Source: a virus
Taxonomy: Duplodnaviria > Caudoviricetes
IMG/VR virus record: IMGVR_UViG_3300028591_000198
Span: 4,213 to 68,212 of that record
Direction: 5' to 3' (one strand)
Length of the DNA stretch: 64,000 nt
Part shown: positions 1 to 64,000 of the stretch, piece by piece
Layout of the letters: each line of letters opens with the position of its first letter
Numbering within the stretch: the first letter of the stretch is position 1
The notes under the pieces: model-generated
The model's database searches: none
What the model was told of the DNA's origin: nothing
The model's input: the letters and a program-made list of their open reading frames with translations, nothing else
Made by a program: the position numbers and the translations under genes

Positions 1-495
1 AACACAAACATCGCGGGAACGCAACAGGCACGGTTCCGCATGATTGAATCGAATCTCGGATTACTGCGGGAAACCGGATGTATTCTTCGTGAGACACATC
101 CGACTGAATCTCCTGATGGGTTCTGGTTGATCACATTCCCTGTTCCGCAGTCTATGTTGACAAGACAGCTGACACAGATGACAAATGTGGTTGATACATT
201 GACAAACAACTTCGGAATTATTTCCCAGGATATTATGGAGATCAATGTATCCGGAAAATGCAGACAGGGTGAATTGGAATGGCGTATGGCACGCGTCACC
301 ATCCCCGAGAATTATAAGCGTTTCCAGATGGAGCCGAAGAGTACCCCGTATAAAATGGGCCATGTGATCCGTATCAATGATGATTTCGTGTTGGTCAGAA
401 CCATGTGGGATTGGACTCGTTATAATGGACGAGATCAGAACCACTTCTCTGATATCATGGTATTATCCCAATTGATCGGAGCCATGTTCCATTAA
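1..495 (+). CDS. hypothetical protein, 5' end runs off the window
   Basis: Frame 1 is open from base 1 to TAA at 495; the next gene follows with an RBS. Confidence 0.7.
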   Translation, partial: NTNIAGTQQARFRMIESNLGLLRETGCILRETHPTESPDGFWLITFPVPQSMLTRQLTQMTNVVDTLTNNFGIISQDIMEINVSGKCRQGELEWRMARVTIPENYKRFQMEPKSTPYKMGHVIRINDDFVLVRTMWDWTRYNGRDQNHFSDIMVLSQLIGAMFH

Positions 496-514
496 AATAA
501 AGGAGGAAAAGCAC

Positions 515-1195
515 ATGAGCATTTTCAACACAAATCCGGATCCGGATTACCCGGTCAACAGCGGTCCTGGTTTCATCCAGCACACGTGCAATTATGGTCA
601 GATTGCACAACAGCAGCAGCCGACATTCTATTACAATGGTCAACAGGTAATGCCGGGATATCAGCAGCAGCCGACCACATTCTTTGGTCAGCAGCCTGAC
701 TCCCGTCGTTATGATGCACCGCAGACTCCGCAGATGCCTGCACCCATGATGATGCAGCCACAGCAGAGTTTCGGATTCAATCAGTTGGTTGAGGACTCTA
801 GAAGAAATCAGCCCCCTGTTCAGCCGATGATGCCGCCGCAGCCGCAACAGTCTGCATGGGGTGTTCAGCCGACATCTCAGGTTCCGCAGATTGCATATCA
901 GCAGCCGATGCCGGTAATTCAGGAGCAGGCTTATATTCCGAGCATGAATCCGAATTATTCAGCTCTGTATACATTACACCCGAGCTTCGATAAGAAGCAT
1001 GGTGTCTGGGGTAATACAGAGCTGATGACACCGATTCCTCAGCCGACTGTATCATGGGGAGCAGCTCCGTCTGTGATTCCCTCAAACGTTCCGCAGTATG
1101 GTCAGATGAATTCGATGGCTTATCCGTCTCAGGTGCAGCCTCAGACTCAGACAAACTGGGAACAGATTGCGAGAACGAATTTCCAGAATGTTTAA
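515..1195 (+). CDS. Gln/Pro-rich low-complexity (prion-like/disordered) protein
   Basis: RBS AAGGAGG; 226 aa dominated by Q, P, M, Y, G (YQQQP, PQPQQ tracts). Confidence 0.8.
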   Translation: MSIFNTNPDPDYPVNSGPGFIQHTCNYGQIAQQQQPTFYYNGQQVMPGYQQQPTTFFGQQPDSRRYDAPQTPQMPAPMMMQPQQSFGFNQLVEDSRRNQPPVQPMMPPQPQQSAWGVQPTSQVPQIAYQQPMPVIQEQAYIPSMNPNYSALYTLHPSFDKKHGVWGNTELMTPIPQPTVSWGAAPSVIPSNVPQYGQMNSMAYPSQVQPQTQTNWEQIARTNFQNV

Positions 1196-1207
1196 TCAAG
1201 GAGGTGA

Positions 1208-2044
1208 ATGCCAATGATCGCAAGATATCGATCAAGATTGGCTGAACTTCCGGTAGAAGTGCGAGAAGGTCTGGGAGAGGTGTCGTATCAAATTGGTATG
1301 ACACCTTCTGCTCGCAAAGAACGGTGTATCAATGTGCTGAAATCTTATAACATCCCATTCATGGATGTTGGTACTGGAACAAACCGATTCATTATCCGTT
1401 ATGATGGATATGTAATAAAGATCGCGTTAGACCGTGAGGGAGTTGCGGATAATCGACAAGAATGGGTCATGTCCCCAATGTTAGCTCCCGATGTTGCTCC
1501 ATCCCGTGAAATCAGTAAAGGAGGCCACCTGTTGGTGGCCTCTTATGCACCCGCCTTTTCGTCCTATGCCGAATTCATAGCTTATCGTCAACAGATTGTC
1601 GCAATTCTAACAAAATGGGGATCTCGATATCTATTAGGTGATGTCGGAATTACCTCTGTGAATTATGCGAACTGGGGAATCTTAATGGGCAAACCGGTTT
1701 GTATAGATTATGCGTATATCTTTCCTGTATCCATGGATGTGTTCACATGTGTTTGTGGATGTAAGGAAATGAAGTTTACGGATAATACATTCACACATTA
1801 TCAATGTGCAAATCCGGAATGCAATATGACATATACAGATAGAGATCTTCGTTCTAAGATTTCTCAGAAAGAAAGACTCCGTCTGTTTGAAAATGTTTCT
1901 GCAAATTCGATTGAAATTGACACGCCTGTTAAGTCAATGGAAGTATCGGATGAATATCGGAAACAGAATATCGATCCGGATATGCCCGATCCATTTGAGG
2001 TACAAAAGCATGTAAATCAGGTTCTGGGATATCCAGAATGGTGA
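1208..2044 (+). CDS. protein kinase-like fold protein with C-terminal Cys cluster
   Basis: RBS AAGGAGG; Gly loop GTGTNR, VIK lysine, helix-C-like E, catalytic-loop-like GD...NYANWG, DFG-like IDY; CVCGC and CANPEC. Confidence 0.65.
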   Translation: MPMIARYRSRLAELPVEVREGLGEVSYQIGMTPSARKERCINVLKSYNIPFMDVGTGTNRFIIRYDGYVIKIALDREGVADNRQEWVMSPMLAPDVAPSREISKGGHLLVASYAPAFSSYAEFIAYRQQIVAILTKWGSRYLLGDVGITSVNYANWGILMGKPVCIDYAYIFPVSMDVFTCVCGCKEMKFTDNTFTHYQCANPECNMTYTDRDLRSKISQKERLRLFENVSANSIEIDTPVKSMEVSDEYRKQNIDPDMPDPFEVQKHVNQVLGYPEW

Positions 2045-2062
2045 TTGAAGGAGGAAACTGGA

Positions 2063-2758
2063 ATGCATTACACAAAATTGATTCGTACAAATACAACAGC
2101 TTCGCAGGTTCAGACAGTTGAACCTGCGATTGAAACAATTGATGAGGAAGATGTTGAAGAAATCGTTGACGTTGAAGAAGACGAAATCGAAAGCATTGAT
2201 GAGGATGAGGTTATTGATACAGATGATGAAGTTCAGCAGTTTGCTATGGAACAGATCAATCGTCATGTATCACAACTTCAAAGTGAAATTGACATTTTAA
2301 AGAAGGACAATCAGCAACTGACAGAAACATTGGACAAACTCCGGAGTGAAAATGATGAACTGGAAAAGAAACTGGAAGTCGCAAACAAAACGATTCTGAA
2401 AGATTACGACGTTGAAGAAATCATGGAATCGTTGAAGTATTTCAGTGATACATACTTCGAAAAAGAAGGAGTTGAACTGGAGAAAGATATTCCGTTCAAT
2501 CCGAGATTCATCTATAATCTCCCGGCTGCAGTTGCAAAGGGTATTCGTCATGCAAAGAACAATGATGATGTACCGGATGTATTAAATCCAGCGGTTCTGT
2601 TGTATTTACTGATGGCAAAAGAACCGTATGATTCCATCGAGTTGTGGTGGAAGATTGTACTGGACGAACTCGTCGATGGCAATCGCGAAGCTATCGACGA
2701 AGGTGCACAATCACGACTCGCTGACTTGAATATTGAGGAGGAAGATGATTATGAGTAA
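2063..2758 (+). CDS. acidic coiled-coil protein
   Basis: RBS GAAGGAGG before ATG 2063; D/E tract followed by a heptad-like segment (LQSEIDILKKDNQQL...). Confidence 0.75.
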   Translation: MHYTKLIRTNTTASQVQTVEPAIETIDEEDVEEIVDVEEDEIESIDEDEVIDTDDEVQQFAMEQINRHVSQLQSEIDILKKDNQQLTETLDKLRSENDELEKKLEVANKTILKDYDVEEIMESLKYFSDTYFEKEGVELEKDIPFNPRFIYNLPAAVAKGIRHAKNNDDVPDVLNPAVLLYLLMAKEPYDSIELWWKIVLDELVDGNREAIDEGAQSRLADLNIEEEDDYE

Positions 2759-3881
2759 TACAGATATCAAAGTGACAGGGACCCCGCAGACATATGGCGA
2801 AGGCGCAACAAGAAATACCAAAGAGGGAAAGGGTCGTTTCGACCTGATCCCTCAAGAGGTGTTTATCGACATCAATAATTTCCTTGCTGAGAGACTGGCT
2901 TCTAAGTGTACCACATTATATTGCCATCCACTCACTATCATAGAAGATATCGCATATGATAGAATCGTTCAAGCGATTGTGAAACTGACACTGTATTCAT
3001 ATTCCGAGGAAGAATTGGATAAGCCTTACATGTTCCCAATTGATGATTACAAATATTGCTGTTGGGATATGCTGAAAGATCTGGCGGTTCATTTCCAGAA
3101 AGGTGCTGAAATCTATGGGGAGAGAAATTGTCAGAAGGGGATTCCTGCATGGAGTTTCAAAGATTCTGCAATGCGTCACGCTTCCCAGTTCTTCAATGAG
3201 GAAGAGGATGAACCGCATCTGATTTCTGCAATCTGGAATCTCTGGTTGCTTCAGTGGACATATGACACAAAGAAAAATCAGTTTAACGCTGAAAAAGAGA
3301 AGCTGAAGAAGCAGGTTGAGGAAGCTACGAATGCAGGGAAAGTGATTGTCACAGCTGTGCAGAAGAAAACAAACTTCTGCGGCAATATAAACATTGATCC
3401 GTATAAAGAAATTCTGGCAAATGTGAAAACCAAAATATCCATTGAGGAAGATGTCGAGAAAAATCTCACGAGGATGTTCCGTCTTCTGAATATGTCTGTC
3501 AAAATCTGGCTGGAAGAATACATCACCAAAAATGCACTTGACAAATATGGAGTTGTCGAAGTATCCGAAGAGATTGAGAAACGGTGTATTGACTTCGTTC
3601 TGACATTCACAAATGAAGATGAAAATAGAGAATATCTCTATATAAGCATCGCCGAACGAGGTGAAAAGAACAATAAACATTTTGACGTTTCTATCGGAGA
3701 AGATTATGGTTTCGAGAATTGTGCATTCCGTCTCAGCGTGAAGCTCAAGGATGGTTTGATTCAAAAGAATCTGATCTATTTCGACGATAAAGAATACAAC
3801 TATTGCATTGAAAAAGAATGGATGAAACGTCTGGAAATCATCATCAGTGCACAGACGGGATTGTGCTGTGAGTATAAATAA
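2751..3881 (+). CDS. dATP/dGTP diphosphohydrolase (DUF5664-type) domain protein with extra C-terminal domain
   Basis: GKGRFDLIP...KGAEIYGERNCQKG...SAMRH...EEDEPHLISAIWN motif series; RBS GAGGAGG. Confidence 0.75.
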   Translation: MSNTDIKVTGTPQTYGEGATRNTKEGKGRFDLIPQEVFIDINNFLAERLASKCTTLYCHPLTIIEDIAYDRIVQAIVKLTLYSYSEEELDKPYMFPIDDYKYCCWDMLKDLAVHFQKGAEIYGERNCQKGIPAWSFKDSAMRHASQFFNEEEDEPHLISAIWNLWLLQWTYDTKKNQFNAEKEKLKKQVEEATNAGKVIVTAVQKKTNFCGNINIDPYKEILANVKTKISIEEDVEKNLTRMFRLLNMSVKIWLEEYITKNALDKYGVVEVSEEIEKRCIDFVLTFTNEDENREYLYISIAERGEKNNKHFDVSIGEDYGFENCAFRLSVKLKDGLIQKNLIYFDDKEYNYCIEKEWMKRLEIIISAQTGLCCEYK

Positions 3882-3922
3882 TATCACGAGATATACATCA
3901 TTATTCAGAAAGGAGTGATGAT

Positions 3923-4852
3923 ATGATCTTTTGTTCAAGAAGAGTCTTTCTGAATATCGTATCTCAAATGATGGATCTGGAGACATTATTGAATGCAAAC
4001 TATTTCCTTGTTGATCAGGCTGAACCCGCTTCCGGATATCATCCAACATTCGGTGATGACTTTCCTGTGTTTGATCAAAGTGGAAATCTGACATTTGAAC
4101 ATGGAAGTCTGGATTTCTCTAATAAGCAAGCGAGACGAGGAATGCATCAGTATTTCATACACTATACTCGTGTATTTGATTCTGCTCCGTATTTCGGAAT
4201 GGTAGCAGCTTCCATTAAGAACGATTATTCCACACCGGAAGAATTGTTTGTTAATCATCTGAAGAACACCGATACACAAATTTCTGTATATCAAGATATC
4301 TTTCAGCAACGATTAAATGGAAATGGTTTACAAATTCTGATCATGGCAGATGATTACGGGTGTCAATTCTTCGGGGATATTATCTGTTCATATCTGTCTC
4401 AATTATTCGGTGCTGACATTACGTTCATTGATCCACAATATCGTCCATTCACACATGGAAAGATTCAATATGTCGGAGACAAAGAATATGCAAGAAAACA
4501 TATTCAGTGGCTGCGGGATATGCATCTGGTAAAGAATGTGCGATTAATGGCAGATAGTATTACGGGTAGTGGATATAATAATCTGGAAGCATTGTTTGGT
4601 TCTGATGATTTGACAATCGAGGATCTGTTCCATGCACATCATGTGTTATTCCCGGATGATCAACTTCCTCCTGGAAATTATACAAAGGAACATATGAAAC
4701 GAATGTTGATCGGAAGAATCATGGATTCAATTGGTGGAAATGATCCGCGTCGAGATCTGATGAAGCAATGGGATATGAACATGTTTGCATTTGATCCAAT
4801 GATTCAATTGTATGATAATCAAGTAGAAGAAGACTTCTCGAATATCACATGA
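3923..4852 (+). CDS. hypothetical protein
   Basis: 309 aa ORF with RBS AAAGGAG, followed by a terminator. Confidence 0.8.
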   Translation: MIFCSRRVFLNIVSQMMDLETLLNANYFLVDQAEPASGYHPTFGDDFPVFDQSGNLTFEHGSLDFSNKQARRGMHQYFIHYTRVFDSAPYFGMVAASIKNDYSTPEELFVNHLKNTDTQISVYQDIFQQRLNGNGLQILIMADDYGCQFFGDIICSYLSQLFGADITFIDPQYRPFTHGKIQYVGDKEYARKHIQWLRDMHLVKNVRLMADSITGSGYNNLEALFGSDDLTIEDLFHAHHVLFPDDQLPPGNYTKEHMKRMLIGRIMDSIGGNDPRRDLMKQWDMNMFAFDPMIQLYDNQVEEDFSNIT

Positions 4853-4887
4853 AAAATGGGAGGGTTTAACCCTCCCATTTTTTTTTG
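4852..4887 (+). terminator. intrinsic terminator (hairpin family member)
   Basis: AAAAATGGGAGGG-tttaa-CCCTCCCATTTTT followed by further T. Confidence 0.8.
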
Positions 4888-4902
4888 TTTATTACACATT
4901 GA

Positions 4903-4915
4903 AAACGAATTCGTA
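4903..4915 (+). promoter_or_regulatory. putative late promoter AAACG-N6-TA
   Basis: AAACG aattcg TA; the same spacing recurs at 42452-42440 (-) and 50666-50678 (+). Confidence 0.45.
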
Positions 4916-4941
4916 ACTATTTTAAGAACGGAGGTCATACC

Positions 4942-7900
4942 GTGAAAAACTTTCAATTGGAGAAACGCCAAAAGAGAAATCCAATGGCGGAATATCTTTT
5001 GAAGCTTCAGATGATTGTTACGAATACAGAATTCAAAGACAAAGAAGAAGCTGATAAATATGAAACACTTGCAATGAAGCTGAAAGGCGATATGTATTGT
5101 AATGCCATACTTCAGCAAGATAAATTTGAAACATATGCATATGACAAAAAACGCACATACCAGTTGTTATTGGAGAACGGTGTTGATGAATTAAAGATTC
5201 CATATTACGTAGAGAATCCCCAATTCATCCCAACCAACGTCAAGAATATTATGTTGGCTGAAGCCCGTGAGACAATGATAGCAACATATGTGGAAGAAAA
5301 CCCATACTATGTTGCATTAACTGGTAAACCGTTCCAAGGTTCAGATACAATTCAACCGGAATACATTTTAACAATCCCGGATGAATTCTTTGATATCTAT
5401 CAGAATACAGGAGCAATTGAACGCAATCAAGCAATTCATGAAATGCCGGTAAAATATCAAGAATTGTTTATGAACACGGATTACTACAAAGAGATGCTGG
5501 ATAAGTATCCGGAACATAAATATCTGAAGTATCTGGGATCTCGTTCAATTCCGATTCAAGTGTCTCGTAAAGCACGTGATGGAGAAATCATGAAGATCAA
5601 CACAAATGCTTTGACGGGATCTCATCCAGTATTCGGAAATATATCGGTTGAATCTGATCTTGTTCATCTATTCACAAATCAATATCTCGAAGTTCGTCAA
5701 TATATTTACGGCGCATTGCGTGGTGACTTCGCAGATATCTACGCGAATTATAATTCATTCATTCGCTTCTTGACAATCTATATGACAATTGGCTCCTGCC
5801 TGAATGAACTGATGAAGAAATCTGCGTCTATGATCTACATGAATCAATCAACAGCAAATGATTTCTTCATGTTGTATGGACTTCCTTCCGTCATTATGGA
5901 AGGTGCGGATATGATCTCATTCCTGAAACAATTCCGGTTGATTTTAATGGATAAAGGAACGAACATTGTATATCGCGTCAAAGATTTGATTGGTTATGAA
6001 TATACCGATATCTACACACTTGTCATGGTGAAACAACAAGTCTTCGAAAACGGTCTTCCGAAATATACAACAGATGAATCGGGAAATCGTGTTCCTGTAC
6101 AAGAAATTGTATTTCGTCGGCTTGGTACAACTGATGAGAATGTTTCATATTTTAAGTTCAAAGAAGGTTCTACATCGTATCCATGGAAAGAAATTGCCAC
6201 AGGTGATCCAAGATGGTGGGATACACCAGAAGTGGAAAGAATGTTATATACAATGAATTACACGTTATCAAATTCAAAGTATATTCAATTATCCACACAT
6301 CTTTCGATGGTAGATATCTATTGGCAATGTGTGATTCTGATTCGTGGTTTATTAGACAATCGATATGAAACAGAGCATATCAATATTGCGTTGAATCTGA
6401 ATCTGAATGGAAAGAGCAGTCTCTCAATATTTGAAACAGTCTTGATTCTGGAAATTCTGATGAATTGGAGTATCAAGACTGTTCGAGGAGATCATCTTCG
6501 TGGAGATTTGTATTTACCGAACGGAGATTATCAGGGTTCTCCGGATTGTATCGACATGTTATTCAATGGATTGAAATACTATGATCCTGTGGACTATCCA
6601 GATGTGACACGTGAAGAAGATGGTGCGCCGAATCCATTGAAACCGGGTCAACCTTTCAAGGTATCATCATTCAATTTTGATTTGAGAGAAACCGACGCTG
6701 AATTCTGGAGAAATGAAGTTCCAAAAATGGATTACATTCTTTCCCCTGGTCTTGGAATCACGAACGAAACAAACATGGTTGTTGATGGTGTTGACACGAA
6801 GATTCCGCAGTTTATTGCAGATTTGGATTATATCTTCAATCGGACAGAGAATAATATTGGTGAGTCTCTCATGGGTAATGTTCGGAAAGTTTATGACTAT
6901 CTGGAACAGAAGCTTCAAGAGAGTAGAACAATAGATGAATATCGTCAAGTCACCGATATGTTCAATCATCTGTTCTTGGTTGATCCAGAACGAAATTGGT
7001 TTGATGATGGTGCAATTGATACAGATGCTTTCTTAAAGGAAACATACAGTCTTTCTGAATATGAACTCTCATCATTGAAATCATTCTTTGAACCACATGC
7101 CGTTGACTTTACTGTGGAATATAACAATCAAGAGGTTCCGATTTCAATCTATGACATTATGAATGAAGATGTTTATGCATTGGAATTGGTGGATGGTAAA
7201 TTCTATTTCCAGGAAGATAATTTTGTTGATGCATTTGATGCGGCTTTACGAGCATATCATTCGGACGCATTGGAGAATTCAAATATTTCTCCAAATGTAA
7301 AAACGGTATACAAGGAAGTCATACACGATAAAGTATCAATGGATCTCGGAAACAGTATCATGGGTCCGAGAACATTTGAAGCATTGTTATACAGAAATGA
7401 TCCTGAGATGTATCGGTATCTCGTAACATTGAAGACTGACTCCGATAGCTTATTGATCATTCTCCGTTCTCTCGTGAAATCATTGGAATCTTATACAAAT
7501 GCTTCATTGAGAGGATTGGAATTTGCTTCCATTGGTTTGGAGAATTACTTCAAGATTCTTAAGGAAGTTATCGGTTATTTCAAATCCTATATGGTAGAAT
7601 ATGCTAAAGAAGAATTTGTATATCTATTTGATGGATTATGGGATAATGGTGGTAATTCAAATATGTTACGTTTATATGATGAACGTGCACATTTGACATT
7701 GAGAATGGTTGTTCGAGATTCTTTGACATTACATGATGCTTCTCATGCATTAAATAAATTTAAGACCGGTGATTTGGGTCTGACTGGAGTGCATGACGAA
7801 ATGCAAGTTCGACGCCGTGTAGCATACAAAAAAGTCAAGGAATTGGGGTATGACATCATATTCGATACCGGAAAACGGGTTACCAAATTCCCGGATAATC

Positions 7901-7977
7901 TTCCTGGGGATGATGACAAGGTTGTGTTCTCATTTTATGAACATGGGGATTCATATCAAGTCAGAATCTATTTATAA
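4942..7977 (+). CDS. large virion structural protein, probable baseplate wedge
   Basis: 1011 aa, GTG start with RBS GGAGG; KGT motif (LMDKGTN) as in baseplate wedge proteins; late-type motif upstream. Confidence 0.5.
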   Translation: MKNFQLEKRQKRNPMAEYLLKLQMIVTNTEFKDKEEADKYETLAMKLKGDMYCNAILQQDKFETYAYDKKRTYQLLLENGVDELKIPYYVENPQFIPTNVKNIMLAEARETMIATYVEENPYYVALTGKPFQGSDTIQPEYILTIPDEFFDIYQNTGAIERNQAIHEMPVKYQELFMNTDYYKEMLDKYPEHKYLKYLGSRSIPIQVSRKARDGEIMKINTNALTGSHPVFGNISVESDLVHLFTNQYLEVRQYIYGALRGDFADIYANYNSFIRFLTIYMTIGSCLNELMKKSASMIYMNQSTANDFFMLYGLPSVIMEGADMISFLKQFRLILMDKGTNIVYRVKDLIGYEYTDIYTLVMVKQQVFENGLPKYTTDESGNRVPVQEIVFRRLGTTDENVSYFKFKEGSTSYPWKEIATGDPRWWDTPEVERMLYTMNYTLSNSKYIQLSTHLSMVDIYWQCVILIRGLLDNRYETEHINIALNLNLNGKSSLSIFETVLILEILMNWSIKTVRGDHLRGDLYLPNGDYQGSPDCIDMLFNGLKYYDPVDYPDVTREEDGAPNPLKPGQPFKVSSFNFDLRETDAEFWRNEVPKMDYILSPGLGITNETNMVVDGVDTKIPQFIADLDYIFNRTENNIGESLMGNVRKVYDYLEQKLQESRTIDEYRQVTDMFNHLFLVDPERNWFDDGAIDTDAFLKETYSLSEYELSSLKSFFEPHAVDFTVEYNNQEVPISIYDIMNEDVYALELVDGKFYFQEDNFVDAFDAALRAYHSDALENSNISPNVKTVYKEVIHDKVSMDLGNSIMGPRTFEALLYRNDPEMYRYLVTLKTDSDSLLIILRSLVKSLESYTNASLRGLEFASIGLENYFKILKEVIGYFKSYMVEYAKEEFVYLFDGLWDNGGNSNMLRLYDERAHLTLRMVVRDSLTLHDASHALNKFKTGDLGLTGVHDEMQVRRRVAYKKVKELGYDIIFDTGKRVTKFPDNLPGDDDKVVFSFYEHGDSYQVRIYL

Positions 7978-8027
7978 AAAAAAAACAAAAAAAAAAGAAG
8001 GGGCGGTTTGTGCCGCCCCATTCTTTT
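7975..8027. terminator. bidirectional terminator between convergent genes
   Basis: GAAGGGGCGG-tttgtg-CCGCCCCATTC with an A-run on the left and a T-run on the right. Confidence 0.8.
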
Positions 8028-8493
8028 ATCCCTCCTTCTTTTTGAAGCGACCCTTCTCATCCCTTTCGGGAGTAGGGGTTTCTTCTTCTGCAGGCTTTTC
8101 TTCATCAGTGGATTCCTGAGGTTTGACATCCTTGAATACGTGATCAATTACGTCTTCCGGGATGTCGACATATGTTTCTTCATGTTTGTCTTCAGACTTC
8201 TCGATGTCAGGTTTTTGGAGCTCTTCGAGTTCCTGTCCTTGCCGGATGCTTTCGGCAAGGCGTTCGTCCTGAACTTTCTGTATACGACCAAAAAGGTCGG
8301 GGCAAACATGTCCGTGATATCTCTCCTGCGGAGGAGGGGTTGTCTCCTCGCAGAAAAGATCGTCGTCTTCGAACTCGTCTGCATCGTATCTGCACCGTGC
8401 TTCTGCTTTTCGGGCGCAGACATAATTATCGATTCCCTTTTCGGCAGCGAATACTATTGCCGTTGTCGCGAGTCCTAACACTATCGCTAACAT
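8026..8493 (-). CDS. acidic protein with N-terminal hydrophobic (TM/signal) helix
   Basis: RBS AAAGGAGG before ATG 8493; MLAIVLGLATTAIVFAA then E/D/K-rich; GC-rich islet. Confidence 0.75.
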   Translation of the reverse strand: MLAIVLGLATTAIVFAAEKGIDNYVCARKAEARCRYDADEFEDDDLFCEETTPPPQERYHGHVCPDLFGRIQKVQDERLAESIRQGQELEELQKPDIEKSEDKHEETYVDIPEDVIDHVFKDVKPQESTDEEKPAEEETPTPERDEKGRFKKKEG

Positions 8494-8510
8494 AATGGTC
8501 CTCCTTTCCA

Positions 8511-8630
8511 TTATCTGAAGGAGGTCAGCCAACGGCTGGCCTCGATCAGAAATTCTTCGATATCAAGTCCGCTATCATCAGTGAGCGGATTGTCAATGAT
8601 ATCAGTTCCAGCGTAAATGATGTCTGCCAT
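8511..8630 (-). CDS. 39-aa acidic micro-protein MADIIYAGTDIIDNPLTDDSGLDIEEFLIEASRWLTSFR
   Basis: Read by hand; ATG 8630 after GGGGGTGA, TAA at 8513-8511; fills the gap between two co-directional genes. Confidence 0.65.
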   Translation of the reverse strand: MADIIYAGTDIIDNPLTDDSGLDIEEFLIEASRWLTSFR

Positions 8631-8635
8631 GTGGA

Positions 8636-8914
8636 TCACCCCCACATGGCATCGGTGGAGATATTCGTCGCAGCTGCGACGAATTCTTCGACATCGCTGT
8701 CGGTCGTGCCGACGTCACCGTCAGCAGTTGCTGCCGCTTTCTCGTCTTCGCGGCTTTTCACAAGCTTATAGACGCCGATACCGGCGCCTGCAGCAAGTGC
8801 CGCGAACAGGACGTTCTTCGCCGCTTTCTTGAGTTTCTCTTTGCGGATCTCGCGATACATCGCGATATCTTCTTCGGAAAGATTGATCTGGTTGTTCTGA
8901 TTGTTGGTAAACAT
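8636..8914 (-). CDS. small single-pass membrane protein
   Basis: RBS AAAGGAGA; basic KEKLKK then hydrophobic VLFAALAAGAGIGVY; acidic tail. Confidence 0.75.
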   Translation of the reverse strand: MFTNNQNNQINLSEEDIAMYREIRKEKLKKAAKNVLFAALAAGAGIGVYKLVKSREDEKAAATADGDVGTTDSDVEEFVAAATNISTDAMWG

Positions 8915-8982
8915 AGCTTTCTCCTTTTCTGCGGCTGCTTAAATGGGGTGCATAGCCGCGATACCCCTTCAATATTTGAACG

Positions 8983-8994
8983 TTAGAAAGGCAT
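8983..8994 (-). other. candidate minigene ATG CCT TTC TAA in an early leader
   Basis: Preceded by AGGAAAGG and embedded in a GAAAGG/CCTTTC hairpin. Confidence 0.25.
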
Positions 8995-9008
8995 AGTAAG
9001 ATTTACCT

Positions 9009-9043
9009 TTCCTTCTATTCATATTAATAATATATATATGAAA
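9009..9043 (-). promoter_or_regulatory. putative early promoter, copy 1
   Basis: TTTCATATATATATTATTAATATGAATAGAAGGAA, 34/35 identical to 24168-24202. Confidence 0.7.
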
Positions 9044-9059
9044 TATCAAAAAAGTAATC

Positions 9060-9083
9060 ATATGGGGGCTTTCGCCCCCATAT
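9060..9083. repeat. GGGGC/GCCCC hairpin repeat
   Basis: ATATGGGGGC-tttc-GCCCCCATAT. Confidence 0.85.
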
Positions 9084-9086
9084 ATT

Positions 9087-9287
9087 TTATTGAGTATTTA
9101 CATGAGATTTCCAGAAACTGGCAGGATCGGAAGTCAATTGTCTGATTTCGTCCGGAGAATAACAAGTTACCATTACTTGAGTTCCAGCAGGTGACGTTAG
9201 CATATATTGCGTTCTTCCCGGGTTTAATTGTATGAATTCATAATAATACCCATCAACGGTTCCTTTCAATGGCATGACAGTTGGCAT
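9087..9287 (-). CDS. small hypothetical protein (66 aa)
   Basis: ATG 9287 after AGGAAGTG, directly behind the SbcC-like gene. Confidence 0.6.
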   Translation of the reverse strand: MPTVMPLKGTVDGYYYEFIQLNPGRTQYMLTSPAGTQVMVTCYSPDEIRQLTSDPASFWKSHVNTQ

Positions 9288-9288
9288 G

Positions 9289-11838
9289 TTATTCACTTCC
9301 TTTCTGTTGAATGATTTCGGAAATATCAACTGTATATACGATATGATTGAATTGATCCTTCTGAAGATTATGAGATATCAGAAACATCTGTTCCATACCC
9401 AGAACAGACATCATAGATTCCAACATAAGAATGAAACTATCTCGGATAGACATATCCAGATATGCATCAATCTCATCAACCAATGGTACAGAATAAGACG
9501 TCATGGATGATGATAATGATAATGACAGAGCCAATGATAACAATGTTGATTCTGATTGAGAACCGTATCTGATATCTTGAGATCTGTTATTATTACATCT
9601 GAATGGGAGTGAGAATTGACTTTCATCAATGATCGGTTGTAATAATTCTATCTCACCATCATACATGACGTTCAATAATTTGTTTGCTGTTGATATCGCT
9701 CGATCAACTGTGTCACGGATTGCAATTACTGGCATTCCTTTTGTAGATGATGTTGCCTCTGCAATCGCTTTAAATGTTGAATCATTGGATAAATGTTGTT
9801 CAATCTCTGTTGTTGTTTTTGTATATTGATCCACCGCTTTCTCTAATATATCCAAATCATTCGTGATGATAGACGATTGATTATATAATCCTTGATATTG
9901 TGCATACACGGATTGATATTCTTCTTCCGCATTCTTTAATTTCTGAACAGACGATTCTAATTGTAAACGTGAACGTTCCAGTTGTGTGATATCAATTCTC
10001 TGAATATTGGATATCATGAGTCGTTTCCGATCAATATCATTCAATTCATATTCAATTGATTTAATATCTCTGGTAATCTGTTCACGTTTATCTGTTAATG
10101 ATTCAACTTTTTGTTTCAATGTATCGATGGCGTTCTCATCAATATCTGTGAATATCTGATCTTTCATCATACTGTATGTTTGTTCCGCTTCATGTAGTTG
10201 TTGGATATACTTCGTACGAGTTTCTGATTTTGCTGCTTCTTCTATTAGATATTTGATATAATCCACATCAATTCCTGATTCACCCTGTCTACAGCGATGC
10301 ATCATATTTTTGATATCAAATAGATTTCGTAATTGTGAATCAATGTCAATATTAATCAATCTCTTAATTGTCAGAATATTCTTGTATGCATGATCGAATT
10401 GTTCCAAATCATATTGTGTGAACTTTCCTTTTGATTTGGATTGATATGATTTGAAGTAAGTATTGAATGCCTCATAGACGTTTCGATACAGACAATTTTG
10501 TATGATACAGGGGTTTTCATTGTCTGGAATATCACCAGAGACATTCAACATCATGGAACGAATATGAGATATCATCGTCTTCTCTTTTTCAGAATCCATC
10601 AATGATGCACCTTCTTGCATTAAGAACGCGGAAATATCAATATCATGATCAATCATTTGAATGAATATATCCATATGATTCTGATTCAAAGACGATGTAA
10701 TTTCTTTACAGGTGGAATTGATTGCTTGTGCCAAAGATAACATACTAAACAGATATTGAGACGACATCTGAACATCTGTCTCAATCGTAATCTCATTAAT
10801 CTGTTTCTTTAAAGAATCGATGGTTTGTTCCATTCGTTCTTTATCCGCTTTGATTTGTTTAAACTCAATCATTGCTGTTTCAATATTATGCATCTTGTCA
10901 TATGTATCATCAATCTCTTTGAATATGATTTGTAACTCCGCATTCTTATCTGATATCTCTTTATTCTTTTGAATCTGAGCTTCGACCAAAGTATCATGTA
11001 AAGACGGATCCAAAGAACCACCAATCGAATCAATTGCTGATTTATATTCACCAATTGAATTCATGACACGGGATAATTCTGCATCGACATTCTGTTGGCG
11101 CAATGTGTGAATGATTCCGGATAAAGCATCCTTACGAGATTTCAGTGTTTGCAGTTCATATTCCATCTTTTCTTTTTGAGAACGCTTTTCATCCAACTTT
11201 GCAAACAACGTCTCGAATGATCCATACGTTTGTAACAGATATTCTTTGGTATGATTCAGAGATGTGATCAGTTTATTTGTAAAACGATAATCATCTGTCG
11301 CTAATTTATGAATCTTATCATAGATATCGATTCCCATGGCTTTGTTTAACAATGTCTTTCGTTGTGTTGCACCCATGCCTGAAAATGACGTCAAATTCGT
11401 TCCGTTAATTATGAATTGGAATATATACTTATTTATACCCAGATGCTTTTCGATTAAGGTATTGCCTGTTGTGACACCACCACTGGGATTCAATTCTTCT
11501 CCATCCATCACAATCGACGTGGAGACAGTATGTGATTTCCCGGTTGGTCGATAGGTGTGTGTGATATTATACACATGGCCATTTACTTCATATACGATAT
11601 TCTTTAATCCGATTTCATTCGGGATAATCAATGACAAATCATTTCGTTCATCACCTGTCAGATTGATGGATGAAAACGGATGATGTTGTTGGATCATAAC
11701 GGTTTTGCCACAACGGTTTCTTCCATATAATTGGATGATGGGTTGTTTAATTCTATCATATTGGAATTCGATTTCATTTAAACCTGTTGCGGCTTTGACA
11801 CCAATGAAATTGACCAACTTCAAATATTGAATTCTCAT
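9289..11838 (-). CDS. sbcC: SbcC/Rad50/SMC-family ATPase
   Basis: Walker A GRNRCGKT, long coiled coil, signature YGSQSE, Walker B VDEID; RBS AAAGGAG. Confidence 0.85.
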   Translation of the reverse strand: MRIQYLKLVNFIGVKAATGLNEIEFQYDRIKQPIIQLYGRNRCGKTVMIQQHHPFSSINLTGDERNDLSLIIPNEIGLKNIVYEVNGHVYNITHTYRPTGKSHTVSTSIVMDGEELNPSGGVTTGNTLIEKHLGINKYIFQFIINGTNLTSFSGMGATQRKTLLNKAMGIDIYDKIHKLATDDYRFTNKLITSLNHTKEYLLQTYGSFETLFAKLDEKRSQKEKMEYELQTLKSRKDALSGIIHTLRQQNVDAELSRVMNSIGEYKSAIDSIGGSLDPSLHDTLVEAQIQKNKEISDKNAELQIIFKEIDDTYDKMHNIETAMIEFKQIKADKERMEQTIDSLKKQINEITIETDVQMSSQYLFSMLSLAQAINSTCKEITSSLNQNHMDIFIQMIDHDIDISAFLMQEGASLMDSEKEKTMISHIRSMMLNVSGDIPDNENPCIIQNCLYRNVYEAFNTYFKSYQSKSKGKFTQYDLEQFDHAYKNILTIKRLINIDIDSQLRNLFDIKNMMHRCRQGESGIDVDYIKYLIEEAAKSETRTKYIQQLHEAEQTYSMMKDQIFTDIDENAIDTLKQKVESLTDKREQITRDIKSIEYELNDIDRKRLMISNIQRIDITQLERSRLQLESSVQKLKNAEEEYQSVYAQYQGLYNQSSIITNDLDILEKAVDQYTKTTTEIEQHLSNDSTFKAIAEATSSTKGMPVIAIRDTVDRAISTANKLLNVMYDGEIELLQPIIDESQFSLPFRCNNNRSQDIRYGSQSESTLLSLALSLSLSSSMTSYSVPLVDEIDAYLDMSIRDSFILMLESMMSVLGMEQMFLISHNLQKDQFNHIVYTVDISEIIQQKGSE

Positions 11839-11861
11839 GAGAAGAACTCCTTTCTTATATT

Positions 11862-11886
11862 TCATTTAAATTATATATTTAAATGA
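11862..11886. promoter_or_regulatory. AT-rich inverted repeat in a divergent promoter region
   Basis: TCATTTAAAT-tatat-ATTTAAATGA; the minus strand resembles the early motif (ATATATAATTTAAATG). Confidence 0.45.
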
Positions 11887-11988
11887 GAGAAAAAATAAAT
11901 TTTTTATTGTACATATATGGTTGCTATGTATCGGGAAGAGAAATTTTCTCATTTCGATAAAATTCTATTCAGAAAGAGGAGATTAAAA

Positions 11989-12660
11989 ATGGCTGGTAAC
12001 ATCAACTATGCAGATCGGCAGAAGCGTTTCATGGAGACATTCAAAGACGATCCGATTCTCACGACAACTTTGCCTGAAGTTGCGGCAAAATTGTTTCGTA
12101 CAGAGTTCGGAGTTTCCATTGATGATCTTACGTATATTCCGATCGTATGGTCCGTCACATGGTCTAGACTGTTGAATTTCATTCACAGTCAAAAGACTGA
12201 CTCATTCTCTGTACATCTGTGTGGATTCACGATTGAATACATGACAGAATATTCAGAATCCGATAAGTCAACGAATATCGTACCGGAAATGTATCATGAA
12301 TTCATTCCGATTTTCACGAATCGTCATCATGATGTCGTTGCGGGTTCTGATTATAACAGAGATTTGATCAACAAGTATAATGCATGGAGATCTGAGAATT
12401 CCACAGAAACAATTGACATGGTTGAACGTGAGGTATTCAATGAAGTCAATGAAAAGTATGGAATCTGGTTGATGGTGTCTGCATCTGTAATGCCGCTGAT
12501 GGCTGCGATCTATGCAGCCGGTGTGACAATCGCGAGAGAAAAGCATATACCTGTGAATATGTATAATTGGTTCACGATTACCGCTCGCGATAATGATAAG
12601 ATTATTCTGACACCTCTGGCTCCGATTAAGCAGGGTCTGAAAGATGATGCAAAGAAATAA
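11989..12660 (+). CDS. hypothetical protein
   Basis: RBS AGAGGAG before ATG 11989; upstream of the tubulin gene. Confidence 0.75.
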   Translation: MAGNINYADRQKRFMETFKDDPILTTTLPEVAAKLFRTEFGVSIDDLTYIPIVWSVTWSRLLNFIHSQKTDSFSVHLCGFTIEYMTEYSESDKSTNIVPEMYHEFIPIFTNRHHDVVAGSDYNRDLINKYNAWRSENSTETIDMVEREVFNEVNEKYGIWLMVSASVMPLMAAIYAAGVTIAREKHIPVNMYNWFTITARDNDKIILTPLAPIKQGLKDDAKK

Positions 12661-12667
12661 TGGCACA

Positions 12668-12696
12668 TCATGGATGGGTGAATAGCCCATCCATGA
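12668..12696. repeat. hairpin (divergent family member)
   Basis: TCATGGATGGG-tgaatag-CCCATCCATGA, no U-tract. Confidence 0.7.
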
Positions 12697-12762
12697 CGTA
12701 TTATGTAATGGCGATTCTGTCATTATCATAAACAATCAACATTTGTTGAAAGGAGTATTTCT

Positions 12763-13851
12763 ATGTCAATCAATCTTTTAATTGGTATCGGTAATGCCGG
12801 AACACAGATTGTGAAAGCTGCATCAAATTCATCTGTATTACAGGATGTCAAAATGTTCACAGTTGATTCTGTTGCAAACACTGATCCAAAAGACTCAGCC
12901 AATATCACGAACATACCAATCATGGCAGATGATAAGAACGGCTCGGGTCGTTCTCGTGAACGTGGTGCGGCAATGTTCGACTTTCATGATCAGAATGGTA
13001 CATTTGATGAATTATACAAGTTTGCAGAAACTGCCAAATCTCCAATCATCATCGTGACCTCTGCTGCAGGTGGAACCGGATCCGGTTCTGCTCCGGAACT
13101 CTGTAAAGCAATCTCCAAGAGAACTGATTGCCAGATCATTCCATTCATTATTTGTCCTTCACTGAAAGACCCTGATGCATTCCATCTGAATACAATGGAT
13201 CTGATGTTGGAACTGGAAGAGGCTGAAATCAAAACATACTGCATATTCAGAAATGAATATGGCACAGCGGATTATTCAAAGATCAATTCGGAAGTTGTGA
13301 CCGCAATTGAATTGATTCTTGGAAAACACTTCCATTCTACATCAAAAGATTCCATTGATGATTCTGATCTGGATATGCTGTTATCAACACCAGGAAGATT
13401 CATTGCAGTTGAAGTAACATCAACCAGTTCCACAAATCTGAAACATCTCATCACTGAGAAAGTCCTCCATGGTTATCAACCTGGATGGAGTAAAGAAGAC
13501 AGCATCAATACAACAATGATGGCTGCATACTCTCTGGAGTCCCCGTTTGCAACAACTGACTTCCAAGAGGTTTTCTCCGAGATCAATCAACGTATTGAAC
13601 ATCGTTTTGATGAATATCGGAATATCTGTGACAAAGACGAAAGTATGACAGCATCATTGATTGTTGCTGGATTACCTCGTGCTGAATTGAAACAGATTGA
13701 TTCTGAATTCCATGAAGTCGGCGGTATTGCTGATGGAATTAAGAAGACTTCCCGTCCAGCGTTTATGAAACGCAAATCGACAATTCGTTCTGTACCGAAA
13801 TCGAAAGAAAAGGATGACAGCGCGAAAAGCATCGTAAACTGGACGGAATAA
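12763..13851 (+). CDS. tubulin/FtsZ-family GTPase (PhuZ/TubZ-like)
   Basis: GIGNAG, GSGRSRERG, signature AGGTGSG, T7-like SIDDSDL; basic disordered tail. Confidence 0.85.
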   Translation: MSINLLIGIGNAGTQIVKAASNSSVLQDVKMFTVDSVANTDPKDSANITNIPIMADDKNGSGRSRERGAAMFDFHDQNGTFDELYKFAETAKSPIIIVTSAAGGTGSGSAPELCKAISKRTDCQIIPFIICPSLKDPDAFHLNTMDLMLELEEAEIKTYCIFRNEYGTADYSKINSEVVTAIELILGKHFHSTSKDSIDDSDLDMLLSTPGRFIAVEVTSTSSTNLKHLITEKVLHGYQPGWSKEDSINTTMMAAYSLESPFATTDFQEVFSEINQRIEHRFDEYRNICDKDESMTASLIVAGLPRAELKQIDSEFHEVGGIADGIKKTSRPAFMKRKSTIRSVPKSKEKDDSAKSIVNWTE

Positions 13852-13947
13852 TTATGTATCAAAGATATTCTTGAATTGAATAGATACATAATTATGCCGA
13901 TATTCAATACTCAAGAATATCTAAAAATCATAAGGAGGAAACATGCC

Positions 13948-14886
13948 ATGTCAACAGCCTATTCTCAAATGTATCCTGGTGATGTGAATTTCCTTGACAG
14001 TGTCGAATCGTATATGATGAAATCCAATGTTCAGACAGGTTTGACACCACAGGAAAATCTCGCCATCACGGAACAAGCCCGCACAGCATTGTATTCTTAC
14101 GATGTTCAGTGTATGCCAAGAATCGCGGACAAGATCCTTCATGCGAATATGGATATCGATCAGGAAGCAAGAGCTCTCTGGATCGCTTTCTATAATCATT
14201 CGCTTGATCCGGTGTTTGTCAAATTCTTGATGCAGTACCTGCACGGAAGAAGTGATACAATCCTGAACGGAAAAATCGGTGCACTCTTGACCAAGGTCAT
14301 CGGTAAGTATGTCGAAGATCATCTGAAGAAAGAGAAGACCGATGGAAAGAAGTCCGATAAAAAGGACTCCAAGGAGAAGAAAGAAGAGAGCGACGATGTT
14401 CTTGATAATATTAAGCATATCGAAATCGCTGTCGAAAAGCTTCTCGGCTCCACTGCAATTACAATCGAACAGTTCTGTGGAAATCTCTCTCACGCAGATG
14501 CATTGTATATTGCTTCCTGCATTGCTATGAGCTCTCAAGAAACAATTACTGAGATTTTGAATTCAGATCTTCCGATTACTGCAGATCTCTTCAATGAGTT
14601 CACACCATATGATCCGCTTGTCATGGCGGCGTTGAGATTAAAGAAGTCTGAAGTTCCGCTGAAGCCGACTGCGAATCAGACGGCATTCCTGGAATCTCTG
14701 AAGCGTTGGGTATTCGATAAACTGGATACCATCAATGGCGGTGCATATAAGTGTTATCAGTTCCTGGTATATACATACGGATCCGTGAAACCGGATGTCT
14801 CTCCGTATTATATCCAGATCAAGGACTGCGGCACCATTAAACCCAATCTGATTCAAGCGGCGAAGCAGATTGTGAATAGCAAATAA
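13948..14886 (+). CDS. hypothetical protein
   Basis: RBS AAGGAGG before ATG 13948; C-ending codon bias. Confidence 0.8.
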   Translation: MSTAYSQMYPGDVNFLDSVESYMMKSNVQTGLTPQENLAITEQARTALYSYDVQCMPRIADKILHANMDIDQEARALWIAFYNHSLDPVFVKFLMQYLHGRSDTILNGKIGALLTKVIGKYVEDHLKKEKTDGKKSDKKDSKEKKEESDDVLDNIKHIEIAVEKLLGSTAITIEQFCGNLSHADALYIASCIAMSSQETITEILNSDLPITADLFNEFTPYDPLVMAALRLKKSEVPLKPTANQTAFLESLKRWVFDKLDTINGGAYKCYQFLVYTYGSVKPDVSPYYIQIKDCGTIKPNLIQAAKQIVNSK

Positions 14887-14899
14887 GGAGGAGTTTACA

Positions 14900-15406
14900 A
14901 TGCTGGAAAAAATCAACCCCAATGTTCATCGTATCCTCGAACCGATTATCAGAGACATGACATCGATCCATATGCTCGAGATGTCTCAGCCGATGATCGG
15001 TTCCAATAATCGCGGTGATCAGTTCAAGCGTGAAAAGCAGGCATGTGTTCATATGATCTTCAATGGATCAAGTCCGTATCCGGAATGCCAGCTCGAAAAG
15101 ACTGCTGATGATAAGCTGAGATGCAAAATCTGTGGCAGAGAAATCTATTCGAAGTTCGATGGCAAGAATGTCGAGATGCTTCTTGATGCTCGCAAGGTCG
15201 TTGAGCAGGTGATGTTCTTCGGCATGGTCAATAACATGACTCCGGAGATCGTTCAGGCGTGTATCGACATGAAGAAGATGCTTCCTGATCTTGCACAGGT
15301 CACATCCGAGTTGAATGAATTCGTTAAGCGCGAAGAAAGCAACAACGATGCTGTCGGCAACATCGGCGAAGAGTATCGCTTCAATAACATCACTTCAATG
15401 TATTAA
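14900..15406 (+). CDS. putative Zn-binding protein
   Basis: RBS AAGGAGG; ECQ...RCKICG. Confidence 0.7.
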   Translation: MLEKINPNVHRILEPIIRDMTSIHMLEMSQPMIGSNNRGDQFKREKQACVHMIFNGSSPYPECQLEKTADDKLRCKICGREIYSKFDGKNVEMLLDARKVVEQVMFFGMVNNMTPEIVQACIDMKKMLPDLAQVTSELNEFVKREESNNDAVGNIGEEYRFNNITSMY

Positions 15407-15417
15407 TCGATGGATAT

Positions 15418-15441
15418 ATGTGGGGGCGTTTGCCCCCACAT
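15418..15441. repeat. GGGGC/GCCCC hairpin repeat, terminator between convergent genes
   Basis: ATGTGGGGGC-gttt-GCCCCCACAT followed by T-runs. Confidence 0.85.
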
Positions 15442-15456
15442 CCATTTTATTTTTTT

Positions 15457-16776
15457 TTATAAATATTCTCGTCCCATAAAAGTCATACCATAATTTGTGC
15501 ATAGATTCATAGCGGTTTGTGCAACAAATAAATTTCCAGAAGTGTTTGTCAATACGTGACAGACATATTTCATTCTGTATGAATCATCAATCTTCAGACC
15601 TCGTATCGGAGATTCAAATACAAGATTCACACGAGCATTTGGTTTAAATAAAGCAATATCAAAACCAGCGCCAGATAAATCTATTTGCGTTATCTTTTCA
15701 TTGATTCTTGCAGCTTCCTGAAATGAGATGTAATCTTTCGGTGATTTGTGAAGTATGTTCTTTTGCTCAATACGATTTTGCAATTTATCTATGCTACTGA
15801 CATCGAATAAACGGGTTAAGTCAGCATATCTAAATCTAGCATCTTGTACATCAACATCTTCAATACGTTCTGGATTCAATACCCGTTCGATATCAGATTC
15901 TGTTAATACAGATGCATTTGATGCATATGTTTGTAAGCGATATATTGTGCTTGTTGCACGGAATACACCGGATTCATCAGAATTTGTTTTTTCAGAACGA
16001 ACATAGATTGGAACAAGTGTTGTTCCATTGTCTACAGATGAATCACACAAATACATCATAGATGGATGTTGTGTAATATCATAATACAACATTCCACCAT
16101 GACGATATAAACCATAATATCGTTCAAAGAATGTGAATGCCTCGATACACATCATATTTGGAATAAGAATCTGATTATATCGATTTTGATTATGTACTGG
16201 ATCGATATGGATCCGGTTCTCAGATAATCCAACGCGATTCATGATATCATGACAGACAGTTTCTAATGTTGTATCACGATAAATAGATGGAACACGTTGT
16301 CTCATCTGATGGATGATATCTTCGTCATATATAAATAACTCGAATTCCACTTTTGAGTCCACATTCAAATTTGTTTCATCTCTCAAACCCTGTTTGAATT
16401 GATCCATCTTTGAAACAGGGAGATTCTTATTTTCCATATAAGCTTTTCCAAATACAATCAGGGATTCTGTGGATGCTACCTTTGATGTTGTATTGGAATC
16501 TTTGTCTGTTTTATATATACCACCATTCGCATGGAATCCGGCATATACATTATCAGGATCACTGGTGATATTTTCTACCACACCCATATCTGCATAAAAT
16601 CTCATGCGGATAATCGGATATGTTGCAGTATCATAACGATGAATGATGGATATTGAGATAATGTCCGATGAAGGTATCTGTTGTACAATTGGATCTGTTG
16701 TTGTTTGTACACCAATGGATATTGTACTATCTATTTCATACATGACATTGTAAATCACATTTGCCAAAATGATCAC
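15457..16776 (-). CDS. probable baseplate hub (T4 gp27-like) protein
   Basis: 439 aa; C-terminal ...YRMKYVCHVL...QTAMNL resembles hub proteins; start uncertain (16776 or TTG 16767). Confidence 0.45.
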   Translation of the reverse strand: MIILANVIYNVMYEIDSTISIGVQTTTDPIVQQIPSSDIISISIIHRYDTATYPIIRMRFYADMGVVENITSDPDNVYAGFHANGGIYKTDKDSNTTSKVASTESLIVFGKAYMENKNLPVSKMDQFKQGLRDETNLNVDSKVEFELFIYDEDIIHQMRQRVPSIYRDTTLETVCHDIMNRVGLSENRIHIDPVHNQNRYNQILIPNMMCIEAFTFFERYYGLYRHGGMLYYDITQHPSMMYLCDSSVDNGTTLVPIYVRSEKTNSDESGVFRATSTIYRLQTYASNASVLTESDIERVLNPERIEDVDVQDARFRYADLTRLFDVSSIDKLQNRIEQKNILHKSPKDYISFQEAARINEKITQIDLSGAGFDIALFKPNARVNLVFESPIRGLKIDDSYRMKYVCHVLTNTSGNLFVAQTAMNLCTNYGMTFMGREYL

Positions 16777-16859
16777 TCCTTTTCAATGTGAAAGGTCATC
16801 GACCCTTTTATAAGCCCGTATACTAATATAATACGGCATGATTTTAAATAGAAAGGGTA

Positions 16860-17822
16860 ATGGTTATGATTCAATTTATTCAAGAAGCGGCAGTCGACCT
16901 GCCGCGTCTTTCTCAATCTTCTCTTTTCCAGAAGTTCGATAAACAAAGCAATTTGTATGCGAATGTTCGAGCAGAGATTTCCAATCCCGAAGCACGTGTG
17001 AAACCAAGTGAAATGAAAGATATCATGGCACTGATTCGTTTGAATGGTTCACCGACAGCAAAACAAGCTGTTTCTAAATTTGAGACAGGTGAAATGGTTC
17101 TGATCTTCAATAAAGAGAGATCCAAGATTCCGAATGTATTACCGTTCATTGTCATTCAGGGTAAAAACGGAAAGACAACTCCGTTTGTATTTGCAGATAA
17201 GGTCGTTACCAATCTGACCTCTCCTGCGGAGTATACAAATCTGATGGCTGCAATGGAAGCAGCATATCTTGCTGCATGCCTGAGTGCAAAGCCGAATCAG
17301 TTCTTACTGAACAGACAATTCATGTTGTCGATGTGTTCATTATATAATTATCTCTGGATTATGCCTTTGGAGCAGAAGCTCTATGTGAAAGGAGATAATT
17401 TGACCAAAGCGATGATGTATGTTACATCGTATTTCTATCGTATGATTGATGGAAATAAAATGGATGCAAAGAATATTCCGTTCAATCGTATTCTGAAAGA
17501 TCGTGTACCACAAGCACAAATTGATCAGATTGTGACAGAGGTGAAAACGATGCCTTCATTGGCAATTGGAAATCTGATCAATCTGATCAAACAAATCAAT
17601 CCTGTGAGATATGAGAATCTGGATGCAACATTCATTTCGAATTTCACACAATCATGTGGAATTTCGTTGATATTTGCTCTGGAGAATCTTCAGTATTTAT
17701 TCTTACTGATGACTTCTTCGAATTACAAAACAAAACTTACCGCATATGGATTGAATAAAACCGCTTCTGATACAGTAAAGAAATGTGTGTCTATGCTGAG
17801 TAGCATGCGTGTTACTTATTAA
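16860..17822 (+). CDS. hypothetical protein
   Basis: 320 aa ORF heading the operon with the portal gene. Confidence 0.75.
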   Translation: MVMIQFIQEAAVDLPRLSQSSLFQKFDKQSNLYANVRAEISNPEARVKPSEMKDIMALIRLNGSPTAKQAVSKFETGEMVLIFNKERSKIPNVLPFIVIQGKNGKTTPFVFADKVVTNLTSPAEYTNLMAAMEAAYLAACLSAKPNQFLLNRQFMLSMCSLYNYLWIMPLEQKLYVKGDNLTKAMMYVTSYFYRMIDGNKMDAKNIPFNRILKDRVPQAQIDQIVTEVKTMPSLAIGNLINLIKQINPVRYENLDATFISNFTQSCGISLIFALENLQYLFLLMTSSNYKTKLTAYGLNKTASDTVKKCVSMLSSMRVTY

Positions 17823-17836
17823 AGGAGCTGATAAAT

Positions 17837-19936
17837 ATGGATCCAATTAATCCTTTCAAACCGACAACAATGGAAGTGGATCTTGTTTCATCGGGTACGA
17901 CAAGAGGTGGTAAAACCGCTCCGGTTGTTCGAATTGATTTGTTTTCCGATCAGGCTGTTGAAAAGGACACAAAGCTCGTTGCCACAGATTCTACCAGAAG
18001 AGGAACGGGAGCTGTTAAAATCGATCCAGGTGCTCGAATTGATTTGGTTTCCGAATCATCAAATCCATCGCATATTATTGAAAGGGAAACAAAGATCGTT
18101 GCCACGGGTTCTACCAGAAATGGAACAAGTCCGGCTGATGTTGCAAATGCGATGGCTGGATATTATAATGGCACGAATTTAAACATCTATCCACCGTATA
18201 AACCGGACAAATTGTATTACAGTCCTGAAGAAGGCAACTTCCCAATTGTTCGTTCATCCACTGGTGGTTTGTATAGGACGGTCATTCAAAATGCTGCGAT
18301 CAGACCTGCATGGCATATGCATGAAAACCTTGGATGGTTTCAAGCCGAAAAGGTTGGACAAGTTCAGTTTGCAAAAATGCCCAATATGCATATCACCAGC
18401 AAACCATCATTGGAACCATTACAAGAGAAAGCAACCGATGAATATCCCGCTGAATACAAGATGGGTGCTTCTGCTACACCCGGAAATGAGTATGGAAAAG
18501 TAAATGATCATTTTCTGTATCAATTCCGTGCTGCGGTTACATTTGTGAATCCGGAAAACAATCCGGCAAAACGTCAAATCATGGATTATGGATTAGAGAA
18601 TGCCGAGAAGGGTGTTTCTATTGCAGAATACGGCATTGATGATCCAATGCATCCAGAACCAATTGAAGTACGAAAAGCGACAGATGAGAGAAATGCAACG
18701 CCCGAAGTTCCAATATCTCCGTTACATACATTCACGAGATCATATCCGGAACGCGCACGAAATGTAATTATGTCGTGTTATAATAGAACACGAATTCCGA
18801 TTGCAGATGTCGAACACAGAAAAGCGTTTCGTTATATCTTTATCACACGTCCAGAATGTTATCTCATGTCTTCTATGGATCGTCCATCTTTGCAGGCTGC
18901 TCAAGATGAAGATATGAATACATGTTTGGAAAGAGCTCCGCATATTCTTCAGATGTTGTCTCCGGTATATGTTACCGGTAATGCTTCTGCTCCATCGTAT
19001 GCAAACTGGAATTTCCTGTTGAGCAATCGTGTTCAAGGTTTGAATGCCGGAGGAAATACAATCAATCTGGTTGATACGATGACAAAGAGTGTTCGCGGAG
19101 CAACCGTCATTCCTGGTAAGAACCTAACAACAAATGTTGGCGGAACACTTGATCTCCAATTCATGGATGATAAATATATGGATGTGTATGAGATGTTGAG
19201 AATATGGATGTTGTATATTCATAAACGTCGTACAGGACAATTCTTCCCACCGTTCAACAATTATGCACAAATCAACGGATTCCCAGAAGCTTCTGGAGTT
19301 GGTACCGGAGCTGGTGGATTTATGTTGACACACCCGTATGACAGAGCATTGGAATACTGTGCGTCAATATTCGATATCATCACCAATGAAACGGGATCAA
19401 AGATTCTGTATTGGTGTAAATATTATGGAGTGTATCCAACGAATATTTCTTCCGCATTATTATCCAATGCAAGCAATTCGGCATTAACACAAACTGCCAA
19501 TGTGAACGCAACATTTCAATATCAATATAAACAAGAAAACTTGTTCAAGAATCTGGTTGAATTTAATTTCAATGCAGGTATTGTTGATAGCACTGGTAGG
19601 ATGCGTGATAATGTTGCAGCATATTTACGTGATTCGATCCCATTCTTATATCGTGAAGATGGTAAGGGTGGAACAAACACAACATCACCCCGACTGAAGA
19701 ATTATATTGGCGCTGCAAGTATGTTTACCGGTTCACCGTATATCACGACAGAAGTATCTGGTGATGTGAATCCATGGGCATATAAATCGTCTGGACGAGA
19801 ACTCGTACAAGCAAATCTGCGATTCATTCCATTGCACCATGTTGATGAACGTTTGGATGCAGTTATGAATTCCGGCATTACGAATGAATGGGTTCCGTCT
19901 GCGAACAAACGTTTTGAAATGACCATGCAATATTAA
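17837..19936 (+). CDS. tail-tube-like baseplate protein (T4 gp19/gp54 fold) with repetitive N-terminus
   Basis: LQFMDDKYMDVYEMLRIW and YYGVYPTNI...NATFQY motifs typical of tube-fold proteins. Confidence 0.5.
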   Translation: MDPINPFKPTTMEVDLVSSGTTRGGKTAPVVRIDLFSDQAVEKDTKLVATDSTRRGTGAVKIDPGARIDLVSESSNPSHIIERETKIVATGSTRNGTSPADVANAMAGYYNGTNLNIYPPYKPDKLYYSPEEGNFPIVRSSTGGLYRTVIQNAAIRPAWHMHENLGWFQAEKVGQVQFAKMPNMHITSKPSLEPLQEKATDEYPAEYKMGASATPGNEYGKVNDHFLYQFRAAVTFVNPENNPAKRQIMDYGLENAEKGVSIAEYGIDDPMHPEPIEVRKATDERNATPEVPISPLHTFTRSYPERARNVIMSCYNRTRIPIADVEHRKAFRYIFITRPECYLMSSMDRPSLQAAQDEDMNTCLERAPHILQMLSPVYVTGNASAPSYANWNFLLSNRVQGLNAGGNTINLVDTMTKSVRGATVIPGKNLTTNVGGTLDLQFMDDKYMDVYEMLRIWMLYIHKRRTGQFFPPFNNYAQINGFPEASGVGTGAGGFMLTHPYDRALEYCASIFDIITNETGSKILYWCKYYGVYPTNISSALLSNASNSALTQTANVNATFQYQYKQENLFKNLVEFNFNAGIVDSTGRMRDNVAAYLRDSIPFLYREDGKGGTNTTSPRLKNYIGAASMFTGSPYITTEVSGDVNPWAYKSSGRELVQANLRFIPLHHVDERLDAVMNSGITNEWVPSANKRFEMTMQY

Positions 19937-19958
19937 TATAGAAAGGAAGTGATATCAA

Positions 19959-22340
19959 ATGGCTCAACAGCAATCCAAAGAAGAAGAACTGATTCATGGT
20001 CTAATGAATGATATAACTGGTGGAGATCTCGTTATGTCAAAAGACGAGTTATCAAACACCATTTCTAATATTCTGAAGAAGTATAATCTTTCTACAGATC
20101 TTTCATTTGTGGAAAAGATTGCTACCATGAAATTCCCCGATTCCAATGAAAAGTTGTCATTGGATATGTTGCCAAAAGAATTGACAGATGCTGCTTTTCT
20201 TCCGGTAACAACAATTGCAGATATTGCTCTGCGTCAAGATTTGGATCTTGTTGTATCCCAAATTCCGGAATGGTACAATGCATTGATTGTATCACGTGAT
20301 GCCATTTGTGAAGCTGATACAGTTGATGGTACTTTGGCTCGTACAATCGTGTTCGACAAAACGAATATGAACGAAGTAGAACAAGAGACAACGATGTCAA
20401 AGATCGAAGCTGTGGAAGATAAATTAAAATTACACAGCATCATCAAGAATCATGTTGTGTATAATACGCTCTTCTATGGTGAAGGTTATCTGTATGCAAT
20501 CCCATATGCAAAAGTTTTTGAGGATTTGTATAAGTACAGACTTCATGCAAGTGAAAAACGTGATCCAAGAAATTCCGTTGCGAGTATGTTTGAAAATTCT
20601 TCTTCGTTAATGGGTTATGGATATGGATATGGTGAATCTGCAATTGAAGTATCGTTGAAAGACACCATCATTCAGGAATCTGCAAAAACCAAAGGGAAGA
20701 AACAAAAAGTCACAATGGAAGAAGCGTCATTGTTCACAGAAGCTGAAATCATTGAATGTGCACCGGGCTATCATTCCAAACCCATAAATCATGAAGACAA
20801 AGAATTCCGTGAGCAATATGACAATGAAATCGATTACTATCTGGAATCAGTTGCAAAGAATATTCATTACATCGAAGAAGATGTTGCGCTTCCTGTTATT
20901 GAAGAATCCGCACATGATTTGAAACGTGCGTATGATTTGAAATATAAGGATACAAAATTTGTCCAGGAATCAAATACGATATTTGAAACTGTCATGGCAA
21001 ATGATGGAGTCATTGATAGTTCCAATGTCTCTAAAGAATTCCAAAACATCAAAGGTGTTTATCTGAAGATTCTTCCGGCAACGAAATTGATTCCGATTCG
21101 TATTGATCGTACTGTCATCGGTTACTATTATATTTCCGACTTGACACGTCCTGATGAAGCCGGTGAAAGAAAAAATTCCGGATTATCTGGATATACACTT
21201 CGTTCTCCTTCTGTTGGACATGATACTTTTTCTCCCGACAGATTGTTCTGTGAGAAGATTGCATCTAAGATTGTGAATAACTTTAATCTGAAATTTATGC
21301 GTGATAATGCATCATTGCATCAGCAGATTGTCGCAATCTTGGAAGCACATAAATTCAATGAAGCCATGATGCGTTTCATTTATATTCCGGCAGAACATGT
21401 TTGTCAGTGCACAATCAATGAAGATGGTGCAGGAAAAGGTCATTCCATGTTGGAAGGCGGTTTGGTTACTGCGAGAATGTACATGTTCTTGAAGCTGTAT
21501 TCATTGTTATTCCAAATCAATAATTCTGCGATTCGTGTGTACAATCTGCGTTCATCCGGTATTGATAAGAATTATAAGCAATTTGTACAACAGACAATGA
21601 GAAAGTTTGCCGCAAGACGTGTGACAACCAATGACATTTTCAATTACAGATCATCCATGACAAAAGTATCAGGTGGATCAGAATTGATTATGCCAACAGG
21701 TGCAAACAATGAACCGCCGATCAACATCGAAACGATTCCTGCATCGGAAGCTCCTATCAATAATGAATTCATGGATAACTTGCGTGCGGAAGCAATCAAT
21801 TCCACACCAGTTCCTGCAATCATGGTTCAGAATGGTGGAGTTACAGAAATCGAATTCTCGAAGGAAACCGAACTCGCGAATACACGATTCACGAGTTTTA
21901 TTTCTTCTTGTAAGATCGATTTCAATCGTGACATCACCAGATTGTATCGAGTCATATTAAGATGGGAAACTGATATTGATCCAGAGATATTACAAGATTT
22001 GAAATTCATGTTCCGCATGCCATCAGCAAAGACATTGTCTATTACTGCGGATATGATTTCAAACTTCGAAGCATTCTATGAATTGATGTCAAAGGTTCTG
22101 ATGACAAAAGAAGAACAGAATGGCGGAGGAGATCAAGAAGATCCACAATCACCAATCATGAGAGAATTCAAGAAGGGATTGATTGCAAAGTATCTCCCGT
22201 CCATTGATGTGGAGGAATGTGAGAAGATTGCAAATGAGGCTCGTAAAGCCGCAAATGTAACGAAACTCAAAGAAACAATTCCTGAGAAGAATTTGATCGA
22301 TGATGCTGATGTCCCGGAAGAAGGAGAAGAGGAGGTGTAA
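19959..22340 (+). CDS. portal protein
   Basis: 793 aa; HVVYNTLFYGEGY, IRVYN...GID, ETELANTRFTSFI resemble T4 gp20-type portal motifs. Confidence 0.6.
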   Translation: MAQQQSKEEELIHGLMNDITGGDLVMSKDELSNTISNILKKYNLSTDLSFVEKIATMKFPDSNEKLSLDMLPKELTDAAFLPVTTIADIALRQDLDLVVSQIPEWYNALIVSRDAICEADTVDGTLARTIVFDKTNMNEVEQETTMSKIEAVEDKLKLHSIIKNHVVYNTLFYGEGYLYAIPYAKVFEDLYKYRLHASEKRDPRNSVASMFENSSSLMGYGYGYGESAIEVSLKDTIIQESAKTKGKKQKVTMEEASLFTEAEIIECAPGYHSKPINHEDKEFREQYDNEIDYYLESVAKNIHYIEEDVALPVIEESAHDLKRAYDLKYKDTKFVQESNTIFETVMANDGVIDSSNVSKEFQNIKGVYLKILPATKLIPIRIDRTVIGYYYISDLTRPDEAGERKNSGLSGYTLRSPSVGHDTFSPDRLFCEKIASKIVNNFNLKFMRDNASLHQQIVAILEAHKFNEAMMRFIYIPAEHVCQCTINEDGAGKGHSMLEGGLVTARMYMFLKLYSLLFQINNSAIRVYNLRSSGIDKNYKQFVQQTMRKFAARRVTTNDIFNYRSSMTKVSGGSELIMPTGANNEPPINIETIPASEAPINNEFMDNLRAEAINSTPVPAIMVQNGGVTEIEFSKETELANTRFTSFISSCKIDFNRDITRLYRVILRWETDIDPEILQDLKFMFRMPSAKTLSITADMISNFEAFYELMSKVLMTKEEQNGGGDQEDPQSPIMREFKKGLIAKYLPSIDVEECEKIANEARKAANVTKLKETIPEKNLIDDADVPEEGEEEV

Positions 22341-22346
22341 TGATTC

Positions 22347-23795
22347 ATGATGAATATCGAAAAGACTACAACAGGTTTGATTATTCGTGAATCAACACCT
22401 GAAGTGAAGCAACTTGTGCTTCAATACTTTTCTCTCCAGAATCCATTGAGAGAGTTCTTTGTATACAGCGGAGATGACCCAGATCATAAACCGATTCTGG
22501 GTCATGAACACGATGTCATTTACATTACTTCTGGCTTCTTGAAAATAAATAATCCAAAGATTCAGAAGTTAAAAATCAATTCCACAAAAGAGGTTCCGAC
22601 ACCAAAAAAGATTTCTTTGGCAATGAATCGTGAACCTCGATCAAGGTTGCAAGAGGATTGTATCAAAATGATGACAACTTCATCATCTGATAAAATCACT
22701 GTTGAACTCAAGCCCGGAGTTGGAAAGACGTTTATTGCATTATACTCTGCAGCAAAACTCGGTTTGAAACCATTGATTGTTGCACCAACTTCTCTGCTGA
22801 AGAATCAGTGGATTGACAATATCGTTGAACTCGGTATTGATAAGAATGACATCGCAACAAAGATATGGGATGCTCCTGACAAGAAAGTTTGTGTTGTTAC
22901 AATATCTTCTTTGGAAGGAGCACTCAGAGATGATTGGAATGGTCTGCTGAAGACACTGGATAAATCTTCATTCGGAATTAAGGTTATCGATGAAGCACAC
23001 CTTCATTTGAAAGGTATTCTGAAATTTGATGCTCTGTGTAATATCAAACATAATTGGTATTTATCAGCAACATTGGGTAGATCGGATCCTTCAGAGGATA
23101 GGATTCTGAATCGAGCTTTATCCGATGCAGAACGATTCATTGGAAATTCTTCATACGAAGAGTATCAGAAAGAATATGTCCAAGTGTATCTTCAGGATAT
23201 TTACTATTTCCCATCATCAAAGCTTTGTGAGAAGTATTTCAAATATGGCAAGAAAGGATTAATCCGTGCTTCATATTATAATATGCTTATGAATTATCGC
23301 GGAGGACAACCTTTCATCAATAATATTCTCACATTGATGAAACGAGCCAAATCGATTATCAATTATGACGGAAAGATATTGCTTCTTGTTCCACTGATAT
23401 CAATCATTGATCGGGTTCTTATTGCAATGAAGAATGATCCATTCTTTAGCAAATATACATTCGCAAAAGTCGATGGTTCTATGCCTCTAAAAGTACGACA
23501 AGAAGCATTCGAATCAAACTTTATTCTATCAACATCATTGTCTATGGGCACTGGTGTTGATGTTTCGAATCTAGGTGTAGTCGTCAACTTTGACCAATAT
23601 TCTTCTTCGATCATAGGTGAGCAGATTTTCGGCCGACTTAGAGATAGAGGGAAAGAGACGTATTATATCGACATTTGTGATTATGTGAAACAAGCAGGCG
23701 CTATCACAAACTGGGGTAAAAAGAGACGTTTATTGATTCCATATTATCCTGGAGCAAAACAGGATATGAAACGTTTACCAAGAATCATGTGTTGA
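22347..23795 (+). CDS. superfamily 2 helicase (UvsW-like)
   Basis: PGVGKT, IDEAH, LSAT, GTGVD, QIFGRLR. Confidence 0.85.
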   Translation: MMNIEKTTTGLIIRESTPEVKQLVLQYFSLQNPLREFFVYSGDDPDHKPILGHEHDVIYITSGFLKINNPKIQKLKINSTKEVPTPKKISLAMNREPRSRLQEDCIKMMTTSSSDKITVELKPGVGKTFIALYSAAKLGLKPLIVAPTSLLKNQWIDNIVELGIDKNDIATKIWDAPDKKVCVVTISSLEGALRDDWNGLLKTLDKSSFGIKVIDEAHLHLKGILKFDALCNIKHNWYLSATLGRSDPSEDRILNRALSDAERFIGNSSYEEYQKEYVQVYLQDIYYFPSSKLCEKYFKYGKKGLIRASYYNMLMNYRGGQPFINNILTLMKRAKSIINYDGKILLLVPLISIIDRVLIAMKNDPFFSKYTFAKVDGSMPLKVRQEAFESNFILSTSLSMGTGVDVSNLGVVVNFDQYSSSIIGEQIFGRLRDRGKETYYIDICDYVKQAGAITNWGKKRRLLIPYYPGAKQDMKRLPRIMC

Positions 23796-23809
23796 TAGAC
23801 TCTATAATA

Positions 23810-23925
23810 ATTCCATATATCCATGGGTGATTACACTTGTGCACGAGTGTATACATCATGATTGCAATGTATCAAGGTACCTCCAATATGTTGCATAAAT
23901 GATATGACATGCTTTATGATGGAAT
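23810..23925. ncRNA. candidate structured small RNA A
   Basis: ATTCCAT/ATGGAAT closing stem; internal TACACTTG-tgca-CGAGTGTA and TGCAA/TTGCA stems; possible 14-aa ORF 23875-23831 (-) after GGAGG. Confidence 0.4.
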
Positions 23926-23934
23926 GATACAACG

Positions 23935-23956
23935 ATGCGGGGCTTTCGCCCCGCAT
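23935..23956. repeat. GGGGC/GCCCC hairpin repeat
   Basis: ATGCGGGGC-tttc-GCCCCGCAT. Confidence 0.85.
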
Positions 23957-23978
23957 TGCATTGTATTAACGTTTTTAT

Positions 23979-24116
23979 AATCCGGAGTGGTTTACAATCC
24001 TCTCTCGTTACAGGGGCCCAAACCTGTTGTTGCGTGCGGGTGCAACGGCTGTCCATGGCATATTTTTCCTCCTATGAAAAATCGTGCATAATACACCATT
24101 CGTGACACTCCGGATT
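23979..24116 (-). ncRNA. candidate panhandle RNA B enclosing an RBS and a micro-ORF
   Basis: Perfect 11-bp inverted repeat AATCCGGAGTG (23979-89) / CACTCCGGATT (24106-16). Confidence 0.5.
24008..24061 (-). CDS. 17-aa micro-peptide MPWTAVAPARNNRFGPL
   Basis: Textbook RBS AGGAGG-aaaaat-ATG, TAA at 24010-24008. Confidence 0.5.
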   Translation of the reverse strand: MPWTAVAPARNNRFGPL

Positions 24117-24128
24117 CCGAATTATGAT

Positions 24129-24150
24129 TATGGGGGCGAAAGCCCCCATA
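24129..24150. repeat. GGGGC/GCCCC hairpin repeat
   Basis: TATGGGGGC-gaaa-GCCCCCATA, flanked by ATTATG repeats. Confidence 0.85.
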
Positions 24151-24167
24151 TGATTATGATTCTCATT

Positions 24168-24202
24168 TTTCATATATATATAATTAATATGAATAGAAGG
24201 AA
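24168..24202 (+). promoter_or_regulatory. putative early promoter, copy 2
   Basis: TTTCATATATATATAATTAATATGAATAGAAGGAA. Confidence 0.7.
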
Positions 24203-24239
24203 TCCATCATTCAAATATCCCAGGTGATAGCGGAGATAT

Positions 24240-24275
24240 ATGAATGATAGAGTAATTCCATTCGATAAAAAATAA
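24240..24275 (+). CDS. 11-aa leader uORF MNDRVIPFDKK
   Basis: GGAGA then ATG; the start codon lies inside an ATCATTCA/TGAATGAT stem. Confidence 0.35.
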   Translation: MNDRVIPFDKK

Positions 24276-24329
24276 ACATTTTTGATGGTACCGGCTGCCG
24301 ATAAAGCCGGAGAAAGTGAAGGTATTAAA

Positions 24330-24803
24330 ATGAAAAACATTAAAGACAGCTTTAACAATTTCAAGAATAATGCTAGGGAAAAGATCGACAGCATTAAAAA
24401 CAAAGAGGGTCGTAAGCCATCCACGGTGAAAGAAGCAATTGATCGCGCAAAGCTGCGCAGTCGCCAAAATACTTGTCTGCGAGTGTATCACGAGCGCAGA
24501 CAAACGGCGGAAACCGCTCGGCTCAATGCACATCGTGCATATGAAGATGTCTGCCGCATTGTCGGCAGACAGATCGACATCAATCAAATCTTCGAAATCG
24601 CCGATCCCATGGAAGTCGCAACATTCGTCGATAGTCTCTGCGACCTTCCAGTGGCGAAGAAGGTTAAGGCCGTGTCAAAAATTACAGCCATTTTGGTCTG
24701 CACTGCACAGGCCGAAGTCCTCGATGAGGACGCTGGAGTTTGGGAGGGATACCTCACCAGGCTCGGCGTTCAGGTGCAAGAGCCGATAATCGAGATGGCA
24801 TAA
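24330..24803 (+). CDS. hypothetical early protein
   Basis: GC-rich ORF; GAAGG before ATG 24330; has its own promoter and terminator. Confidence 0.75.
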   Translation: MKNIKDSFNNFKNNAREKIDSIKNKEGRKPSTVKEAIDRAKLRSRQNTCLRVYHERRQTAETARLNAHRAYEDVCRIVGRQIDINQIFEIADPMEVATFVDSLCDLPVAKKVKAVSKITAILVCTAQAEVLDEDAGVWEGYLTRLGVQVQEPIIEMA

Positions 24804-24805
24804 TC

Positions 24806-24860
24806 AAAAAGAAGGGCGTGGGCGTGCAACCACACCCTTCTTTTTTTTTCTTTTTTTTTT
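24806..24860 (+). terminator. intrinsic terminator
   Basis: AAAAAGAAGGGCGTGG...CCACACCCTTC plus about 20 T. Confidence 0.85.
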
Positions 24861-24931
24861 GATAAGACGCTGTAGCATAGAAAACAAACGAGTTAACCAT
24901 CTCTCACATGTAAGGAAGTGAACTATTTTCA

Positions 24932-27064
24932 ATGAGTAATATTATCCAGATTGGATCGAAATTCTATGACTTTGGAACGAAGAATACATCATTCTTATTA
25001 ACAGCCCAAGAGTTAAAAACTCTCGGTATCAAGAATTGGTATTTCATGTTGGAAGTCAAACATCCAAATCTTGGTGTACAAGATATCGATCCATATAAAA
25101 AAGATATTTCTCCAGAAGAGATTGGTAGACTCTGTGTTGAATGTAAACAGAATCCATGGTTCTTCTTTAGAGAAGTTGCTCGTGTTCCTGTTCGTGGTAC
25201 TGGTTCTGTACAACCTATCTTATCACGTGCTTCATTGGCCGCTGTATGGTGTTTCATACACAGTATCGACTTCATGTTGGTTCAACCTCGTCAGACACAT
25301 AAATCAACATGGTGTACTTTGATATTGGAATACATGTTCATATTCGAATATCAGAATGTCGAGATACCTATGATGCACATACGTCAAGACCGGTGCTTGG
25401 AATCTGCGGAAATGTTGCGTGATTATATTTGTGCATTACCGCCGTATATGAATCCATGGTTTGGCCGAACCAAATTGCCAGGAACGAAATCATTGAAATA
25501 TGATGAACATAACACGTCCATCACAATTCTTTCTCAAGCGGATTCTAAAGTCAAGGCAAAAGACAAGATGCGTGGTTTCACCGTATTCGGTGCAATGATC
25601 GAAGAGTTCGAATACGTTGCTTATGTATCATCAGTTATGGAAGGTGCCATGCCTGCTATTATCTCTGGTCGTGAAATTGGTGCAGCACACGGAACACGTA
25701 CATGTGTCATGCTTTTATCGACACCTGGAGACCCTGAGACAGAAACAGGTAGAGATGCGGAACACATGATCAATTTGACTCCACCATTTTCTGAGCAGCT
25801 GTATGATTTAACCGAAGATGAATTGATTCAATATTTCGCCGGTATGAGTCGCATGGATGAAAATGGAACACCACAACCAGTCACGATGTTGTATATTGAA
25901 TTCAATTATAGGCAACTTCGTAAGGATGAAAAATGGTTACGGATGCAATATAACGAAGCTGTTCGTTTGAATCGAATGGATGAGTATCGTCGTGGTGTTC
26001 TGTTACAAAGATATCGTGGTACTGGTTCCGTCTTGTTTGAACAAGAAGACATTGATTATATTATCAATAACACGAAAGAACCGGATCATGACATTTTCTT
26101 GTTAAAGAAATTCCATCTGTATACGTATAATCATCTGATCATTCAATCCGACATTACTTCGGATACACCTTATTTTGATATCAATATTCCATATCTGATT
26201 GGTGTCGACGTTGCTGCCGGCGGTGATGGAGATAATACAACATTGTGTGTCGTACAACCATACACATTAGAAGTTGTTGGTGAATTGACGTCTCCATATA
26301 TTGGTGCATTGGATCTGATGCGAATCATTACCGAAGTCGCAAAGCTTATTCCACGTGGTATATTCTGTGTAGAAACAAATTCCATTGGTAAAGCGATCGT
26401 TGATTTCGTGCAAGAATCAAAATTGGAACATCGGTTCTATCATGATCCACAGTTGGATATGGCAAAGAATGCGATCAAAATGGAAACAACCGAGATGTCC
26501 GTTATCAGAAAGGCAAAAGAAAAAGGATATATCGGTACATATGTTACACCAACCATTCGAAAAAACATGTTCGATTTGTTGAAAACACATGTGCATGATT
26601 ATAAACATCTTTTGTTATCAAAGTATCTTGCAAAAGATATCACGAATTTGATACGTGGTAAGAATGGCAAAATTGAAGCTGCTGAAGGATATCATGACGA
26701 TATGGTCATGGCATACAACCACGTATTGTATGTTCTGTATTATGGATATCAAATTGAACGTTTCGGAATTGAGAAATCCAAATGTACATTCCAGAAAGCA
26801 AAACAAGTTGTCAATGAATACGATAAAGCGATCGATAGAGAACAGATCAACAACATTGTTCCATATGCAAATCCAGATGCATATGAGAATCAATTGTTGA
26901 GAGAAATGTTGTCTCGGGATCCGTCAAATTCATTTGGAAAAACCGGTGTGGATGAATATGGATACAAACGTTCTGATTATGCCGGTGGAATGCCTCAACG
27001 TCAAGAAGAAACAGTATCTATTGCGGATTTATCTTTCTTCTATGATGTCAATCAAATCTTCTAA
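24932..27064 (+). CDS. terL: terminase large subunit
   Basis: Walker A PRQTHKS, Walker B IEEFE, STPG, nuclease motifs GVDVA, VETNSIG, HDDMVMA. Confidence 0.9.
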   Translation: MSNIIQIGSKFYDFGTKNTSFLLTAQELKTLGIKNWYFMLEVKHPNLGVQDIDPYKKDISPEEIGRLCVECKQNPWFFFREVARVPVRGTGSVQPILSRASLAAVWCFIHSIDFMLVQPRQTHKSTWCTLILEYMFIFEYQNVEIPMMHIRQDRCLESAEMLRDYICALPPYMNPWFGRTKLPGTKSLKYDEHNTSITILSQADSKVKAKDKMRGFTVFGAMIEEFEYVAYVSSVMEGAMPAIISGREIGAAHGTRTCVMLLSTPGDPETETGRDAEHMINLTPPFSEQLYDLTEDELIQYFAGMSRMDENGTPQPVTMLYIEFNYRQLRKDEKWLRMQYNEAVRLNRMDEYRRGVLLQRYRGTGSVLFEQEDIDYIINNTKEPDHDIFLLKKFHLYTYNHLIIQSDITSDTPYFDINIPYLIGVDVAAGGDGDNTTLCVVQPYTLEVVGELTSPYIGALDLMRIITEVAKLIPRGIFCVETNSIGKAIVDFVQESKLEHRFYHDPQLDMAKNAIKMETTEMSVIRKAKEKGYIGTYVTPTIRKNMFDLLKTHVHDYKHLLLSKYLAKDITNLIRGKNGKIEAAEGYHDDMVMAYNHVLYVLYYGYQIERFGIEKSKCTFQKAKQVVNEYDKAIDREQINNIVPYANPDAYENQLLREMLSRDPSNSFGKTGVDEYGYKRSDYAGGMPQRQEETVSIADLSFFYDVNQIF

Positions 27065-27078
27065 AAAAAAAATAAATG

Positions 27079-27104
27079 TATATGGGGGCTTTCGCCCCCA
27101 TATA
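27079..27104. repeat. GGGGC/GCCCC hairpin repeat, terminator between convergent genes
   Basis: TATATGGGGGC-tttc-GCCCCCATATA. Confidence 0.85.
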
Positions 27105-27142
27105 TACACAATGCTGTTGACATTCATTTCTTCTTCCGAAGA

Positions 27143-29356
27143 TCAGGTATATTGCTTGAGTTGTTGCAGTATTGGTAAAATTTGTGTGAATCGCTCATAT
27201 ATGGATTCAACATAATCACGCGTACATCCTTCGAATAAATCGGTTTCATCAATCATATGATAAAATTCACCCATATCAACAAACGGATGATCCATCTGAT
27301 ACCTTAAGAAGTATGAGTGCAGGATCAAATAGAATCGAAGTTCCGGAATGGAAACATCGATCTTCACATTGTTAATCAATACGTCGTATATTTTATCGAA
27401 CGAACCAATCGTAGAATATCCGAAGATATCTGGACGTAATCCGATACCCATAAATTTGAGCGTATTCTTAAAATTATCCAATTGTGGGAATTGATTGTAC
27501 TTGGACATATCCAAACCCATGTCGTTCAACTGTGACATCAACATAGAATTTTCTTCATATTGAGATCCGCGGAAATATGTTGTGATCTTGGAGAAGTCTT
27601 TGACACCAACACCTGCAAGGAAATTATAAGTGTCATATTCACCAAACTTCACAGGGTTATCAGAATAATGACGAAGATTCTTATTGAACTGATGTGTCTT
27701 TACCGGTTGATCATATAACGTGGTACGACCTGTCGATATGACGGATAACGATTTAGAAGGCTCCTGTTTCAATACCCATGTGTACTGGAAACCGACCGGG
27801 CATTCTTCATCCATTTCAATCCAACGTTTATGAAGCTTTGTGTAAATCTTATATGGTTTCATGATCTCTGGATATTTCTTATATGATTCCAAGATAGCAT
27901 CACGAATACATACTTCATTGAACGGTTTGATCTGAATGAAGATTCCGTGTTCCATAATATCATTAATGACATCATTTGGAGATTCTTTGTATAACCGATC
28001 AATTTCATCAGCTTGCTCTGGATTAAAGATCCGAACGAAATCGGAAGTGATTGCAACAATCTCATCATCGGATGCATCTTCATTATGCATTTTTGCAATA
28101 TGTTGATTCATTCGATCCATCATGAATGTCATACTTCCTTCATATGTTGCGAACGCGATAATACGGTTCGGAACTGCCAATGCGTTTGCCAACATATGAA
28201 TCGGACGTCCATCATCTGTTTTCGGCATATCTTCTGTTGGAATGATTTTGGATATAACGGATTTATTTCCATAACGTCCAACGACCTTCTGTCCAACCGC
28301 TATCTTCATGGGTTGCAACATCGTGAACTTGATAATTGTGTCTGCAATATATTCCTTTGTAACCCATGTAGATGAATTCAAATACTTTTCCGCTTGATGA
28401 TAAATATCCAGCAACGATGTATCATCCTGATAGGGATCTGCAATAACAGTGGAGATGTATGCGTAAATATCTGAATACCATTTCCGAATCTGTGACAGAT
28501 ACATGTTGAATTGTTCATTCTCAACCTCGACATTGGTGAAGATATCAATATCCGCGACAATACCGTGAGAGAAATATTTTGTATCATTGATATGTGGGAT
28601 GGAAGCTTCTGCAACAGATGATACATAAGAATTCTCACGAATGGAACACAGAATATTGTCTTGCACCTCTTCACCGATATTCGGGAATGGTTTATATTCA
28701 CCATTTCTACCATAACGGTTTAACAGGAACGACTTCTTTGAAACATTCACGGTTACAATATCAACCATATCATATTCCAAAGCTTTTGCACAATCTGATG
28801 AAATAACCAGTGAGTCCTCCGTCAGTTCAGGTAATACGGCATATGCCATACGGACATTGACACCAGCACAATAGTTGTCATTAATGTATGATGAGGACTG
28901 CGCAATGGAGGAACCCTTTGGGAGAACCTGTCCTTCTTCCAGATTCTTAATGTTATTCTTCATCCGGAATCCATATTTCTCAACAAGATTCACAGCGGGT
29001 TTGTATACTTTACACAGGAACTTTCCGGTGTTTAAATTCTGAAAGATATATGCAATTGGAGAATATGGTGCATTTGGAAATTTGATAAATTTCTTCATCA
29101 GTTTGTAATCATCCAATGCACGAACATCCCATGAAGAACGTTTTCCGAACTCATTCTCTGCTCCAGAAAACAGCATAGGAAATTCAGGATTTCGAACAAC
29201 CATTCTTTGGGATACATGCTTTACCATCATGCCACCACGCGTTGTTGAAATCTTTTCCGGAAAAGCCATTGCTGACATACCCGTCAAAGCCAATGGTGAT
29301 ACGGCGTTACATCTCGCCTCGATATCCGCCGCATTGTTCATAATATTCCGTGCCAT
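27143..29356 (-). CDS. rpoB: phage multisubunit RNA polymerase, beta C-terminal subunit
   Basis: EDSLVIS, VGQKVVGRYGNKSVISKI, NALAVPNR, KFGEYD correspond to conserved beta motifs. Confidence 0.9.
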   Translation of the reverse strand: MARNIMNNAADIEARCNAVSPLALTGMSAMAFPEKISTTRGGMMVKHVSQRMVVRNPEFPMLFSGAENEFGKRSSWDVRALDDYKLMKKFIKFPNAPYSPIAYIFQNLNTGKFLCKVYKPAVNLVEKYGFRMKNNIKNLEEGQVLPKGSSIAQSSSYINDNYCAGVNVRMAYAVLPELTEDSLVISSDCAKALEYDMVDIVTVNVSKKSFLLNRYGRNGEYKPFPNIGEEVQDNILCSIRENSYVSSVAEASIPHINDTKYFSHGIVADIDIFTNVEVENEQFNMYLSQIRKWYSDIYAYISTVIADPYQDDTSLLDIYHQAEKYLNSSTWVTKEYIADTIIKFTMLQPMKIAVGQKVVGRYGNKSVISKIIPTEDMPKTDDGRPIHMLANALAVPNRIIAFATYEGSMTFMMDRMNQHIAKMHNEDASDDEIVAITSDFVRIFNPEQADEIDRLYKESPNDVINDIMEHGIFIQIKPFNEVCIRDAILESYKKYPEIMKPYKIYTKLHKRWIEMDEECPVGFQYTWVLKQEPSKSLSVISTGRTTLYDQPVKTHQFNKNLRHYSDNPVKFGEYDTYNFLAGVGVKDFSKITTYFRGSQYEENSMLMSQLNDMGLDMSKYNQFPQLDNFKNTLKFMGIGLRPDIFGYSTIGSFDKIYDVLINNVKIDVSIPELRFYLILHSYFLRYQMDHPFVDMGEFYHMIDETDLFEGCTRDYVESIYERFTQILPILQQLKQYT

Positions 29357-29418
29357 GATTGATCTCCTTTCGTAAATCAGACTTGTAATTGTAGGTTGTG
29401 CATTTTACCGGAAATCAT

Positions 29419-29451
29419 ATATTATGCGGGGCACGAAGCCCCGCATAATAT
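29419..29451. repeat. GGGGC/GCCCC hairpin repeat between co-directional genes
   Basis: 14-bp stem ATATTATGCGGGGC-acgaa-GCCCCGCATAATAT. Confidence 0.85.
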
Positions 29452-29452
29452 C

Positions 29453-30304
29453 TCATACCTGTGAAAGCACATCCTTGACATAATCCACACATGGGGATTC
29501 TTTTGCTGCATGGCCTTTGAAATCCGCTACTGCAAAAGACGCTGTGAGGTACATCCCCAAAATGATGTATATATCTGATTTCAAAACAATGTTTGACATC
29601 AAACGATTGATCAGATTATCCAGATCAAAGTACGGAATACCATTCTCAATATTCTTTTCATCATTATAGAATTTACAGATCATGGCATAATCTGCACCAA
29701 AGAACATGAGATCCTGATGTTTGTTTACTTTCTCTGGATTGACTTTTGAGGAGATCAGGAAACGTTTTACATCATAGATATCTATATTCGTTACCACATA
29801 TTCAATGACAGGTGTCATGTTAGAGAATATCTGGATACGAAGTCTTTCGATCTGCTCAATATATTTGAACAGAGAGAAGTAGATATAGATATCATCAATG
29901 ACATCTTCCAGTTTCACAGTATTGTTTGCCAATGCCATGATAACAGGATGTGTTTCCGGAAGAGTCGATTTCAACTCATCCATTGTGACGCGATTCTGGA
30001 TTCGTTGATAATCTTTCATGGTCTGGTTAACAACGAACAGTTTGCTTGGTTTCGGTACACCTTCCTCATCCATTTCTATTGGTTGGTCACATGGAACGAA
30101 GGCATCAATCGGATTTGATTCAAGTTCGATATCCGATGTAAAGGTCTTGTAATAAGTTTCAAATGTATCTCTGTCCAGAATTGTATGTCTTCCGTTTAAC
30201 ATACGGATGTTCTGGAAGAATACATCGCATGCAGAAATTTGCATGCGATGCATATCATACAGCTTTGAAAACTCTTTGATTTTAGGTTGTGGAATGTTAA
30301 ACAT
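29453..30304 (-). CDS. hypothetical protein
   Basis: RBS GGGAGG before ATG 30304 (MFNIPQ...). Confidence 0.75.
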   Translation of the reverse strand: MFNIPQPKIKEFSKLYDMHRMQISACDVFFQNIRMLNGRHTILDRDTFETYYKTFTSDIELESNPIDAFVPCDQPIEMDEEGVPKPSKLFVVNQTMKDYQRIQNRVTMDELKSTLPETHPVIMALANNTVKLEDVIDDIYIYFSLFKYIEQIERLRIQIFSNMTPVIEYVVTNIDIYDVKRFLISSKVNPEKVNKHQDLMFFGADYAMICKFYNDEKNIENGIPYFDLDNLINRLMSNIVLKSDIYIILGMYLTASFAVADFKGHAAKESPCVDYVKDVLSQV

Positions 30305-30519
30305 TCGAACGATCCTCCCATTGAGATTTTTGCTGTGATTCTTGTTTTTGTGCATAGTATTGCTCACGAATTGGATTGTAATTATCCACGACGTATGCGA
30401 TACCATTTCTCTGTATATACACATGGATGAAAACGTTCAGTTGTGTACATTGAACGCTTTCATTAGACGAGCGAATGATCATATTTTTATATTCCTTTCA
30501 TATATGAGAAATTACCCAT

Positions 30520-30747
30520 TTAAGAAAGTTCATCCACTAACTCGTCAATTGCCGTGCTATTGAACATCTGGTGAGCATTATTGGTATTTTGCGTATTGAT
30601 CGAATTCATCTGCGAATACTGTTGTTTCGCCTGATGTTCCTTCTGAATTCGTCGAAGCTCTCGGAGACGGATTACAAATTTCCGTGGAAATTGTAAGAGT
30701 GTATCAACAGGGATACATCGATTGAACAGTTCGCCTAATTCAATCAA
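30520..30747 (-). CDS. small protein coupled to the upstream gene, possible baseplate/tail assembly chaperone
   Basis: TTG start overlaps the TGA of the upstream gene; the arrangement resembles T4 gp26/gp51. Confidence 0.55.
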   Translation of the reverse strand: MIELGELFNRCIPVDTLLQFPRKFVIRLRELRRIQKEHQAKQQYSQMNSINTQNTNNAHQMFNSTAIDELVDELS

Positions 30748-32501
30748 TTCGACTCCATCTCGGTCAATTTTATTTCGGTAGATGACAGCCTCCGAGCAAG
30801 TTGGAAAATCAGTGTCTGGCCGATATCCGGAATCGGAACACGATCTTCATGACGTCCACACTTTTCGCATGTGAAGTTCTCCAGATAGAACTCCATCGGA
30901 GAAATCGTGGATCCAGCAACCTTATTTACGAGCTGCATCAGAATTGCGGCATCACGCATATCAAGAGATGTGGTGATGATCTTTTCAATATCATCCCAGT
31001 TGTCATAACGATATTCGGTTCCATCCTTAATGATAGAGATTGCGGTAACGAACATCGCATGTGCAACCAGATAAGAATATTCCGCATTGTTCTCTTCGAT
31101 TTCATCATCTGTGAGATTCTCGGAACCGTTACCGTTATAACGATTTCTGAGTTCATCCATCAGAGGATATCTTCTGTTGAGGAAATCATATGCGGAAGGA
31201 CGATCATCAATTTCAACAATGAACTTGGAATTCGGAAGCTCGTAACGACGAACAGTTGAATTCAATTCATTATAATGATCGATTGCTGCCTGACCCGGAG
31301 CTACAGATCCTGTCTTTTCCCACTGATACTTCTTGATCAGTTCATCATTGACATGGATGATGGTTCTCGGGTTATATTTGATTTCGTGCTCATGACGACA
31401 CTTCGGGTTTGCACAACGAAGTGTGACACTCTCTTCTTCATCAGAAGCAGCAAGCAGAATACCCCACATGAGAAGTTCTCTGTCGGAATACTTCGTCTTC
31501 TTCAAGAAGTCCTCGAAGTTTTTGAATTCTCCGATAGATACATTCTTAACATGATTGAAGATAATCGACCATTGCTTCTTATCAGCATCAACACGATTTC
31601 CGGATGCGGGGTTGGAACCGAGCTGAATGAACTCGAAATAGTTCACAGGACGGAGCACACATCTATATCCGGAAAGCGGGAGTGTCAGCGGAACATCATA
31701 CACGTCAGAATCAAACGGTGTGATGATATTTTCTTTCTGAGAATTGTGAATAATCTTGGACGAACGGAGTTCCTTCTCAGAAACCTCAATCACTCTGATG
31801 TCAACCTGTTTGGATTTAGACATATTTGCAACAAGTGATTCATCCACGTTCACAGTCACAGGAGTGTTCGGTTCCACATTCACAGTAATCTGGACAGGTT
31901 CATCAGAAGGACCTTTCGGTTCCTCTTTCTCTTCAGGCTTTTCACGATGATTATCATCATCCAGGTTACCTTCCTCAAGAGAAGGATCCACATAGCCTTC
32001 CCAGTTATCCAGAACAAGTCGTTCAAATTCCGGTGTGATGGTTTCACCATTCAGATGATACTGTTCCATCAATTCACCCATGACATGCATCTTAAGATCA
32101 GGATCTTCTTTGGATGCAGTCTTGAGTCCACCAGACGTCAGATTATGGCGACGTGCAACTTCATCAACCATGTTCGAGACAATCTGAAGATTTGTGGTCT
32201 GGAATTCAATGGCTTCTTTCTGGAAATCTTTATCCAGTGATTGTGGAGGCATCTGTACTTTCAGTTCCTCCGCCTTTGCAGCAAGTGCTTCTGCACGTCT
32301 TGCTTCTTTCGCTGCTTCGATTGCAGCGTCTTCTTCTGCCATCTCTTTTTCGAGATCATGAACACCATACTCATCTTCTTCCTGTGCAGGCTTTTCGGAT
32401 GTTGTATCATTGGTATTCACTGGAGTCTCTTCGCCAAGAGCGTTGGCATGTCTGCCCATCAGATCCAACAGCGGATCATCAAACGATTGGTTCTTATCCA
32501 T
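30744..32501 (-). CDS. baseplate hub assembly protein (T4 gp26-like) with acidic N-terminus
   Basis: LTLPLSG...LRP, CANPKC and CEKC Cys pairs; RBS AAAGGAG. Confidence 0.55.
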   Translation of the reverse strand: MDKNQSFDDPLLDLMGRHANALGEETPVNTNDTTSEKPAQEEDEYGVHDLEKEMAEEDAAIEAAKEARRAEALAAKAEELKVQMPPQSLDKDFQKEAIEFQTTNLQIVSNMVDEVARRHNLTSGGLKTASKEDPDLKMHVMGELMEQYHLNGETITPEFERLVLDNWEGYVDPSLEEGNLDDDNHREKPEEKEEPKGPSDEPVQITVNVEPNTPVTVNVDESLVANMSKSKQVDIRVIEVSEKELRSSKIIHNSQKENIITPFDSDVYDVPLTLPLSGYRCVLRPVNYFEFIQLGSNPASGNRVDADKKQWSIIFNHVKNVSIGEFKNFEDFLKKTKYSDRELLMWGILLAASDEEESVTLRCANPKCRHEHEIKYNPRTIIHVNDELIKKYQWEKTGSVAPGQAAIDHYNELNSTVRRYELPNSKFIVEIDDRPSAYDFLNRRYPLMDELRNRYNGNGSENLTDDEIEENNAEYSYLVAHAMFVTAISIIKDGTEYRYDNWDDIEKIITTSLDMRDAAILMQLVNKVAGSTISPMEFYLENFTCEKCGRHEDRVPIPDIGQTLIFQLARRLSSTEIKLTEMESN

Positions 32502-32602
32502 TAATGAATTCTCCTTTATCAAGAAATTATTCCAGACAAAAACATATATGGTTAAAATGACATATAGTGATTCTGTATGAAATTATAAGGAGTGTATTAA
32601 CT

Positions 32603-33325
32603 ATGAGCACGTTTAATCGTGAAAATGAATCTGATATGTATAAAACAATTCAATGGATGAATCCAAATATCCAATATGTATTCAGAAAGAATGTTGTAGA
32701 ATACGATATGCAATCAGCATCTTTGTCTGTATCCAGACGATTTCATTTATTGGATGATGCATTGATCGATACATACGAACGCATGCCAAAAGATAAACGT
32801 ACAAAAGCCATTGGTTTGATTCAAAGGGATGATAAAGAATATTCTGAAAAGATGATCAATGGAATCTTACAAACACGAAAAGAATTCTTACAAATGAATC
32901 GACTAGATGAATCAAATATCATATCATTACATTCAGATGCGATTATGTTTATTCAAACAGATGATATCATTGATCATGTTGATAATGTGCCTTTCATTAA
33001 AAAGAATACATGGACAGGATACATGCGATATGATCGTGTTGAGATGTTCTATTCAGATGGTGTTGTGGAATATAAAGGTATCCCAAAACAAATGTTGCAG
33101 CAACATACAATGGGGATGTGTCAGCACATACTGAATATATTCAACAAGATTGATCAATGTGATGATGACATCTATCAATATTTAAGAAAGTTTCAAAGAC
33201 AATATTTACAGAATAAACTTCCGGAATATTATTATCTTCCATTTGGAAATACCGGAAAGTTTATGTATGAGAATTTGAAATTACTATCATTTTTGGCCCA
33301 GGTTGTAATGCATGAAATGAGGTGA
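32603..33325 (+). CDS. putative divergent family-B DNA polymerase palm subunit
   Basis: EYDMQSA (motif A-like) and SLHSDAIMF (motif C-like) in only about 240 aa. Confidence 0.45.
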   Translation: MSTFNRENESDMYKTIQWMNPNIQYVFRKNVVEYDMQSASLSVSRRFHLLDDALIDTYERMPKDKRTKAIGLIQRDDKEYSEKMINGILQTRKEFLQMNRLDESNIISLHSDAIMFIQTDDIIDHVDNVPFIKKNTWTGYMRYDRVEMFYSDGVVEYKGIPKQMLQQHTMGMCQHILNIFNKIDQCDDDIYQYLRKFQRQYLQNKLPEYYYLPFGNTGKFMYENLKLLSFLAQVVMHEMR

Positions 33326-33329
33326 ATTT

Positions 33330-33977
33330 ATGATACAGCCGTTATATGTGTTCAAATGGAAAACCATCAATGGAAAAAATTCAAATGAAGTATTCACATA
33401 TGACAGGAATGATATGATATTATTTTTATCACAGCATGGATTTTCAACAGAAGAAAATAACAATGTGACAGTTGTGATGGATGATGTGGCACGAGACGAT
33501 ATCAATTATATTCGAATCTATACATTTGGATCCAGAAAGAGAGATCGGTTTTATCGAATTGCAACAACTGAAACAATCATGTCAACAATCGTAATGGATG
33601 TTGGTGCAGAATTATCAGACGCCATGACATTTGGTGCATGTGCATTGAGAGGAGAAATCGAAATCTTTCATAAGATTGATAAATTGATTCAATCATTGGA
33701 TTATGTGTATATCATGGATGGTTACATTGCTTCTATGAATGAAACGGATGAATATTATGACAGATATCATGAGAACAATGGATATCCATATTATGAAGAT
33801 ATTACAAAGAACGCAGATGATTCATTCTTATACGATTCATTATATAATGATTCTGTTCCACAGAAACCTGTACAACCATTTACCATAGAAACGTATGTAA
33901 ACATCTTTACAGATGTATATATCATCGGAAGGAGTGTTAAGCAACATGGCAAGCAAACCACAACCAACAATTTCTGA
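33330..33977 (+). CDS. hypothetical protein
   Basis: RBS GAGGTG; 215 aa. Confidence 0.75.
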   Translation: MIQPLYVFKWKTINGKNSNEVFTYDRNDMILFLSQHGFSTEENNNVTVVMDDVARDDINYIRIYTFGSRKRDRFYRIATTETIMSTIVMDVGAELSDAMTFGACALRGEIEIFHKIDKLIQSLDYVYIMDGYIASMNETDEYYDRYHENNGYPYYEDITKNADDSFLYDSLYNDSVPQKPVQPFTIETYVNIFTDVYIIGRSVKQHGKQTTTNNF

Positions 33978-34344
33978 ATTAGTGGAATCACACAAGCCAA
34001 AGAACTTCAAATATTGTTATGTATTCAAAGATGATGAATCATTAATCGAATTGGAGAAATCGGGATTTGATTTCAATCTATTGGATACAATTAACAATCC
34101 GGAATTAATGAATGCAGCAAAAGAATCATCATTCAAGTATTATGACAGAGATATCGTTGCACATGCAAAACAACCATATCCATTGGAAAAAGGTGTATTA
34201 ATGACAAAACAAATGGCAACAAAAACAGACAAGAAATTATTCCAAGTCGGAGTATCATTCTTTGATCATGATAACGTATCATATGTCGCAGTCAAATTAT
34301 GTTATGAAAAATTTGATATTTACGAAATATTTATATTAGCATGA
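33946..34344 (+). CDS. hypothetical protein
   Basis: RBS AAGGAG before ATG 33946. Confidence 0.7.
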   Translation: MASKPQPTISELVESHKPKNFKYCYVFKDDESLIELEKSGFDFNLLDTINNPELMNAAKESSFKYYDRDIVAHAKQPYPLEKGVLMTKQMATKTDKKLFQVGVSFFDHDNVSYVAVKLCYEKFDIYEIFILA

Positions 34345-34381
34345 AAATATATGTGGGGGCATTTGCCCCCACATATATTTT
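34344..34381. repeat. GGGGC/GCCCC hairpin repeat, bidirectional terminator
   Basis: Perfect 17-bp stem AAAATATATGTGGGGGC-attt-GCCCCCACATATATTTT. Confidence 0.9.
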
Positions 34382-34388
34382 TTTTTGT

Positions 34389-35498
34389 TTACGAACCAGG
34401 AGCCGCGTTGGACTCGTACGGATTCGAGATATCCGTAGAAGTACCATTCGGATCGTTGTAGATTCTGGAGTGATCGGCAGGTTCGAGGTTGTGCTCCGGA
34501 AGAGCATTGCGCTGAACTCTGCGATTGTTGGTCTTGAATACAGGAATGTTGCCAACACCAGACTGAACCGCATCGAGATCCGGTCTCTTGCCCTTGTTGA
34601 ACATATCGGTGTTGATATCGCCGTATGTAGTCGGGTTGTCGTTGGTGAAGAAAGCATCGCCTGCACCAGGGTTGTAGTTGAGCTTGTTGCCAAACACAGC
34701 AAACTGCTGAACATATCTGGCTGCAAGGTCATTTACATATGCAGACTCAACGAACTGGCAGTTGTAGCTCAGAGTCAGTGTCTGCAGAGCAGCAGTACCA
34801 GAAGCATTGGAGTTGAAGAGATCATATCCAACCTTGGCCTGAGGGATACAACCCAGAGCCATGATTGCACCTTCAACACGTGCACCAGAACGATCCAGCG
34901 CAATGATCAGGAACTCTGCAACTTCCCATGCGGGGGACGGCTCCAGAGCAACACCAGAACCAACACCAGAAGCCGGAGTAAAGATTCTCTGAGGAATCTT
35001 ATTCTCATCGACAGAACCTGCTACGAGACCCTGATAATGCGTGAGACCAGTGATCTCATCAGCAATACCATCGATCCACATGTTGTGGAAGTTTGCTGCC
35101 GGACGACCAACCAGTTCAGGAATGGTGATCTGAAGTGTCTGGTTATTGTTTGCATTCTGCTGAGTAGGAATCGGGATACTTCTGGATGCAAAACCACCCT
35201 GAAGGTTCACAGATGCCAGAGAATGGTCTCCAGCATTCACCTGGATGCCGGTGTTGTAATACTCAACCAGCTTCTTGTAAGTGGTGAATTCCTTATTCGT
35301 ATATGCGTTGGTGCCATCACCGAAGTAATGCATCAAGAAATAAGGTCCGCGATACATGACGCATATAACACGGTTTGTAGTTTCGGGGTTCAGACTCCGG
35401 AGTGTATGAACATCCGGAGTCAGACCGCCGAGCATACCTGTATACTGTGAAAGATCGCCATTGTATTCGCGAATACCAGTTTGCAAGCTAATCGGCAT
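34389..35498 (-). CDS. probable tail tube protein
   Basis: Directly downstream of the sheath gene; high-expression codon bias; QITIPEL...HNMWIDGI tube-like motif. Confidence 0.6.
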   Translation of the reverse strand: MPISLQTGIREYNGDLSQYTGMLGGLTPDVHTLRSLNPETTNRVICVMYRGPYFLMHYFGDGTNAYTNKEFTTYKKLVEYYNTGIQVNAGDHSLASVNLQGGFASRSIPIPTQQNANNNQTLQITIPELVGRPAANFHNMWIDGIADEITGLTHYQGLVAGSVDENKIPQRIFTPASGVGSGVALEPSPAWEVAEFLIIALDRSGARVEGAIMALGCIPQAKVGYDLFNSNASGTAALQTLTLSYNCQFVESAYVNDLAARYVQQFAVFGNKLNYNPGAGDAFFTNDNPTTYGDINTDMFNKGKRPDLDAVQSGVGNIPVFKTNNRRVQRNALPEHNLEPADHSRIYNDPNGTSTDISNPYESNAAPGS

Positions 35499-35522
35499 AG
35501 TTATTCTCTCCTTTCATTAGAA

Positions 35523-38500
35523 TCAGGTCGTGATTTCACGTCTGTTGACATTCACGATGACAGGAATACGGAGATTGATGCCACGGAATACAACATCCAC
35601 GTAGCAGACAACGAGTTCGCCGCCATCGAGCGGGTTGATATCGCGATCAAACGTGATGTTGAGCGATTCAACGAGATTTCCGCTCCAGTTCGAGAACATG
35701 TTGTTCACTTCGTCACTCATGGTTCTGAGGACAGAATCATCATTGTACTCAAACAGCTTCTCTTCGAGCTTGTTCTGAAGCAGGTAGCAAAGCTGTGAAA
35801 GCGTACGCATATTGGACTCTTGGATCAGATCGGATGTATCCGAACCTCTCATGAGAGTTCTCTGAGAACGACGCATCAGAACACCGTTGACATCAGGCAG
35901 CCAAGCATTACCGCCAGAATTGTACATCAGTGCACGATACTCCCAGTCGGTTGTATCGATATCCGGGAAGTAAGAGGAATACTCTTCCTTACGGATCTGC
36001 GTATACAGATTGGTGAACGGCTTGTTGACTGTGTAGGTCTTGCAGTGAGCGATCAACGAATCGACGATCTTCTTGGTGAAGGTATAGGTGATACCATCAG
36101 CCGTAGAAACATAACCACCAATATCCCAAGATGCATTCGGGTTATCGAAACGCTTCTTGAAGGAATTGTTGATAGCTGTTGCGGTTGTGGTATCGGTGTA
36201 ACCGGAGTCGAGGTGGAGTGACAAACCAGAACCAGGTCCGATCGGTCTCTTGTCTTCCGGAATACCCTGATAAATACGATGATCCATCAGATCATACATT
36301 GCCTGCTTGACGTCGATGTCAGCATCACCACTCCAGCCCTTAACGATGTCAGGATTGAAGAGAACTTCATCCTTCTCGTCTTCGGTGAAGACAGTAGATG
36401 CAGCAACCAGATCAGCTGCAGAGTAAGCCATTGTCGGCAGAATCATCTGACCAACAATTGTGTTCGTTGCACCATCAAAGAGGTACTTTGCAGGAGTACG
36501 AACAGGTGACAGAATACGAGGATCAATCTGACCTCTGTATGCTGCGCACAGAAGCTGTGAATACTTCCACTTGAATTCAATCGTGGAGATATCTTCATCG
36601 AAGAATCCGGTAGAACCATCCTCGAGCTTAACGCCACCACCCTGAGATGTCAGGTTGATACCGTACTCAGAAGAGTAGTAGTTCTTCTTGACATCAATGG
36701 TCAGCTGCTGAATTCTGAAGAGAGAACCGAGCGTTCCGGTGACAGAATATCTGGTGATATCATCTGCACATCTCTCATCGATGATCTGCTCGAAATCATT
36801 CTGAAGCATCTTTGTGAACTGAGCATCCGTCCTTCCAGGAACGGTTGCATCAGTGCCGGAGATCGCAATCCAAGCACCAGTACCAGAAGCCTGCTCATAC
36901 CAGCGCATGATCTGAATAGACTCTGTAGCAGCAACGATATCATTGACCGCAGCATATGTACTGTTTGCATATTTGTACCACTTAGCAGTACCGCCAAGGT
37001 CATAATAGAGATCGTTTTCATTTGCAGGAATCTCTGTTGTATGTTCAGAATCCTCATAGAACTTGGATGCATTGTAGTATCCACGATAGACATTTCTTGC
37101 AAGGAACATCTTCAGGCCGCCCGAAGTAGGAAGACCGTTATGGAATGCTGCAGTAACTTCACCGTTCTTGAAGATCTTGAGGTCATACTTGTTTGTACCT
37201 TCTGCCTTAGCCGGTTCAAACAGAACAAGGCTCTGTTCACCGTCTGCGGTAGGCATGTACATACCGATCTTTGCTCCATTATAAGCAGTGAGATCAACTG
37301 TAGATGTGACGTGAAGCATACCATCCGAACCAGCATCATACAGCTTGTATGGAGTGGAATTGTTTGGTGTGCATTTGATCGCATCGAATTGTGTTCCGAT
37401 GACATCGTTTGTAAGCGGAACAACCTTTGACTGAGGTGCACCATACTTCATGATGCTGGCTTTTGTACGATTCGTGACGACATAGAAAGAAGTCTCAGTG
37501 TATTCTCCGTTCACATAAACAGGAGCATTCGCCTTCGCTGTCGGGTCATCAGCGCCAGACTCAAGCCATGCAACCGTTTTATTGATAACGGTAGCACCAG
37601 CTCTGTTGTAAGCCGCGTCATTCTCGTCGAATCCGATCAGATTTCCGACATTCGGGATATCAGTCCACTTGATGAAGTTGTAGTTGGTGATTGTATACTG
37701 CTTCACATACGGTGCAGCAGTCGATGTCTGCAGTGTTCCACCATTCCTTACAAAGTTATATGTGCCAGGAACGATGTAGAAGAGGTCCCAAGTACCATCT
37801 TCGTTTGTCTGATTACGCCATGCAACAGACTCACCATCCTTGACATATTGCTTTGTGACGGAGGTTGTCAACTGTGCATAGAACGAATCGATATTATCTG
37901 CAACAATGATTGTTGCGAGTCTTGATGTCTCGGAAGGAGAATTCGGAGATACAAGCTGATTCGTTCTGACAGTTGTTACAGCGCCGGTGAACTGATTAAT
38001 TGAAGCAACCACGTAAATATACGGATTGTTCAGAGAAGCCAGACCACTGTACAGATACAGGTCGCCGATATAAGTGTTGTATGTCTTACCGTTCATAGCA
38101 ACACCGGCAGTTACATCAAGGAGCTTATCGGCAATCTTGGTAACTTCATATTTTGTCTGATCAACACTGGGATCGCTGACTTCAGATGAATTGTAGCAGA
38201 TGCGATTGGTCTCATTGAGTTCCGGAACATCTGCAGAACGCATGTCAACCTGGAAGAACGGAAGCTTCTGGGTCTCATCAGTTCCTTCCCAGAGGTACAG
38301 ACCGAAGATCGGGTCAAAGATGTTGATCGACAGTGATCTGTAAGCTTTGTTGATTGCATCAGTGATGATGATGTCATCATCATTGTCTTCCATCAGCTCA
38401 GTGAATCTTGCATAATATTCATTATACAGCTCACGAACAGCAGCTTCATTCAGATACGGAACAACAACAGAAGAACCCGGAGCACGCTTCTTGATCACAA

Positions 38501-39248
38501 CATTAACCGGATCGATATAATCTTCCCGTCTGTTGTTTTCGTTGATCAGAGAAGCATAGAACTGTTCAACAGTTGAGTTGATAGTGGTGTCAATCGTAGA
38601 GAACAGATACCGAACATTGGACGGCTTCTTCCCCTGGATCGTCATATTGATTGCGGTTGTGAAGTTATTGTATGCGGAACCACGACCTGCGGAAATATTC
38701 ACCATGAATGCACGTCTTGTCCACTTATTACCTTCAGAATCCTCAACATTATCAGCCGTTGCGGATTTGATGATAGCTGCTGCTAAACGATCCTTATTCT
38801 TATACTGCTGCAGATCACGATCATTGTTCAGTCTTGCCGTATTGAATCGGACATGCATTGTCGGTTCCGGACCATCCGGATCCCAACGCCATTCAATCGT
38901 GACACATGAGTATGCATACGTTGCATCCGCCGGTGTAACACGGAGCAGCTGAATCGGTGCACCCTGATCAATCAATGATACCGGATAAGTGATTGTCTGA
39001 CCATACTTCTCAATATCAGAAGAACTGATTCGATTGAGTCCATATGCGACATTCAAAATATCCGAACGTGAGATACCGATCACACGGTTGTCTTCACCCA
39101 TCGGCATACCAGACACAACCAGTGTTCCATACATTGACGGATCGTCTGCAATAACAACAGGCAGATCACCTGTGTACGCAGAGTTGTCAACAATGTGTAC
39201 CAGTACGTGAGGCATTGGGTATTTCAAACCATACTTCGTCTCAAGCAT
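35523..39248 (-). CDS. contractile tail sheath protein (enlarged)
   Basis: C-terminal ESNMRTL...LFEYND...CYVDVVFRGI sheath motifs; N-terminal PHVLVHIVDNS; 1241 aa. Confidence 0.8.
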   Translation of the reverse strand: MLETKYGLKYPMPHVLVHIVDNSAYTGDLPVVIADDPSMYGTLVVSGMPMGEDNRVIGISRSDILNVAYGLNRISSSDIEKYGQTITYPVSLIDQGAPIQLLRVTPADATYAYSCVTIEWRWDPDGPEPTMHVRFNTARLNNDRDLQQYKNKDRLAAAIIKSATADNVEDSEGNKWTRRAFMVNISAGRGSAYNNFTTAINMTIQGKKPSNVRYLFSTIDTTINSTVEQFYASLINENNRREDYIDPVNVVIKKRAPGSSVVVPYLNEAAVRELYNEYYARFTELMEDNDDDIIITDAINKAYRSLSINIFDPIFGLYLWEGTDETQKLPFFQVDMRSADVPELNETNRICYNSSEVSDPSVDQTKYEVTKIADKLLDVTAGVAMNGKTYNTYIGDLYLYSGLASLNNPYIYVVASINQFTGAVTTVRTNQLVSPNSPSETSRLATIIVADNIDSFYAQLTTSVTKQYVKDGESVAWRNQTNEDGTWDLFYIVPGTYNFVRNGGTLQTSTAAPYVKQYTITNYNFIKWTDIPNVGNLIGFDENDAAYNRAGATVINKTVAWLESGADDPTAKANAPVYVNGEYTETSFYVVTNRTKASIMKYGAPQSKVVPLTNDVIGTQFDAIKCTPNNSTPYKLYDAGSDGMLHVTSTVDLTAYNGAKIGMYMPTADGEQSLVLFEPAKAEGTNKYDLKIFKNGEVTAAFHNGLPTSGGLKMFLARNVYRGYYNASKFYEDSEHTTEIPANENDLYYDLGGTAKWYKYANSTYAAVNDIVAATESIQIMRWYEQASGTGAWIAISGTDATVPGRTDAQFTKMLQNDFEQIIDERCADDITRYSVTGTLGSLFRIQQLTIDVKKNYYSSEYGINLTSQGGGVKLEDGSTGFFDEDISTIEFKWKYSQLLCAAYRGQIDPRILSPVRTPAKYLFDGATNTIVGQMILPTMAYSAADLVAASTVFTEDEKDEVLFNPDIVKGWSGDADIDVKQAMYDLMDHRIYQGIPEDKRPIGPGSGLSLHLDSGYTDTTTATAINNSFKKRFDNPNASWDIGGYVSTADGITYTFTKKIVDSLIAHCKTYTVNKPFTNLYTQIRKEEYSSYFPDIDTTDWEYRALMYNSGGNAWLPDVNGVLMRRSQRTLMRGSDTSDLIQESNMRTLSQLCYLLQNKLEEKLFEYNDDSVLRTMSDEVNNMFSNWSGNLVESLNITFDRDINPLDGGELVVCYVDVVFRGINLRIPVIVNVNRREITT

Positions 39249-39372
39249 TGGATTATCTCTCCTTTTCTATAGAATAAAGGTAAAATAATGAGGTAATTAA
39301 TGGAGAAACATGCATGAAGAATCGCATTCCATGCAAGGAGACCCCACAATTAACATTTTGTGTGAGGACCAC

Positions 39373-39402
39373 TATATGCAGGGGGACATCCCCCTGCATA
39401 TA
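39373..39402. repeat. hairpin repeat between co-directional genes
   Basis: TATATGCAGGGGG-acat-CCCCCTGCATATA. Confidence 0.85.
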
Positions 39403-39413
39403 ATTCTATACTA

Positions 39414-40379
39414 TTATAATTCATCACGATCTTTGATTGGAAAAGACACCATTAATTCATCAATTGCTCGTTTTGCTTGACGATCAACCGATTTAATCTT
39501 TGTTGTAGGATTTGGATAATCTGGCAAGATTTCTCCCGTGGAAGATAATGTGACGAATTCTGTATCTGTATCGGAATCACCAACAACGACATATGTTGTG
39601 GGTTCGTCTGATTCAAATTTTGTTGAACCGACGATAGAACCTTCATCAACAATATTATTCAAAACATCTGATGCTTGGTCCAAATCAGCTGTTGGATAAT
39701 TTCCATTGGCCGGAATATTTGATGTATCCGTGTCAGGAATATTATCAAAGATAGAATCCATGATACTTCTACCGACATCAAATGCAGAAGCACTTCTTCC
39801 AGGAACTGTGTTAGCGGCTGCAGGACCACCACCAGTTTGTTGTTGTTTAATCTTCAATTCAGCAATACTTTTGCGAACTGCAATTTGTTCTTTCTCAATA
39901 TTTGCCAATGTGGAACGAGCTGATGTCAATGCTTGCATGGCTTCAATGTCATCCTCGTTTACACCAAACTTGCCTTTGTCTGTCAGACTTTCCATAAATT
40001 TCCTCTCGAAAATCTTAATTGTTTTTGCCTGATCAGCAGCAAGTGTTTTCAATGCAGCAATATTTGTTGTGAAGATTTTATTCGGATCCAGTTTGTCACG
40101 AAGCGGACCCATCTCCATTCCCGCATACAGTGATTGCATGATGTCTGATGAAGCTCCCCAATGGGCACTTGCGTATGGTGCAATAAACCCATCCATATTC
40201 GGATTGAACCGTTGTCTCAATACGAGTTGATTATAACGATCCTCCCATGTAGATGGATCCGCAGCAGAATTTGTCCAAACATCTCCATTATCATGACCGG
40301 TTACAATATCGAAATTTCCACTATCTTCAAATGGTTGATGTTCGTTCATCATTCTCATTGCATCTAATGTTGAACTCAT
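39414..40379 (-). CDS. hypothetical protein
   Basis: RBS AAAGGAG before ATG 40379; central coiled coil. Confidence 0.75.
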   Translation of the reverse strand: MSSTLDAMRMMNEHQPFEDSGNFDIVTGHDNGDVWTNSAADPSTWEDRYNQLVLRQRFNPNMDGFIAPYASAHWGASSDIMQSLYAGMEMGPLRDKLDPNKIFTTNIAALKTLAADQAKTIKIFERKFMESLTDKGKFGVNEDDIEAMQALTSARSTLANIEKEQIAVRKSIAELKIKQQQTGGGPAAANTVPGRSASAFDVGRSIMDSIFDNIPDTDTSNIPANGNYPTADLDQASDVLNNIVDEGSIVGSTKFESDEPTTYVVVGDSDTDTEFVTLSSTGEILPDYPNPTTKIKSVDRQAKRAIDELMVSFPIKDRDEL

Positions 40380-40560
40380 ATCAGAATCTCCTTTCATCAA
40401 AAAAAAAAATAAATCGATTTCTCGATTATATTGTTGAGTTTCTAAAAATGAATAAACCATAAGGATTTATCGTCGCGAAAAACGTAATCCTATTCATTCT
40501 TTTTTATCATTTTTATTCATTTTCCCTATATCTAATATAACATATGAATCCTGGCTCCGC

Positions 40561-40584
40561 CAGATTAAAAATATACATATGAAA
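40561..40584 (-). promoter_or_regulatory. putative early-type promoter, copy 3
   Basis: TTTCATATGTATATTTTTAATCTG. Confidence 0.5.
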
Positions 40585-40585
40585 A

Positions 40586-40627
40586 AAAAATAAAATATCG
40601 ATAAAATAATCTCGATATTTTATTTTT
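40586..40627. terminator. AT-rich 16-bp hairpin, probable terminator
   Basis: AAAAATAAAATATCGA-N10-TCGATATTTTATTTTT. Confidence 0.6.
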
Positions 40628-40641
40628 TGTAATTAGACACA

Positions 40642-40809
40642 TTAGAATACATCCGACTTATGTAAGCCGAATGTATGGTTGATTGCAATCAATGTATCTT
40701 TGATAACATTGATGGGTGCTGTGGTTGTGTTACAGCTTTCAACCATTGTGTCTGTTCTTGCTTCCGATGACCGGTAATCATCAGATGTCAGGATATGACA
40801 GTCGTACAT
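40642..40809 (-). CDS. 55-aa micro-protein MYDCHILTSDDY...HKSDVF
   Basis: Read by hand; GAAGGTGGTG before ATG; degenerate promoter motif at 40856-40835. Confidence 0.55.
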   Translation of the reverse strand: MYDCHILTSDDYRSSEARTDTMVESCNTTTAPINVIKDTLIAINHTFGLHKSDVF

Positions 40810-40868
40810 ATTATTCACCACCTTCCGGATATATTCAAATGAATTATATATGTACGAGAGAATGAAAA

Positions 40869-40894
40869 TGTATGGGGGCGAAAGCCCCCATACA
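40869..40894. repeat. GGGGC/GCCCC hairpin repeat
   Basis: TGTATGGGGGC-gaaa-GCCCCCATACA. Confidence 0.85.
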
Positions 40895-40903
40895 CATTCT
40901 ATC

Positions 40904-42424
40904 TTATCTGCTTTCGAATTTGGTTAACCCGAATAATCCATTCAAACACTCTTTTTCAATTGGGAATGCTGCACGGAGATCTGGACGAACACAATATACT
41001 TTGGAATACATTAAGTCTTCAGCTTGTTTATTTGCTTCGTCTGACCATATACCTGTGCTCTTAACCGTATCGCCATCATAGTCTCCTCCCAGATTCACCA
41101 ATCGGGAATTCGCCATGTTAATAACATCGATGAATTGTGTTGATACTTGAGCATGAGACATCTGTGGATCAATGATCGGATATGTGTTGTATACTTCTCC
41201 ATTGAATTGTATTGGAGTCGTTTTGTTCGTAGACAATACATGAACCTTTGTAAAGAATGCACCGAGATGATCACCAATCGGATATCGAACGGTGTAAACA
41301 TGCCGATCAGCTTTCACAGTGACATTGTAGCAACATAGATAAATGACGTCTGTCAATGTTAGTGGACGAGACACGGGCTGTTTTGTTTTCAGATCCAATG
41401 CATTAAAGATAATCGGTTTTGATTGTTTTGGATCCATAAATATGATACGGAATCTCGCACCCGGATTCTGCATAAAGATCTTGATCAAATCTTCAATCAT
41501 CTTATCGTCATAAATATTGTCGATATCTGCACGACTGATTTCATCCGGGTTTGGATGAATCGATACCAAATTATCATATGAAAGAAATTGTCTCATAGAG
41601 AATTTGATAAACGGCTTAAACATGGACACGATTGACATCAATGGATATCCTGTTCGGAATATTCCAACTTCTGGATTGTTTGAATTGTAACTCGGCGCGG
41701 AGATAACGTTTCGAACAGTCGCAACGGTATTCTTTGCGAGAAGGTTCTTTTGAAGATATCCCGTCTTTGTACCACAGAATTTATGAAGATACGTATATGT
41801 TTCAATCACCGTATCCTGAATCTGATTATATACTTTATATACATCAGAGGTTGTGTGTGCTGTGACACTCTTGTATCCGAGCAGCTTCATATAAATAGAA
41901 TTCAGCTCAGACTTGACGGGTCTTCCATTTCGAACACCTGTTGGTCTCATTGATGTTGGTAACACCAGCACTTTGTCAATGAACAATAATCGTTTTGGTG
42001 ATTTGGTGAGAATATCGATGTTTTGTTCACGACGAGTACGCAGTGTTTTTGCAACATCAATCTGATCCCATATATTATAGAGATCTTTCAGACCGCAATA
42101 CTTTCCTTCCGGTGATTCTGTTAATATACCATCAACAATATCACATCGGATTTCTGCATACGCCATCTTTCGAATGATTCCTCCTGAACGTTGGATGATG
42201 GTCTTTCCAATATTCGGATTGAAAACATGGATCGGGAGTTTGATATATCCACATCTGTATTTCTGTTCCTCTTCTGTTTGACCAAATATTTCCTCCGAGA
42301 ATAATCCCGTCGGATTGAACTGGTTTGTGGAACGATAAATCTGTGGAGATGTCACTTCTTTTAGATCATTGACCTTAATATCCAGATCGATGTCATATAA
42401 AGATTGAATTTTAATCGTAATCAC
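40904..42424 (-). CDS. rpoC: phage multisubunit RNA polymerase, beta' N-terminal catalytic subunit
   Basis: GLFSEEIFG, GYIKLP, VLPTSMRP, KTGYLQKNLL, catalytic GGDYDGD. Confidence 0.9.
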   Translation of the reverse strand: MITIKIQSLYDIDLDIKVNDLKEVTSPQIYRSTNQFNPTGLFSEEIFGQTEEEQKYRCGYIKLPIHVFNPNIGKTIIQRSGGIIRKMAYAEIRCDIVDGILTESPEGKYCGLKDLYNIWDQIDVAKTLRTRREQNIDILTKSPKRLLFIDKVLVLPTSMRPTGVRNGRPVKSELNSIYMKLLGYKSVTAHTTSDVYKVYNQIQDTVIETYTYLHKFCGTKTGYLQKNLLAKNTVATVRNVISAPSYNSNNPEVGIFRTGYPLMSIVSMFKPFIKFSMRQFLSYDNLVSIHPNPDEISRADIDNIYDDKMIEDLIKIFMQNPGARFRIIFMDPKQSKPIIFNALDLKTKQPVSRPLTLTDVIYLCCYNVTVKADRHVYTVRYPIGDHLGAFFTKVHVLSTNKTTPIQFNGEVYNTYPIIDPQMSHAQVSTQFIDVINMANSRLVNLGGDYDGDTVKSTGIWSDEANKQAEDLMYSKVYCVRPDLRAAFPIEKECLNGLFGLTKFESR

Positions 42425-42439
42425 ATCCTTTCGGAATTT

Positions 42440-42452
42440 TACCGAAACGTTT
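42440..42452 (-). promoter_or_regulatory. putative late promoter AAACG-N6-TA
   Basis: Minus strand reads AAACG tttcgg TA. Confidence 0.45.
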
Positions 42453-42465
42453 TTAAAGAATAGAT

Positions 42466-42489
42466 GATGTGGGGCATATGCCCCACATC
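42466..42489. repeat. GGGGC/GCCCC hairpin repeat between divergent units
   Basis: GATGTGGGGC-atat-GCCCCACATC. Confidence 0.85.
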
Positions 42490-42494
42490 TAAAA

Positions 42495-42625
42495 TGAATG
42501 GATACGGCAATGCATCATGATGACCAGTCATGATGCATTCAACCTTTTTGGAGGTTTAACAGCATAGTCAACAATGGAAGTCTAACACACGGCTTGTGTA
42601 GACGAGTTCATCACATGAACTTACA
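42495..42625. ncRNA. candidate structured small RNA C
   Basis: Perfect 12-bp AATGCATCATGA/TCATGATGCATT stem, plus AACCT/AGGTT, TCTA-CAC/GTG-TAGA and AGTTCA/TGAACT stems; no ORF with an RBS. Confidence 0.45.
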
Positions 42626-42638
42626 AATTTGTCGACAT

Positions 42639-42660
42639 GATATGTATATTATTAAATCGC
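42639..42660 (+). promoter_or_regulatory. putative early-type promoter, copy 4
   Basis: GATATGTATATTATTAAATCGC. Confidence 0.45.
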
Positions 42661-42734
42661 ATACGAGAGAGTATAACTTAAAAGTATGCACAAACAAACA
42701 ATTACCATTTACCTATGACAAGGAGGATCATCAT

Positions 42735-44453
42735 ATGCCAAAGATTAAAGATGATAAAATAACGATCATTGAAAGTGATGTTAAAAAGATTCAGACCCGT
42801 CCGACTATGTATATATCATCACTTGGTGAGATGGGTGTATTACATCTTTGCAAAGAAATCATTGATAACAATCGTGATGAATGTTTCAAAGAAGAATCTC
42901 CTGGTAATACAATTCATATTGAAATCACCGACGATTATATTATGTCAAAAGATAATGGAAGAGGTATTCCGACAAAATTATTGCGTGTCGTCCATGAAAC
43001 AAACCAAGCCGGTTCAAATATGACTAGAAGTCATGGTACAACTGCCGGTGAAAATGGAACAGGTACAACTGCTGTTCTGGCAATGTCCAGCTATTTGAAA
43101 GTCATCACGTTAAGACCATCGGAAAAGAAACGATTGACATTGGTATATAAAGATGGAGAGTTGGAATCCGAGACTTTAGAAGATTATAAAGAAAAGGAAT
43201 CCGGTCTGATCACAGTATTCAAACCGAGTAAAAAGATTCTTGGTGTGTCTAAGATACCTGTAGATCTTCTTGTATCATGGATTGAAGATTTCGCATATAC
43301 TTTACCGACAAACATTAACATGTTCTATTCTGTCCATGGTGAACAACGTCAAATTCATCATAAAAATCTGAATGAATATTTCGATCAATTCATTCCAGAA
43401 GATAAACGAATGAGTGTCCCGGTAATCATCAATACAAAAGGAAAATTGAAAGAGATTATTCAGGACAAAGAATATGATAGAAAATTCAATGTCGAAGCAT
43501 GTGTAATGTATTCGGATCCATCATATCATGGTGAAGATATTCGTAAGTCATGGATGAATATGATATGGACTGTTCAAAATGGATCTCATGTCAATGGTGT
43601 TATCAATGGACTATCCAGATATCTGACAGATCGTGTTATAAAACGAAATAAGAAATTGGAAGAAGACGGAGATTTGAAACGCGATATTCTGTCACATCTC
43701 CATGTTGTTGTCAAAGCTACATGTGATTATGCACACATGTTTTCATCTCAGGCAAAATCAACAGTATTCCCAAGACAGTTGACAACGGCTATCACAGAAG
43801 CGGTGTATAAAGAATTATGTGATATGAATCAGACAAAACTCAATGATCTGGTTGAAATCGTCATTCAGAATAACCGTGTTCGAAAAGAAGGGGAACGTGT
43901 CAGAAACATTGCCACTGAGACCAAGAAGAAACAATGGTCGACACCGGATTCGTATTTACCATGTGCTTCTATCAAAACACCGCAACCAAAAGAAATATTC
44001 CTCTGCGAAGGAAAATCTGCACGTGGAGGTATCAGTTCTGCAAGAAATGCAAAGTTCCAAGCGATTCTGATGTTCCAGGGTAAAGCGCCGAATGTATGGG
44101 ATATGACATTGGATCAAGCATTGAAATCCACTGTCTGGTTTGATTTGGTCAAACTTCTTGGATGTGGTATCGGATCCAATTTTGATATCAAGAAATTGAA
44201 TTTTGATAAGATCATTATCGCGACAGATGCTGATGTGGATGGATATCATATTCGTGTTTCTATCTGTGCATTCTTCTTACGCTTCATGCCAGAATTATTG
44301 GAAGCTGGTAAAGTATATATTGCGGAACCGCCTCTGTATAAATTGATGCGTGGAAAGAATATTTCATATGTCGCATCCCAGACAGAATATATCCAAGAAT
44401 GTATTCGCAGTGTTGGTAATATTCAATTGGAATTTCCGGAAGTAAAAGATTAA
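42735..44453 (+). CDS. gyrB: type IIA topoisomerase B subunit, N-terminal part (GHKL ATPase + TOPRIM)
   Basis: EIIDN, DNGRGIP, GENGTG, CEGKSA, DADVDG, EPPLY; RBS AAGGAGG. Confidence 0.9.
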   Translation: MPKIKDDKITIIESDVKKIQTRPTMYISSLGEMGVLHLCKEIIDNNRDECFKEESPGNTIHIEITDDYIMSKDNGRGIPTKLLRVVHETNQAGSNMTRSHGTTAGENGTGTTAVLAMSSYLKVITLRPSEKKRLTLVYKDGELESETLEDYKEKESGLITVFKPSKKILGVSKIPVDLLVSWIEDFAYTLPTNINMFYSVHGEQRQIHHKNLNEYFDQFIPEDKRMSVPVIINTKGKLKEIIQDKEYDRKFNVEACVMYSDPSYHGEDIRKSWMNMIWTVQNGSHVNGVINGLSRYLTDRVIKRNKKLEEDGDLKRDILSHLHVVVKATCDYAHMFSSQAKSTVFPRQLTTAITEAVYKELCDMNQTKLNDLVEIVIQNNRVRKEGERVRNIATETKKKQWSTPDSYLPCASIKTPQPKEIFLCEGKSARGGISSARNAKFQAILMFQGKAPNVWDMTLDQALKSTVWFDLVKLLGCGIGSNFDIKKLNFDKIIIATDADVDGYHIRVSICAFFLRFMPELLEAGKVYIAEPPLYKLMRGKNISYVASQTEYIQECIRSVGNIQLEFPEVKD

Positions 44454-44457
44454 AAGA

Positions 44458-44482
44458 TATGGGCGGGATCATCCCGCCCATA
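44458..44482. repeat. hairpin lying inside the split gyrB
   Basis: TATGGGCGGGA-tca-TCCCGCCCATA. Confidence 0.85.
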
Positions 44483-44535
44483 AATCTGAATACATTCATC
44501 ACATTTCTATACTATGTTGATTCGAGGAGGTCTTA

Positions 44536-45159
44536 TTGTTTATGAGAACATCCGCAAAGAAATTCATTGAAGAGTCCTTTGACTATCTGGAGACATTAAC
44601 AGAAGTGTCATTGGATCGTTCGGTGAATCGATATTTATTGGAACACATCGCACATGGATTGATGATCTTTGGTGGTGTCGATGGATTCATAAAGAATGTT
44701 GATAAATGGATCCGGACATTGGTAAAGACATATCCGGAATTGGGATTCGATCATCAGTCCAATCAGATTGTTGCGGTTATTGATTATACCGATCAAGTTG
44801 TCGTGATTGATGAATCGTTGTATATCGATCTGACATACGTTATTAATATACAAAAGAAATATGGTATGCTTGTCTCTTATGATGGAAAGACTGTAACGAT
44901 CGCGAGATTCTTTGAAGATATTCAGAGAAAATATCCACAAATCAAAGACCGTTATAAAGGTCTCGGTTCTTCTGATGCAAAGGTATCAAAAGAAATCATC
45001 ATGGATCCAGCAACAAGAAGAATCTTCCGAGTTGATGCGTCTGACGTAAATGTCATGAGAATATATGATACATTAATCGGAAAGAACAAGGAAGATATTC
45101 AAGCAAGAAAAGAAATGATCATGAACTTTGAATGGAAACCGTCCGACATCGATACATAA
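44536..45159 (+). CDS. gyrB: type IIA topoisomerase B subunit, C-terminal part
   Basis: RYKGLGS...MDPATRR...ARKEMI, the conserved GyrB tail; own RBS GAGGAGG. Confidence 0.85.
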   Translation: MFMRTSAKKFIEESFDYLETLTEVSLDRSVNRYLLEHIAHGLMIFGGVDGFIKNVDKWIRTLVKTYPELGFDHQSNQIVAVIDYTDQVVVIDESLYIDLTYVINIQKKYGMLVSYDGKTVTIARFFEDIQRKYPQIKDRYKGLGSSDAKVSKEIIMDPATRRIFRVDASDVNVMRIYDTLIGKNKEDIQARKEMIMNFEWKPSDIDT

Positions 45160-45172
45160 GGAGGAATGTACA

Positions 45173-47173
45173 ATGGATTGGATGCATGATGCAAAATATG
45201 AACTGTTTGATGATCTGATCAATTTAGACGAGATCACAACAGAAGAACAGATTCATGAATTATTGGGAGATCCTATTGTATTAGAACGATACGTGAATAA
45301 CTATGACTGGTTGTTCAATCGTGTTGTTGGTATTGCGGAACTTTGTTGGGGTAACAAGGATAAACATGGAAAGAAACTCCAGACGGTTCCGATTAAACTG
45401 AAAATCCATATCGATGACAAAGAGACGAAGGAAACATATGCAACACAACTGAATCGTTTGATGTATACATTATCATTCTTGCGTCCAATCATTATGTATC
45501 TGGACGATATCAAGATCGAAGATTTCTTGCTGAGAAATTATCTGACTGAAAAAGAACGTTGTAAGATTCAAGATAAGATCGTTCGTGTATTACAACAATT
45601 CGGAACTCCAATCACGGAAATCCAAGAAAAGATGGCTCGGTTATCTTTGGATTGGAAGATGTTAATGATTGATTTCTCCAAGGCAGATATGCAAGTATAC
45701 ACTGCAGAAAATCTGTTCTTAAATCATTATCGTGATTCTGAAGTCATCCGGGAAATCAATAATACCGAGTATCCTCCTGATATGCAAACTGCGGATATCG
45801 TTGAGGAGAATGCCAGACGTTATCAAATTCTGGAACAGGTGATGGTTGAACGCGGTAATCCGTTCTTCATCAATAACAAGTATACGAAACTGGTGAAACC
45901 GAAACAGATGGAGGAATTATATATCAACTTCTCCCAGATTCCGGATGGAAGAAATATCATTCCTGTCATCATGAATGGTAATGGATTCCGTGCTGGATAT
46001 CATTCATTACCAGTATTCTATACAGGTGCAATTGCAGCACGTGTTCCTGATATTATGAATAAGGATTACATGGGTGCTGCCGGATACTTCAACAGAAACT
46101 TGATGATGTTGGCATATGGCACAGTTTCATCAACGGTATGGGATTGCGGTTCTCAAAATCCAATCCCAATTGATATTGATGAAACCATGCTCGAGATGTT
46201 TGACGGAAGATACTATTATGAAGAAAAGGGTTCTGGAATTCTGAAGGTTCTGCATAAGGATGATAAATCCAAACTCGGGAAGAAATTGTGGTTCCGTTCT
46301 CCGTGTACATGTAATCTGAACGAAGACGTTTGCCATGTATGTTATGGTCAACGCGCTTTGAAAGTCGGAGACTTGAAAGGCGGTTTCATCTATACAACAG
46401 AATTGATGACTTCTCGAGTTTCACAGAATATACTTTCTGCAAAGCATCTGTTGAAATCAAATGCGGAAAAGATTGAGTATTCGGAATCGTTTGATAAATT
46501 CTTCGTGGTTGATATGTCTACCATCATTCCAAAGGATGATAAACGATTCGATATTTATATCCGTGAGGATTATCTGGATAATATCTCCGAACAGTTCACA
46601 TGTTATATCGGAAAAGATATGATTCCTGTAACGATTTCAAATTATGCATCCATCTCTATTTCGGAAAGTATACTGGATAAATGCAAGGATGTTGTCATTG
46701 ATGATGTCACATATTACAAGATTACATCCCATAAGATATTGGATGCAGGTGGACAATTTGCAGTCGTCATCCCGATTAATATCATGATGACAAAGAAGTA
46801 TATGGATATCATGAAACTGTTTGAATCCGATATCACAAAATTCCAAACCATATCCGAAATTGTCATGGCTCTTGCAAGAATGTGTCATGGATTGATTCCG
46901 ATTCTTTCAACACACGGAGAGATCCTGATTGGACATCAGATTCGTTCTGTAGAGAATCGTCTGTTACGTCCTGATTGGACTGTGCCGGATCAGCAGTATC
47001 AGATTATGAGATTGAAAACCGTCCTTCAGAATATTGAATCGTTCTCTACCGCGATGTCATTTGAACAAACCAAACATCATTTGTATCATTCGATATTTGA
47101 TGAACGAAATGAAATCAACCGTGTCGGTCCTCGTGGATTCATTGATTTCATGTTTGGTGAGGAAACATTGTGA
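45173..47173 (+). CDS. rpoC: phage multisubunit RNA polymerase, beta' C-terminal subunit
   Basis: Bridge-helix-like AGYFNRNL, Zn site FRSPCTC...VCHVCYG, trigger-loop-like QNILSAKH. Confidence 0.85.
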   Translation: MDWMHDAKYELFDDLINLDEITTEEQIHELLGDPIVLERYVNNYDWLFNRVVGIAELCWGNKDKHGKKLQTVPIKLKIHIDDKETKETYATQLNRLMYTLSFLRPIIMYLDDIKIEDFLLRNYLTEKERCKIQDKIVRVLQQFGTPITEIQEKMARLSLDWKMLMIDFSKADMQVYTAENLFLNHYRDSEVIREINNTEYPPDMQTADIVEENARRYQILEQVMVERGNPFFINNKYTKLVKPKQMEELYINFSQIPDGRNIIPVIMNGNGFRAGYHSLPVFYTGAIAARVPDIMNKDYMGAAGYFNRNLMMLAYGTVSSTVWDCGSQNPIPIDIDETMLEMFDGRYYYEEKGSGILKVLHKDDKSKLGKKLWFRSPCTCNLNEDVCHVCYGQRALKVGDLKGGFIYTTELMTSRVSQNILSAKHLLKSNAEKIEYSESFDKFFVVDMSTIIPKDDKRFDIYIREDYLDNISEQFTCYIGKDMIPVTISNYASISISESILDKCKDVVIDDVTYYKITSHKILDAGGQFAVVIPINIMMTKKYMDIMKLFESDITKFQTISEIVMALARMCHGLIPILSTHGEILIGHQIRSVENRLLRPDWTVPDQQYQIMRLKTVLQNIESFSTAMSFEQTKHHLYHSIFDERNEINRVGPRGFIDFMFGEETL

Positions 47174-47183
47174 GGTGACGAGA

Positions 47184-48248
47184 ATGAATAATTATTCTGT
47201 AAAACAAGTTTCATCTGGCCCATTGACAGGATTGATCAAACCGAAGTACAAATGGATTGCAGCAAATCTCGGGGAACTATATGACGTTCCCCGGGGTTTG
47301 GATGTATTCATTGATTTCAATACACTCATCAAAGCATTATCTGGATATCAGAAATATCTGAATTATCTACCATTTGCAGGACAAGATGTTCAGGTAGATT
47401 TGATTTCTTCATTCTTATCAACATTAAACCATTGGAAGAATTTCACAAAGAAATGGGATAATGTTCGAATCATCGGAATCATGAATTCATTCGAAATGGA
47501 TGAGAATATTGCAGAACGTTCTGTGCTTAAATCGTATCTGGTTCCACATGTTCATATGTATAAGAATGATCGATTTAATCAATTCACATATTTCGTGAAT
47601 GAATCTGTCAAGAGTGTTCAGACCATTCTGAAGTATGTTCCGAACATGTATCTGATTTCATGTGATCAATTCGATTCCTATATGATTCCAAATGTGTTAG
47701 ACGATTATGAACACAGCGGAAGAAAACGTATTGTCATATCCGGAAATTCATTGATGACAAATTATCATTACATGCCGAACACAAAAATCATCTACGCGAA
47801 ATATCGATATAAAGGTATGCAACAATTGACAAATCCTCTTGACATTGTTCAATCCATCACAAAGGTTGATGAAGATATCGTTGAAGAATTTACCAAGAAC
47901 GAAGTATTCTATAATTTATTGAATACAATCGTCGGTGATTTTGATCGAGGTATTGTTGGATTGACTCAAATCGGTATCACGACATTTGCATATAATCTGT
48001 TGAGAGGTGTCGAACAAAATCGAATCCATGAGAATCCAAAGAGTGTTGAATCATGTTTACCGGTTATCGATAAACCATATCACGATTATATTTTGAAATC
48101 ATATCCGTTGGTTGACATTCATCAACATACAAAGATGATTCCAAAATCATCCATACAGAACGTGAAATCAAATATGATTGACATGGTTGATATTGATGGA
48201 CTGAGAAGTCTATCTATTGATGGTCTGAACTTGCTTGAATTGCTATAA
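47184..48248 (+). CDS. 5'-3' exonuclease/flap nuclease (T4 RNase H-like)
   Basis: N-terminal VFIDFNTL and H3TH-like IVGDFDRGIVGLTQIG. Confidence 0.6.
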   Translation: MNNYSVKQVSSGPLTGLIKPKYKWIAANLGELYDVPRGLDVFIDFNTLIKALSGYQKYLNYLPFAGQDVQVDLISSFLSTLNHWKNFTKKWDNVRIIGIMNSFEMDENIAERSVLKSYLVPHVHMYKNDRFNQFTYFVNESVKSVQTILKYVPNMYLISCDQFDSYMIPNVLDDYEHSGRKRIVISGNSLMTNYHYMPNTKIIYAKYRYKGMQQLTNPLDIVQSITKVDEDIVEEFTKNEVFYNLLNTIVGDFDRGIVGLTQIGITTFAYNLLRGVEQNRIHENPKSVESCLPVIDKPYHDYILKSYPLVDIHQHTKMIPKSSIQNVKSNMIDMVDIDGLRSLSIDGLNLLELL

Positions 48249-48253
48249 ACATA

Positions 48254-48287
48254 TAAGATTATTATGCGGGTAAGATTATTATGCGGG
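48254..48287 (+). repeat. 17-bp perfect tandem duplication
   Basis: TAAGATTATTATGCGGG twice, overlapping the left arm of a hairpin. Confidence 0.9.
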
Positions 48288-48306
48288 GCTGTCCGCCCCG
48301 CATAAT
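48278..48306. repeat. GGGGC/GCCCC hairpin repeat
   Basis: ATTATGCGGGGC-tgtcc-GCCCCGCATAAT. Confidence 0.85.
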
Positions 48307-48308
48307 CT

Positions 48309-48395
48309 CATGAATTTGGCAATGCATGTCAGTGTGTACCACTGGTCGACAAAAGTCGTACCAAATCCATACACAGCTGTAGTTTGCATTTCATT
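48309..48395. ncRNA. candidate structured small RNA D
   Basis: Nested stems AATGCA/TGCATT, TGTGTA/TACACA and CGAC-aaaa-GTCG. Confidence 0.35.
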
Positions 48396-48396
48396 T

Positions 48397-48420
48397 TTTC
48401 ATATGTATATAATTAATGTG
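48397..48420 (+). promoter_or_regulatory. putative early promoter, copy 5
   Basis: TTTCATATGTATATAATTAATGTG. Confidence 0.65.
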
Positions 48421-48422
48421 TA

Positions 48423-48663
48423 GCAAAGGGAATCATCAAGTCATGCAATCTCGCATAGAGGAGATGATAGCATGTTTAGAATTGATCACGAAACATCAAC
48501 AAGAATCGAACGGATCATTCGTTTGATGGAATCCGGAAATATCCGGATCAATAACACTGAACCCTCTGCACCACCAGAGGTTCAAGAACTCGTCGATGAA
48601 GAACAACGGCTGATAGAATACAGCCGTTCAATCGTATCAGCATGACTTGATTTATCCCTTTGC
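48423..48663 (+). ncRNA. panhandle-closed leader RNA E
   Basis: 48423-48446 pairs with 48640-48663 (12 bp + 3x3 loop + 9 bp); internal hairpins are also present. Confidence 0.6.
48472..48645 (+). CDS. 57-aa micro-protein MFRIDHETSTRIERIIRLMESG...SRSIVSA
   Basis: RBS GAGGAG; read by hand; the stop codon lies within the panhandle. Confidence 0.65.
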   Translation: MFRIDHETSTRIERIIRLMESGNIRINNTEPSAPPEVQELVDEEQRLIEYSRSIVSA

Positions 48664-48691
48664 AAATATGTTTTGAAAGTGAGGAATTAAA

Positions 48692-49891
48692 ATGGAAAAT
48701 GAAAATCATTCATGGGCTCCGCCAAAGATGAAATTGGTAGAAAATATGATTTCCACCATAATTGGAAAGAGTGCAAAAGCAATCACAAACTTTGCACTAT
48801 ACAAACTGGATTTTTCATATTTTCAGTGGAGTATCAACTGGGAATGTATGATGAAATATTTCAAACATATCCCAGGTGATATTCAAGAATATCGGACAAA
48901 CGAGGTGAGACAAAAAACAATAGAATTTGAATACGGCACGCCATCCGCTTGTGGGAAATTCTATGATGTTATCATATGGGATAGAATGCCCATTATATTG
49001 GTAATGGAAAATATCCCCGACAAAGATGGAATGATTCGTAGAAGTTACATCCTGTACACAGTATACACAAAAAAGGGTGCACGTGTTCTGCGAAACTTTG
49101 TCAGACAATTGATCAAAGACTCACAAGAATATGACAAAAAACAATCGAAGATTACTTGGAGACAAGTAATAAACGGTTGTAATTCGTTGATCCGCCGAGA
49201 CAAACCACAAAGAACGTGGAATGACGTATTCATCAAAGATGTTGATCAGAAGCGAATTGATGAATCGGTTCATAAATTCCTGGAATCTGAAACATGGTAT
49301 CATGATCATAAGATACCATATCACTTTGGGATACTATTGCACGGAAATCCCGGAACAGGAAAATCTTCCGTGGTCCAAGCAATTATAAACTCATTCCCAT
49401 GTGATGTATATTATGTCACACCAGGATGTCTCGGTGAGTTCATTACAAACTGCTCTTGGATAAATACTGACAATCATATCCAGACCAGAGTCATTATCAT
49501 CGAAGACGTCGACACAGAATCGTTCGTAGAGTCTCGTGAAAAGAAGACGAATGATGACGACAAATTTTCATTCAAGCCGAAGTTCAGTCTCGGAACGTTA
49601 CTGAATTTCATGGACGGTATGGGAAATCCCCAAGACACAATTTGGATTCTGACAACGAATCATATCGATAAACTAGATGACGCTCTGATTCGTCCTGGAA
49701 GAATAGATCTCTGTGTTGAGGTTGGATACATTGACAATGAAATTCTATTGAAGTTTATGAGGTTCCATTACGGAACTGAATCACTTCCGATGGGATTTCA
49801 AATACGAGCCGGTTTGACATGTGCAGAATTAAATACAAAAGTCATGACCGGTTATACAGAACAACAGCTGCTGGAATATGTGGCTGAATAA
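48692..49891 (+). CDS. AAA+ ATPase, BCS1-like
   Basis: GILLHGNPGTGKS, IIEDVD, SLGTLLNFMDG, TTNH...ALIRPGRID. Confidence 0.85.
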   Translation: MENENHSWAPPKMKLVENMISTIIGKSAKAITNFALYKLDFSYFQWSINWECMMKYFKHIPGDIQEYRTNEVRQKTIEFEYGTPSACGKFYDVIIWDRMPIILVMENIPDKDGMIRRSYILYTVYTKKGARVLRNFVRQLIKDSQEYDKKQSKITWRQVINGCNSLIRRDKPQRTWNDVFIKDVDQKRIDESVHKFLESETWYHDHKIPYHFGILLHGNPGTGKSSVVQAIINSFPCDVYYVTPGCLGEFITNCSWINTDNHIQTRVIIIEDVDTESFVESREKKTNDDDKFSFKPKFSLGTLLNFMDGMGNPQDTIWILTTNHIDKLDDALIRPGRIDLCVEVGYIDNEILLKFMRFHYGTESLPMGFQIRAGLTCAELNTKVMTGYTEQQLLEYVAE

Positions 49892-49917
49892 ATTTTATAA
49901 AGTAAAGGAGAACAAAA

Positions 49918-50610
49918 ATGGAGTACATTACAAAATTGAATAAAATGGGAGTCATGGTTTATAACCGCCCCGACATTTATGATGGCGAGAACAAGTCCAT
50001 CGCCATCATCATCGATGAGCGAGAAGACTACATTAAGATGAAAGATGCAATCACATTCATTGCATCAACAGAATGCATTGAAGCATTCATCGATATAATC
50101 TTCGAAGATTATTCAGAAGGCTTCATCACAGATATAATCAAAGGAATCAATGAATATCTGTATGATCATTCTCGAGTAATTAAAGGAAACAAATTCTCAC
50201 CAAAGGAATGGTGGGAAGCGGTTATTCCTATGATAGCATTGGCATTCGATCGCTATGGAATCGATTTATCAGAATGCGATCATACAGAATACATAGTCGC
50301 AAAGAAGCGGCTAGGTGGACGGAAAGGCATTGTCACCGCAGTAAAAAATGCGCTTGAAAATCAATGTGCATCCAGATGTGCATTGTGCGAACATTGCCGC
50401 ATCAATATCAATGGCGAATATTATTGTAAACGCATCATAGTTGAATCCGATAGAACAAACGGGAGCATTCTTGCAAAAATGCTTACCGGTAATAAATTTG
50501 CATCTAATTTGTGTTCCGATATTGTCGGACCGAATGATGATTGTGAATGCTTCTCGTCCAGAGACAAATCTCTGATGAAGAAGCTTCGTCATTTTGTGAT
50601 GGATGTTTGA
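49918..50610 (+). CDS. hypothetical protein with Cys-rich C-terminus
   Basis: RBS AAAGGAG; CASRCALCEHC...C...C. Confidence 0.75.
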   Translation: MEYITKLNKMGVMVYNRPDIYDGENKSIAIIIDEREDYIKMKDAITFIASTECIEAFIDIIFEDYSEGFITDIIKGINEYLYDHSRVIKGNKFSPKEWWEAVIPMIALAFDRYGIDLSECDHTEYIVAKKRLGGRKGIVTAVKNALENQCASRCALCEHCRININGEYYCKRIIVESDRTNGSILAKMLTGNKFASNLCSDIVGPNDDCECFSSRDKSLMKKLRHFVMDV

Positions 50611-50612
50611 TG

Positions 50613-50641
50613 AGAAGGGACCTTTCGGTCCCTTCTTTTTT
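50613..50641 (+). terminator. intrinsic terminator
   Basis: AGAAGGGACC-tttc-GGTCCCTTCT plus T-run. Confidence 0.85.
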
Positions 50642-50665
50642 GTATACCAATAATATAGTATCGAA

Positions 50666-50678
50666 AAACGATTTCATA
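50666..50678 (+). promoter_or_regulatory. putative late promoter AAACG-N6-TA
   Basis: AAACG atttca TA ahead of the tail-fibre cluster. Confidence 0.45.
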
Positions 50679-50704
50679 ATATTCCATGAAAGGAGTGAGC
50701 CGTA

Positions 50705-50902
50705 ATGGCTGTCGATAATACTTCCCCTTTGATTTATGATCTTCCGGATGGTGATGTGGTTGAATTACCACCTTGGGCTTACATTGTTCAAGAGGTTGGT
50801 AAATTGATTAATCCCATCACAGCCAATCTGACTTTGATCAATACCGATTTACAACGCATTGATACAAAGTTGATCAGTTGGATTGACAATAATAATACTT
50901 AA
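50705..50902 (+). CDS. small hypothetical (probably virion) protein
   Basis: RBS AAAGGAG; 65 aa. Confidence 0.7.
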   Translation: MAVDNTSPLIYDLPDGDVVELPPWAYIVQEVGKLINPITANLTLINTDLQRIDTKLISWIDNNNT

Positions 50903-50925
50903 AATAGTATAAGGAGTGAAATATA

Positions 50926-51342
50926 ATGGCAAATGATCCGCATACAGATTGGGCTACGATGTGTAATAATTTGAAACAAGTGATTGCTGCACAGCAGCAG
51001 TTGATCAATCAGATTGCAACACATCTTGAACAAATCGAAATGGGTGGTGGAGGCGGAGGCACCGCATCCATCGAAGACTATGAATCTGGAAAACTGTATA
51101 AGAGAAATATGCTTCTCGTTGATACAGATACAGAAACCGTATATCGTGTATTGGCAACACAGTATACATCCGTAACAGTTCAAACCGACGTTGAAAATCA
51201 GAATCTGAAAGTTGTTGGTCTGGAATCTCAGATTGTTACATTTGATCATGATCCTTCTCAGGCTGAAATCGAAGGTCTGCCGGATGACAGCTTTGTTGCA
51301 GTTTACTCAACAACAGACGATCCATATCATCCTCAGTCTTAA
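50926..51342 (+). CDS. hypothetical (probably virion) protein
   Basis: RBS AAGGAG; short coiled coil followed by a GGGGGG linker. Confidence 0.75.
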   Translation: MANDPHTDWATMCNNLKQVIAAQQQLINQIATHLEQIEMGGGGGGTASIEDYESGKLYKRNMLLVDTDTETVYRVLATQYTSVTVQTDVENQNLKVVGLESQIVTFDHDPSQAEIEGLPDDSFVAVYSTTDDPYHPQS

Positions 51343-51375
51343 TTTTTTTTTATTTGATAAAGGAGGTGACATCAG

Positions 51376-54300
51376 TTGGCTCAATTAATATTATGGGACA
51401 ATGCCATATGGAGAGAGTTTAGACGATTTTCCTATACAGGCGGGCCTGAAGAATTCACTTTATCGAATGGCACATATTTGGTCGCATGTCATGGTGCACA
51501 AGGTGGTGTGAATGGTCGAAATCCCACTTCACCGGTGTATGGAGGTTCTGCATATGGAATATTACGCATCACCGAACCTCAGAAGATGTATGCATATGTC
51601 GGTGGAAATGGTGAAAATGGTTTAGAAAGCAAAACAACATTTCCAGCGAACGAAGGTGGTAGTGGCGGATTCAATGGTGGCGGTCATGGTGGTAAAGCAT
51701 ATATGTCACATTCCAGCACAAAATACCAAGGTGCTGGAGGCGGTGGAGCAACTGATATCCGTTTACATAAACCTGAAGAATTTGCTCCAGAAGACGATCC
51801 CATTATGATTCCGACACTTCCTGCAGGATATGTACAGGTTGAGTATCTTGATACGTCTACTACAACTGGTGCATATTTTGATACTGGATATATTGCACAA
51901 GAAAGCTCAACATTCGTATTCGGAGCATCATTCTCTGAAGAAACTTCGTCTTTGCAAAACACCATGCCCATTCTGGGTTCATCTCTAGAAAAAGTAGATG
52001 ATCAGAATGTTAGCCCAGGGTGGGTAATCTGGTTGACTGGTAATAAAACATGGGGAACATATGGGGACACTAAAATCCCTCAAATATCATCTGTGTATGG
52101 TAGCTCAATGCCGGAAACAAGTTATGATGTAACGACAGTTCCATTTGGAGAAAAGGCCATATATCGTGTTGATAAATACGGTGTATTCGTAAACGGTAAT
52201 CCGATAAATTACACATATGATCCATCAGGTGTTCCTAGAAGTGATGCAACAATGTTGTTGTTTGCATTACGCAGAGGGAATAATATACCATCAAACCGTT
52301 GGTTTGGTAAATTCTATTTTCTCCAGATATACGAGGAAGTCAATGGCGAACAAACTCTTGTTCACGAATTCATTCCTTGTGTGAAAACATCAAACAATGA
52401 AATCGGATTGTATGATACTGTCGGAGAAACATTCATCCGAACAGCCAATACAAACACAAGCAACACAACGTCATATGCATATTTGAATGCTGGAAATAAA
52501 GGTCCGCATTATATTCCTGGGCATTATCTGAAACCAAGATATTTCCCGAAAATTCCAGAAGGATATCAACAGCTTAAATATGTCAAATTACTCCATCATG
52601 CGTATTTTGACACTGGGTTTGAAGATGTACATACCAATACCATATTCACAATAAAATGGGCTCAGCATAGAGGATACCATGGTCCCAGTGATGATTCACC
52701 AGATGTGATTGCTGGTTTGTTTGGATCATATCTTGATGGACAGGGGTGGTTGGATGAAGGACCCCAACGAGCATCAGTTCTGATGGATGGCAGTTATAGG
52801 GCTGGAGAAGCTGGCCCATATAGACCGGGTGGAGATGAAAGCCCACCAACAGGATGGACTGGCGGTGGATGGTATGCTTCGATAAAGTATGATGGTGAAA
52901 TAAAAATCGAATCTATATTTGGTTCAACACACCGCAGTTCGTCATACAATAGATGGTACAGTACCGGATACTATCTTGATATGCCTGTTGAATATACTTT
53001 CAGGATGAAAAATATATTTGCAAACACGCATTATTTGTATGGAATCATAGGTCCCGATGATCGTATCGGATCTAATGTTCAAGTACAACGACCGATTACG
53101 ATTGGTGCCGTTCGAATGTTCACAAATGATTTTGATGATATCGATCCATCTGTTAACAGAGGTATTGTATTATGTCAGTCTTCCGTCCAACCCGATACAG
53201 ACGGCGGTTCATTATACTATTTCAAAATTTATGAAACTCTTGGAGTTCTGCCACAAAAAGTTCCGCCATATTCACCATTGACAAAACTCATGCGAGAATA
53301 TATTCCATGTAAACGTCTTTCTGATGATGCAATTGGATTATATGAAACACAAGAAGGTGTTTTCATTGAACCATCCATATTCTCGACAACACCAGGATCT
53401 GAACCTGGCGTATTAGCTGGACCAGAAGGCACATACCCTCTTCAGAACTTCGACGGTTTTCCTTATTATGAACATCTTGATCTTGGATATAATGAAGATG
53501 AATTGAAGGATCCGGATGAAAGAGCACATCTTGATTTCGGAAGATTCTATGACCTTTTAGAATATTATGAAAAGATGTCATTGAACTCCAGATTGATCGT
53601 TGCTGGTGGTGGAGGCGGAGGTTCAGGATTTCCTACCACTGCAAAAACTTCCGCCGAACCGATAACGGCTGCCAATGCTTCTGATAAGATTGACAATTAT
53701 GGAGGAATTGGTGGAGGTGCAATTGCTGGATTTGTCGTCACACCGGATGACTTTCAAGACAACATATATACTAGAGGCTCCGGATATATGTTTGGAAATG
53801 GCAGTGACGCAGTTCCAAAAACCACAGGAAACACTTTCAGCATGCATGGTGCTGGTGGTGGCGGAGGCGGTTGGTATGGTGGTAATGCCATAAATTATTC
53901 AGATTCAGACGACATATGGACTTCCGCAAATGGCGGTGGTGGAGATGGATTTGTTTATGGAGGTCGGAGTCCTTCTGTTCCGTATGGCGAATATTCTCCG
54001 GATGAATCATTCAAATTAACCAATACACTCCTAACATCCGGAACAGCGATTGATCCTGAAATCATCATCTATACAAAGACTTCGGTTGTGAATGAAAACG
54101 ATGTGCTATTCCAACCACCAACGGGAAAACCTGAATCAGCTATGTTCCCTGCAGGAAAATACATGATTGAGTGTTATGGCGGTGATGGTGGTGTCGGTGG
54201 TGATTTGAATAAATCTAAACGTGGCGGATATGCAAAAGGCACATTGAATTTGACAGAACCAACAGAGTTGTTCCTTTCCGTTGGTGGTGATGGTCTATTT

Positions 54301-55404
54301 GATTCGTTAACACCAACCACCGATGATGAGACAGAACATGGTAAACCGGAATACTTCATGTCAGAATTTAGACCACATTTTGGTTTCAATGGTGGTGGAA
54401 TGCAATCCAACTGGAAGTATACCACACTCAAAGGTCATTCCGGTGGCGGTGCAACAGATGTTCGTATCAAAGAATATTCTGTCATGACACGTGTCATTGT
54501 TGCTGGTGGTGCCGGTGGAGAATCGGCCGCATCTGTAGGAACTGAAGGCTCCACTGGTGGAGCTGGTGGTGGTACCACTGGTGCTACTCCTGGTGGAAGT
54601 CGAGGAACAAATGCAGGTGCTGGTACACAGAACACAGCTCCACAGAGTGATGATTATCCAGATATCAATGGATATTTTGGATATGGTGGATATGCCTCAG
54701 AAATCACAGGATCCACTGGAAAATTTGGCGGAGCCGGTGGTGGCGGATGGTTCGGAGGTTCCGGAACATATCCAAACGGAAATTATACTTCCGGCTTCAA
54801 AGGCGGTGCTGGTGGTTCTGGATATGTCTTCACAGAAAGCTCCTACAAACCAGAAGGATTCTTATTGAAAGAAAAGTATTATCTGGAAAACACGACACTG
54901 ACTCAAGGTGGAAATAATCTACCAAGATATCACACGGGTATTCGGATAACAGTTCTTGAGACAAGAATCTTGTCATTACTCTGTCGCGATAAGTATGGAA
55001 TCAAATATTATGATTCATATACGGATACTTGGAGATTGACACCAAACCAAGAGTTGACTCCTGCTGAATTCCGTGACTGGGGTTCCGTTGAAATCACCAA
55101 TGACAATGGTCTTGATGATGAATATGAAGTCCTGGTTTATGATCCTTCTGACATGGTTTCGACGTTAAGTTTGTATGTTACACCGAACAAACAGATCGTA
55201 ACTCATCATTTACAAACTGATACGAAAATCAAATATGTGAATGTTGATTTGGATTGTGATCCCGAATTGTACGAAGTCGTTGTAAAATACAAACGTTCAT
55301 CAGAATCAGGTCAACCAATTATCACAACACGTGTGGAACTTGATAAACTCGTTCGTGATGCAGAATATCAACCACATCTGTTCTATATCACATATTCAGA
55401 ATAA
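51376..55404 (+). CDS. tail fibre/receptor-binding protein with glycine-rich domains and two lectin-like repeats
   Basis: RBS AAGGAGG, TTG start; GAQGG...GGFNGGG...GGGATDIR motifs twice; two YxQxxY...YFDTG...EFIPC...IGLY repeats. Confidence 0.7.
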   Translation: MAQLILWDNAIWREFRRFSYTGGPEEFTLSNGTYLVACHGAQGGVNGRNPTSPVYGGSAYGILRITEPQKMYAYVGGNGENGLESKTTFPANEGGSGGFNGGGHGGKAYMSHSSTKYQGAGGGGATDIRLHKPEEFAPEDDPIMIPTLPAGYVQVEYLDTSTTTGAYFDTGYIAQESSTFVFGASFSEETSSLQNTMPILGSSLEKVDDQNVSPGWVIWLTGNKTWGTYGDTKIPQISSVYGSSMPETSYDVTTVPFGEKAIYRVDKYGVFVNGNPINYTYDPSGVPRSDATMLLFALRRGNNIPSNRWFGKFYFLQIYEEVNGEQTLVHEFIPCVKTSNNEIGLYDTVGETFIRTANTNTSNTTSYAYLNAGNKGPHYIPGHYLKPRYFPKIPEGYQQLKYVKLLHHAYFDTGFEDVHTNTIFTIKWAQHRGYHGPSDDSPDVIAGLFGSYLDGQGWLDEGPQRASVLMDGSYRAGEAGPYRPGGDESPPTGWTGGGWYASIKYDGEIKIESIFGSTHRSSSYNRWYSTGYYLDMPVEYTFRMKNIFANTHYLYGIIGPDDRIGSNVQVQRPITIGAVRMFTNDFDDIDPSVNRGIVLCQSSVQPDTDGGSLYYFKIYETLGVLPQKVPPYSPLTKLMREYIPCKRLSDDAIGLYETQEGVFIEPSIFSTTPGSEPGVLAGPEGTYPLQNFDGFPYYEHLDLGYNEDELKDPDERAHLDFGRFYDLLEYYEKMSLNSRLIVAGGGGGGSGFPTTAKTSAEPITAANASDKIDNYGGIGGGAIAGFVVTPDDFQDNIYTRGSGYMFGNGSDAVPKTTGNTFSMHGAGGGGGGWYGGNAINYSDSDDIWTSANGGGGDGFVYGGRSPSVPYGEYSPDESFKLTNTLLTSGTAIDPEIIIYTKTSVVNENDVLFQPPTGKPESAMFPAGKYMIECYGGDGGVGGDLNKSKRGGYAKGTLNLTEPTELFLSVGGDGLFDSLTPTTDDETEHGKPEYFMSEFRPHFGFNGGGMQSNWKYTTLKGHSGGGATDVRIKEYSVMTRVIVAGGAGGESAASVGTEGSTGGAGGGTTGATPGGSRGTNAGAGTQNTAPQSDDYPDINGYFGYGGYASEITGSTGKFGGAGGGGWFGGSGTYPNGNYTSGFKGGAGGSGYVFTESSYKPEGFLLKEKYYLENTTLTQGGNNLPRYHTGIRITVLETRILSLLCRDKYGIKYYDSYTDTWRLTPNQELTPAEFRDWGSVEITNDNGLDDEYEVLVYDPSDMVSTLSLYVTPNKQIVTHHLQTDTKIKYVNVDLDCDPELYEVVVKYKRSSESGQPIITTRVELDKLVRDAEYQPHLFYITYSE

Positions 55405-55417
55405 TGGGGTGAAATAA

Positions 55418-56641
55418 ATGAGTAAGAACTTGTTATACGTTCGAAGTGGTACCGGATTATTTCCGATATACTATAAGAACTTTGTGCCTACCGGATATTC
55501 CCCCACGTCAACGATTATTGCTGAACGAAATCGTTTGTTGTATATATTTATGGCGAATTCATCATTATCAGAACAGAATCGAGTATATGATGTTTATCGA
55601 TTGAATATGTTCACAGGTGATGTAGAGAAAGCTTATTCATTGGCGAAGTCCCGAATCAGTTCAAAGTCCAGTGAAAACATTGGTGGCGTCTTGCTTGATG
55701 ACACATACATGTATGTCTGTATCAATACAGGAACTGTTCGTATCAAGGTATTTCTGCTAGTGACAATGGAACACATTAAGACATACCAATACGATACATC
55801 AACTCCTGTCCATGCGGGTGGTAAACTTGCATGGTATGATGATAAAACAATCGTATTGGTATGTGAAAAGGGTGTACTGTTGTTCGATATTGAAGAACGT
55901 AAATACACGTTGATTCCATTACCGAATGATGAAACCGTTGCTCCATGGCAAGATTTTGCGGTTGGCAAAAGAAAGATTCTATTGTCATTCGGTGACACAC
56001 CTCCGAAGCTTGCAATCTGTGATCTTGAAAGCCAGGAACAAAATAAATACACATTCGAAACAGTGAGAGTCGATAAAACTGGTGATGGTGCTGTAACATG
56101 TTATCACAAAGGAAAATTCTATATCGCCAGTTCAGACTTCCTTCATATCTATGATGAATTGACTGGTGAGATTGTTACGAGTGAAAAGAGTGCACCATGG
56201 AAAGAACCATATGCATTGTGTTATGCGAATGGAGGTTTATTTGGTTTCAGTAGCAGGTCATTAAACCGAACATTGTATATCTTCAACATTCGTGAACAAT
56301 CTCACTGGAATATTTATCTACCATGGCAAATAAATGGAAAACCTCTCGCTGTTGATGGATATGTGTTCTTACAACAACAAACACTCGGTATCTTCAATTA
56401 TTCCGGTTATGCAAAATATAACTTCGGTCAAAGATATCAGATGGATACAATTCAATTCAATGAAACATATGAATCGGATTTCGAATATGATCCTCGGTTC
56501 ATCACATTCTCTGGTACATACATGAGCATGCATGATGGTTACATTGATCACGAATTGACCCCGACCGAAAATACTGGTATCAAAAGTACAACCGTACGAA
56601 AGAGTGAATACAAATTCATGCGAGGTTGTGATTTCAAATAA
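55418..56641 (+). CDS. probable beta-propeller tail protein
   Basis: Repeating blade-like aromatic strands about every 40 aa; lies in the tail cluster. Confidence 0.55.
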   Translation: MSKNLLYVRSGTGLFPIYYKNFVPTGYSPTSTIIAERNRLLYIFMANSSLSEQNRVYDVYRLNMFTGDVEKAYSLAKSRISSKSSENIGGVLLDDTYMYVCINTGTVRIKVFLLVTMEHIKTYQYDTSTPVHAGGKLAWYDDKTIVLVCEKGVLLFDIEERKYTLIPLPNDETVAPWQDFAVGKRKILLSFGDTPPKLAICDLESQEQNKYTFETVRVDKTGDGAVTCYHKGKFYIASSDFLHIYDELTGEIVTSEKSAPWKEPYALCYANGGLFGFSSRSLNRTLYIFNIREQSHWNIYLPWQINGKPLAVDGYVFLQQQTLGIFNYSGYAKYNFGQRYQMDTIQFNETYESDFEYDPRFITFSGTYMSMHDGYIDHELTPTENTGIKSTTVRKSEYKFMRGCDFK

Positions 56642-56662
56642 TCCAAAGAAAGGAGTGATATC

Positions 56663-59380
56663 ATGTCGAAAATTCTTACAGAAGATCGGGCGGTATATCA
56701 ACGCGCTGTATCATTTGCAAAAAATTATAATAAGAAGCATCCCATACACAGAGGATTTTCGAACATCTATGTTGCTCGTCTTGTAGATGAAGAAGGAAAT
56801 GTTGTTGATGAAAAATATGGTATGAACTTACTGACAGATTATGGTTTGACCCAATACTTCACAGCATCAACATCAGAATTTTCCAGTAATAACTTCTATG
56901 TCGGACAAGGTTCTGGACAGAATTTCGATTATTCATCCAGCAGTTTGTTGTCCGCATTACAGACTGCTGCTACGAAAGACAATACGACTGCGAAATATGA
57001 TTATCCATTATATTTCCTGGAACCACAAGGAGACTCTCCTGGTTTGGTGACATGTATTTGTCGATTCATGCAGGTATCATATGATTATAATGTTGCTGAG
57101 TTTGGTTCTCGTGCAATCATTTCTGAATATGGTATCGGTACTTCTACAACACAGCTGTGGACACATTCATGGGTATATGATGATCAAGGAAATCGAGCGC
57201 AGATCACCAAGGATGAACATAAACAATTATTCATCGATGTTTTCTTCTGTATGTCTTATACGGATAAATTCATCAATGATTTGTGGGATGCCGGAAAATA
57301 TGTTTGCATCACCACGATGGAAAGATTCTTCAATAGAAAAACCATTAGTGGAGTCAATGTTGCAATGGCTGAAAATAACCTTTGCACTTTCAAACGATAC
57401 AACAGCGTCACATCCAGAGACAAAACCGCACACTCGGTTACGGTGCATGATGGCGTCATGACATTGATTTCCAATATGGCGGACTTCACATTGACTGCTG
57501 GAACAGATGCTTCGCAAGGTTATATTGACGGATTCATGTCCGATAATCCTGGAATGAATATGATGGAATGGGTTGATAACCCGACACCGATTTCATTTGA
57601 ATTGGTCACAAAACCAAATCCAACATACATTTATCAACCGGATTCATTCTCATTCAATTTCGGTGCAACGAATTATATTCCGTTCTCACAAGCATCTGTT
57701 ACAGCATCGAAAACGTATAACTTCAGAACCGGTGAATATACTTGTGTCGATGCTGTTGGTTCATATGTTCAAACACCAAATAAACGTTATACAGAAACTG
57801 GCATGGGTCATGTCTGTGCAACGCCGATTTATTATATGAACATTGAAACACTGATGCCATTGTATCTGTATCGGAATATGCAAACAGATGATGCGATTGT
57901 TGCATTACGTGGTGAATTGTTGACGGTGTATGCGACGGATGAATATTGGAACTTTGACGCATGGCATCCCATTTCCGATATTAAGAATATCCCGGCAGAA
58001 TATCAACATTGCAAGTATTGGATCACGAATTCCAACACAATCGACATTGATCCAGTTCGTGCAAACCCGACATTCAAATATGTCGATACAAATCAAACAT
58101 CAGAAACATTCAATTTCGAACCCAGTTTGATTAAAACTGGAAGAGGATACTCGAATGCTGATTTTGATGGAAAATGGTTTACAATCGGAAATCGTCTGTA
58201 TGATGTATATACAGGAAGACTGTCTACAACTACAATGGCAGCCGGTGGTAATGACGAAACGGTTCAGTCTTTCGGTTATAATCGTTTCGTATTGTCATTC
58301 AATGAGAATGACAACAAAATTTATGAATACGATATGACCGCGAATCCAATCGCCGAGACAATCATTACATCAACAATGGCAAGAATCGATCGTGCGCATA
58401 TATCCGAAACTCATACTGGTTGTATCATATTCTCTGATGCACAAACCAATGGCATCACCGAAATCTTTGTCATTGATAATTCTACATGTACACATACAAC
58501 TGATACAACACAGTATCTCGATATTGCATGTATTGAAAATACGGATTACTATGCGGATATTCAAACGCAATCAAGTAATGTTGTATTGACAATTACCAAT
58601 TTCAAAACAGGTACTGCTTACAGAACTGCGAATATTCCGTCAGGTGCAATTGACAGTTCTAACAGATATATGTTGTGTGGATACGGTAATTACGTGTATC
58701 TGCTGAGTTATAACAAGGCGTGGGTATATGACATCACAGCCCAAACATTCACACAGTGTAGCGGAACCGTTGCAACAGATCTTGAAAAGACTTATCGTTG
58801 GCGCGTTCGATCTACATCAACAGCTGACTGCATGATAGTTTATTCATATCTGCATGCAAATTATGGAACAACGACAACATTTGCTGTTACATCTGTCAAC
58901 CCAACAACATTGATTCAAATGAACAATGCATCCGGTGGTTTGTATATGGATACGATCACAGGCAGTAACATTACTAAGTATACGATGAGCTTGAAACTGT
59001 GGCAAATCAATAGTAACACACTAGCTCTGATTCAACAATCGTATTGTGCAACATCCGGTTCGAGCTGGTTGGAACATGTTGCATTCGATTTTGGTCAATG
59101 TCTGTACGAGGGTGTTTCAACAAATGCTCACTGGAATGTGAAGGATACAGTCAAGATTCATTGGATTCCATATGGATCTCATTTGATTCGAAGTCTTACA
59201 ACATTCCACTGTAAGAATCTGGTTCCTCATCAATTAACAGGAACAACGAATTGCGTATCAACATATAACTGGCCAAAGAGAATTACTGGAAAAAGTTGGA
59301 CGTTAGCTCTGACGAACCGTTCTACTTGGCAGGGTAAACCTCCCGGAAAGATCGCAGGAAGACTTGAGGTAGGTGTATAA
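56663..59380 (+). CDS. tail-associated paralogue 1
   Basis: N-terminal DEKYGMNLLTDYG and C-terminal VPHQLTGTT...YNWPK are shared with paralogues 2 and 3. Confidence 0.7.
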   Translation: MSKILTEDRAVYQRAVSFAKNYNKKHPIHRGFSNIYVARLVDEEGNVVDEKYGMNLLTDYGLTQYFTASTSEFSSNNFYVGQGSGQNFDYSSSSLLSALQTAATKDNTTAKYDYPLYFLEPQGDSPGLVTCICRFMQVSYDYNVAEFGSRAIISEYGIGTSTTQLWTHSWVYDDQGNRAQITKDEHKQLFIDVFFCMSYTDKFINDLWDAGKYVCITTMERFFNRKTISGVNVAMAENNLCTFKRYNSVTSRDKTAHSVTVHDGVMTLISNMADFTLTAGTDASQGYIDGFMSDNPGMNMMEWVDNPTPISFELVTKPNPTYIYQPDSFSFNFGATNYIPFSQASVTASKTYNFRTGEYTCVDAVGSYVQTPNKRYTETGMGHVCATPIYYMNIETLMPLYLYRNMQTDDAIVALRGELLTVYATDEYWNFDAWHPISDIKNIPAEYQHCKYWITNSNTIDIDPVRANPTFKYVDTNQTSETFNFEPSLIKTGRGYSNADFDGKWFTIGNRLYDVYTGRLSTTTMAAGGNDETVQSFGYNRFVLSFNENDNKIYEYDMTANPIAETIITSTMARIDRAHISETHTGCIIFSDAQTNGITEIFVIDNSTCTHTTDTTQYLDIACIENTDYYADIQTQSSNVVLTITNFKTGTAYRTANIPSGAIDSSNRYMLCGYGNYVYLLSYNKAWVYDITAQTFTQCSGTVATDLEKTYRWRVRSTSTADCMIVYSYLHANYGTTTTFAVTSVNPTTLIQMNNASGGLYMDTITGSNITKYTMSLKLWQINSNTLALIQQSYCATSGSSWLEHVAFDFGQCLYEGVSTNAHWNVKDTVKIHWIPYGSHLIRSLTTFHCKNLVPHQLTGTTNCVSTYNWPKRITGKSWTLALTNRSTWQGKPPGKIAGRLEVGV

Positions 59381-59381
59381 C

Positions 59382-59897
59382 ATGCAATCAAAATTACGTA
59401 AGAGCCTGGAATTCTATAAGACAACATGTCCACAGACGGGCTATCAAATTACACCTGTTCGTGGATTATATGTTTCCGGAACACATCTGGCTCCGTGGTA
59501 TATTGATCATGTTATTACATTGCAATCATGGATCTCAACACCGTGTGAGATCCATGATTACTCTCAATATTCCACGAGTCTGAGACCTGATTCCGCGATG
59601 TCATTGGTTGATATAGATAGAACCGATCCAGTTGTGACAAATTATACGACATCGAATAAAAAATTACAACCGGATTCTGCAATGGTGTTAACGGATATTG
59701 AAAGTATTCCGCCTAATATTCTATCTTATATAACAACCAACTATTCATTTACTGATTCTGCAATGATGCTTGTTGATACAGAGACAACATTGTCAACGAT
59801 AGATGATGCTTCTCCTATTTTGTCAAACGACATAGAACCGATTATCACATTGCAGCAGTTTACTTCATCACAAGCCGTCATCACGGATAATAACTAA
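59382..59897 (+). CDS. small protein with three ~28-aa repeats
   Basis: (P)DSAMxLxD three times; Ser/Thr-rich. Confidence 0.7.
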   Translation: MQSKLRKSLEFYKTTCPQTGYQITPVRGLYVSGTHLAPWYIDHVITLQSWISTPCEIHDYSQYSTSLRPDSAMSLVDIDRTDPVVTNYTTSNKKLQPDSAMVLTDIESIPPNILSYITTNYSFTDSAMMLVDTETTLSTIDDASPILSNDIEPIITLQQFTSSQAVITDNN

Positions 59898-59914
59898 CAA
59901 AGGAGGTATTGTGA

Positions 59915-62900
59915 ATGGAATTTAAAACAATAGAAGGCATGCCAGAAAGTGTCAAACGATTTTTCGATTCATATATGAAAAAACATCCTGAAGAATGTGC
60001 TCCCGCAGGAGCACATAATATTTATCATTGCATCACAGTGAATCGAGATGGAGAAATCACAGACGAAAAATTCGGTGTCAATATATTGACAAATTTGGGT
60101 TTAAATTTGATGACTGGTACCGATACTCGTGATTTTAGCTCTGAGTTTGATACAAATTATTCGGCACTTGTTCTTGGAATGGGCGATCCCTCGGCACCGC
60201 AATTCAACGATCGTCGGTTGAATGAATATTTTGCACCCAATTATTATCCTGCAAATGAAACACGTTATACATCATCATGGTGGAATTTCAAGGATGGTTT
60301 GTACCCTTTACAATATTCAAATGGATTGATATATCAGAGTATACTGTTACACACATTGACCTATGATTATAACATATCCGGTATAACAGAGGACAGCACA
60401 ATCACGGAAATGGGTATTGTATCAATGTCTTCCGCAAGTTCTAGTGCTTCACCAGCGTCTGTAGATTTGTCTTCACACGCATTGATCTATGATGAGGAAG
60501 CTCATACGAGTTATATCATCAAACATTTAAATGAAAAGCTGATTATTCGTATTTATTGGGCAGGAAGCTACAAAGAGACACTGGTCAATGACTTATGGGA
60601 TTCAAATATCCATCTTGTGATGAGTCCGTGGCGTCTGGCAGCAGGGTTGCATTCACGTGCTGGTGCATCATTCACATTTTGTGGAAATGTTGCAGGAGCA
60701 TCTGTAGTTGGTGGTGGTGGTTGGGGCGCACCTGCAACACATAAAGGACATGTTTTACGTCCCATAGGAAACAGGCAGTTCGGGTATGGCTGTACAACAG
60801 CAAGCGAGACTGCAGCAGGTGGTTCTATTCGCAGAGGAGTAACAACGAATTCACCATTCTTGATGACAAACAAATATGATTATTTCGAAAACGTCCTATA
60901 TGCTCAATACGACTCCATGGACACCGGTGGATATGGCGCTTCAACCTGGGTGGAATGTCAAACACACGATGTGTTTATACTTGATTCTGATAACAAATTA
61001 TCTACTGAAGAAACACTTGAAAGTACGACGATTTATACCGATGATTATAAATCCCACACGTTGGCAAAAACATTTGGACATCCGCATTATTCATTTATAA
61101 ATATACATCCATCTGGTGGCTGGCAAGCGGAACTTGTCACCGCTGGATATAATAGTAATGTATTTACACATTATGGTGAATTTCCTGTTGTTGATTTTAC
61201 TATAACAAGCAGCCATATGTACAATCGCTTGACAGATGATTGGGATATTGCAGACACTGTCGTCAACAATTCATCATCTGTATATTATGGGCAATCAGCC
61301 ATTAGATCCGGAAGATTGTATATCACGGATTCAAATAATATCAACCGATATGTTCGTGTATTTGTGAATACAAAAACAAGTATTCCCATGAAAGCAATCA
61401 AAGGAATCAAAACGGCTTTGAATCTGTATACAACGGATAAATACTGGGATATCACAACTTGGGTGAAAGTTGAAGATCCTTCAAATATTCCGCAAGCACA
61501 AGCATCGAAAAAATACATCATTGATTTCAATGATAATCTTTCATTATTACAGATCATACGTGACCAAAATGTTCATGCTTATACACCAACAGCTTCTGTG
61601 AAAACATTGACAACCGGTCAAACTTTGAGTGCTACTGGATTTAATCAGTATTCATATGGTGAAAAGATATTGTCCAGCGATGCAAACAATTGGGTCATGT
61701 ATCTCGATAATCTTGTATACTATGACCAGAATATGACATCACAAGGTTCAATCAAATTGGTTGACATTGCGACAAATAATACAAGTCAAAGCAGTACAAC
61801 ATTCTTCACAAATTCCGGTTTGCGTTTTGCGACAGATGACTTCATTATCTTCTTCCATACCGTGTACAACAAATACAATACGACAGGAAACTCCACCAGA
61901 TGGCAATATCAACGTATGAAGATTTTCCGTGTTGCTGATAACTATGCTGATATGCAAAATTATCTGGCAAATCCTACGGGAAATGTATATGAAATGGCAT
62001 TTACATTTACTTCAGCGGATAGTTCCACTGATATCAATAGAGTTATCATAACATGGAGCAATGCCGGATATCTTGTGGCGGATGATTTTGCATACGGTTC
62101 TGGTGCGCATATTCTGAAGTTTGTTACTGAGAACGGTGTCAGAGTTCCGAAGATTGTCGATGTCCCTAATGCATCTCGTGGTCGTGCTCTTGGTCAAACA
62201 AAGTATCTTGTTTATTTCGATAAAACTGATAGTCATTTGGTTCATATTTATGACATGGATTCCGAATCAGTGTATCGCTCAGTCAGAATCCCAGATGGAT
62301 ATACGACACGTGGATTACTAAGCGGATTTTCAAATTATTTGTATATCCCCGTCACCGATACAGGCGGTACGAATATGACATATGGATGTGATATCACAAG
62401 TGGACAATTGTATCTCATGGACGGTTTTGATGGTAATGTATTTAATCCACATCAGGGATTGAGTCCAAGTGATTATGATGCTAAAATGGCAAATTATGCG
62501 TATTATAGTGATGACGTTATGGAGAATTGTTGTTCTGTAACAGGAGATGATTGTTTAATTGCATCCAAAATATATTTGAGTAGGTACCCGGAATACTGGA
62601 ATACCATAATACTTACATCGGATGATCCCTGGACTCTGAAACAGCTAACAGACGTCATTAAGAACGAAGATAATCCAGAATCAAAAGTCAACTATCGCCA
62701 AGTCACATTCAAAGATACTATATGTGAAACATCAGATCATAAACATTTGATATGGTTGCGAAATGTCGATGGATTTTATCAAAATGATTTTGAAAACAAT
62801 ACATATGGATTCGGATCAACGTATGTTGTCGACATGGGTTATATATTGAATGGGCATACACAAAACAGATTGTCTGAACAGACTGGACATGCTCCAAGGG

Positions 62901-63121
62901 TTAGAGGTGGAGCAACAATGTTCCGAGATGGAATCATTGCTGTCAGTAATGATGGAACGGCAACGTGGTCTCCATTGGAATGTTGGTTGCCTCACAAAGT
63001 AGTCGGTACAACACACACAATTACCTCATATAATAACCCGAAGTATATCACAGACAAACAGTTCAAATTCTATTTCTCAAATGATGTTGACGCAATTCCA
63101 CCGGTTCATCCACATTCATAA
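59915..63121 (+). CDS. tail-associated paralogue 2
   Basis: DEKFGVNILTNLG ... LPHKVVGTTHTITSYNNPK. Confidence 0.7.
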   Translation: MEFKTIEGMPESVKRFFDSYMKKHPEECAPAGAHNIYHCITVNRDGEITDEKFGVNILTNLGLNLMTGTDTRDFSSEFDTNYSALVLGMGDPSAPQFNDRRLNEYFAPNYYPANETRYTSSWWNFKDGLYPLQYSNGLIYQSILLHTLTYDYNISGITEDSTITEMGIVSMSSASSSASPASVDLSSHALIYDEEAHTSYIIKHLNEKLIIRIYWAGSYKETLVNDLWDSNIHLVMSPWRLAAGLHSRAGASFTFCGNVAGASVVGGGGWGAPATHKGHVLRPIGNRQFGYGCTTASETAAGGSIRRGVTTNSPFLMTNKYDYFENVLYAQYDSMDTGGYGASTWVECQTHDVFILDSDNKLSTEETLESTTIYTDDYKSHTLAKTFGHPHYSFINIHPSGGWQAELVTAGYNSNVFTHYGEFPVVDFTITSSHMYNRLTDDWDIADTVVNNSSSVYYGQSAIRSGRLYITDSNNINRYVRVFVNTKTSIPMKAIKGIKTALNLYTTDKYWDITTWVKVEDPSNIPQAQASKKYIIDFNDNLSLLQIIRDQNVHAYTPTASVKTLTTGQTLSATGFNQYSYGEKILSSDANNWVMYLDNLVYYDQNMTSQGSIKLVDIATNNTSQSSTTFFTNSGLRFATDDFIIFFHTVYNKYNTTGNSTRWQYQRMKIFRVADNYADMQNYLANPTGNVYEMAFTFTSADSSTDINRVIITWSNAGYLVADDFAYGSGAHILKFVTENGVRVPKIVDVPNASRGRALGQTKYLVYFDKTDSHLVHIYDMDSESVYRSVRIPDGYTTRGLLSGFSNYLYIPVTDTGGTNMTYGCDITSGQLYLMDGFDGNVFNPHQGLSPSDYDAKMANYAYYSDDVMENCCSVTGDDCLIASKIYLSRYPEYWNTIILTSDDPWTLKQLTDVIKNEDNPESKVNYRQVTFKDTICETSDHKHLIWLRNVDGFYQNDFENNTYGFGSTYVVDMGYILNGHTQNRLSEQTGHAPRVRGGATMFRDGIIAVSNDGTATWSPLECWLPHKVVGTTHTITSYNNPKYITDKQFKFYFSNDVDAIPPVHPHS

Positions 63122-63131
63122 AGAAAATATA

Positions 63132-63154
63132 TGGAGGGGGCTAAGCCCCCTCCA
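63132..63154. repeat. hairpin repeat between convergent paralogues
   Basis: TGGAGGGGGC-taa-GCCCCCTCCA. Confidence 0.85.
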
Positions 63155-63161
63155 ATATTCT

Positions 63162-64000
63162 TTATGTTGGTAAATCATATACAGTCGGATCATTTGTCAG
63201 TTTGATTTCAAATGCACCAGCTTTGATTTGTTTTGGATTATGATACGCTGTGATGGAGTGTGTTGTTCCAGTCACGTAATGTGGAACAAAACATTCGATT
63301 GGATTCCATACGATTTTATTGTTTGTGGAATCATACATCATAATTCCTCTTCGATATTGTCCAGGAAGGAATCCGCCTGAATCTCTATCTGTATATCCAG
63401 TGATAGCATTATATGATCTATAATATGGGATATCTGTCCAGCCATTATCCAATACATAACCAAAATCGAACACCCTGAGGCGGGGATCCATGTCCCAGTT
63501 ACTAGCACCCGTATTACATACACGGACCAATCTTTCGCCGTATGAACGTCCACAGTACATATTGTTTGGTGAGACATACAAAAGTTGTTCTTCGTGTGTA
63601 GCATCATTTTTGAACGTCATCAGTTGAGCTGCGTTAAATTCGAGAGTATAAGCACTACCAGTTTCTATAGTGATTACATTTGTATAGTCTTCATCCAAAT
63701 TTATGTATCGCACGCCATTTGTGACATGGAAACGAACCAACATAATTCCATGTTTTGAATACAACGGAACAGATGAATCTCCTTCCGTATATTGAACACT
63801 CGATTTGTACGAAATTTCGTTCGCAACAGGTGTATGCCATTTCGTATATCCGATTTTATCGATACGAACAAGCGTATCGTTATCAATGTTATATACAAAT
63901 GAGAAATTGCTTGTTGTTGAAATATAAACGTAACTACCACAACCAAAGATACCATCCGATTCATAGTCTTCTGGTAATCGAATGTTGTTTCTGTTCCATC
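63162..64000 (-). CDS. tail-associated paralogue 3, 5' end beyond the window
   Basis: The frame is open from 63998 (WNRNNIRLPEDY...) to TAA at 63162; C-terminal VPHYVTGTTHSITAYHNPK. Confidence 0.75.
   Translation of the reverse strand, partial: WNRNNIRLPEDYESDGIFGCGSYVYISTTSNFSFVYNIDNDTLVRIDKIGYTKWHTPVANEISYKSSVQYTEGDSSVPLYSKHGIMLVRFHVTNGVRYINLDEDYTNVITIETGSAYTLEFNAAQLMTFKNDATHEEQLLYVSPNNMYCGRSYGERLVRVCNTGASNWDMDPRLRVFDFGYVLDNGWTDIPYYRSYNAITGYTDRDSGGFLPGQYRRGIMMYDSTNNKIVWNPIECFVPHYVTGTTHSITAYHNPKQIKAGAFEIKLTNDPTVYDLPT

Follow-up and report, generated by a model that had tools for sequence, protein, structure and literature searches.

Why do the same few elements, a GC-rich hairpin, a densely paired stretch, an AT-rich motif and a very short open reading frame (ORF), recur together at five loci among the core genes of an uncultured phage? 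A sequence-only reading had joined them into one unit, hairpin plus structured RNA, promoter and micro-ORF, and had proposed that the AT-rich motif drives an early RNA-and-peptide programme. We analyzed the window, a 64-kb stretch out of a 68-kb contig of a jumbo phage from sheep/bovine gut. The apparent grammar is likely to be the transcription punctuation of an AR9-related jumbo phage, plus two separate noncoding RNA (ncRNA) genes.

The phage and its relatives

The runs that contain the sequence come from sheep, bovine or goat gut, and related contigs measure 165-278 kb. One relative, G001, is a complete genome of 263 kb and served as a comparison for promoter counts and cassette genes. The nearest cultured phages are LPJP1, BpSp, Goe21, PBS1 and AR9, at 25-30% amino acid identity. 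PHROG matches include RNA polymerase (RNAP) beta/beta' fragments in three genes, the terminase and topoisomerase II. With these split multisubunit RNAP genes, the window phage is, judged by its predicted gene content, a phage with RNAPs of its own, like AR9/PBS1 and phiKZ-like phages.

An AT-rich motif matches the AR9 early promoter

The motif CATATRTATATWATTAAT, which the sequence-only reading had called a conserved promoter motif, is confirmed as nonrandom: it occurs at six sites in the window, where 0.97 are expected by chance, and six were reached in 0/100 shuffles. Four of the loci have one site each and the remaining locus has two. Every site is intergenic, points in the same orientation as the next gene and carries a G exactly 6 nt past TATAWT. 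In its full form, the element is an AT-rich block of 18-20 nt, tttTC-ATATRTATATWAT-N6-G(+1).

9023-9040, minus strand: P1, predicted early promoter; exact motif match, predicted +1 G at 9020, 5' UTR of ~105 nt
24171-24188, plus strand: P2, predicted early promoter; predicted +1 G at 24191
40839-40856, minus strand: P3a, predicted early promoter; three mismatches to the motif, predicted +1 at 40836
40564-40581, minus strand: P3b, predicted early promoter; predicted +1 at 40561, 5' UTR of 180 nt, then a 321-aa gene
42639-42656, plus strand: P4, predicted early promoter; predicted +1 at 42659, would drive topoisomerase II (42735-44453)
48400-48417, plus strand: P5, predicted early promoter; predicted +1 at 48420

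P1 reads ATATATATTAT-N6-G, the AR9 early consensus. That consensus, AAATATATATTAT-N6-G, was defined experimentally as virion RNAP (vRNAP)-dependent by dRNA-seq, primer extension and chloramphenicol treatment (PMC5312081). Because the motif matches it and the phage encodes split RNAP genes, the motif is very likely a promoter for the phage's own virion RNAP, which would be injected and read it early; on this point the sequence-only reading is upheld.

The promoters recur in relatives. P4 is kept at the same position in 11 of them, a P2 homolog also lies 3' of the structured unit described below as sRNA-B in G001 and G002, and at the junction orthologous to P5, five relatives have a hairpin and T-run ahead of the same promoter, with the ATPase gene behind it. 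G001 has ~25-30 early-motif sites; a hairpin and T-run immediately precede at least 14 of them, and at many the predicted transcript begins with GAATARAAG. Downstream of P5 in the window lie a 57-aa ORF, an AAA ATPase gene (48692-49891; Pfam AAA match) and a 230-aa ORF. By position, the same early promoters are predicted to drive core early genes, namely topoisomerase II, an RNAP subunit and the AAA ATPase, and not just "accessory" genes; SbcCD is probably driven likewise.

GC-rich hairpins are probably general terminators

GC-rich hairpins of the family ATATGGGGGC-N4-GCCCCCATAT are present at each of the five loci (loci 1 to 5 along the window, the first five lines below).

9060-9083: 10-bp hairpin with a GAAA loop on the minus strand; putative terminator of the gene at 9287-9087, with a T-run and then P1 behind it
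24129-24150, plus strand: hairpin with a GAAA tetraloop; would terminate sRNA-B, and a T-rich run and P2 come next
40869-40894: hairpin 10 nt past the RNAP-subunit gene (40904-42424, minus strand), followed by P3a
42466-42489, minus strand: hairpin in a divergent intergenic region; putative terminator of sRNA-A
48278-48306, plus strand: hairpin 30 nt past the gene at 47034-48248
23935-23956: further hairpin, closing a 140-nt stretch behind the helicase gene (unit A, 23796-23934)

The hairpin family is real at each locus but not special to the five: it has at least 16 copies in the window. All 13 regex matches are intergenic, and the hairpins mostly lie 0-15 nt past stop codons, convergent gene pairs included. 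For these two reasons we read them as general intrinsic terminators, not specific to cassettes; such stem-loops, often with a T-run, would end transcription units. On the strand that carries the upstream gene, many of the hairpins lack a distinct U-tract. P3a begins 12 nt downstream of its hairpin, and P3b is preceded by an AT-rich hairpin and T9. The relatives' equivalent of the hairpin at 48278-48306 abuts the promoter, and the layout of hairpin, T-run and promoter is also found in AR9-like Goe21. The hairpin at 23935-23956 is specific to the window lineage, with no counterpart in G001 or G003, and unit A folds with z = -1.66 (23800-23934).

Terminator-promoter modules bracket variable small genes

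An early promoter directly behind a terminator, a frequent arrangement, may be viewed as a composite terminator-promoter module of ~75 nt; the P1 and P2 modules share ~90% identity over ~75 nt. The modules would bracket early accessory cassettes, small ORFans that differ between relatives. The downstream small genes are GC-richer (0.41-0.53 versus 0.39).

8026-8914, minus strand: putative early cassette 1, ORFs of 92 aa (8914-8636), 39 aa (8630-8511) and 155 aa (8493-8026)
24327-24839, plus strand: putative early cassette 2, a 158-aa ORFan (24327-24803, GC 0.49), then a hairpin (24812-24839) and T-run
40642-40809, minus strand: putative early cassette 3a, a 55-aa ORFan, then an AT-rich hairpin terminator (40601-40623) and T9
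48472-48645, plus strand: 57-aa ORFan, an insert that separates P5 from the AAA ATPase gene

Cassette 1 has a GC content of 0.46-0.53, predicted transmembrane segments in two of its three ORFs, and a hairpin (8000-8019) with a long T-run at its 3' end; its ORFs gave no family matches, and G001 gives only a weak partial match. The ORFan of cassette 2 is absent from G001, and that of cassette 3a has no G001 homolog. An exact contig for 24487-24796 is present in the sheep-gut metatranscriptome run X22, the only RNA run, although such contigs show no starts, ends or strand and may derive from DNA. The site of the 57-aa ORFan is empty in four relatives (L188-L191) and holds an unrelated 147-aa gene in a fifth (L187). 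Overall, the cassette genes are mostly missing from G001, they are absent or different at the same junctions in relatives, and contigs of other strains diverge at module edges. The islets are, as had been proposed, variable accessory insertions among core genes, and the comparisons suggest that recombination at the repeated modules may add and remove cassettes. The ORFans gave no leads in Pfam, PHROG or Atlas; a role for them in host takeover or anti-defence is possible.

Two conserved structured units are candidate ncRNAs

Among the densely paired units singled out by the sequence-only reading, those at two loci are conserved in relatives with covariation (23979-24118 and 42490-42622).

23979-24150, plus strand: sRNA-B, candidate ncRNA with a core at 23979-24118 and a terminator at 24129-24150, between helicase and terminase genes
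42459-42622, minus strand: sRNA-A, candidate ncRNA with a conserved unit at 42490-42622, between the RNAP-subunit and topoisomerase genes and on the strand opposite to topoisomerase

The core of sRNA-B has an 11-bp closing stem, AATCCGGAGTG / CACTCCGGATT, a conserved ACACCAUUCG and three internal hairpins, two of which have GCGGG and CCUCC loops, respectively. A CM R1 search found one copy per genome in six genomes. Pairing is kept in 97.7% of cells versus 36-49% in slid controls, and 18/37 pairs show compensatory change (matched by 0/500 shuffles), in an alignment that was fitted to the model's structure, as was that of sRNA-A. The internal helices rest on three to four sequences, because two to three of the six rows are gapped (unaligned) at most of their pairs. 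The terminator loop is GNRA or UNCG on the same strand in 6/6 homologs.

sRNA-A combines an invariant 5' hairpin (GUUCAU/AUGAAC), a second hairpin with a GCCG loop and the motifs CCAUUGU and CCUCC; it further has a long variable hairpin, and its GC terminator carries a U-rich tail. For the 12 homologs found by a CM R2 search, pairing is kept in 93% of cells versus 33-46% in slid controls, 28/36 pairs show compensatory change (matched by 0/500 shuffles), and the fold z lies between -3 and -7 in 12/12. Neither sRNA-A nor sRNA-B has an Rfam match.

Both units appear to begin at a second motif that resembles the late, nonvirion RNAP (nvRNAP) promoters of AR9, which read AACA-N6-TA/G (PMC5312081; PMC7598289). 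The AR9 nvRNAP requires uracil in the genome. In the window, 3/3 matches to AAACG-N6-TAA are intergenic and correctly placed (first three lines).

4903-4916, plus strand: putative late-type promoter past a hairpin (4852-4882), 26 nt before a 1011-aa gene; element also in G001 at 17420
42439-42452, minus strand: putative late-type promoter before the RNAP-subunit gene (40904-42424); conserved in relatives
50666-50679, plus strand: putative late-type promoter past a hairpin (50613-50636)
23968-23979, plus strand: late-type motif AACG-N6-TA; its predicted +1, the A at 23979, opens the closing stem of sRNA-B
42620-42633, minus strand: promoter-like element GACA-N6-TAAG, whose predicted +1 is the A at 42622; back-to-back with P4

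In G001, 9 of 17 late-type matches are intergenic versus 1.0 expected (ninefold enriched), seven of the sites lying 24-31 nt upstream of a ribosome-binding site and start codon, and the homologous RNAP-subunit gene of Goe21 is preceded by a hairpin, T-run and AACA-N6-TA. The motif upstream of sRNA-B has the same spacing in 6/6 homologs and reads AACA-N6-TA in G002. The one before sRNA-A keeps its spacing and sequence in 12 homologs, with AAACA-N6-TAAG in the L006 group; in the window this promoter is less certain, because GACA stands there in place of AACA.

Each unit would therefore start at a late-type motif (AACR/ACA-N6-TA), fold into several hairpins and end at a hairpin terminator. Because both have their own late-type motif and terminator, and one lies opposite an early gene, sRNA-A and sRNA-B are probably separate genes, neither early nor driven by the early motif, and most likely made by the nonvirion RNAP later in infection. 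We consider them two new candidate families of conserved, structured ncRNAs.

The two regions could alternatively be DNA or cis elements (origin, packaging signal, operator, insulator, or 3'/5' UTR structures). Most stems are perfect Watson-Crick palindromes that would also form in single-stranded DNA, both regions adjoin replication or packaging genes and have an early promoter immediately downstream, the GTTCAT-loop-ATGAAC, which is invariant, borders P4 as an operator would, and in G001 and G003 no more than 12 nt separate the helicase stop codon from the start of sRNA-B, which could be a 3' UTR there. However, the promoter-like motif keeps a fixed spacing in all homologs, even behind a terminator hairpin (window, G004), the terminators, with GNRA or UNCG loops, have a T-rich tail on one strand only, G-U pairs exceed A-C pairs (7 versus 0 in sRNA-B, 15 versus 6 in sRNA-A), and the long-range closing stem covaries. 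We regard this alternative as unlikely.

For sRNA-A, the opposite strand could also be read; the element would then be a leader whose start-stop or mini-ORF is translated. GGAGG and ATG are conserved on that plus strand, where 12/12 homologs have GGAGG (or GGAG) and then ATG(GA) at 7-23 nt, and this would be the micro-ORF of the sequence-only reading. Yet the ORF varies from 1 to 32 codons with no conserved frame or peptide by eye, and the plus-strand stretch from the RNAP gene to the element has no promoter-like motif, AAACG-N6 being followed there by AA, AT or AG but on the minus strand by TA. The terminator T-run is confined to the minus strand in 12/12 homologs, the G-U excess likewise favors that strand, and CCUCC also occurs on the transcribed strand of sRNA-B, whose opposite-strand ORF is not conserved. 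A plus-strand leader is thus decidedly doubtful, and we retain the minus-strand ncRNA.

One unit or several at the five loci

The remaining loci differ. At locus 5, a 93-nt insert between hairpin and P5 (48307-48399) folds well (z = -3.17 / -2.65), but five relatives (L187-L191) lack it at the corresponding junction. The insert and the 3' part of sRNA-A both contain ATGAAT..GGCAATGCAT; GGCAATGCAT itself has two occurrences in the window, at 42506 and 48318. At loci 1 and 3, no such unit separates the hairpin from the promoter, and the 5' UTRs fold about as shuffled sequences do (z = -0.8 and -1.26). Single-sequence fold z is weak evidence here, because random 140-nt windows (mean z = -0.76) fall below -3 in 4 of 30 cases. 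A micro-ORF (at most 18 codons, lenient Shine-Dalgarno rule) comes first after only 5-6 of 23 early promoters in the window and G001, is conserved in neither sequence nor position, and is not enriched; the supposed micro-ORF leader is not borne out.

The unified early unit does capture the co-occurrence of elements at the five loci, two real structured units and a motif that is very likely an early promoter. Nonetheless, the structured units lie upstream, not downstream, of the early promoter, they have a promoter-like motif and terminator of their own, and one of them is read from the other strand. The hairpins occur mostly at gene ends, structured units are missing at loci 1 and 3 and, in relatives, at locus 5, and the micro-ORFs show neither conservation nor enrichment, so that a single early RNA-and-peptide programme is very unlikely. 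Least probable of all, and hardly credible, is that host RNAP reads the AT-rich motif as a promoter of sigma-A/sigma-70 type: the motif has TATAAT-like hexamers and the precedent of sigma-70-like promoters in T4 PeSLs (PMC4122927; PMC2839356), but conservation covers ~18 nt and a G at a constant distance of 6 nt downstream, without a conserved -35 box at 17 nt, the motif matches the AR9 vRNAP consensus (PMC5312081) and the phage encodes its own RNAPs.

Comparison with known systems

The architecture had been taken as undescribed, but its parts have precedents. For jumbo phages that encode RNAPs, consensus elements of early promoters have been reviewed (PMC7598289), and the AR9 early consensus agrees nearly letter for letter with ATATRTATATWAT-N6-G. 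AR9-type jumbo phages likewise have tens of copies per genome before early operons, and split beta/beta' RNAP subunits. Differences are the distance in protein sequence, the ruminant-gut source, promoters known here from sequence, and the 5' flank tttTC and initial GAATARAAG, which are specific to the clade of the window phage. The late-type motif has the identical two-block layout and spacing of AR9 late promoters, 24-40 nt upstream of the start codons of virion or late-looking genes, but its fourth base is mostly G where AR9 has A, and it also precedes two noncoding units.

In size (~150-190 nt), multiple hairpins and possession of a putative promoter and intrinsic terminator, the candidate RNAs resemble trans-acting sRNAs of phage/Firmicute type such as RsaE/RoxS, which carry C-rich anti-Shine-Dalgarno motifs. 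Their exposed CCUCC-type motif could presumably pair with GGAGG ribosome-binding sites in the same manner. sRNA-A and sRNA-B have no sequence or Rfam relationship to that type, for which we take the long 5'-3' closing stem of sRNA-B to be unusual.

The cassettes resemble T4-type phage PeSLs (promoter-early stem-loops), in which composites of terminator and promoter surround ORFans and mediate modular shuffling (PMC2839356, PMC4122927). In both, a short repeated module joins a stem-loop terminator to a strong early promoter, small ORFans in variable islets amid the conserved core genes have such modules on either side, and the differences between relatives are insertions, deletions and replacements whose limits fall at modules. 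The promoter is of phage-RNAP type in the window and sigma-70-like in PeSLs; recombination and mini-circles are known for PeSLs, whereas the window modules are known from comparative data; and the window islets are scattered singly, not grouped in long hyperplastic regions. Overall, the loci present a known architecture together with two new candidate ncRNA families.

Phage identity and core genes

The window (64 kb, GC 0.39) lies on one contig of 68,212 bp, and judged by its protein matches, its relatives in IMG/VR and the gut sequencing runs in which it recurs, it is part of the genome of an uncultured jumbo phage from the ruminant gut, of the type with two RNA polymerases. Three genes match PHROG families of the RNA polymerase (RNAP) beta subunit:

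RNAP beta/beta' fragment genes in the window
27143-29356 (-)
40904-42424 (-)
45128-47173 (+)

The PHROG search also gives a large terminase, a helicase, an SbcC-like nuclease, topoisomerase II and virion proteins. By tblastn, the window matches the RNAP genes of LPJP1, Goe21 and BpSp, and the nearest cultured phages are the Firmicute jumbo phages LPJP1, BpSp, Goe21, PBS1 and AR9, at only 25-30% identity; megablast of 24 kb of the window against GenBank phages returned no match. The IMG/VR relatives are 165-278 kb long and 63-78% identical over one RNAP subunit, and one of them, G001 (262,694 bp, 98% complete), was examined in full. The sequence is present in public runs from sheep, bovine and goat gut, and the host is probably a rumen Firmicute.

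The helicase orthologs of the relatives G002 (32970-34739) and G004 (170403-172514; stretches L210-L213) match in two pieces inside one stop-free frame, of 590 and 707 aa in the two relatives versus 482 aa in the window, which points to an inserted in-frame segment, for example an intein, that is missing from the window gene. At the start of one RNAP-subunit gene (42422-42440, -), the annotated GTG lies 1 nt past the RBS GAAAGGA; the subunit of relatives begins MQIQGLYD, the window has an ATT codon at that position (IKIQSLYD), and the true start codon may be non-canonical. Two opposite-strand ORFs of 369 aa each, 34341-35450 (+) and 34389-35498 (-), overlap almost completely at a GC of 0.48, and the left end of the window (515-2758) holds ORFs of 226, 278 and 237 aa.

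Predicted early promoters

The motif CATATRTATATWATTAAT occurs at six sites in the window against 0.97 expected, a count that no shuffle reaches, and the conserved promoter motif that the sequence-only reading had noticed at five cassette-like loci is thus real and far above chance. All six sites lie at these loci, are intergenic and are oriented toward the next gene, and all fit TRTATATWAT-N6-G, with the G exactly 6 nt past the TATAWT block. Relaxing the pattern slightly yields 31 sites in G001, ~25 of them convincing (about 25-30 per 263 kb); a GC hairpin and T-run lie directly upstream of at least 14, and many start GAATARAAG.

That reading recognized no described system here, but elements of the motif's kind have been described. 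The AR9 early promoter, experimentally defined as AAATATATATTAT-(6N)-G(+1), is active without new protein synthesis and is for this reason attributed to the injected virion RNAP (PMC5312081), and every RNAP-encoding jumbo phage has its own AT-rich motif of ~10 nt, centered near -10, before early operons (PMC7598289). The window motif has the same form as the AR9 early consensus and is identical to it in sequence at site 1. The two also share the setting of split RNAP beta/beta' homologs, an AT-rich element of ~10-13 nt with a conserved G, the predicted start, 6 nt downstream, over-representation, intergenic position, co-orientation with operons and a frequency of tens per genome. A conserved -35 box is absent, and the motif is not of the sigma-70-like, host-RNAP type found in the promoter-early stem-loops (PeSLs) of T4-type phages. 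The earlier suggestion of virion-RNAP promoters hence appears well founded, by sequence match and by analogy with AR9.

Two weaker matches lie at 11862-11886, where the SbcC-like gene and gene 11917 diverge and the match is a perfect AT palindrome of 25 nt, and at 13880, before gene 13876-14886, a place kept in G001 (26898). Near 244,800 in G001 (stretch L204), a T-arm-like GGTTCGAGTCC stands beside a motif match in an apparent tRNA gene cluster; the window itself yielded no tRNA or tmRNA with ARAGORN.

An RBS-led micro-ORF leader had also been proposed as a cassette element. In a set of 23 early promoters, 5 from the window and 18 from G001, the nearest downstream ORF with a Shine-Dalgarno sequence is at least 40 codons long in 15 and at most 18 codons long in only five or six, a number that the lenient rule for short ORFs would yield by chance, and the short ORFs of this set have neither sequence nor position in common. 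The leader is thus not supported as a conserved element, and the conserved GAATAGAAGGAA past the start more plausibly belongs to the initial transcribed sequence than to the RBS of a peptide.

Predicted terminator hairpins and composite modules

An exhaustive search for perfect stems of at least 8 bp recovered, at far more than five places in the window, a hairpin family with the core GGGGC-N4-GCCCC, commonly flanked by ATAT. All 13 regular-expression matches are intergenic, although intergenic DNA makes up only ~6-7% of the sequence, and most hairpins lie 0-15 nt past a stop codon, four convergent gene pairs among them. Further GC hairpins have a similar, terminator-like placement:

Further GC hairpins
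39373-39402
44458-44482
50613-50636
8000-8019
24812-24839

Many hairpins, not all, have a U-tract on at least one strand, and for most the stem and position fit an intrinsic terminator. Three hairpins, at 23935, 24129 and 42466, follow no ORF, and two of these end the candidate noncoding RNA units described below. The family hairpins are therefore predicted from their sequence and placement to behave as terminators; the repeats first seen at the five loci are real and far above chance, but they are far more widespread than that and mostly mark gene ends.

The hairpin at 44458-44482 lies, together with a fresh RBS, in an 82-nt spacer that splits the topoisomerase II large subunit into two ORFs, 42735-44453 and 44536-45159 (+), corresponding to positions 18-573 and 545-636 of PHROG_543. 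A direct repeat of ~17 nt (taagattattatgcggg; 48256-48292) lies just before and overlaps the 5' arm of hairpin 48278-48306.

Where an early promoter follows within ~20 nt downstream, hairpin and promoter form a composite module, also present in relatives:

Composite terminator/promoter modules
9086-9010
24129-24207
40894-40836

The first two are ~90% identical across ~75 nt. The AR9-like phage Goe21 has the same layout of hairpin, T-run and promoter before the homologous RNAP gene.

Variable genes behind the predicted early promoters

Behind the early promoters lie the following genes, the small ones with a GC of 0.41-0.53 versus 0.39 overall:

Genes behind early promoters
8914-8026: trio of 92, 39 and 155 aa
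24327-24803: 158-aa ORF
40809-40642: 55-aa ORF
40379-39414: 321-aa ORF
48472-49891: 57-aa ORF, then AAA ATPase
42735-44453: topoisomerase II (behind promoter P4), then more genes including an RNAP subunit

Searches of the early ORFans against Pfam, PHROGs and the ESM Atlas gave no leads, and the small early genes have no homolog in G001, with one weak exception. At the AAA-ATPase junction, five relatives retain hairpin, T-run and promoter, followed by nothing or by an unrelated 147-aa gene. In contigs from other samples, similarity extends over the promoter module and breaks off to both sides of ~24155-24204. These differing genes and contig breaks at the modules suggest that recombination may occur there. 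A contig of the source run joins 23780 to 24160; with a short side of 36 nt, it may come from a relative and was set aside. The protein of the second cassette (23810-24860) was considered as a relative of the gene inserted at the fifth locus of G003, and this was rejected, the two being unrelated. In the sheep-gut metatranscriptome run X22, exact contigs fall on the cassette-2 gene and several core genes, at a contig level that conveys neither starts, ends, strand nor expression level; no usable contig falls on the two sRNA loci, and the run speaks neither for nor against the transcripts proposed here.

A putative late-type promoter class

A second motif, AAACG-N6-TAA, occurs at three intergenic sites, each behind a hairpin and 15-40 nt before a start codon:

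Late-type promoter motifs
4903 (+)
42452 (-)
50666 (+)

In G001, AAACR-N6-TAR matches 17 times; 9 of these sites are intergenic, where 1.0 would be expected, and 7 of the 9 lie 24-31 nt ahead of an RBS and start codon. The AR9 late promoter, transcribed by the non-virion RNAP, is AACA-N6-TA/G (PMC5312081, PMC7598289), with the start at its last base; the window class differs in having mostly G rather than A as fourth base. Goe21 has an exact AACA-N6-TA before its homolog of gene 40904-42424. By analogy only, we take this class as the late-type promoter of the clade.

Two conserved candidate structured RNAs

The sequence-only reading had placed densely paired units in its cassettes. Two of the five are real and conserved, and both are candidate noncoding RNA genes. 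Because raw MAFFT/RNAalifold alignments misaligned the variable hairpins, single-sequence covariance models and realignment were used instead. Searches of viral contigs with the DNA patterns GGTTCAT..ATGAACTTA and CACCATTCG..CCGGATT gave mostly chance matches, which were filtered by context, and 3+1 new true homologs; an exact 19-mer search found only G001-like contigs.

The first, sRNA-B (23979-24150, +), lies downstream of the helicase gene and upstream of early promoter P2:

Elements of sRNA-B
23968-23979 (+): promoter-like motif AACG-N6-TA
24129-24150 (+): GC-rich predicted terminator hairpin with GAAA loop, downstream of the closing stem

Transcription is predicted to begin at the first base of a closing stem of 11 bp (AATCCGGAGTG...CACTCCGGATT), which encloses three hairpins, two of them with a GCGGG and a CCUCC loop, respectively, and a conserved ACACCAUUCG. 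RNA and motif recur at equal spacing after the helicase gene in G001, G002 (where the motif reads AACA-N6-TA), G003, G004 and one further contig, and are absent from G005; a single-sequence model, run over 388 kb, retrieves precisely one copy in each genome and no other match. In the model-guided alignment, 97.7% of cells are paired versus 36-49% with slid partners, 18 of 37 pairs are changed on both sides, none of 500 shuffles reaches either value, and G-U pairs outnumber A-C pairs by 7 to 0. This alignment comprises six sequences only, leans toward the model and has some rows gapped in the inner helices, although the inner hairpins are present by eye in every sequence. The terminator loop is GNRA or UNCG on the + strand in all six. 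A kissing interaction between the GCGGG and CCUCC loops was considered and dropped, the pairing being imperfect and without covariation.

The second, sRNA-A (42622-42459, -), occupies a 310-nt divergent region between a leftward RNAP-subunit gene and the rightward topoisomerase gene, where family hairpin 42466-42489 follows no ORF. Its 12 distinct homologs share one order of elements:

Elements of sRNA-A, in order on the - strand
1: (A/G)ACA-N6-TAAG, back-to-back with early promoter P4
2: invariant hairpin GUUCAU/AUGAAC
3: GCCG-loop hairpin, its stem different in nearly every relative
4: CCAUUGU and CCUCC motifs
5: long hairpin, different in every relative
6: GC hairpin, then a T-rich run (- strand only)
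Following the terminator: late-type promoter of the RNAP gene

The promoter-like motif has GACA in the window, a weaker assignment, versus AAACA in the group of relative L006. All 12 homologs fold better than shuffles (z -3.0 to -7.0) and are retrieved by the covariance model; 93% of alignment cells are paired versus 33-46% with slid partners, compensatory changes occur in 28 of 36 pairs, none of 500 shuffles reaches the pairing or compensatory values, and the ratio of G-U to A-C is 15:6. A synteny search of Goe21 and LPJP1 found neither a counterpart nor the divergent topoisomerase.

The remaining units differ. At the fifth locus, the 93 nt between hairpin and promoter fold well (z -3.2) and have ATGAAT..GGCAATGCAT in common with the 3' part of sRNA-A, with no further exact copy in the window; the unit is absent from all five relatives examined and may be a lineage-specific partial duplicate. 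A 140-nt unit past the helicase gene is lineage-specific and folds unremarkably (z -1.66), and loci 1 (9083-8026) and 3 (40894-40385) have nothing between hairpin and promoter. Other values are -0.9/-1.25 (23957-24128), -1.26 (the 40380-40557 UTR) and -0.8 (the cassette-1 UTR). Random 140-nt windows of the phage have a mean z of -0.76, with 4 of 30 below -3, and a single-sequence z therefore does not discriminate. The shuffle comparison proposed earlier thus cannot settle the matter by itself; the covariation proposed alongside it, seen in the model-guided alignments of both RNAs, does.

Nature of the two RNAs

At gathering thresholds, Rfam 15 gave no match in the whole window, and at E up to 1 only chance-level matches at the loci of the two RNAs (E at least 0.13); blastn of both against 50,697 GenBank phage records found none. 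As far as these searches reach, sRNA-A and sRNA-B appear undescribed. Each has its own late-class promoter-like motif and predicted terminator, one copy per genome, freely varying stems and conserved unpaired CCUCC(UU) and CCAUU motifs. They are thus probably separate, late noncoding genes rather than parts of the single early unit first proposed, with sRNA-A on the opposite strand.

From this anatomy, our best guess is a trans-acting regulatory function. The two might form a new regulatory pair, made late by the non-virion RNAP, whose exposed CCUCC(UU) and CCAUU motifs would resemble the anti-Shine-Dalgarno end of 16S rRNA and base-pair with GGAGG...AUG initiation regions, silencing the translation of host mRNAs or of early phage mRNAs, or they might act as decoys for a host RNA-binding factor. 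This proposal is speculative and unlikely to be right; if true, the clade would time its gene expression post-transcriptionally as well as through its two polymerases. That the conserved structured regions instead have cis roles, as an origin, operator or UTR structure, we consider unlikely. Reading the sRNA-A region on the + strand would account for the GGAGG and ATG conserved there, but is quite unlikely because its ORF varies between 1 and 32 codons in length, without a conserved frame, and no promoter-like motif faces that way. Whatever their function, the two covariation-supported RNAs are concrete candidates for regulation by RNA in jumbo phages, here in one without a cultured host.

Comparison with known systems

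Of the recurring cassette architecture first noticed, the motif, the hairpin repeats and two of the five structured units stand; the micro-ORF element and a unified grammar do not, and the pattern seems best explained as punctuation: AR9-type early promoters and terminators arranged as PeSL-like modules around variable early ORFans. The two noncoding RNAs would be its only part that looks undescribed, the rest belonging to known kinds. The AR9-type two-polymerase promoter code (the early consensus plus AACR-N6-TA) thus appears to extend, with a nearly identical early element, to an uncultured ruminant-gut clade at only 25-30% protein identity to AR9-like phages. In such metagenomic jumbo phages, sequence could then serve to predict which genes are early and which are late.

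In T4-type phages, PeSLs are composite terminator/promoter cassettes that flank ORFans and act as recombination points (PMC2839356, PMC4122927). The window's modules resemble them in joining a repeated stem-loop terminator to an early promoter and in flanking ORFans that vary between relatives. Unlike in PeSLs, the promoter is of the phage-polymerase type rather than sigma-70-like. Such modules around variable ORFans suggest that PeSL-like modular shuffling is confined neither to T4-type phages nor to promoters of the host RNAP.

Follow-up and report, generated by a model that had tools for sequence, protein, structure and literature searches.

The window, that is, the whole stretch of 64,000 nucleotides analyzed here, represents part of the genome of an uncultured jumbo phage, and this phage encodes its own multisubunit RNA polymerase. 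On the plus strand of the window, which carries all features described below unless stated, a gene at 47205–48248 is ended by a terminator-type GC hairpin (48278–48306, ATTATGCGGGGC / GCCCCGCATAAT). A GC hairpin is also present at the matching position in two related phages (G001 and G002), and a 17-nt tandem duplication (48254–48287) lies ahead of the hairpin in the present phage. Further downstream, an early-promoter motif (48400–48420) is followed by an early operon of approximately 2.2 kb, which ends at 50643 and comprises three genes. The first is a mini-gene of 57 codons (P0001, 48472–48645), equipped with the SD sequence GAGGAG (48458–48463) 8 nt upstream of its ATG. The second cistron, located at 48692–49891 with the SD GAGG at 48681–48684, encodes an AAA+ ATPase (PF00004, phrog_7485) and starts 47 nt beyond the stop codon of the mini-gene. 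The third codes for a protein of 230 aa without a family and is located, together with an intrinsic terminator (GAGAAGGGACC-tttc-GGTCCCTTC, followed by a T-run), at 49918–50643. The gene g028 of phage AR9, which encodes a 399-aa AAA ATPase behind an early promoter, was considered as an orthologue of the second cistron and rejected, as BLASTP yielded E = 0.23 and a match confined to the P-loop; the neighbouring genes gave no match either.

The early-promoter motif reads CATATGTATATAATTAAT-GT-G and consists of a core (48406–48413, TATATAAT), the hexamer TAATGT (48414–48419) and G48420. For the PBS1-like phage AR9, the early-promoter consensus AAATATATATTAT-N6-G(+1) with the core TATATTAT has been reported (Lavysh et al. 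2017, PMC5312081). The motif upstream of the mini-gene fits the AR9 early pattern TATATWAT-N6-G with the same core and the same spacing, and by this analogy the putative transcription start was placed at G48420, 3 nt ahead of the helix described below. A sequence-only reading of this DNA had already located the 5′ arm of this helix 3 nt past a promoter motif, at the very start of an early transcript, and the present data support this, as the arm begins 3 nt past the conserved G of the motif. With G48420 as the predicted start, three unpaired bases precede the helix. Five copies of the motif were detected within the window, one of them upstream of gyrB, a gene that likewise has an annotated early promoter in AR9. 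The relatives carry 15, 14, 8, 6 and 6 copies compared to 0–3 for a reversed-pattern control (15 versus 0 and 14 versus 2 in individual relatives). We predict that the transcript is made by the virion-type multisubunit RNA polymerase of the phage from an AR9-like early promoter.

The mini-gene is enclosed by a long-range helix, in the following referred to as panhandle, in which the 5′ arm at 48423–48446 pairs with the 3′ arm at 48640–48663. The panhandle consists of a basal helix of 9 bp (GCAAAGGGA/TCCCTTTGC; 48423–48431 with 48655–48663), a 3×3 internal loop (ATC/TTA; 48432–48434 and 48652–48654) and an inner helix of 12 bp without mismatch (ATCAAGTCATGC/GCATGACTTGAT; 48435–48446 with 48640–48651), in total 21 bp over 24 positions with the arms separated by 193 nt. 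Counted from the predicted start, bases +4 to +27 are joined with bases +221 to +244. When three or fewer mismatches were allowed, the arm found matches in none of 100 dinucleotide shuffles, and when inverted repeats with a spacing of at most 1500 nt were considered, the panhandle was the sole arm pair of at least 20 nt with more than 85% complementarity. The duplex between the 5′ segment and the downstream region has an energy of −34.5 kcal/mol (z = −7.4 versus its own shuffles), which was not equalled at any of 792 sampled window positions (−16.4 ± 3.6, best −31.9). The complete unit of 241 nt folds with −88.3 kcal/mol (z = −8.9), and the helix was retained in the fold of a 311-nt context with pair probabilities of 0.99. 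The 21-bp pairing had been claimed from the letters before, and it was recovered at exactly those coordinates and with a strength matched by neither shuffles nor sampled positions. The panhandle is a real, non-random pairing, for which chance is an unlikely explanation.

In an equilibrium model, closure of the loop does not depend on the inner helix, as the basal 9 bp alone, with the 12-bp extension absent, closed with a probability of 0.97. The model thus gives no support to the idea that the additional 12 bp make up for the length of the loop, and the extension needs another reason, candidates for which would be folding kinetics, ribosome traffic, the substrate length of RNase III or a leftover of insertion.

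Inside the helix, the RBS, the ORF and further stems were found as previously listed, together with an additional hairpin of 10 bp at 48505–48527 that had been missed. The other hairpins within the coding sequence are located at 48531–48548 (7 bp), 48558–48584 (5+5 bp) and 48605–48628 (8 bp). The 3′ half of the mini-gene SD lies within a weak 5-bp hairpin (48448–48452 / 48461–48465), and at the other end the TGA stop (48643–48645) and the last two sense codons overlap the 3′ arm. The deduced protein is predicted to be hydrophilic and charged, to lack a hydrophobic span and to form two helices of the amphipathic type, and AlphaFold yielded two confident helices (pLDDT 83). Its codon score is above zero in frame 0 only, a value equalled in 2.6% of out-of-frame chunks. 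Among 5.8 billion proteins a single homologue was obtained, P0122, which is 95% identical, keeps the length of 57 codons and shows three conservative replacements. When 1.84 billion representatives were searched with a profile, P0122 was again returned, and besides it only spurious matches to long repetitive proteins. No Pfam or PHROG family, no usable match in the ESM Atlas, no match in IMG/VR and no copy of the mini-gene in the five relatives (G001–G005) were detected; on the evidence of these searches, the mini-gene is a lineage-specific orphan. SD spacing, conserved length, frame-0 codon score and the AlphaFold helices suggest that the mini-ORF is probably translated.

The corresponding locus of the relatives provides the context for the panhandle. 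In the sister phage G001, the gene upstream of the promoter is 70% identical to that of the present phage and is followed by a terminator hairpin, and this in turn by the same promoter, G-CAAAGGGAGAAG...TTTTTCCCTTTAC and the ATPase SD. The G001 hairpin (AAAGGGA/TCCCTTT) is short and local and is located immediately ahead of the ATPase gene; the distance between stem end and ATPase start is retained, with 34 nt in G001 and 28 nt in the present phage. The same order of promoter, short hairpin and ATPase gene was found in G002 and G005, and G004 carries a different gene of ~148 aa between promoter and ATPase. A profile search of IMG/VR with the upstream gene returned the same five relatives only, and exact patterns of the panhandle arms were not found in IMG/VR. 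Close relatives of the ATPase were not obtained from JGI metagenomes or GTDB genomes, blastn with 47800–49900 gave no match among GenBank phages, and no tRNA or tmRNA genes were found.

Pairing of the transcript's first bases proved to be common in this clade. In folds of +1 to +50, these bases were paired in 32 of the 35 clade promoter instances compared to 34–54% of control windows, and perfect stems of at least 6 bp beginning exactly at +1 or +2 occurred in 31% of the instances versus ~3% downstream. The clade hairpins have stems of 5–11 bp and loops of 3–45 nt. Among the short hairpins of the promoter copies, the pairing is kept and the sequence is not, with changes matched on both strands (for example GAATAGA/TCTATTC versus GAATAAG/CTTATTC). 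Such variation in stems and loops fits a role in which any hairpin suffices rather than a specific binding site. In 6–8 of the 35 instances (among them L185, L188, L198, L199 and L173), the complementarity continues past the predicted +1 by 4–8 nt in the upstream direction and enters the TTAAT box of the promoter. The panhandle represents the only long-range closure among the 35 instances; an apparent second case (L179) was rejected, as it turned out to be an internal palindrome in coding sequence that forms no panhandle. A hairpin at the start site is not mentioned in the jumbo-phage transcriptome literature that we searched. As judged from position and order, the basal stem is orthologous to the short +1 hairpin typical of the clade. 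The short hairpin in G001 and the high proportion of paired starts argue that the panhandle corresponds to the 5′-terminal hairpin of the clade, with the orphan gene in its loop and an extension of 12 bp.

We favour, by a modest degree, the explanation that the panhandle is an enlarged version of the end-protecting hairpin of the clade, which holds the orphan gene in its loop and leads a three-gene early mRNA. An ancestral short hairpin of the AAAGGGA/TCCCTTT type would have gained the lineage-specific 57-codon gene within its loop, and the stem would further have gained 12 bp to become the panhandle of 21 bp. The helix would conceal the 5′ triphosphate end and thereby shield the mRNA from 5′-end-dependent decay (RppH with RNase J1, RNase Y or RNase E). 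Protection of the 5′ end is suggested by analogy with the 5′-terminal stem-loops of ompA, papA and aprE, which work in this manner, and with the 5′/3′-UTR pairing of B. subtilis hbs, which works in a similar one; 5′-terminal pairing is known to protect mRNA, and RppH of B. subtilis requires at least two unpaired 5′ nucleotides (reviewed in PMC3997798); the three unpaired 5′ bases expected with a start at G48420 would be borderline for RppH. The separation of the arms by 193 nt, which makes a DNA cruciform implausible, points to pairing at the RNA level. Since the stop and the last two sense codons are located in the 3′ arm, no ribosome can terminate without opening the upper helix, and one might speculate that mRNA lifetime or re-initiation is in this way tied to translation. 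The reach of the complementarity into the TTAAT box in some promoter copies is not predicted by a pure RNA 5′-end model, and the two stem halves could have been retained merely by descent after the insertion into the loop. A wider version of the end-protection model, according to which 5′ clamping is a selected signature of the whole clade, any +1 hairpin irrespective of sequence protects the first mRNAs after injection and a clamp opened by translation acts as a timer for early genes, is put forward tentatively and is doubtful at present.

Several alternatives have to be weighed against end protection, the first of which is processing of the helix by host RNase III. Substrates of this enzyme, such as the sites in T7 early RNA and the stems flanking 16S and 23S rRNA, consist of a long helix, often with an internal loop, and the length and the central internal loop of the panhandle resemble these classic substrates. 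Cleavage would free a mini-gene RNA of ~240 nt from the ATPase mRNA or trim both, and substrate length could be the reason for the 12-bp extension, which the equilibrium model does not require for closure. Nevertheless, we consider such processing unlikely. The homologous stems of the relatives are with 5–11 bp below RNase III size, so that processing is not the ancestral or general role. Furthermore, a search of four near-complete relatives and of the present fragment gave no RNase III gene, which makes the host enzyme a requirement. Cleavage would also give the ATPase mRNA a monophosphate 5′ end devoid of protection, contrary to what the clade-wide design provides. Excision or circularisation of the mini-gene as a stable RNA, as suggested by the sequence-only reading, is unsupported, with no RNase III gene in the four near-complete relatives and no Rfam match.

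Alternatively, the mini-gene might have been brought in by a small cassette, mobile or recombined, with the 12-bp inverted repeat as its terminal repeat, in which case the pairing would be without function. The mini-gene is missing from all relatives at a conserved locus, the region from promoter to ATPase differs among the phages, as evident from the different gene in G004, and the inner repeat is perfect over its 12 bp and lies directly inside the ancestral stem. Such an insertion scar is nonetheless quite unlikely. The repeat is present as a single copy, with only chance one-mismatch matches in the present record and four relatives, a target-site duplication is absent at both boundaries, and no transposase or homing gene was found. 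The overlap of the 3′ repeat with the stop codon and the two sense codons before it argues in addition that the repeat belongs to the gene and not to its flank.

The 241-nt unit could also represent a structured non-coding RNA of several hairpins closed by a terminal helix, with an incidental ORF. The four internal hairpins and the low z-score of the unit (−8.9) would agree with this, and the fold of the ORF region is more stable than those of synonymous recodings (z = −3.2 and −4.7) and ranks in the top 4% of coding windows. However, the strong SD at the correct spacing, the codon bias restricted to frame 0, the ORF length retained with three conservative replacements in the 95% identical relative and the two confident AlphaFold helices all argue against it. 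Across the window, Rfam yielded nothing at its gathering thresholds, and in 48200–48800 only chance-level matches at E up to 10, and none of the 160-nt windows tiling the panhandle region is among the 20 most structured of the window by GC-corrected MFE. A non-coding RNA is accordingly improbable.

In a translational switch, with fold-back inhibition of the hok kind or the reverse of it, the 5′ arm would alternate between the 3′ arm and the SD/spacer region and thereby gate the mini-gene and, by coupling, the ATPase. An alternative pairing is available between ATCATC (48432–48437) and GATGAT (48463–48468), and the local fold of the first 60 nt does pair the 5′ arm with SD/spacer. Besides, the stop is located inside the 3′ arm, which would be displaced by terminating ribosomes, and the ATPase start follows only 47 nt later. 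The alternative hairpin is, however, weak with −12.5 compared to −34.5 kcal/mol for the panhandle duplex. The ATPase SD, for which a distance of about 15 nt past the helix had been given and 17 nt was measured, is not part of the helix and remains free of pairing in the centroid fold, so that the translation-coupled ATPase switch suggested by the sequence-only reading is unlikely in its simple form. The mini-protein is no hydrophobic toxin, and a convincing antisense promoter is missing, as no sigma-70-like antisense promoter stands out over the leader, no convergent late promoter was found at the panhandle tail, and the two minus-strand sites of this region (48672 and 48476) are mere near-matches to the late motif; they read AACA-N6-CA and carry C instead of the conserved T, in contrast to the good late-promoter sites of the phage (GAAAACG-N6-TA). 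Taken together, a switch is very improbable. A DNA-level element, in which the inverted repeat would aid initiation or escape of the virion polymerase as a hairpin or cruciform, is extremely improbable, even though hairpin promoters serve the virion RNA polymerase of phage N4 and complementarity reaches into the promoter in the instances mentioned above, as extrusion from duplex DNA is unfavourable with loops of 3–45 nt and of 193 nt here, the stems are located downstream of, and not inside, the conserved motif, and AR9 lacks hairpins despite the same promoter type.

To our knowledge, little is understood of how the first transcripts of jumbo phages persist. An injected sigma-less polymerase produces these transcripts at a time when no phage protein has yet been made. 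The +1 hairpin, present in 32 of 35 clade instances and in none of eight AR9 leaders, represents a simple and testable candidate for mRNA protection, and the panhandle offers a natural experiment, as its arm separation of 193 nt distinguishes an RNA-level from a DNA-level role. If the clamp reading is true, the locus shows that an RNA-level clamp is able to hold a whole gene in its loop. Addition of a gene to an operon within the loop of a 5′ hairpin, with the leader geometry kept, would be a new route. The practical value is modest; the hairpins could serve as portable 5′ stabilisers in Firmicute-type expression hosts.

Comparison with known systems shows partial similarities in each case. 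With the RNase III sites of T7 and rRNA, the panhandle shares an irregular helix, which spans roughly two turns and contains an internal loop, and its arms flank a functional unit as rRNA stems do, but the homologous stems of the present clade are too short and a phage RNase III was not found. With hok/Sok mRNAs, which are inhibited by fold-back, it has in common an end-to-end mRNA pairing that encloses an ORF of ~50 codons. This part of the hok analogy drawn in the sequence-only reading held, namely the long-distance 5′–3′ pairing around a small ORF. The remainder did not, as the product is a hydrophilic two-helix protein without a membrane helix, the SD is not sequestered but only half included in a 5-bp hairpin, no antisense RNA gene was found and the 3′ arm is not located at the transcript end. 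The early promoters of AR9 likewise occur in many copies ahead of early-type genes including gyrB. In the present clade, however, conservation includes the N6 (TAATNT) and a hairpin is present at +1, whereas eight of eight AR9 early leaders examined are unstructured, which argues that the polymerase class does not generally need the hairpin.

The proposed end protection has counterparts among 5′ stabilisers. In ompA and papA of E. coli and aprE of B. subtilis, a stem at or near the first nucleotide precedes an SD-led gene (PMC3997798), an arrangement predicted here as well, and there, too, any stem sequence works. The present case differs from these in that the strands are 193 nt apart with a whole gene in the loop and in that the element is tied to a promoter class of a phage virion polymerase; its stabilising effect is presumed. 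In hbs of B. subtilis, a 14-bp pairing of the 5′ UTR with the 3′ UTR modulates RNase access (Braun, Durand & Condon 2017, PMC5737220). The hbs mRNA is monocistronic, its 3′ partner is located in the 3′ UTR and its 5′ partner lies within a structured leader, whereas in the panhandle the 3′ arm overlaps the stop with two cistrons following and the 5′ arm adjoins the predicted 5′ end. Common to both is a long-range pairing, of 14 bp in hbs and 21 bp in the panhandle, that joins the leader with the region just past a small ORF.

The panhandle, a long-range helix at the predicted start of an early transcript, joins positions 48423-48446 to 48640-48663 by 9 bp, a 3 × 3 internal loop and 12 perfect bp. 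It is the sole long-range inverted repeat in the window with arms of at least 20 nt and more than 85% complementarity, and a comparable match was present in none of the dinucleotide shuffles of the window. For the initial 27 nt of the predicted transcript paired to downstream sequence, the duplex energy was −34.5 kcal/mol (z = −7.4 against its own shuffles), which was attained at 0 of 792 background positions (−16.4 ± 3.6), and the 241-nt unit folded at −88.3 kcal/mol (z = −8.9). Shuffles, background and fold thus bear out the pairing of 5′ and 3′ ends that the sequence-only reading had proposed. The panhandle was retained with pair probabilities of 0.99 when 311 nt including the start of the downstream ATPase gene were folded. 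Enclosed are the Shine-Dalgarno (SD) sequence GAGGAG (48458-48463), a 57-codon ORF (48472-48645; referred to as the mini-gene) and four hairpins; a ribosome binding site, an ORF and three stems had already been noted there by the sequence-only reading, and the additional hairpin has a 10-bp stem (48505-48527). The mini-gene ends within the 3′ arm, which contains its TGA stop and final two sense codons. The SD of the ATPase is unpaired in the 311-nt fold and lies 17 nt beyond the helix, which gives no support to direct occlusion of the ATPase start.

The source record comprises 68 kb, of which the window covers 64 kb, and is estimated to be 25% complete. Its genes fit a jumbo phage with its own multisubunit RNA polymerase: they encode a beta-subunit homologue (45128-47173, phrog_3015) and an SbcC-like protein, gyrB is split, and large orphan proteins are numerous. 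A host of Firmicute type may be suspected from the strength of the SD sequences, as an impression only. The panhandle stretch is flanked upstream by a conserved gene of ~347 aa (47205-48248) and downstream by the AAA+ ATPase gene (48692-49891; PF00004, phrog_7485), which belongs to a large family with members mostly on contigs of 200-280 kb. Mini-gene, ATPase and a 230-aa ORF form a three-gene operon ending at a canonical terminator (50612-50643). At most 25 nt after this intrinsic terminator, a late-type motif (GAAAAACGATTTCATA) precedes the next gene cluster; terminator and motif together fall within 50612-50678. On the upstream side, a 17-nt perfect tandem duplication (two copies of TAAGATTATTATGCGGG; 48254-48287) overlaps the 5′ strand of the terminator hairpin (48278-48306), so that the same 3′ strand has two alternative 5′ partners. 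The 93-nt spacer between this terminator and the early promoter (48307-48399) folds as a long irregular hairpin (−25.8 kcal/mol, z = −3.2) and is missing in two related phage records, G001 (the sister phage) and G002.

Further copies of the early promoter motif CATATGTATATAATTAAT-GT-G lie at 24171(+), 9043(−), 40584(−) and 42639(+) of the window, one copy being upstream of gyrB, and in five related records the motif strongly outnumbered a reversed-pattern control (15 versus 0, 14 versus 2, 8 versus 1, 6 versus 3 and 6 versus 2). The motif corresponds to AAATATATATTAT-N6-G(+1), the early promoter that experiments established for the Bacillus phage AR9 and that its injected virion polymerase uses (PMC5312081); AR9 gyrB likewise has an annotated early promoter. 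By analogy, the core TATATAAT (48406-48413) plus six bases would place the start at G48420 and the helix from +4 onwards, leaving three bases single-stranded. Two early promoters 15 kb apart, 9009-9043 (−) and 24168-24202 (+), are near-identical through the first ~12 transcribed bases (GAATAGAAGGAA); their 5′ stems begin at +4 and +14, later than in most relatives. A good late-type motif, GAAAACG-N6-TA (40481-40492, +), sits where the minus-strand early gene 39414-40460 begins and faces the leader of that gene and its early promoter 40584(−). This motif could provide late antisense shut-off of the early transcript.

The history of the panhandle was approached through ATPase-family loci retrieved from IMG/VR. 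The upstream gene shares 70% identity with its counterpart in G001 (47205-48248 versus L006:1777-2826), and the locus is therefore orthologous. Downstream of the stop codon, G001 (loci L005/L006) carries a GC terminator hairpin and then the same promoter. Next come G-CAAAGGGAGAAG and CTTTTTCCCTTTAC, separated by ~19 nt of loop, and the ATPase ATG 34 nt further on. Since order and stem correspond, the panhandle basal stem GCAAAGGGA/TCCCTTTGC is the same stem as the short local hairpin of G001, with 28 nt instead of 34 nt between stem end and ATPase start. G002 and G005 also carry promoter, short hairpin and ATPase in this order; G003 lacks the promoter at this locus. G004 contains a different gene of ~148 aa between hairpin and ATPase (L004:2474-2989), indicating that the slot behind this promoter takes in new genes repeatedly. 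Identity to the syntenic G001 gene is just 37% for the ATPase (48692-49891 versus L006:2983-4206), compared to 70% for the adjacent upstream gene, reflecting either fast evolution or replacement by a paralogue.

Neither the mini-gene nor anything insert-like was found in any of the relatives. The simplest history would be an insertion of ~220 nt into the hairpin loop in this lineage, and we consider this origin, together with the anatomy of the panhandle, well supported and probably correct. The 12-bp perfect helix sits directly inside the old stem. In an equilibrium model, scrambling the 12-bp upper arm still leaves the basal 9 bp closed with a probability of 0.97, so the extension needs an explanation of its own; candidates are folding kinetics while ribosomes pass, the length of an RNase III substrate and an insertion leftover. 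Processing of the helix by RNase III is compatible with its geometry, but the short homologous stems rule this out as the general role, and an RNase III gene was not found in four near-complete relatives. Terminal repeats left as the scar of an insertion would fit a gene specific to this lineage, but a target duplication was not found, nor was a second copy in the record and four relatives.

The mini-gene has its SD 8 nt upstream of the ATG. Its 95%-identical homologue, P0122, also comprises exactly 57 codons, with the replacements E7D, R25Q and Q45R; the ATPase variants of P0122's cluster are likewise 96-97% identical. Codon-usage log-odds in frame 0 were +0.09, a value reached by only 2.6% of out-of-frame gene chunks, although low among real genes (7th percentile); the remaining two frames scored −0.25 and −0.29. 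From the two sequences, AlphaFold predicted two helices (6-21 and 35-56; mean pLDDT 83), and family, profile and protein-atlas searches yielded no relatives beyond P0122. These coding signals disfavour a purely non-coding RNA. In addition, the coding region is more stably folded than sequences encoding the same protein (z = −3.2 with codon-usage resampling, −4.7 with its own synonymous codons permuted), and RNA structure is thus probably an added constraint. However, among 160-nt windows tiling the region, none belonged to the 20 most structured of the window. Judged from the protein alone, one P0122 replacement falls in an unpaired stretch, one changes A-U to G-U, and one would break a C-G pair unless silently compensated.

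Pairing at the 5′ end recurs across the clade. The window and 30 loci of G001-G005 together supplied 35 distinct promoter instances. In 32 of these (91%), the first bases were paired in the +1 to +50 fold, versus 34-54% in windows 60-500 nt downstream, with the same overall folding energy. Perfect Watson-Crick stems of at least 6 bp started exactly at +1 or +2 in 31%; the corresponding share was ~3% for offsets further downstream and ~10% within the AT-rich motif. The stems are diverse (GAACAAGA/TCTTGTTC, GGATAGAA/TTCTATCC, GACAATA/TATTGTC, GCATAC/GTATGC), their loops measure 3-45 nt, and both strands have changed between related copies (GAATAGA/TCTATTC versus GAATAAG/CTTATTC). The conserved trait is 5′-end pairing itself, with neither sequence nor loop fixed. 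Long-distance closure was observed in one of the 35, the panhandle locus; L179, a second candidate, was rejected as an internal palindrome in coding sequence. A hairpin acting at the DNA level in the promoter is disfavoured by the loop lengths, including 193 nt at the panhandle locus. Complementarity extends beyond the predicted +1 in 6-8 of the 35 (L185, L188, L198, L199, L173 and others; G001, G002 and G004), reaching 4-8 nt further upstream into the TTAAT box, as in TTATTATGAATA/TATTCATAATAA, where well under one case is expected by chance. A pure RNA 5′-end model fails to explain these repeats, which reflect either variable starts, folding of read-through RNAs as well, or a DNA-level role.

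The likeness to hok-type end-to-end silencing was not upheld, as neither the predicted protein nor an antisense RNA fits and the SD is not sequestered; a good convergent late promoter was not found at the panhandle tail. A generic block to 5′-end-dependent decay would be expected to use hairpins of just this sort, fixed at the first base but free in sequence and loop size, and the panhandle would then be a 5′-end clamp that has swallowed a gene. We propose such a protective function tentatively, rating it slightly below an even chance. Because the 3′ arm contains the end of the mini-gene, each terminating ribosome must melt the upper helix, and this frees the 5′ arm for weak pairing with the SD and spacer. 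More speculatively, this melting may tie mRNA lifetime or re-initiation to translation.

AR9 differs from this clade in that the eight early promoters annotated in its first 50 kb lead into unstructured AT-rich leaders, and the transcriptome literature searched on AR9, phiKZ and 201phi2-1 does not mention +1 hairpins. In bacteria, 5′-terminal pairing shields the ompA, papA and aprE mRNAs, and RppH of B. subtilis requires at least two unpaired 5′ nucleotides (PMC3997798). The panhandle is a real feature and represents a novel form of a known kind, the stabilising 5′-terminal or 5′/3′ pairing.
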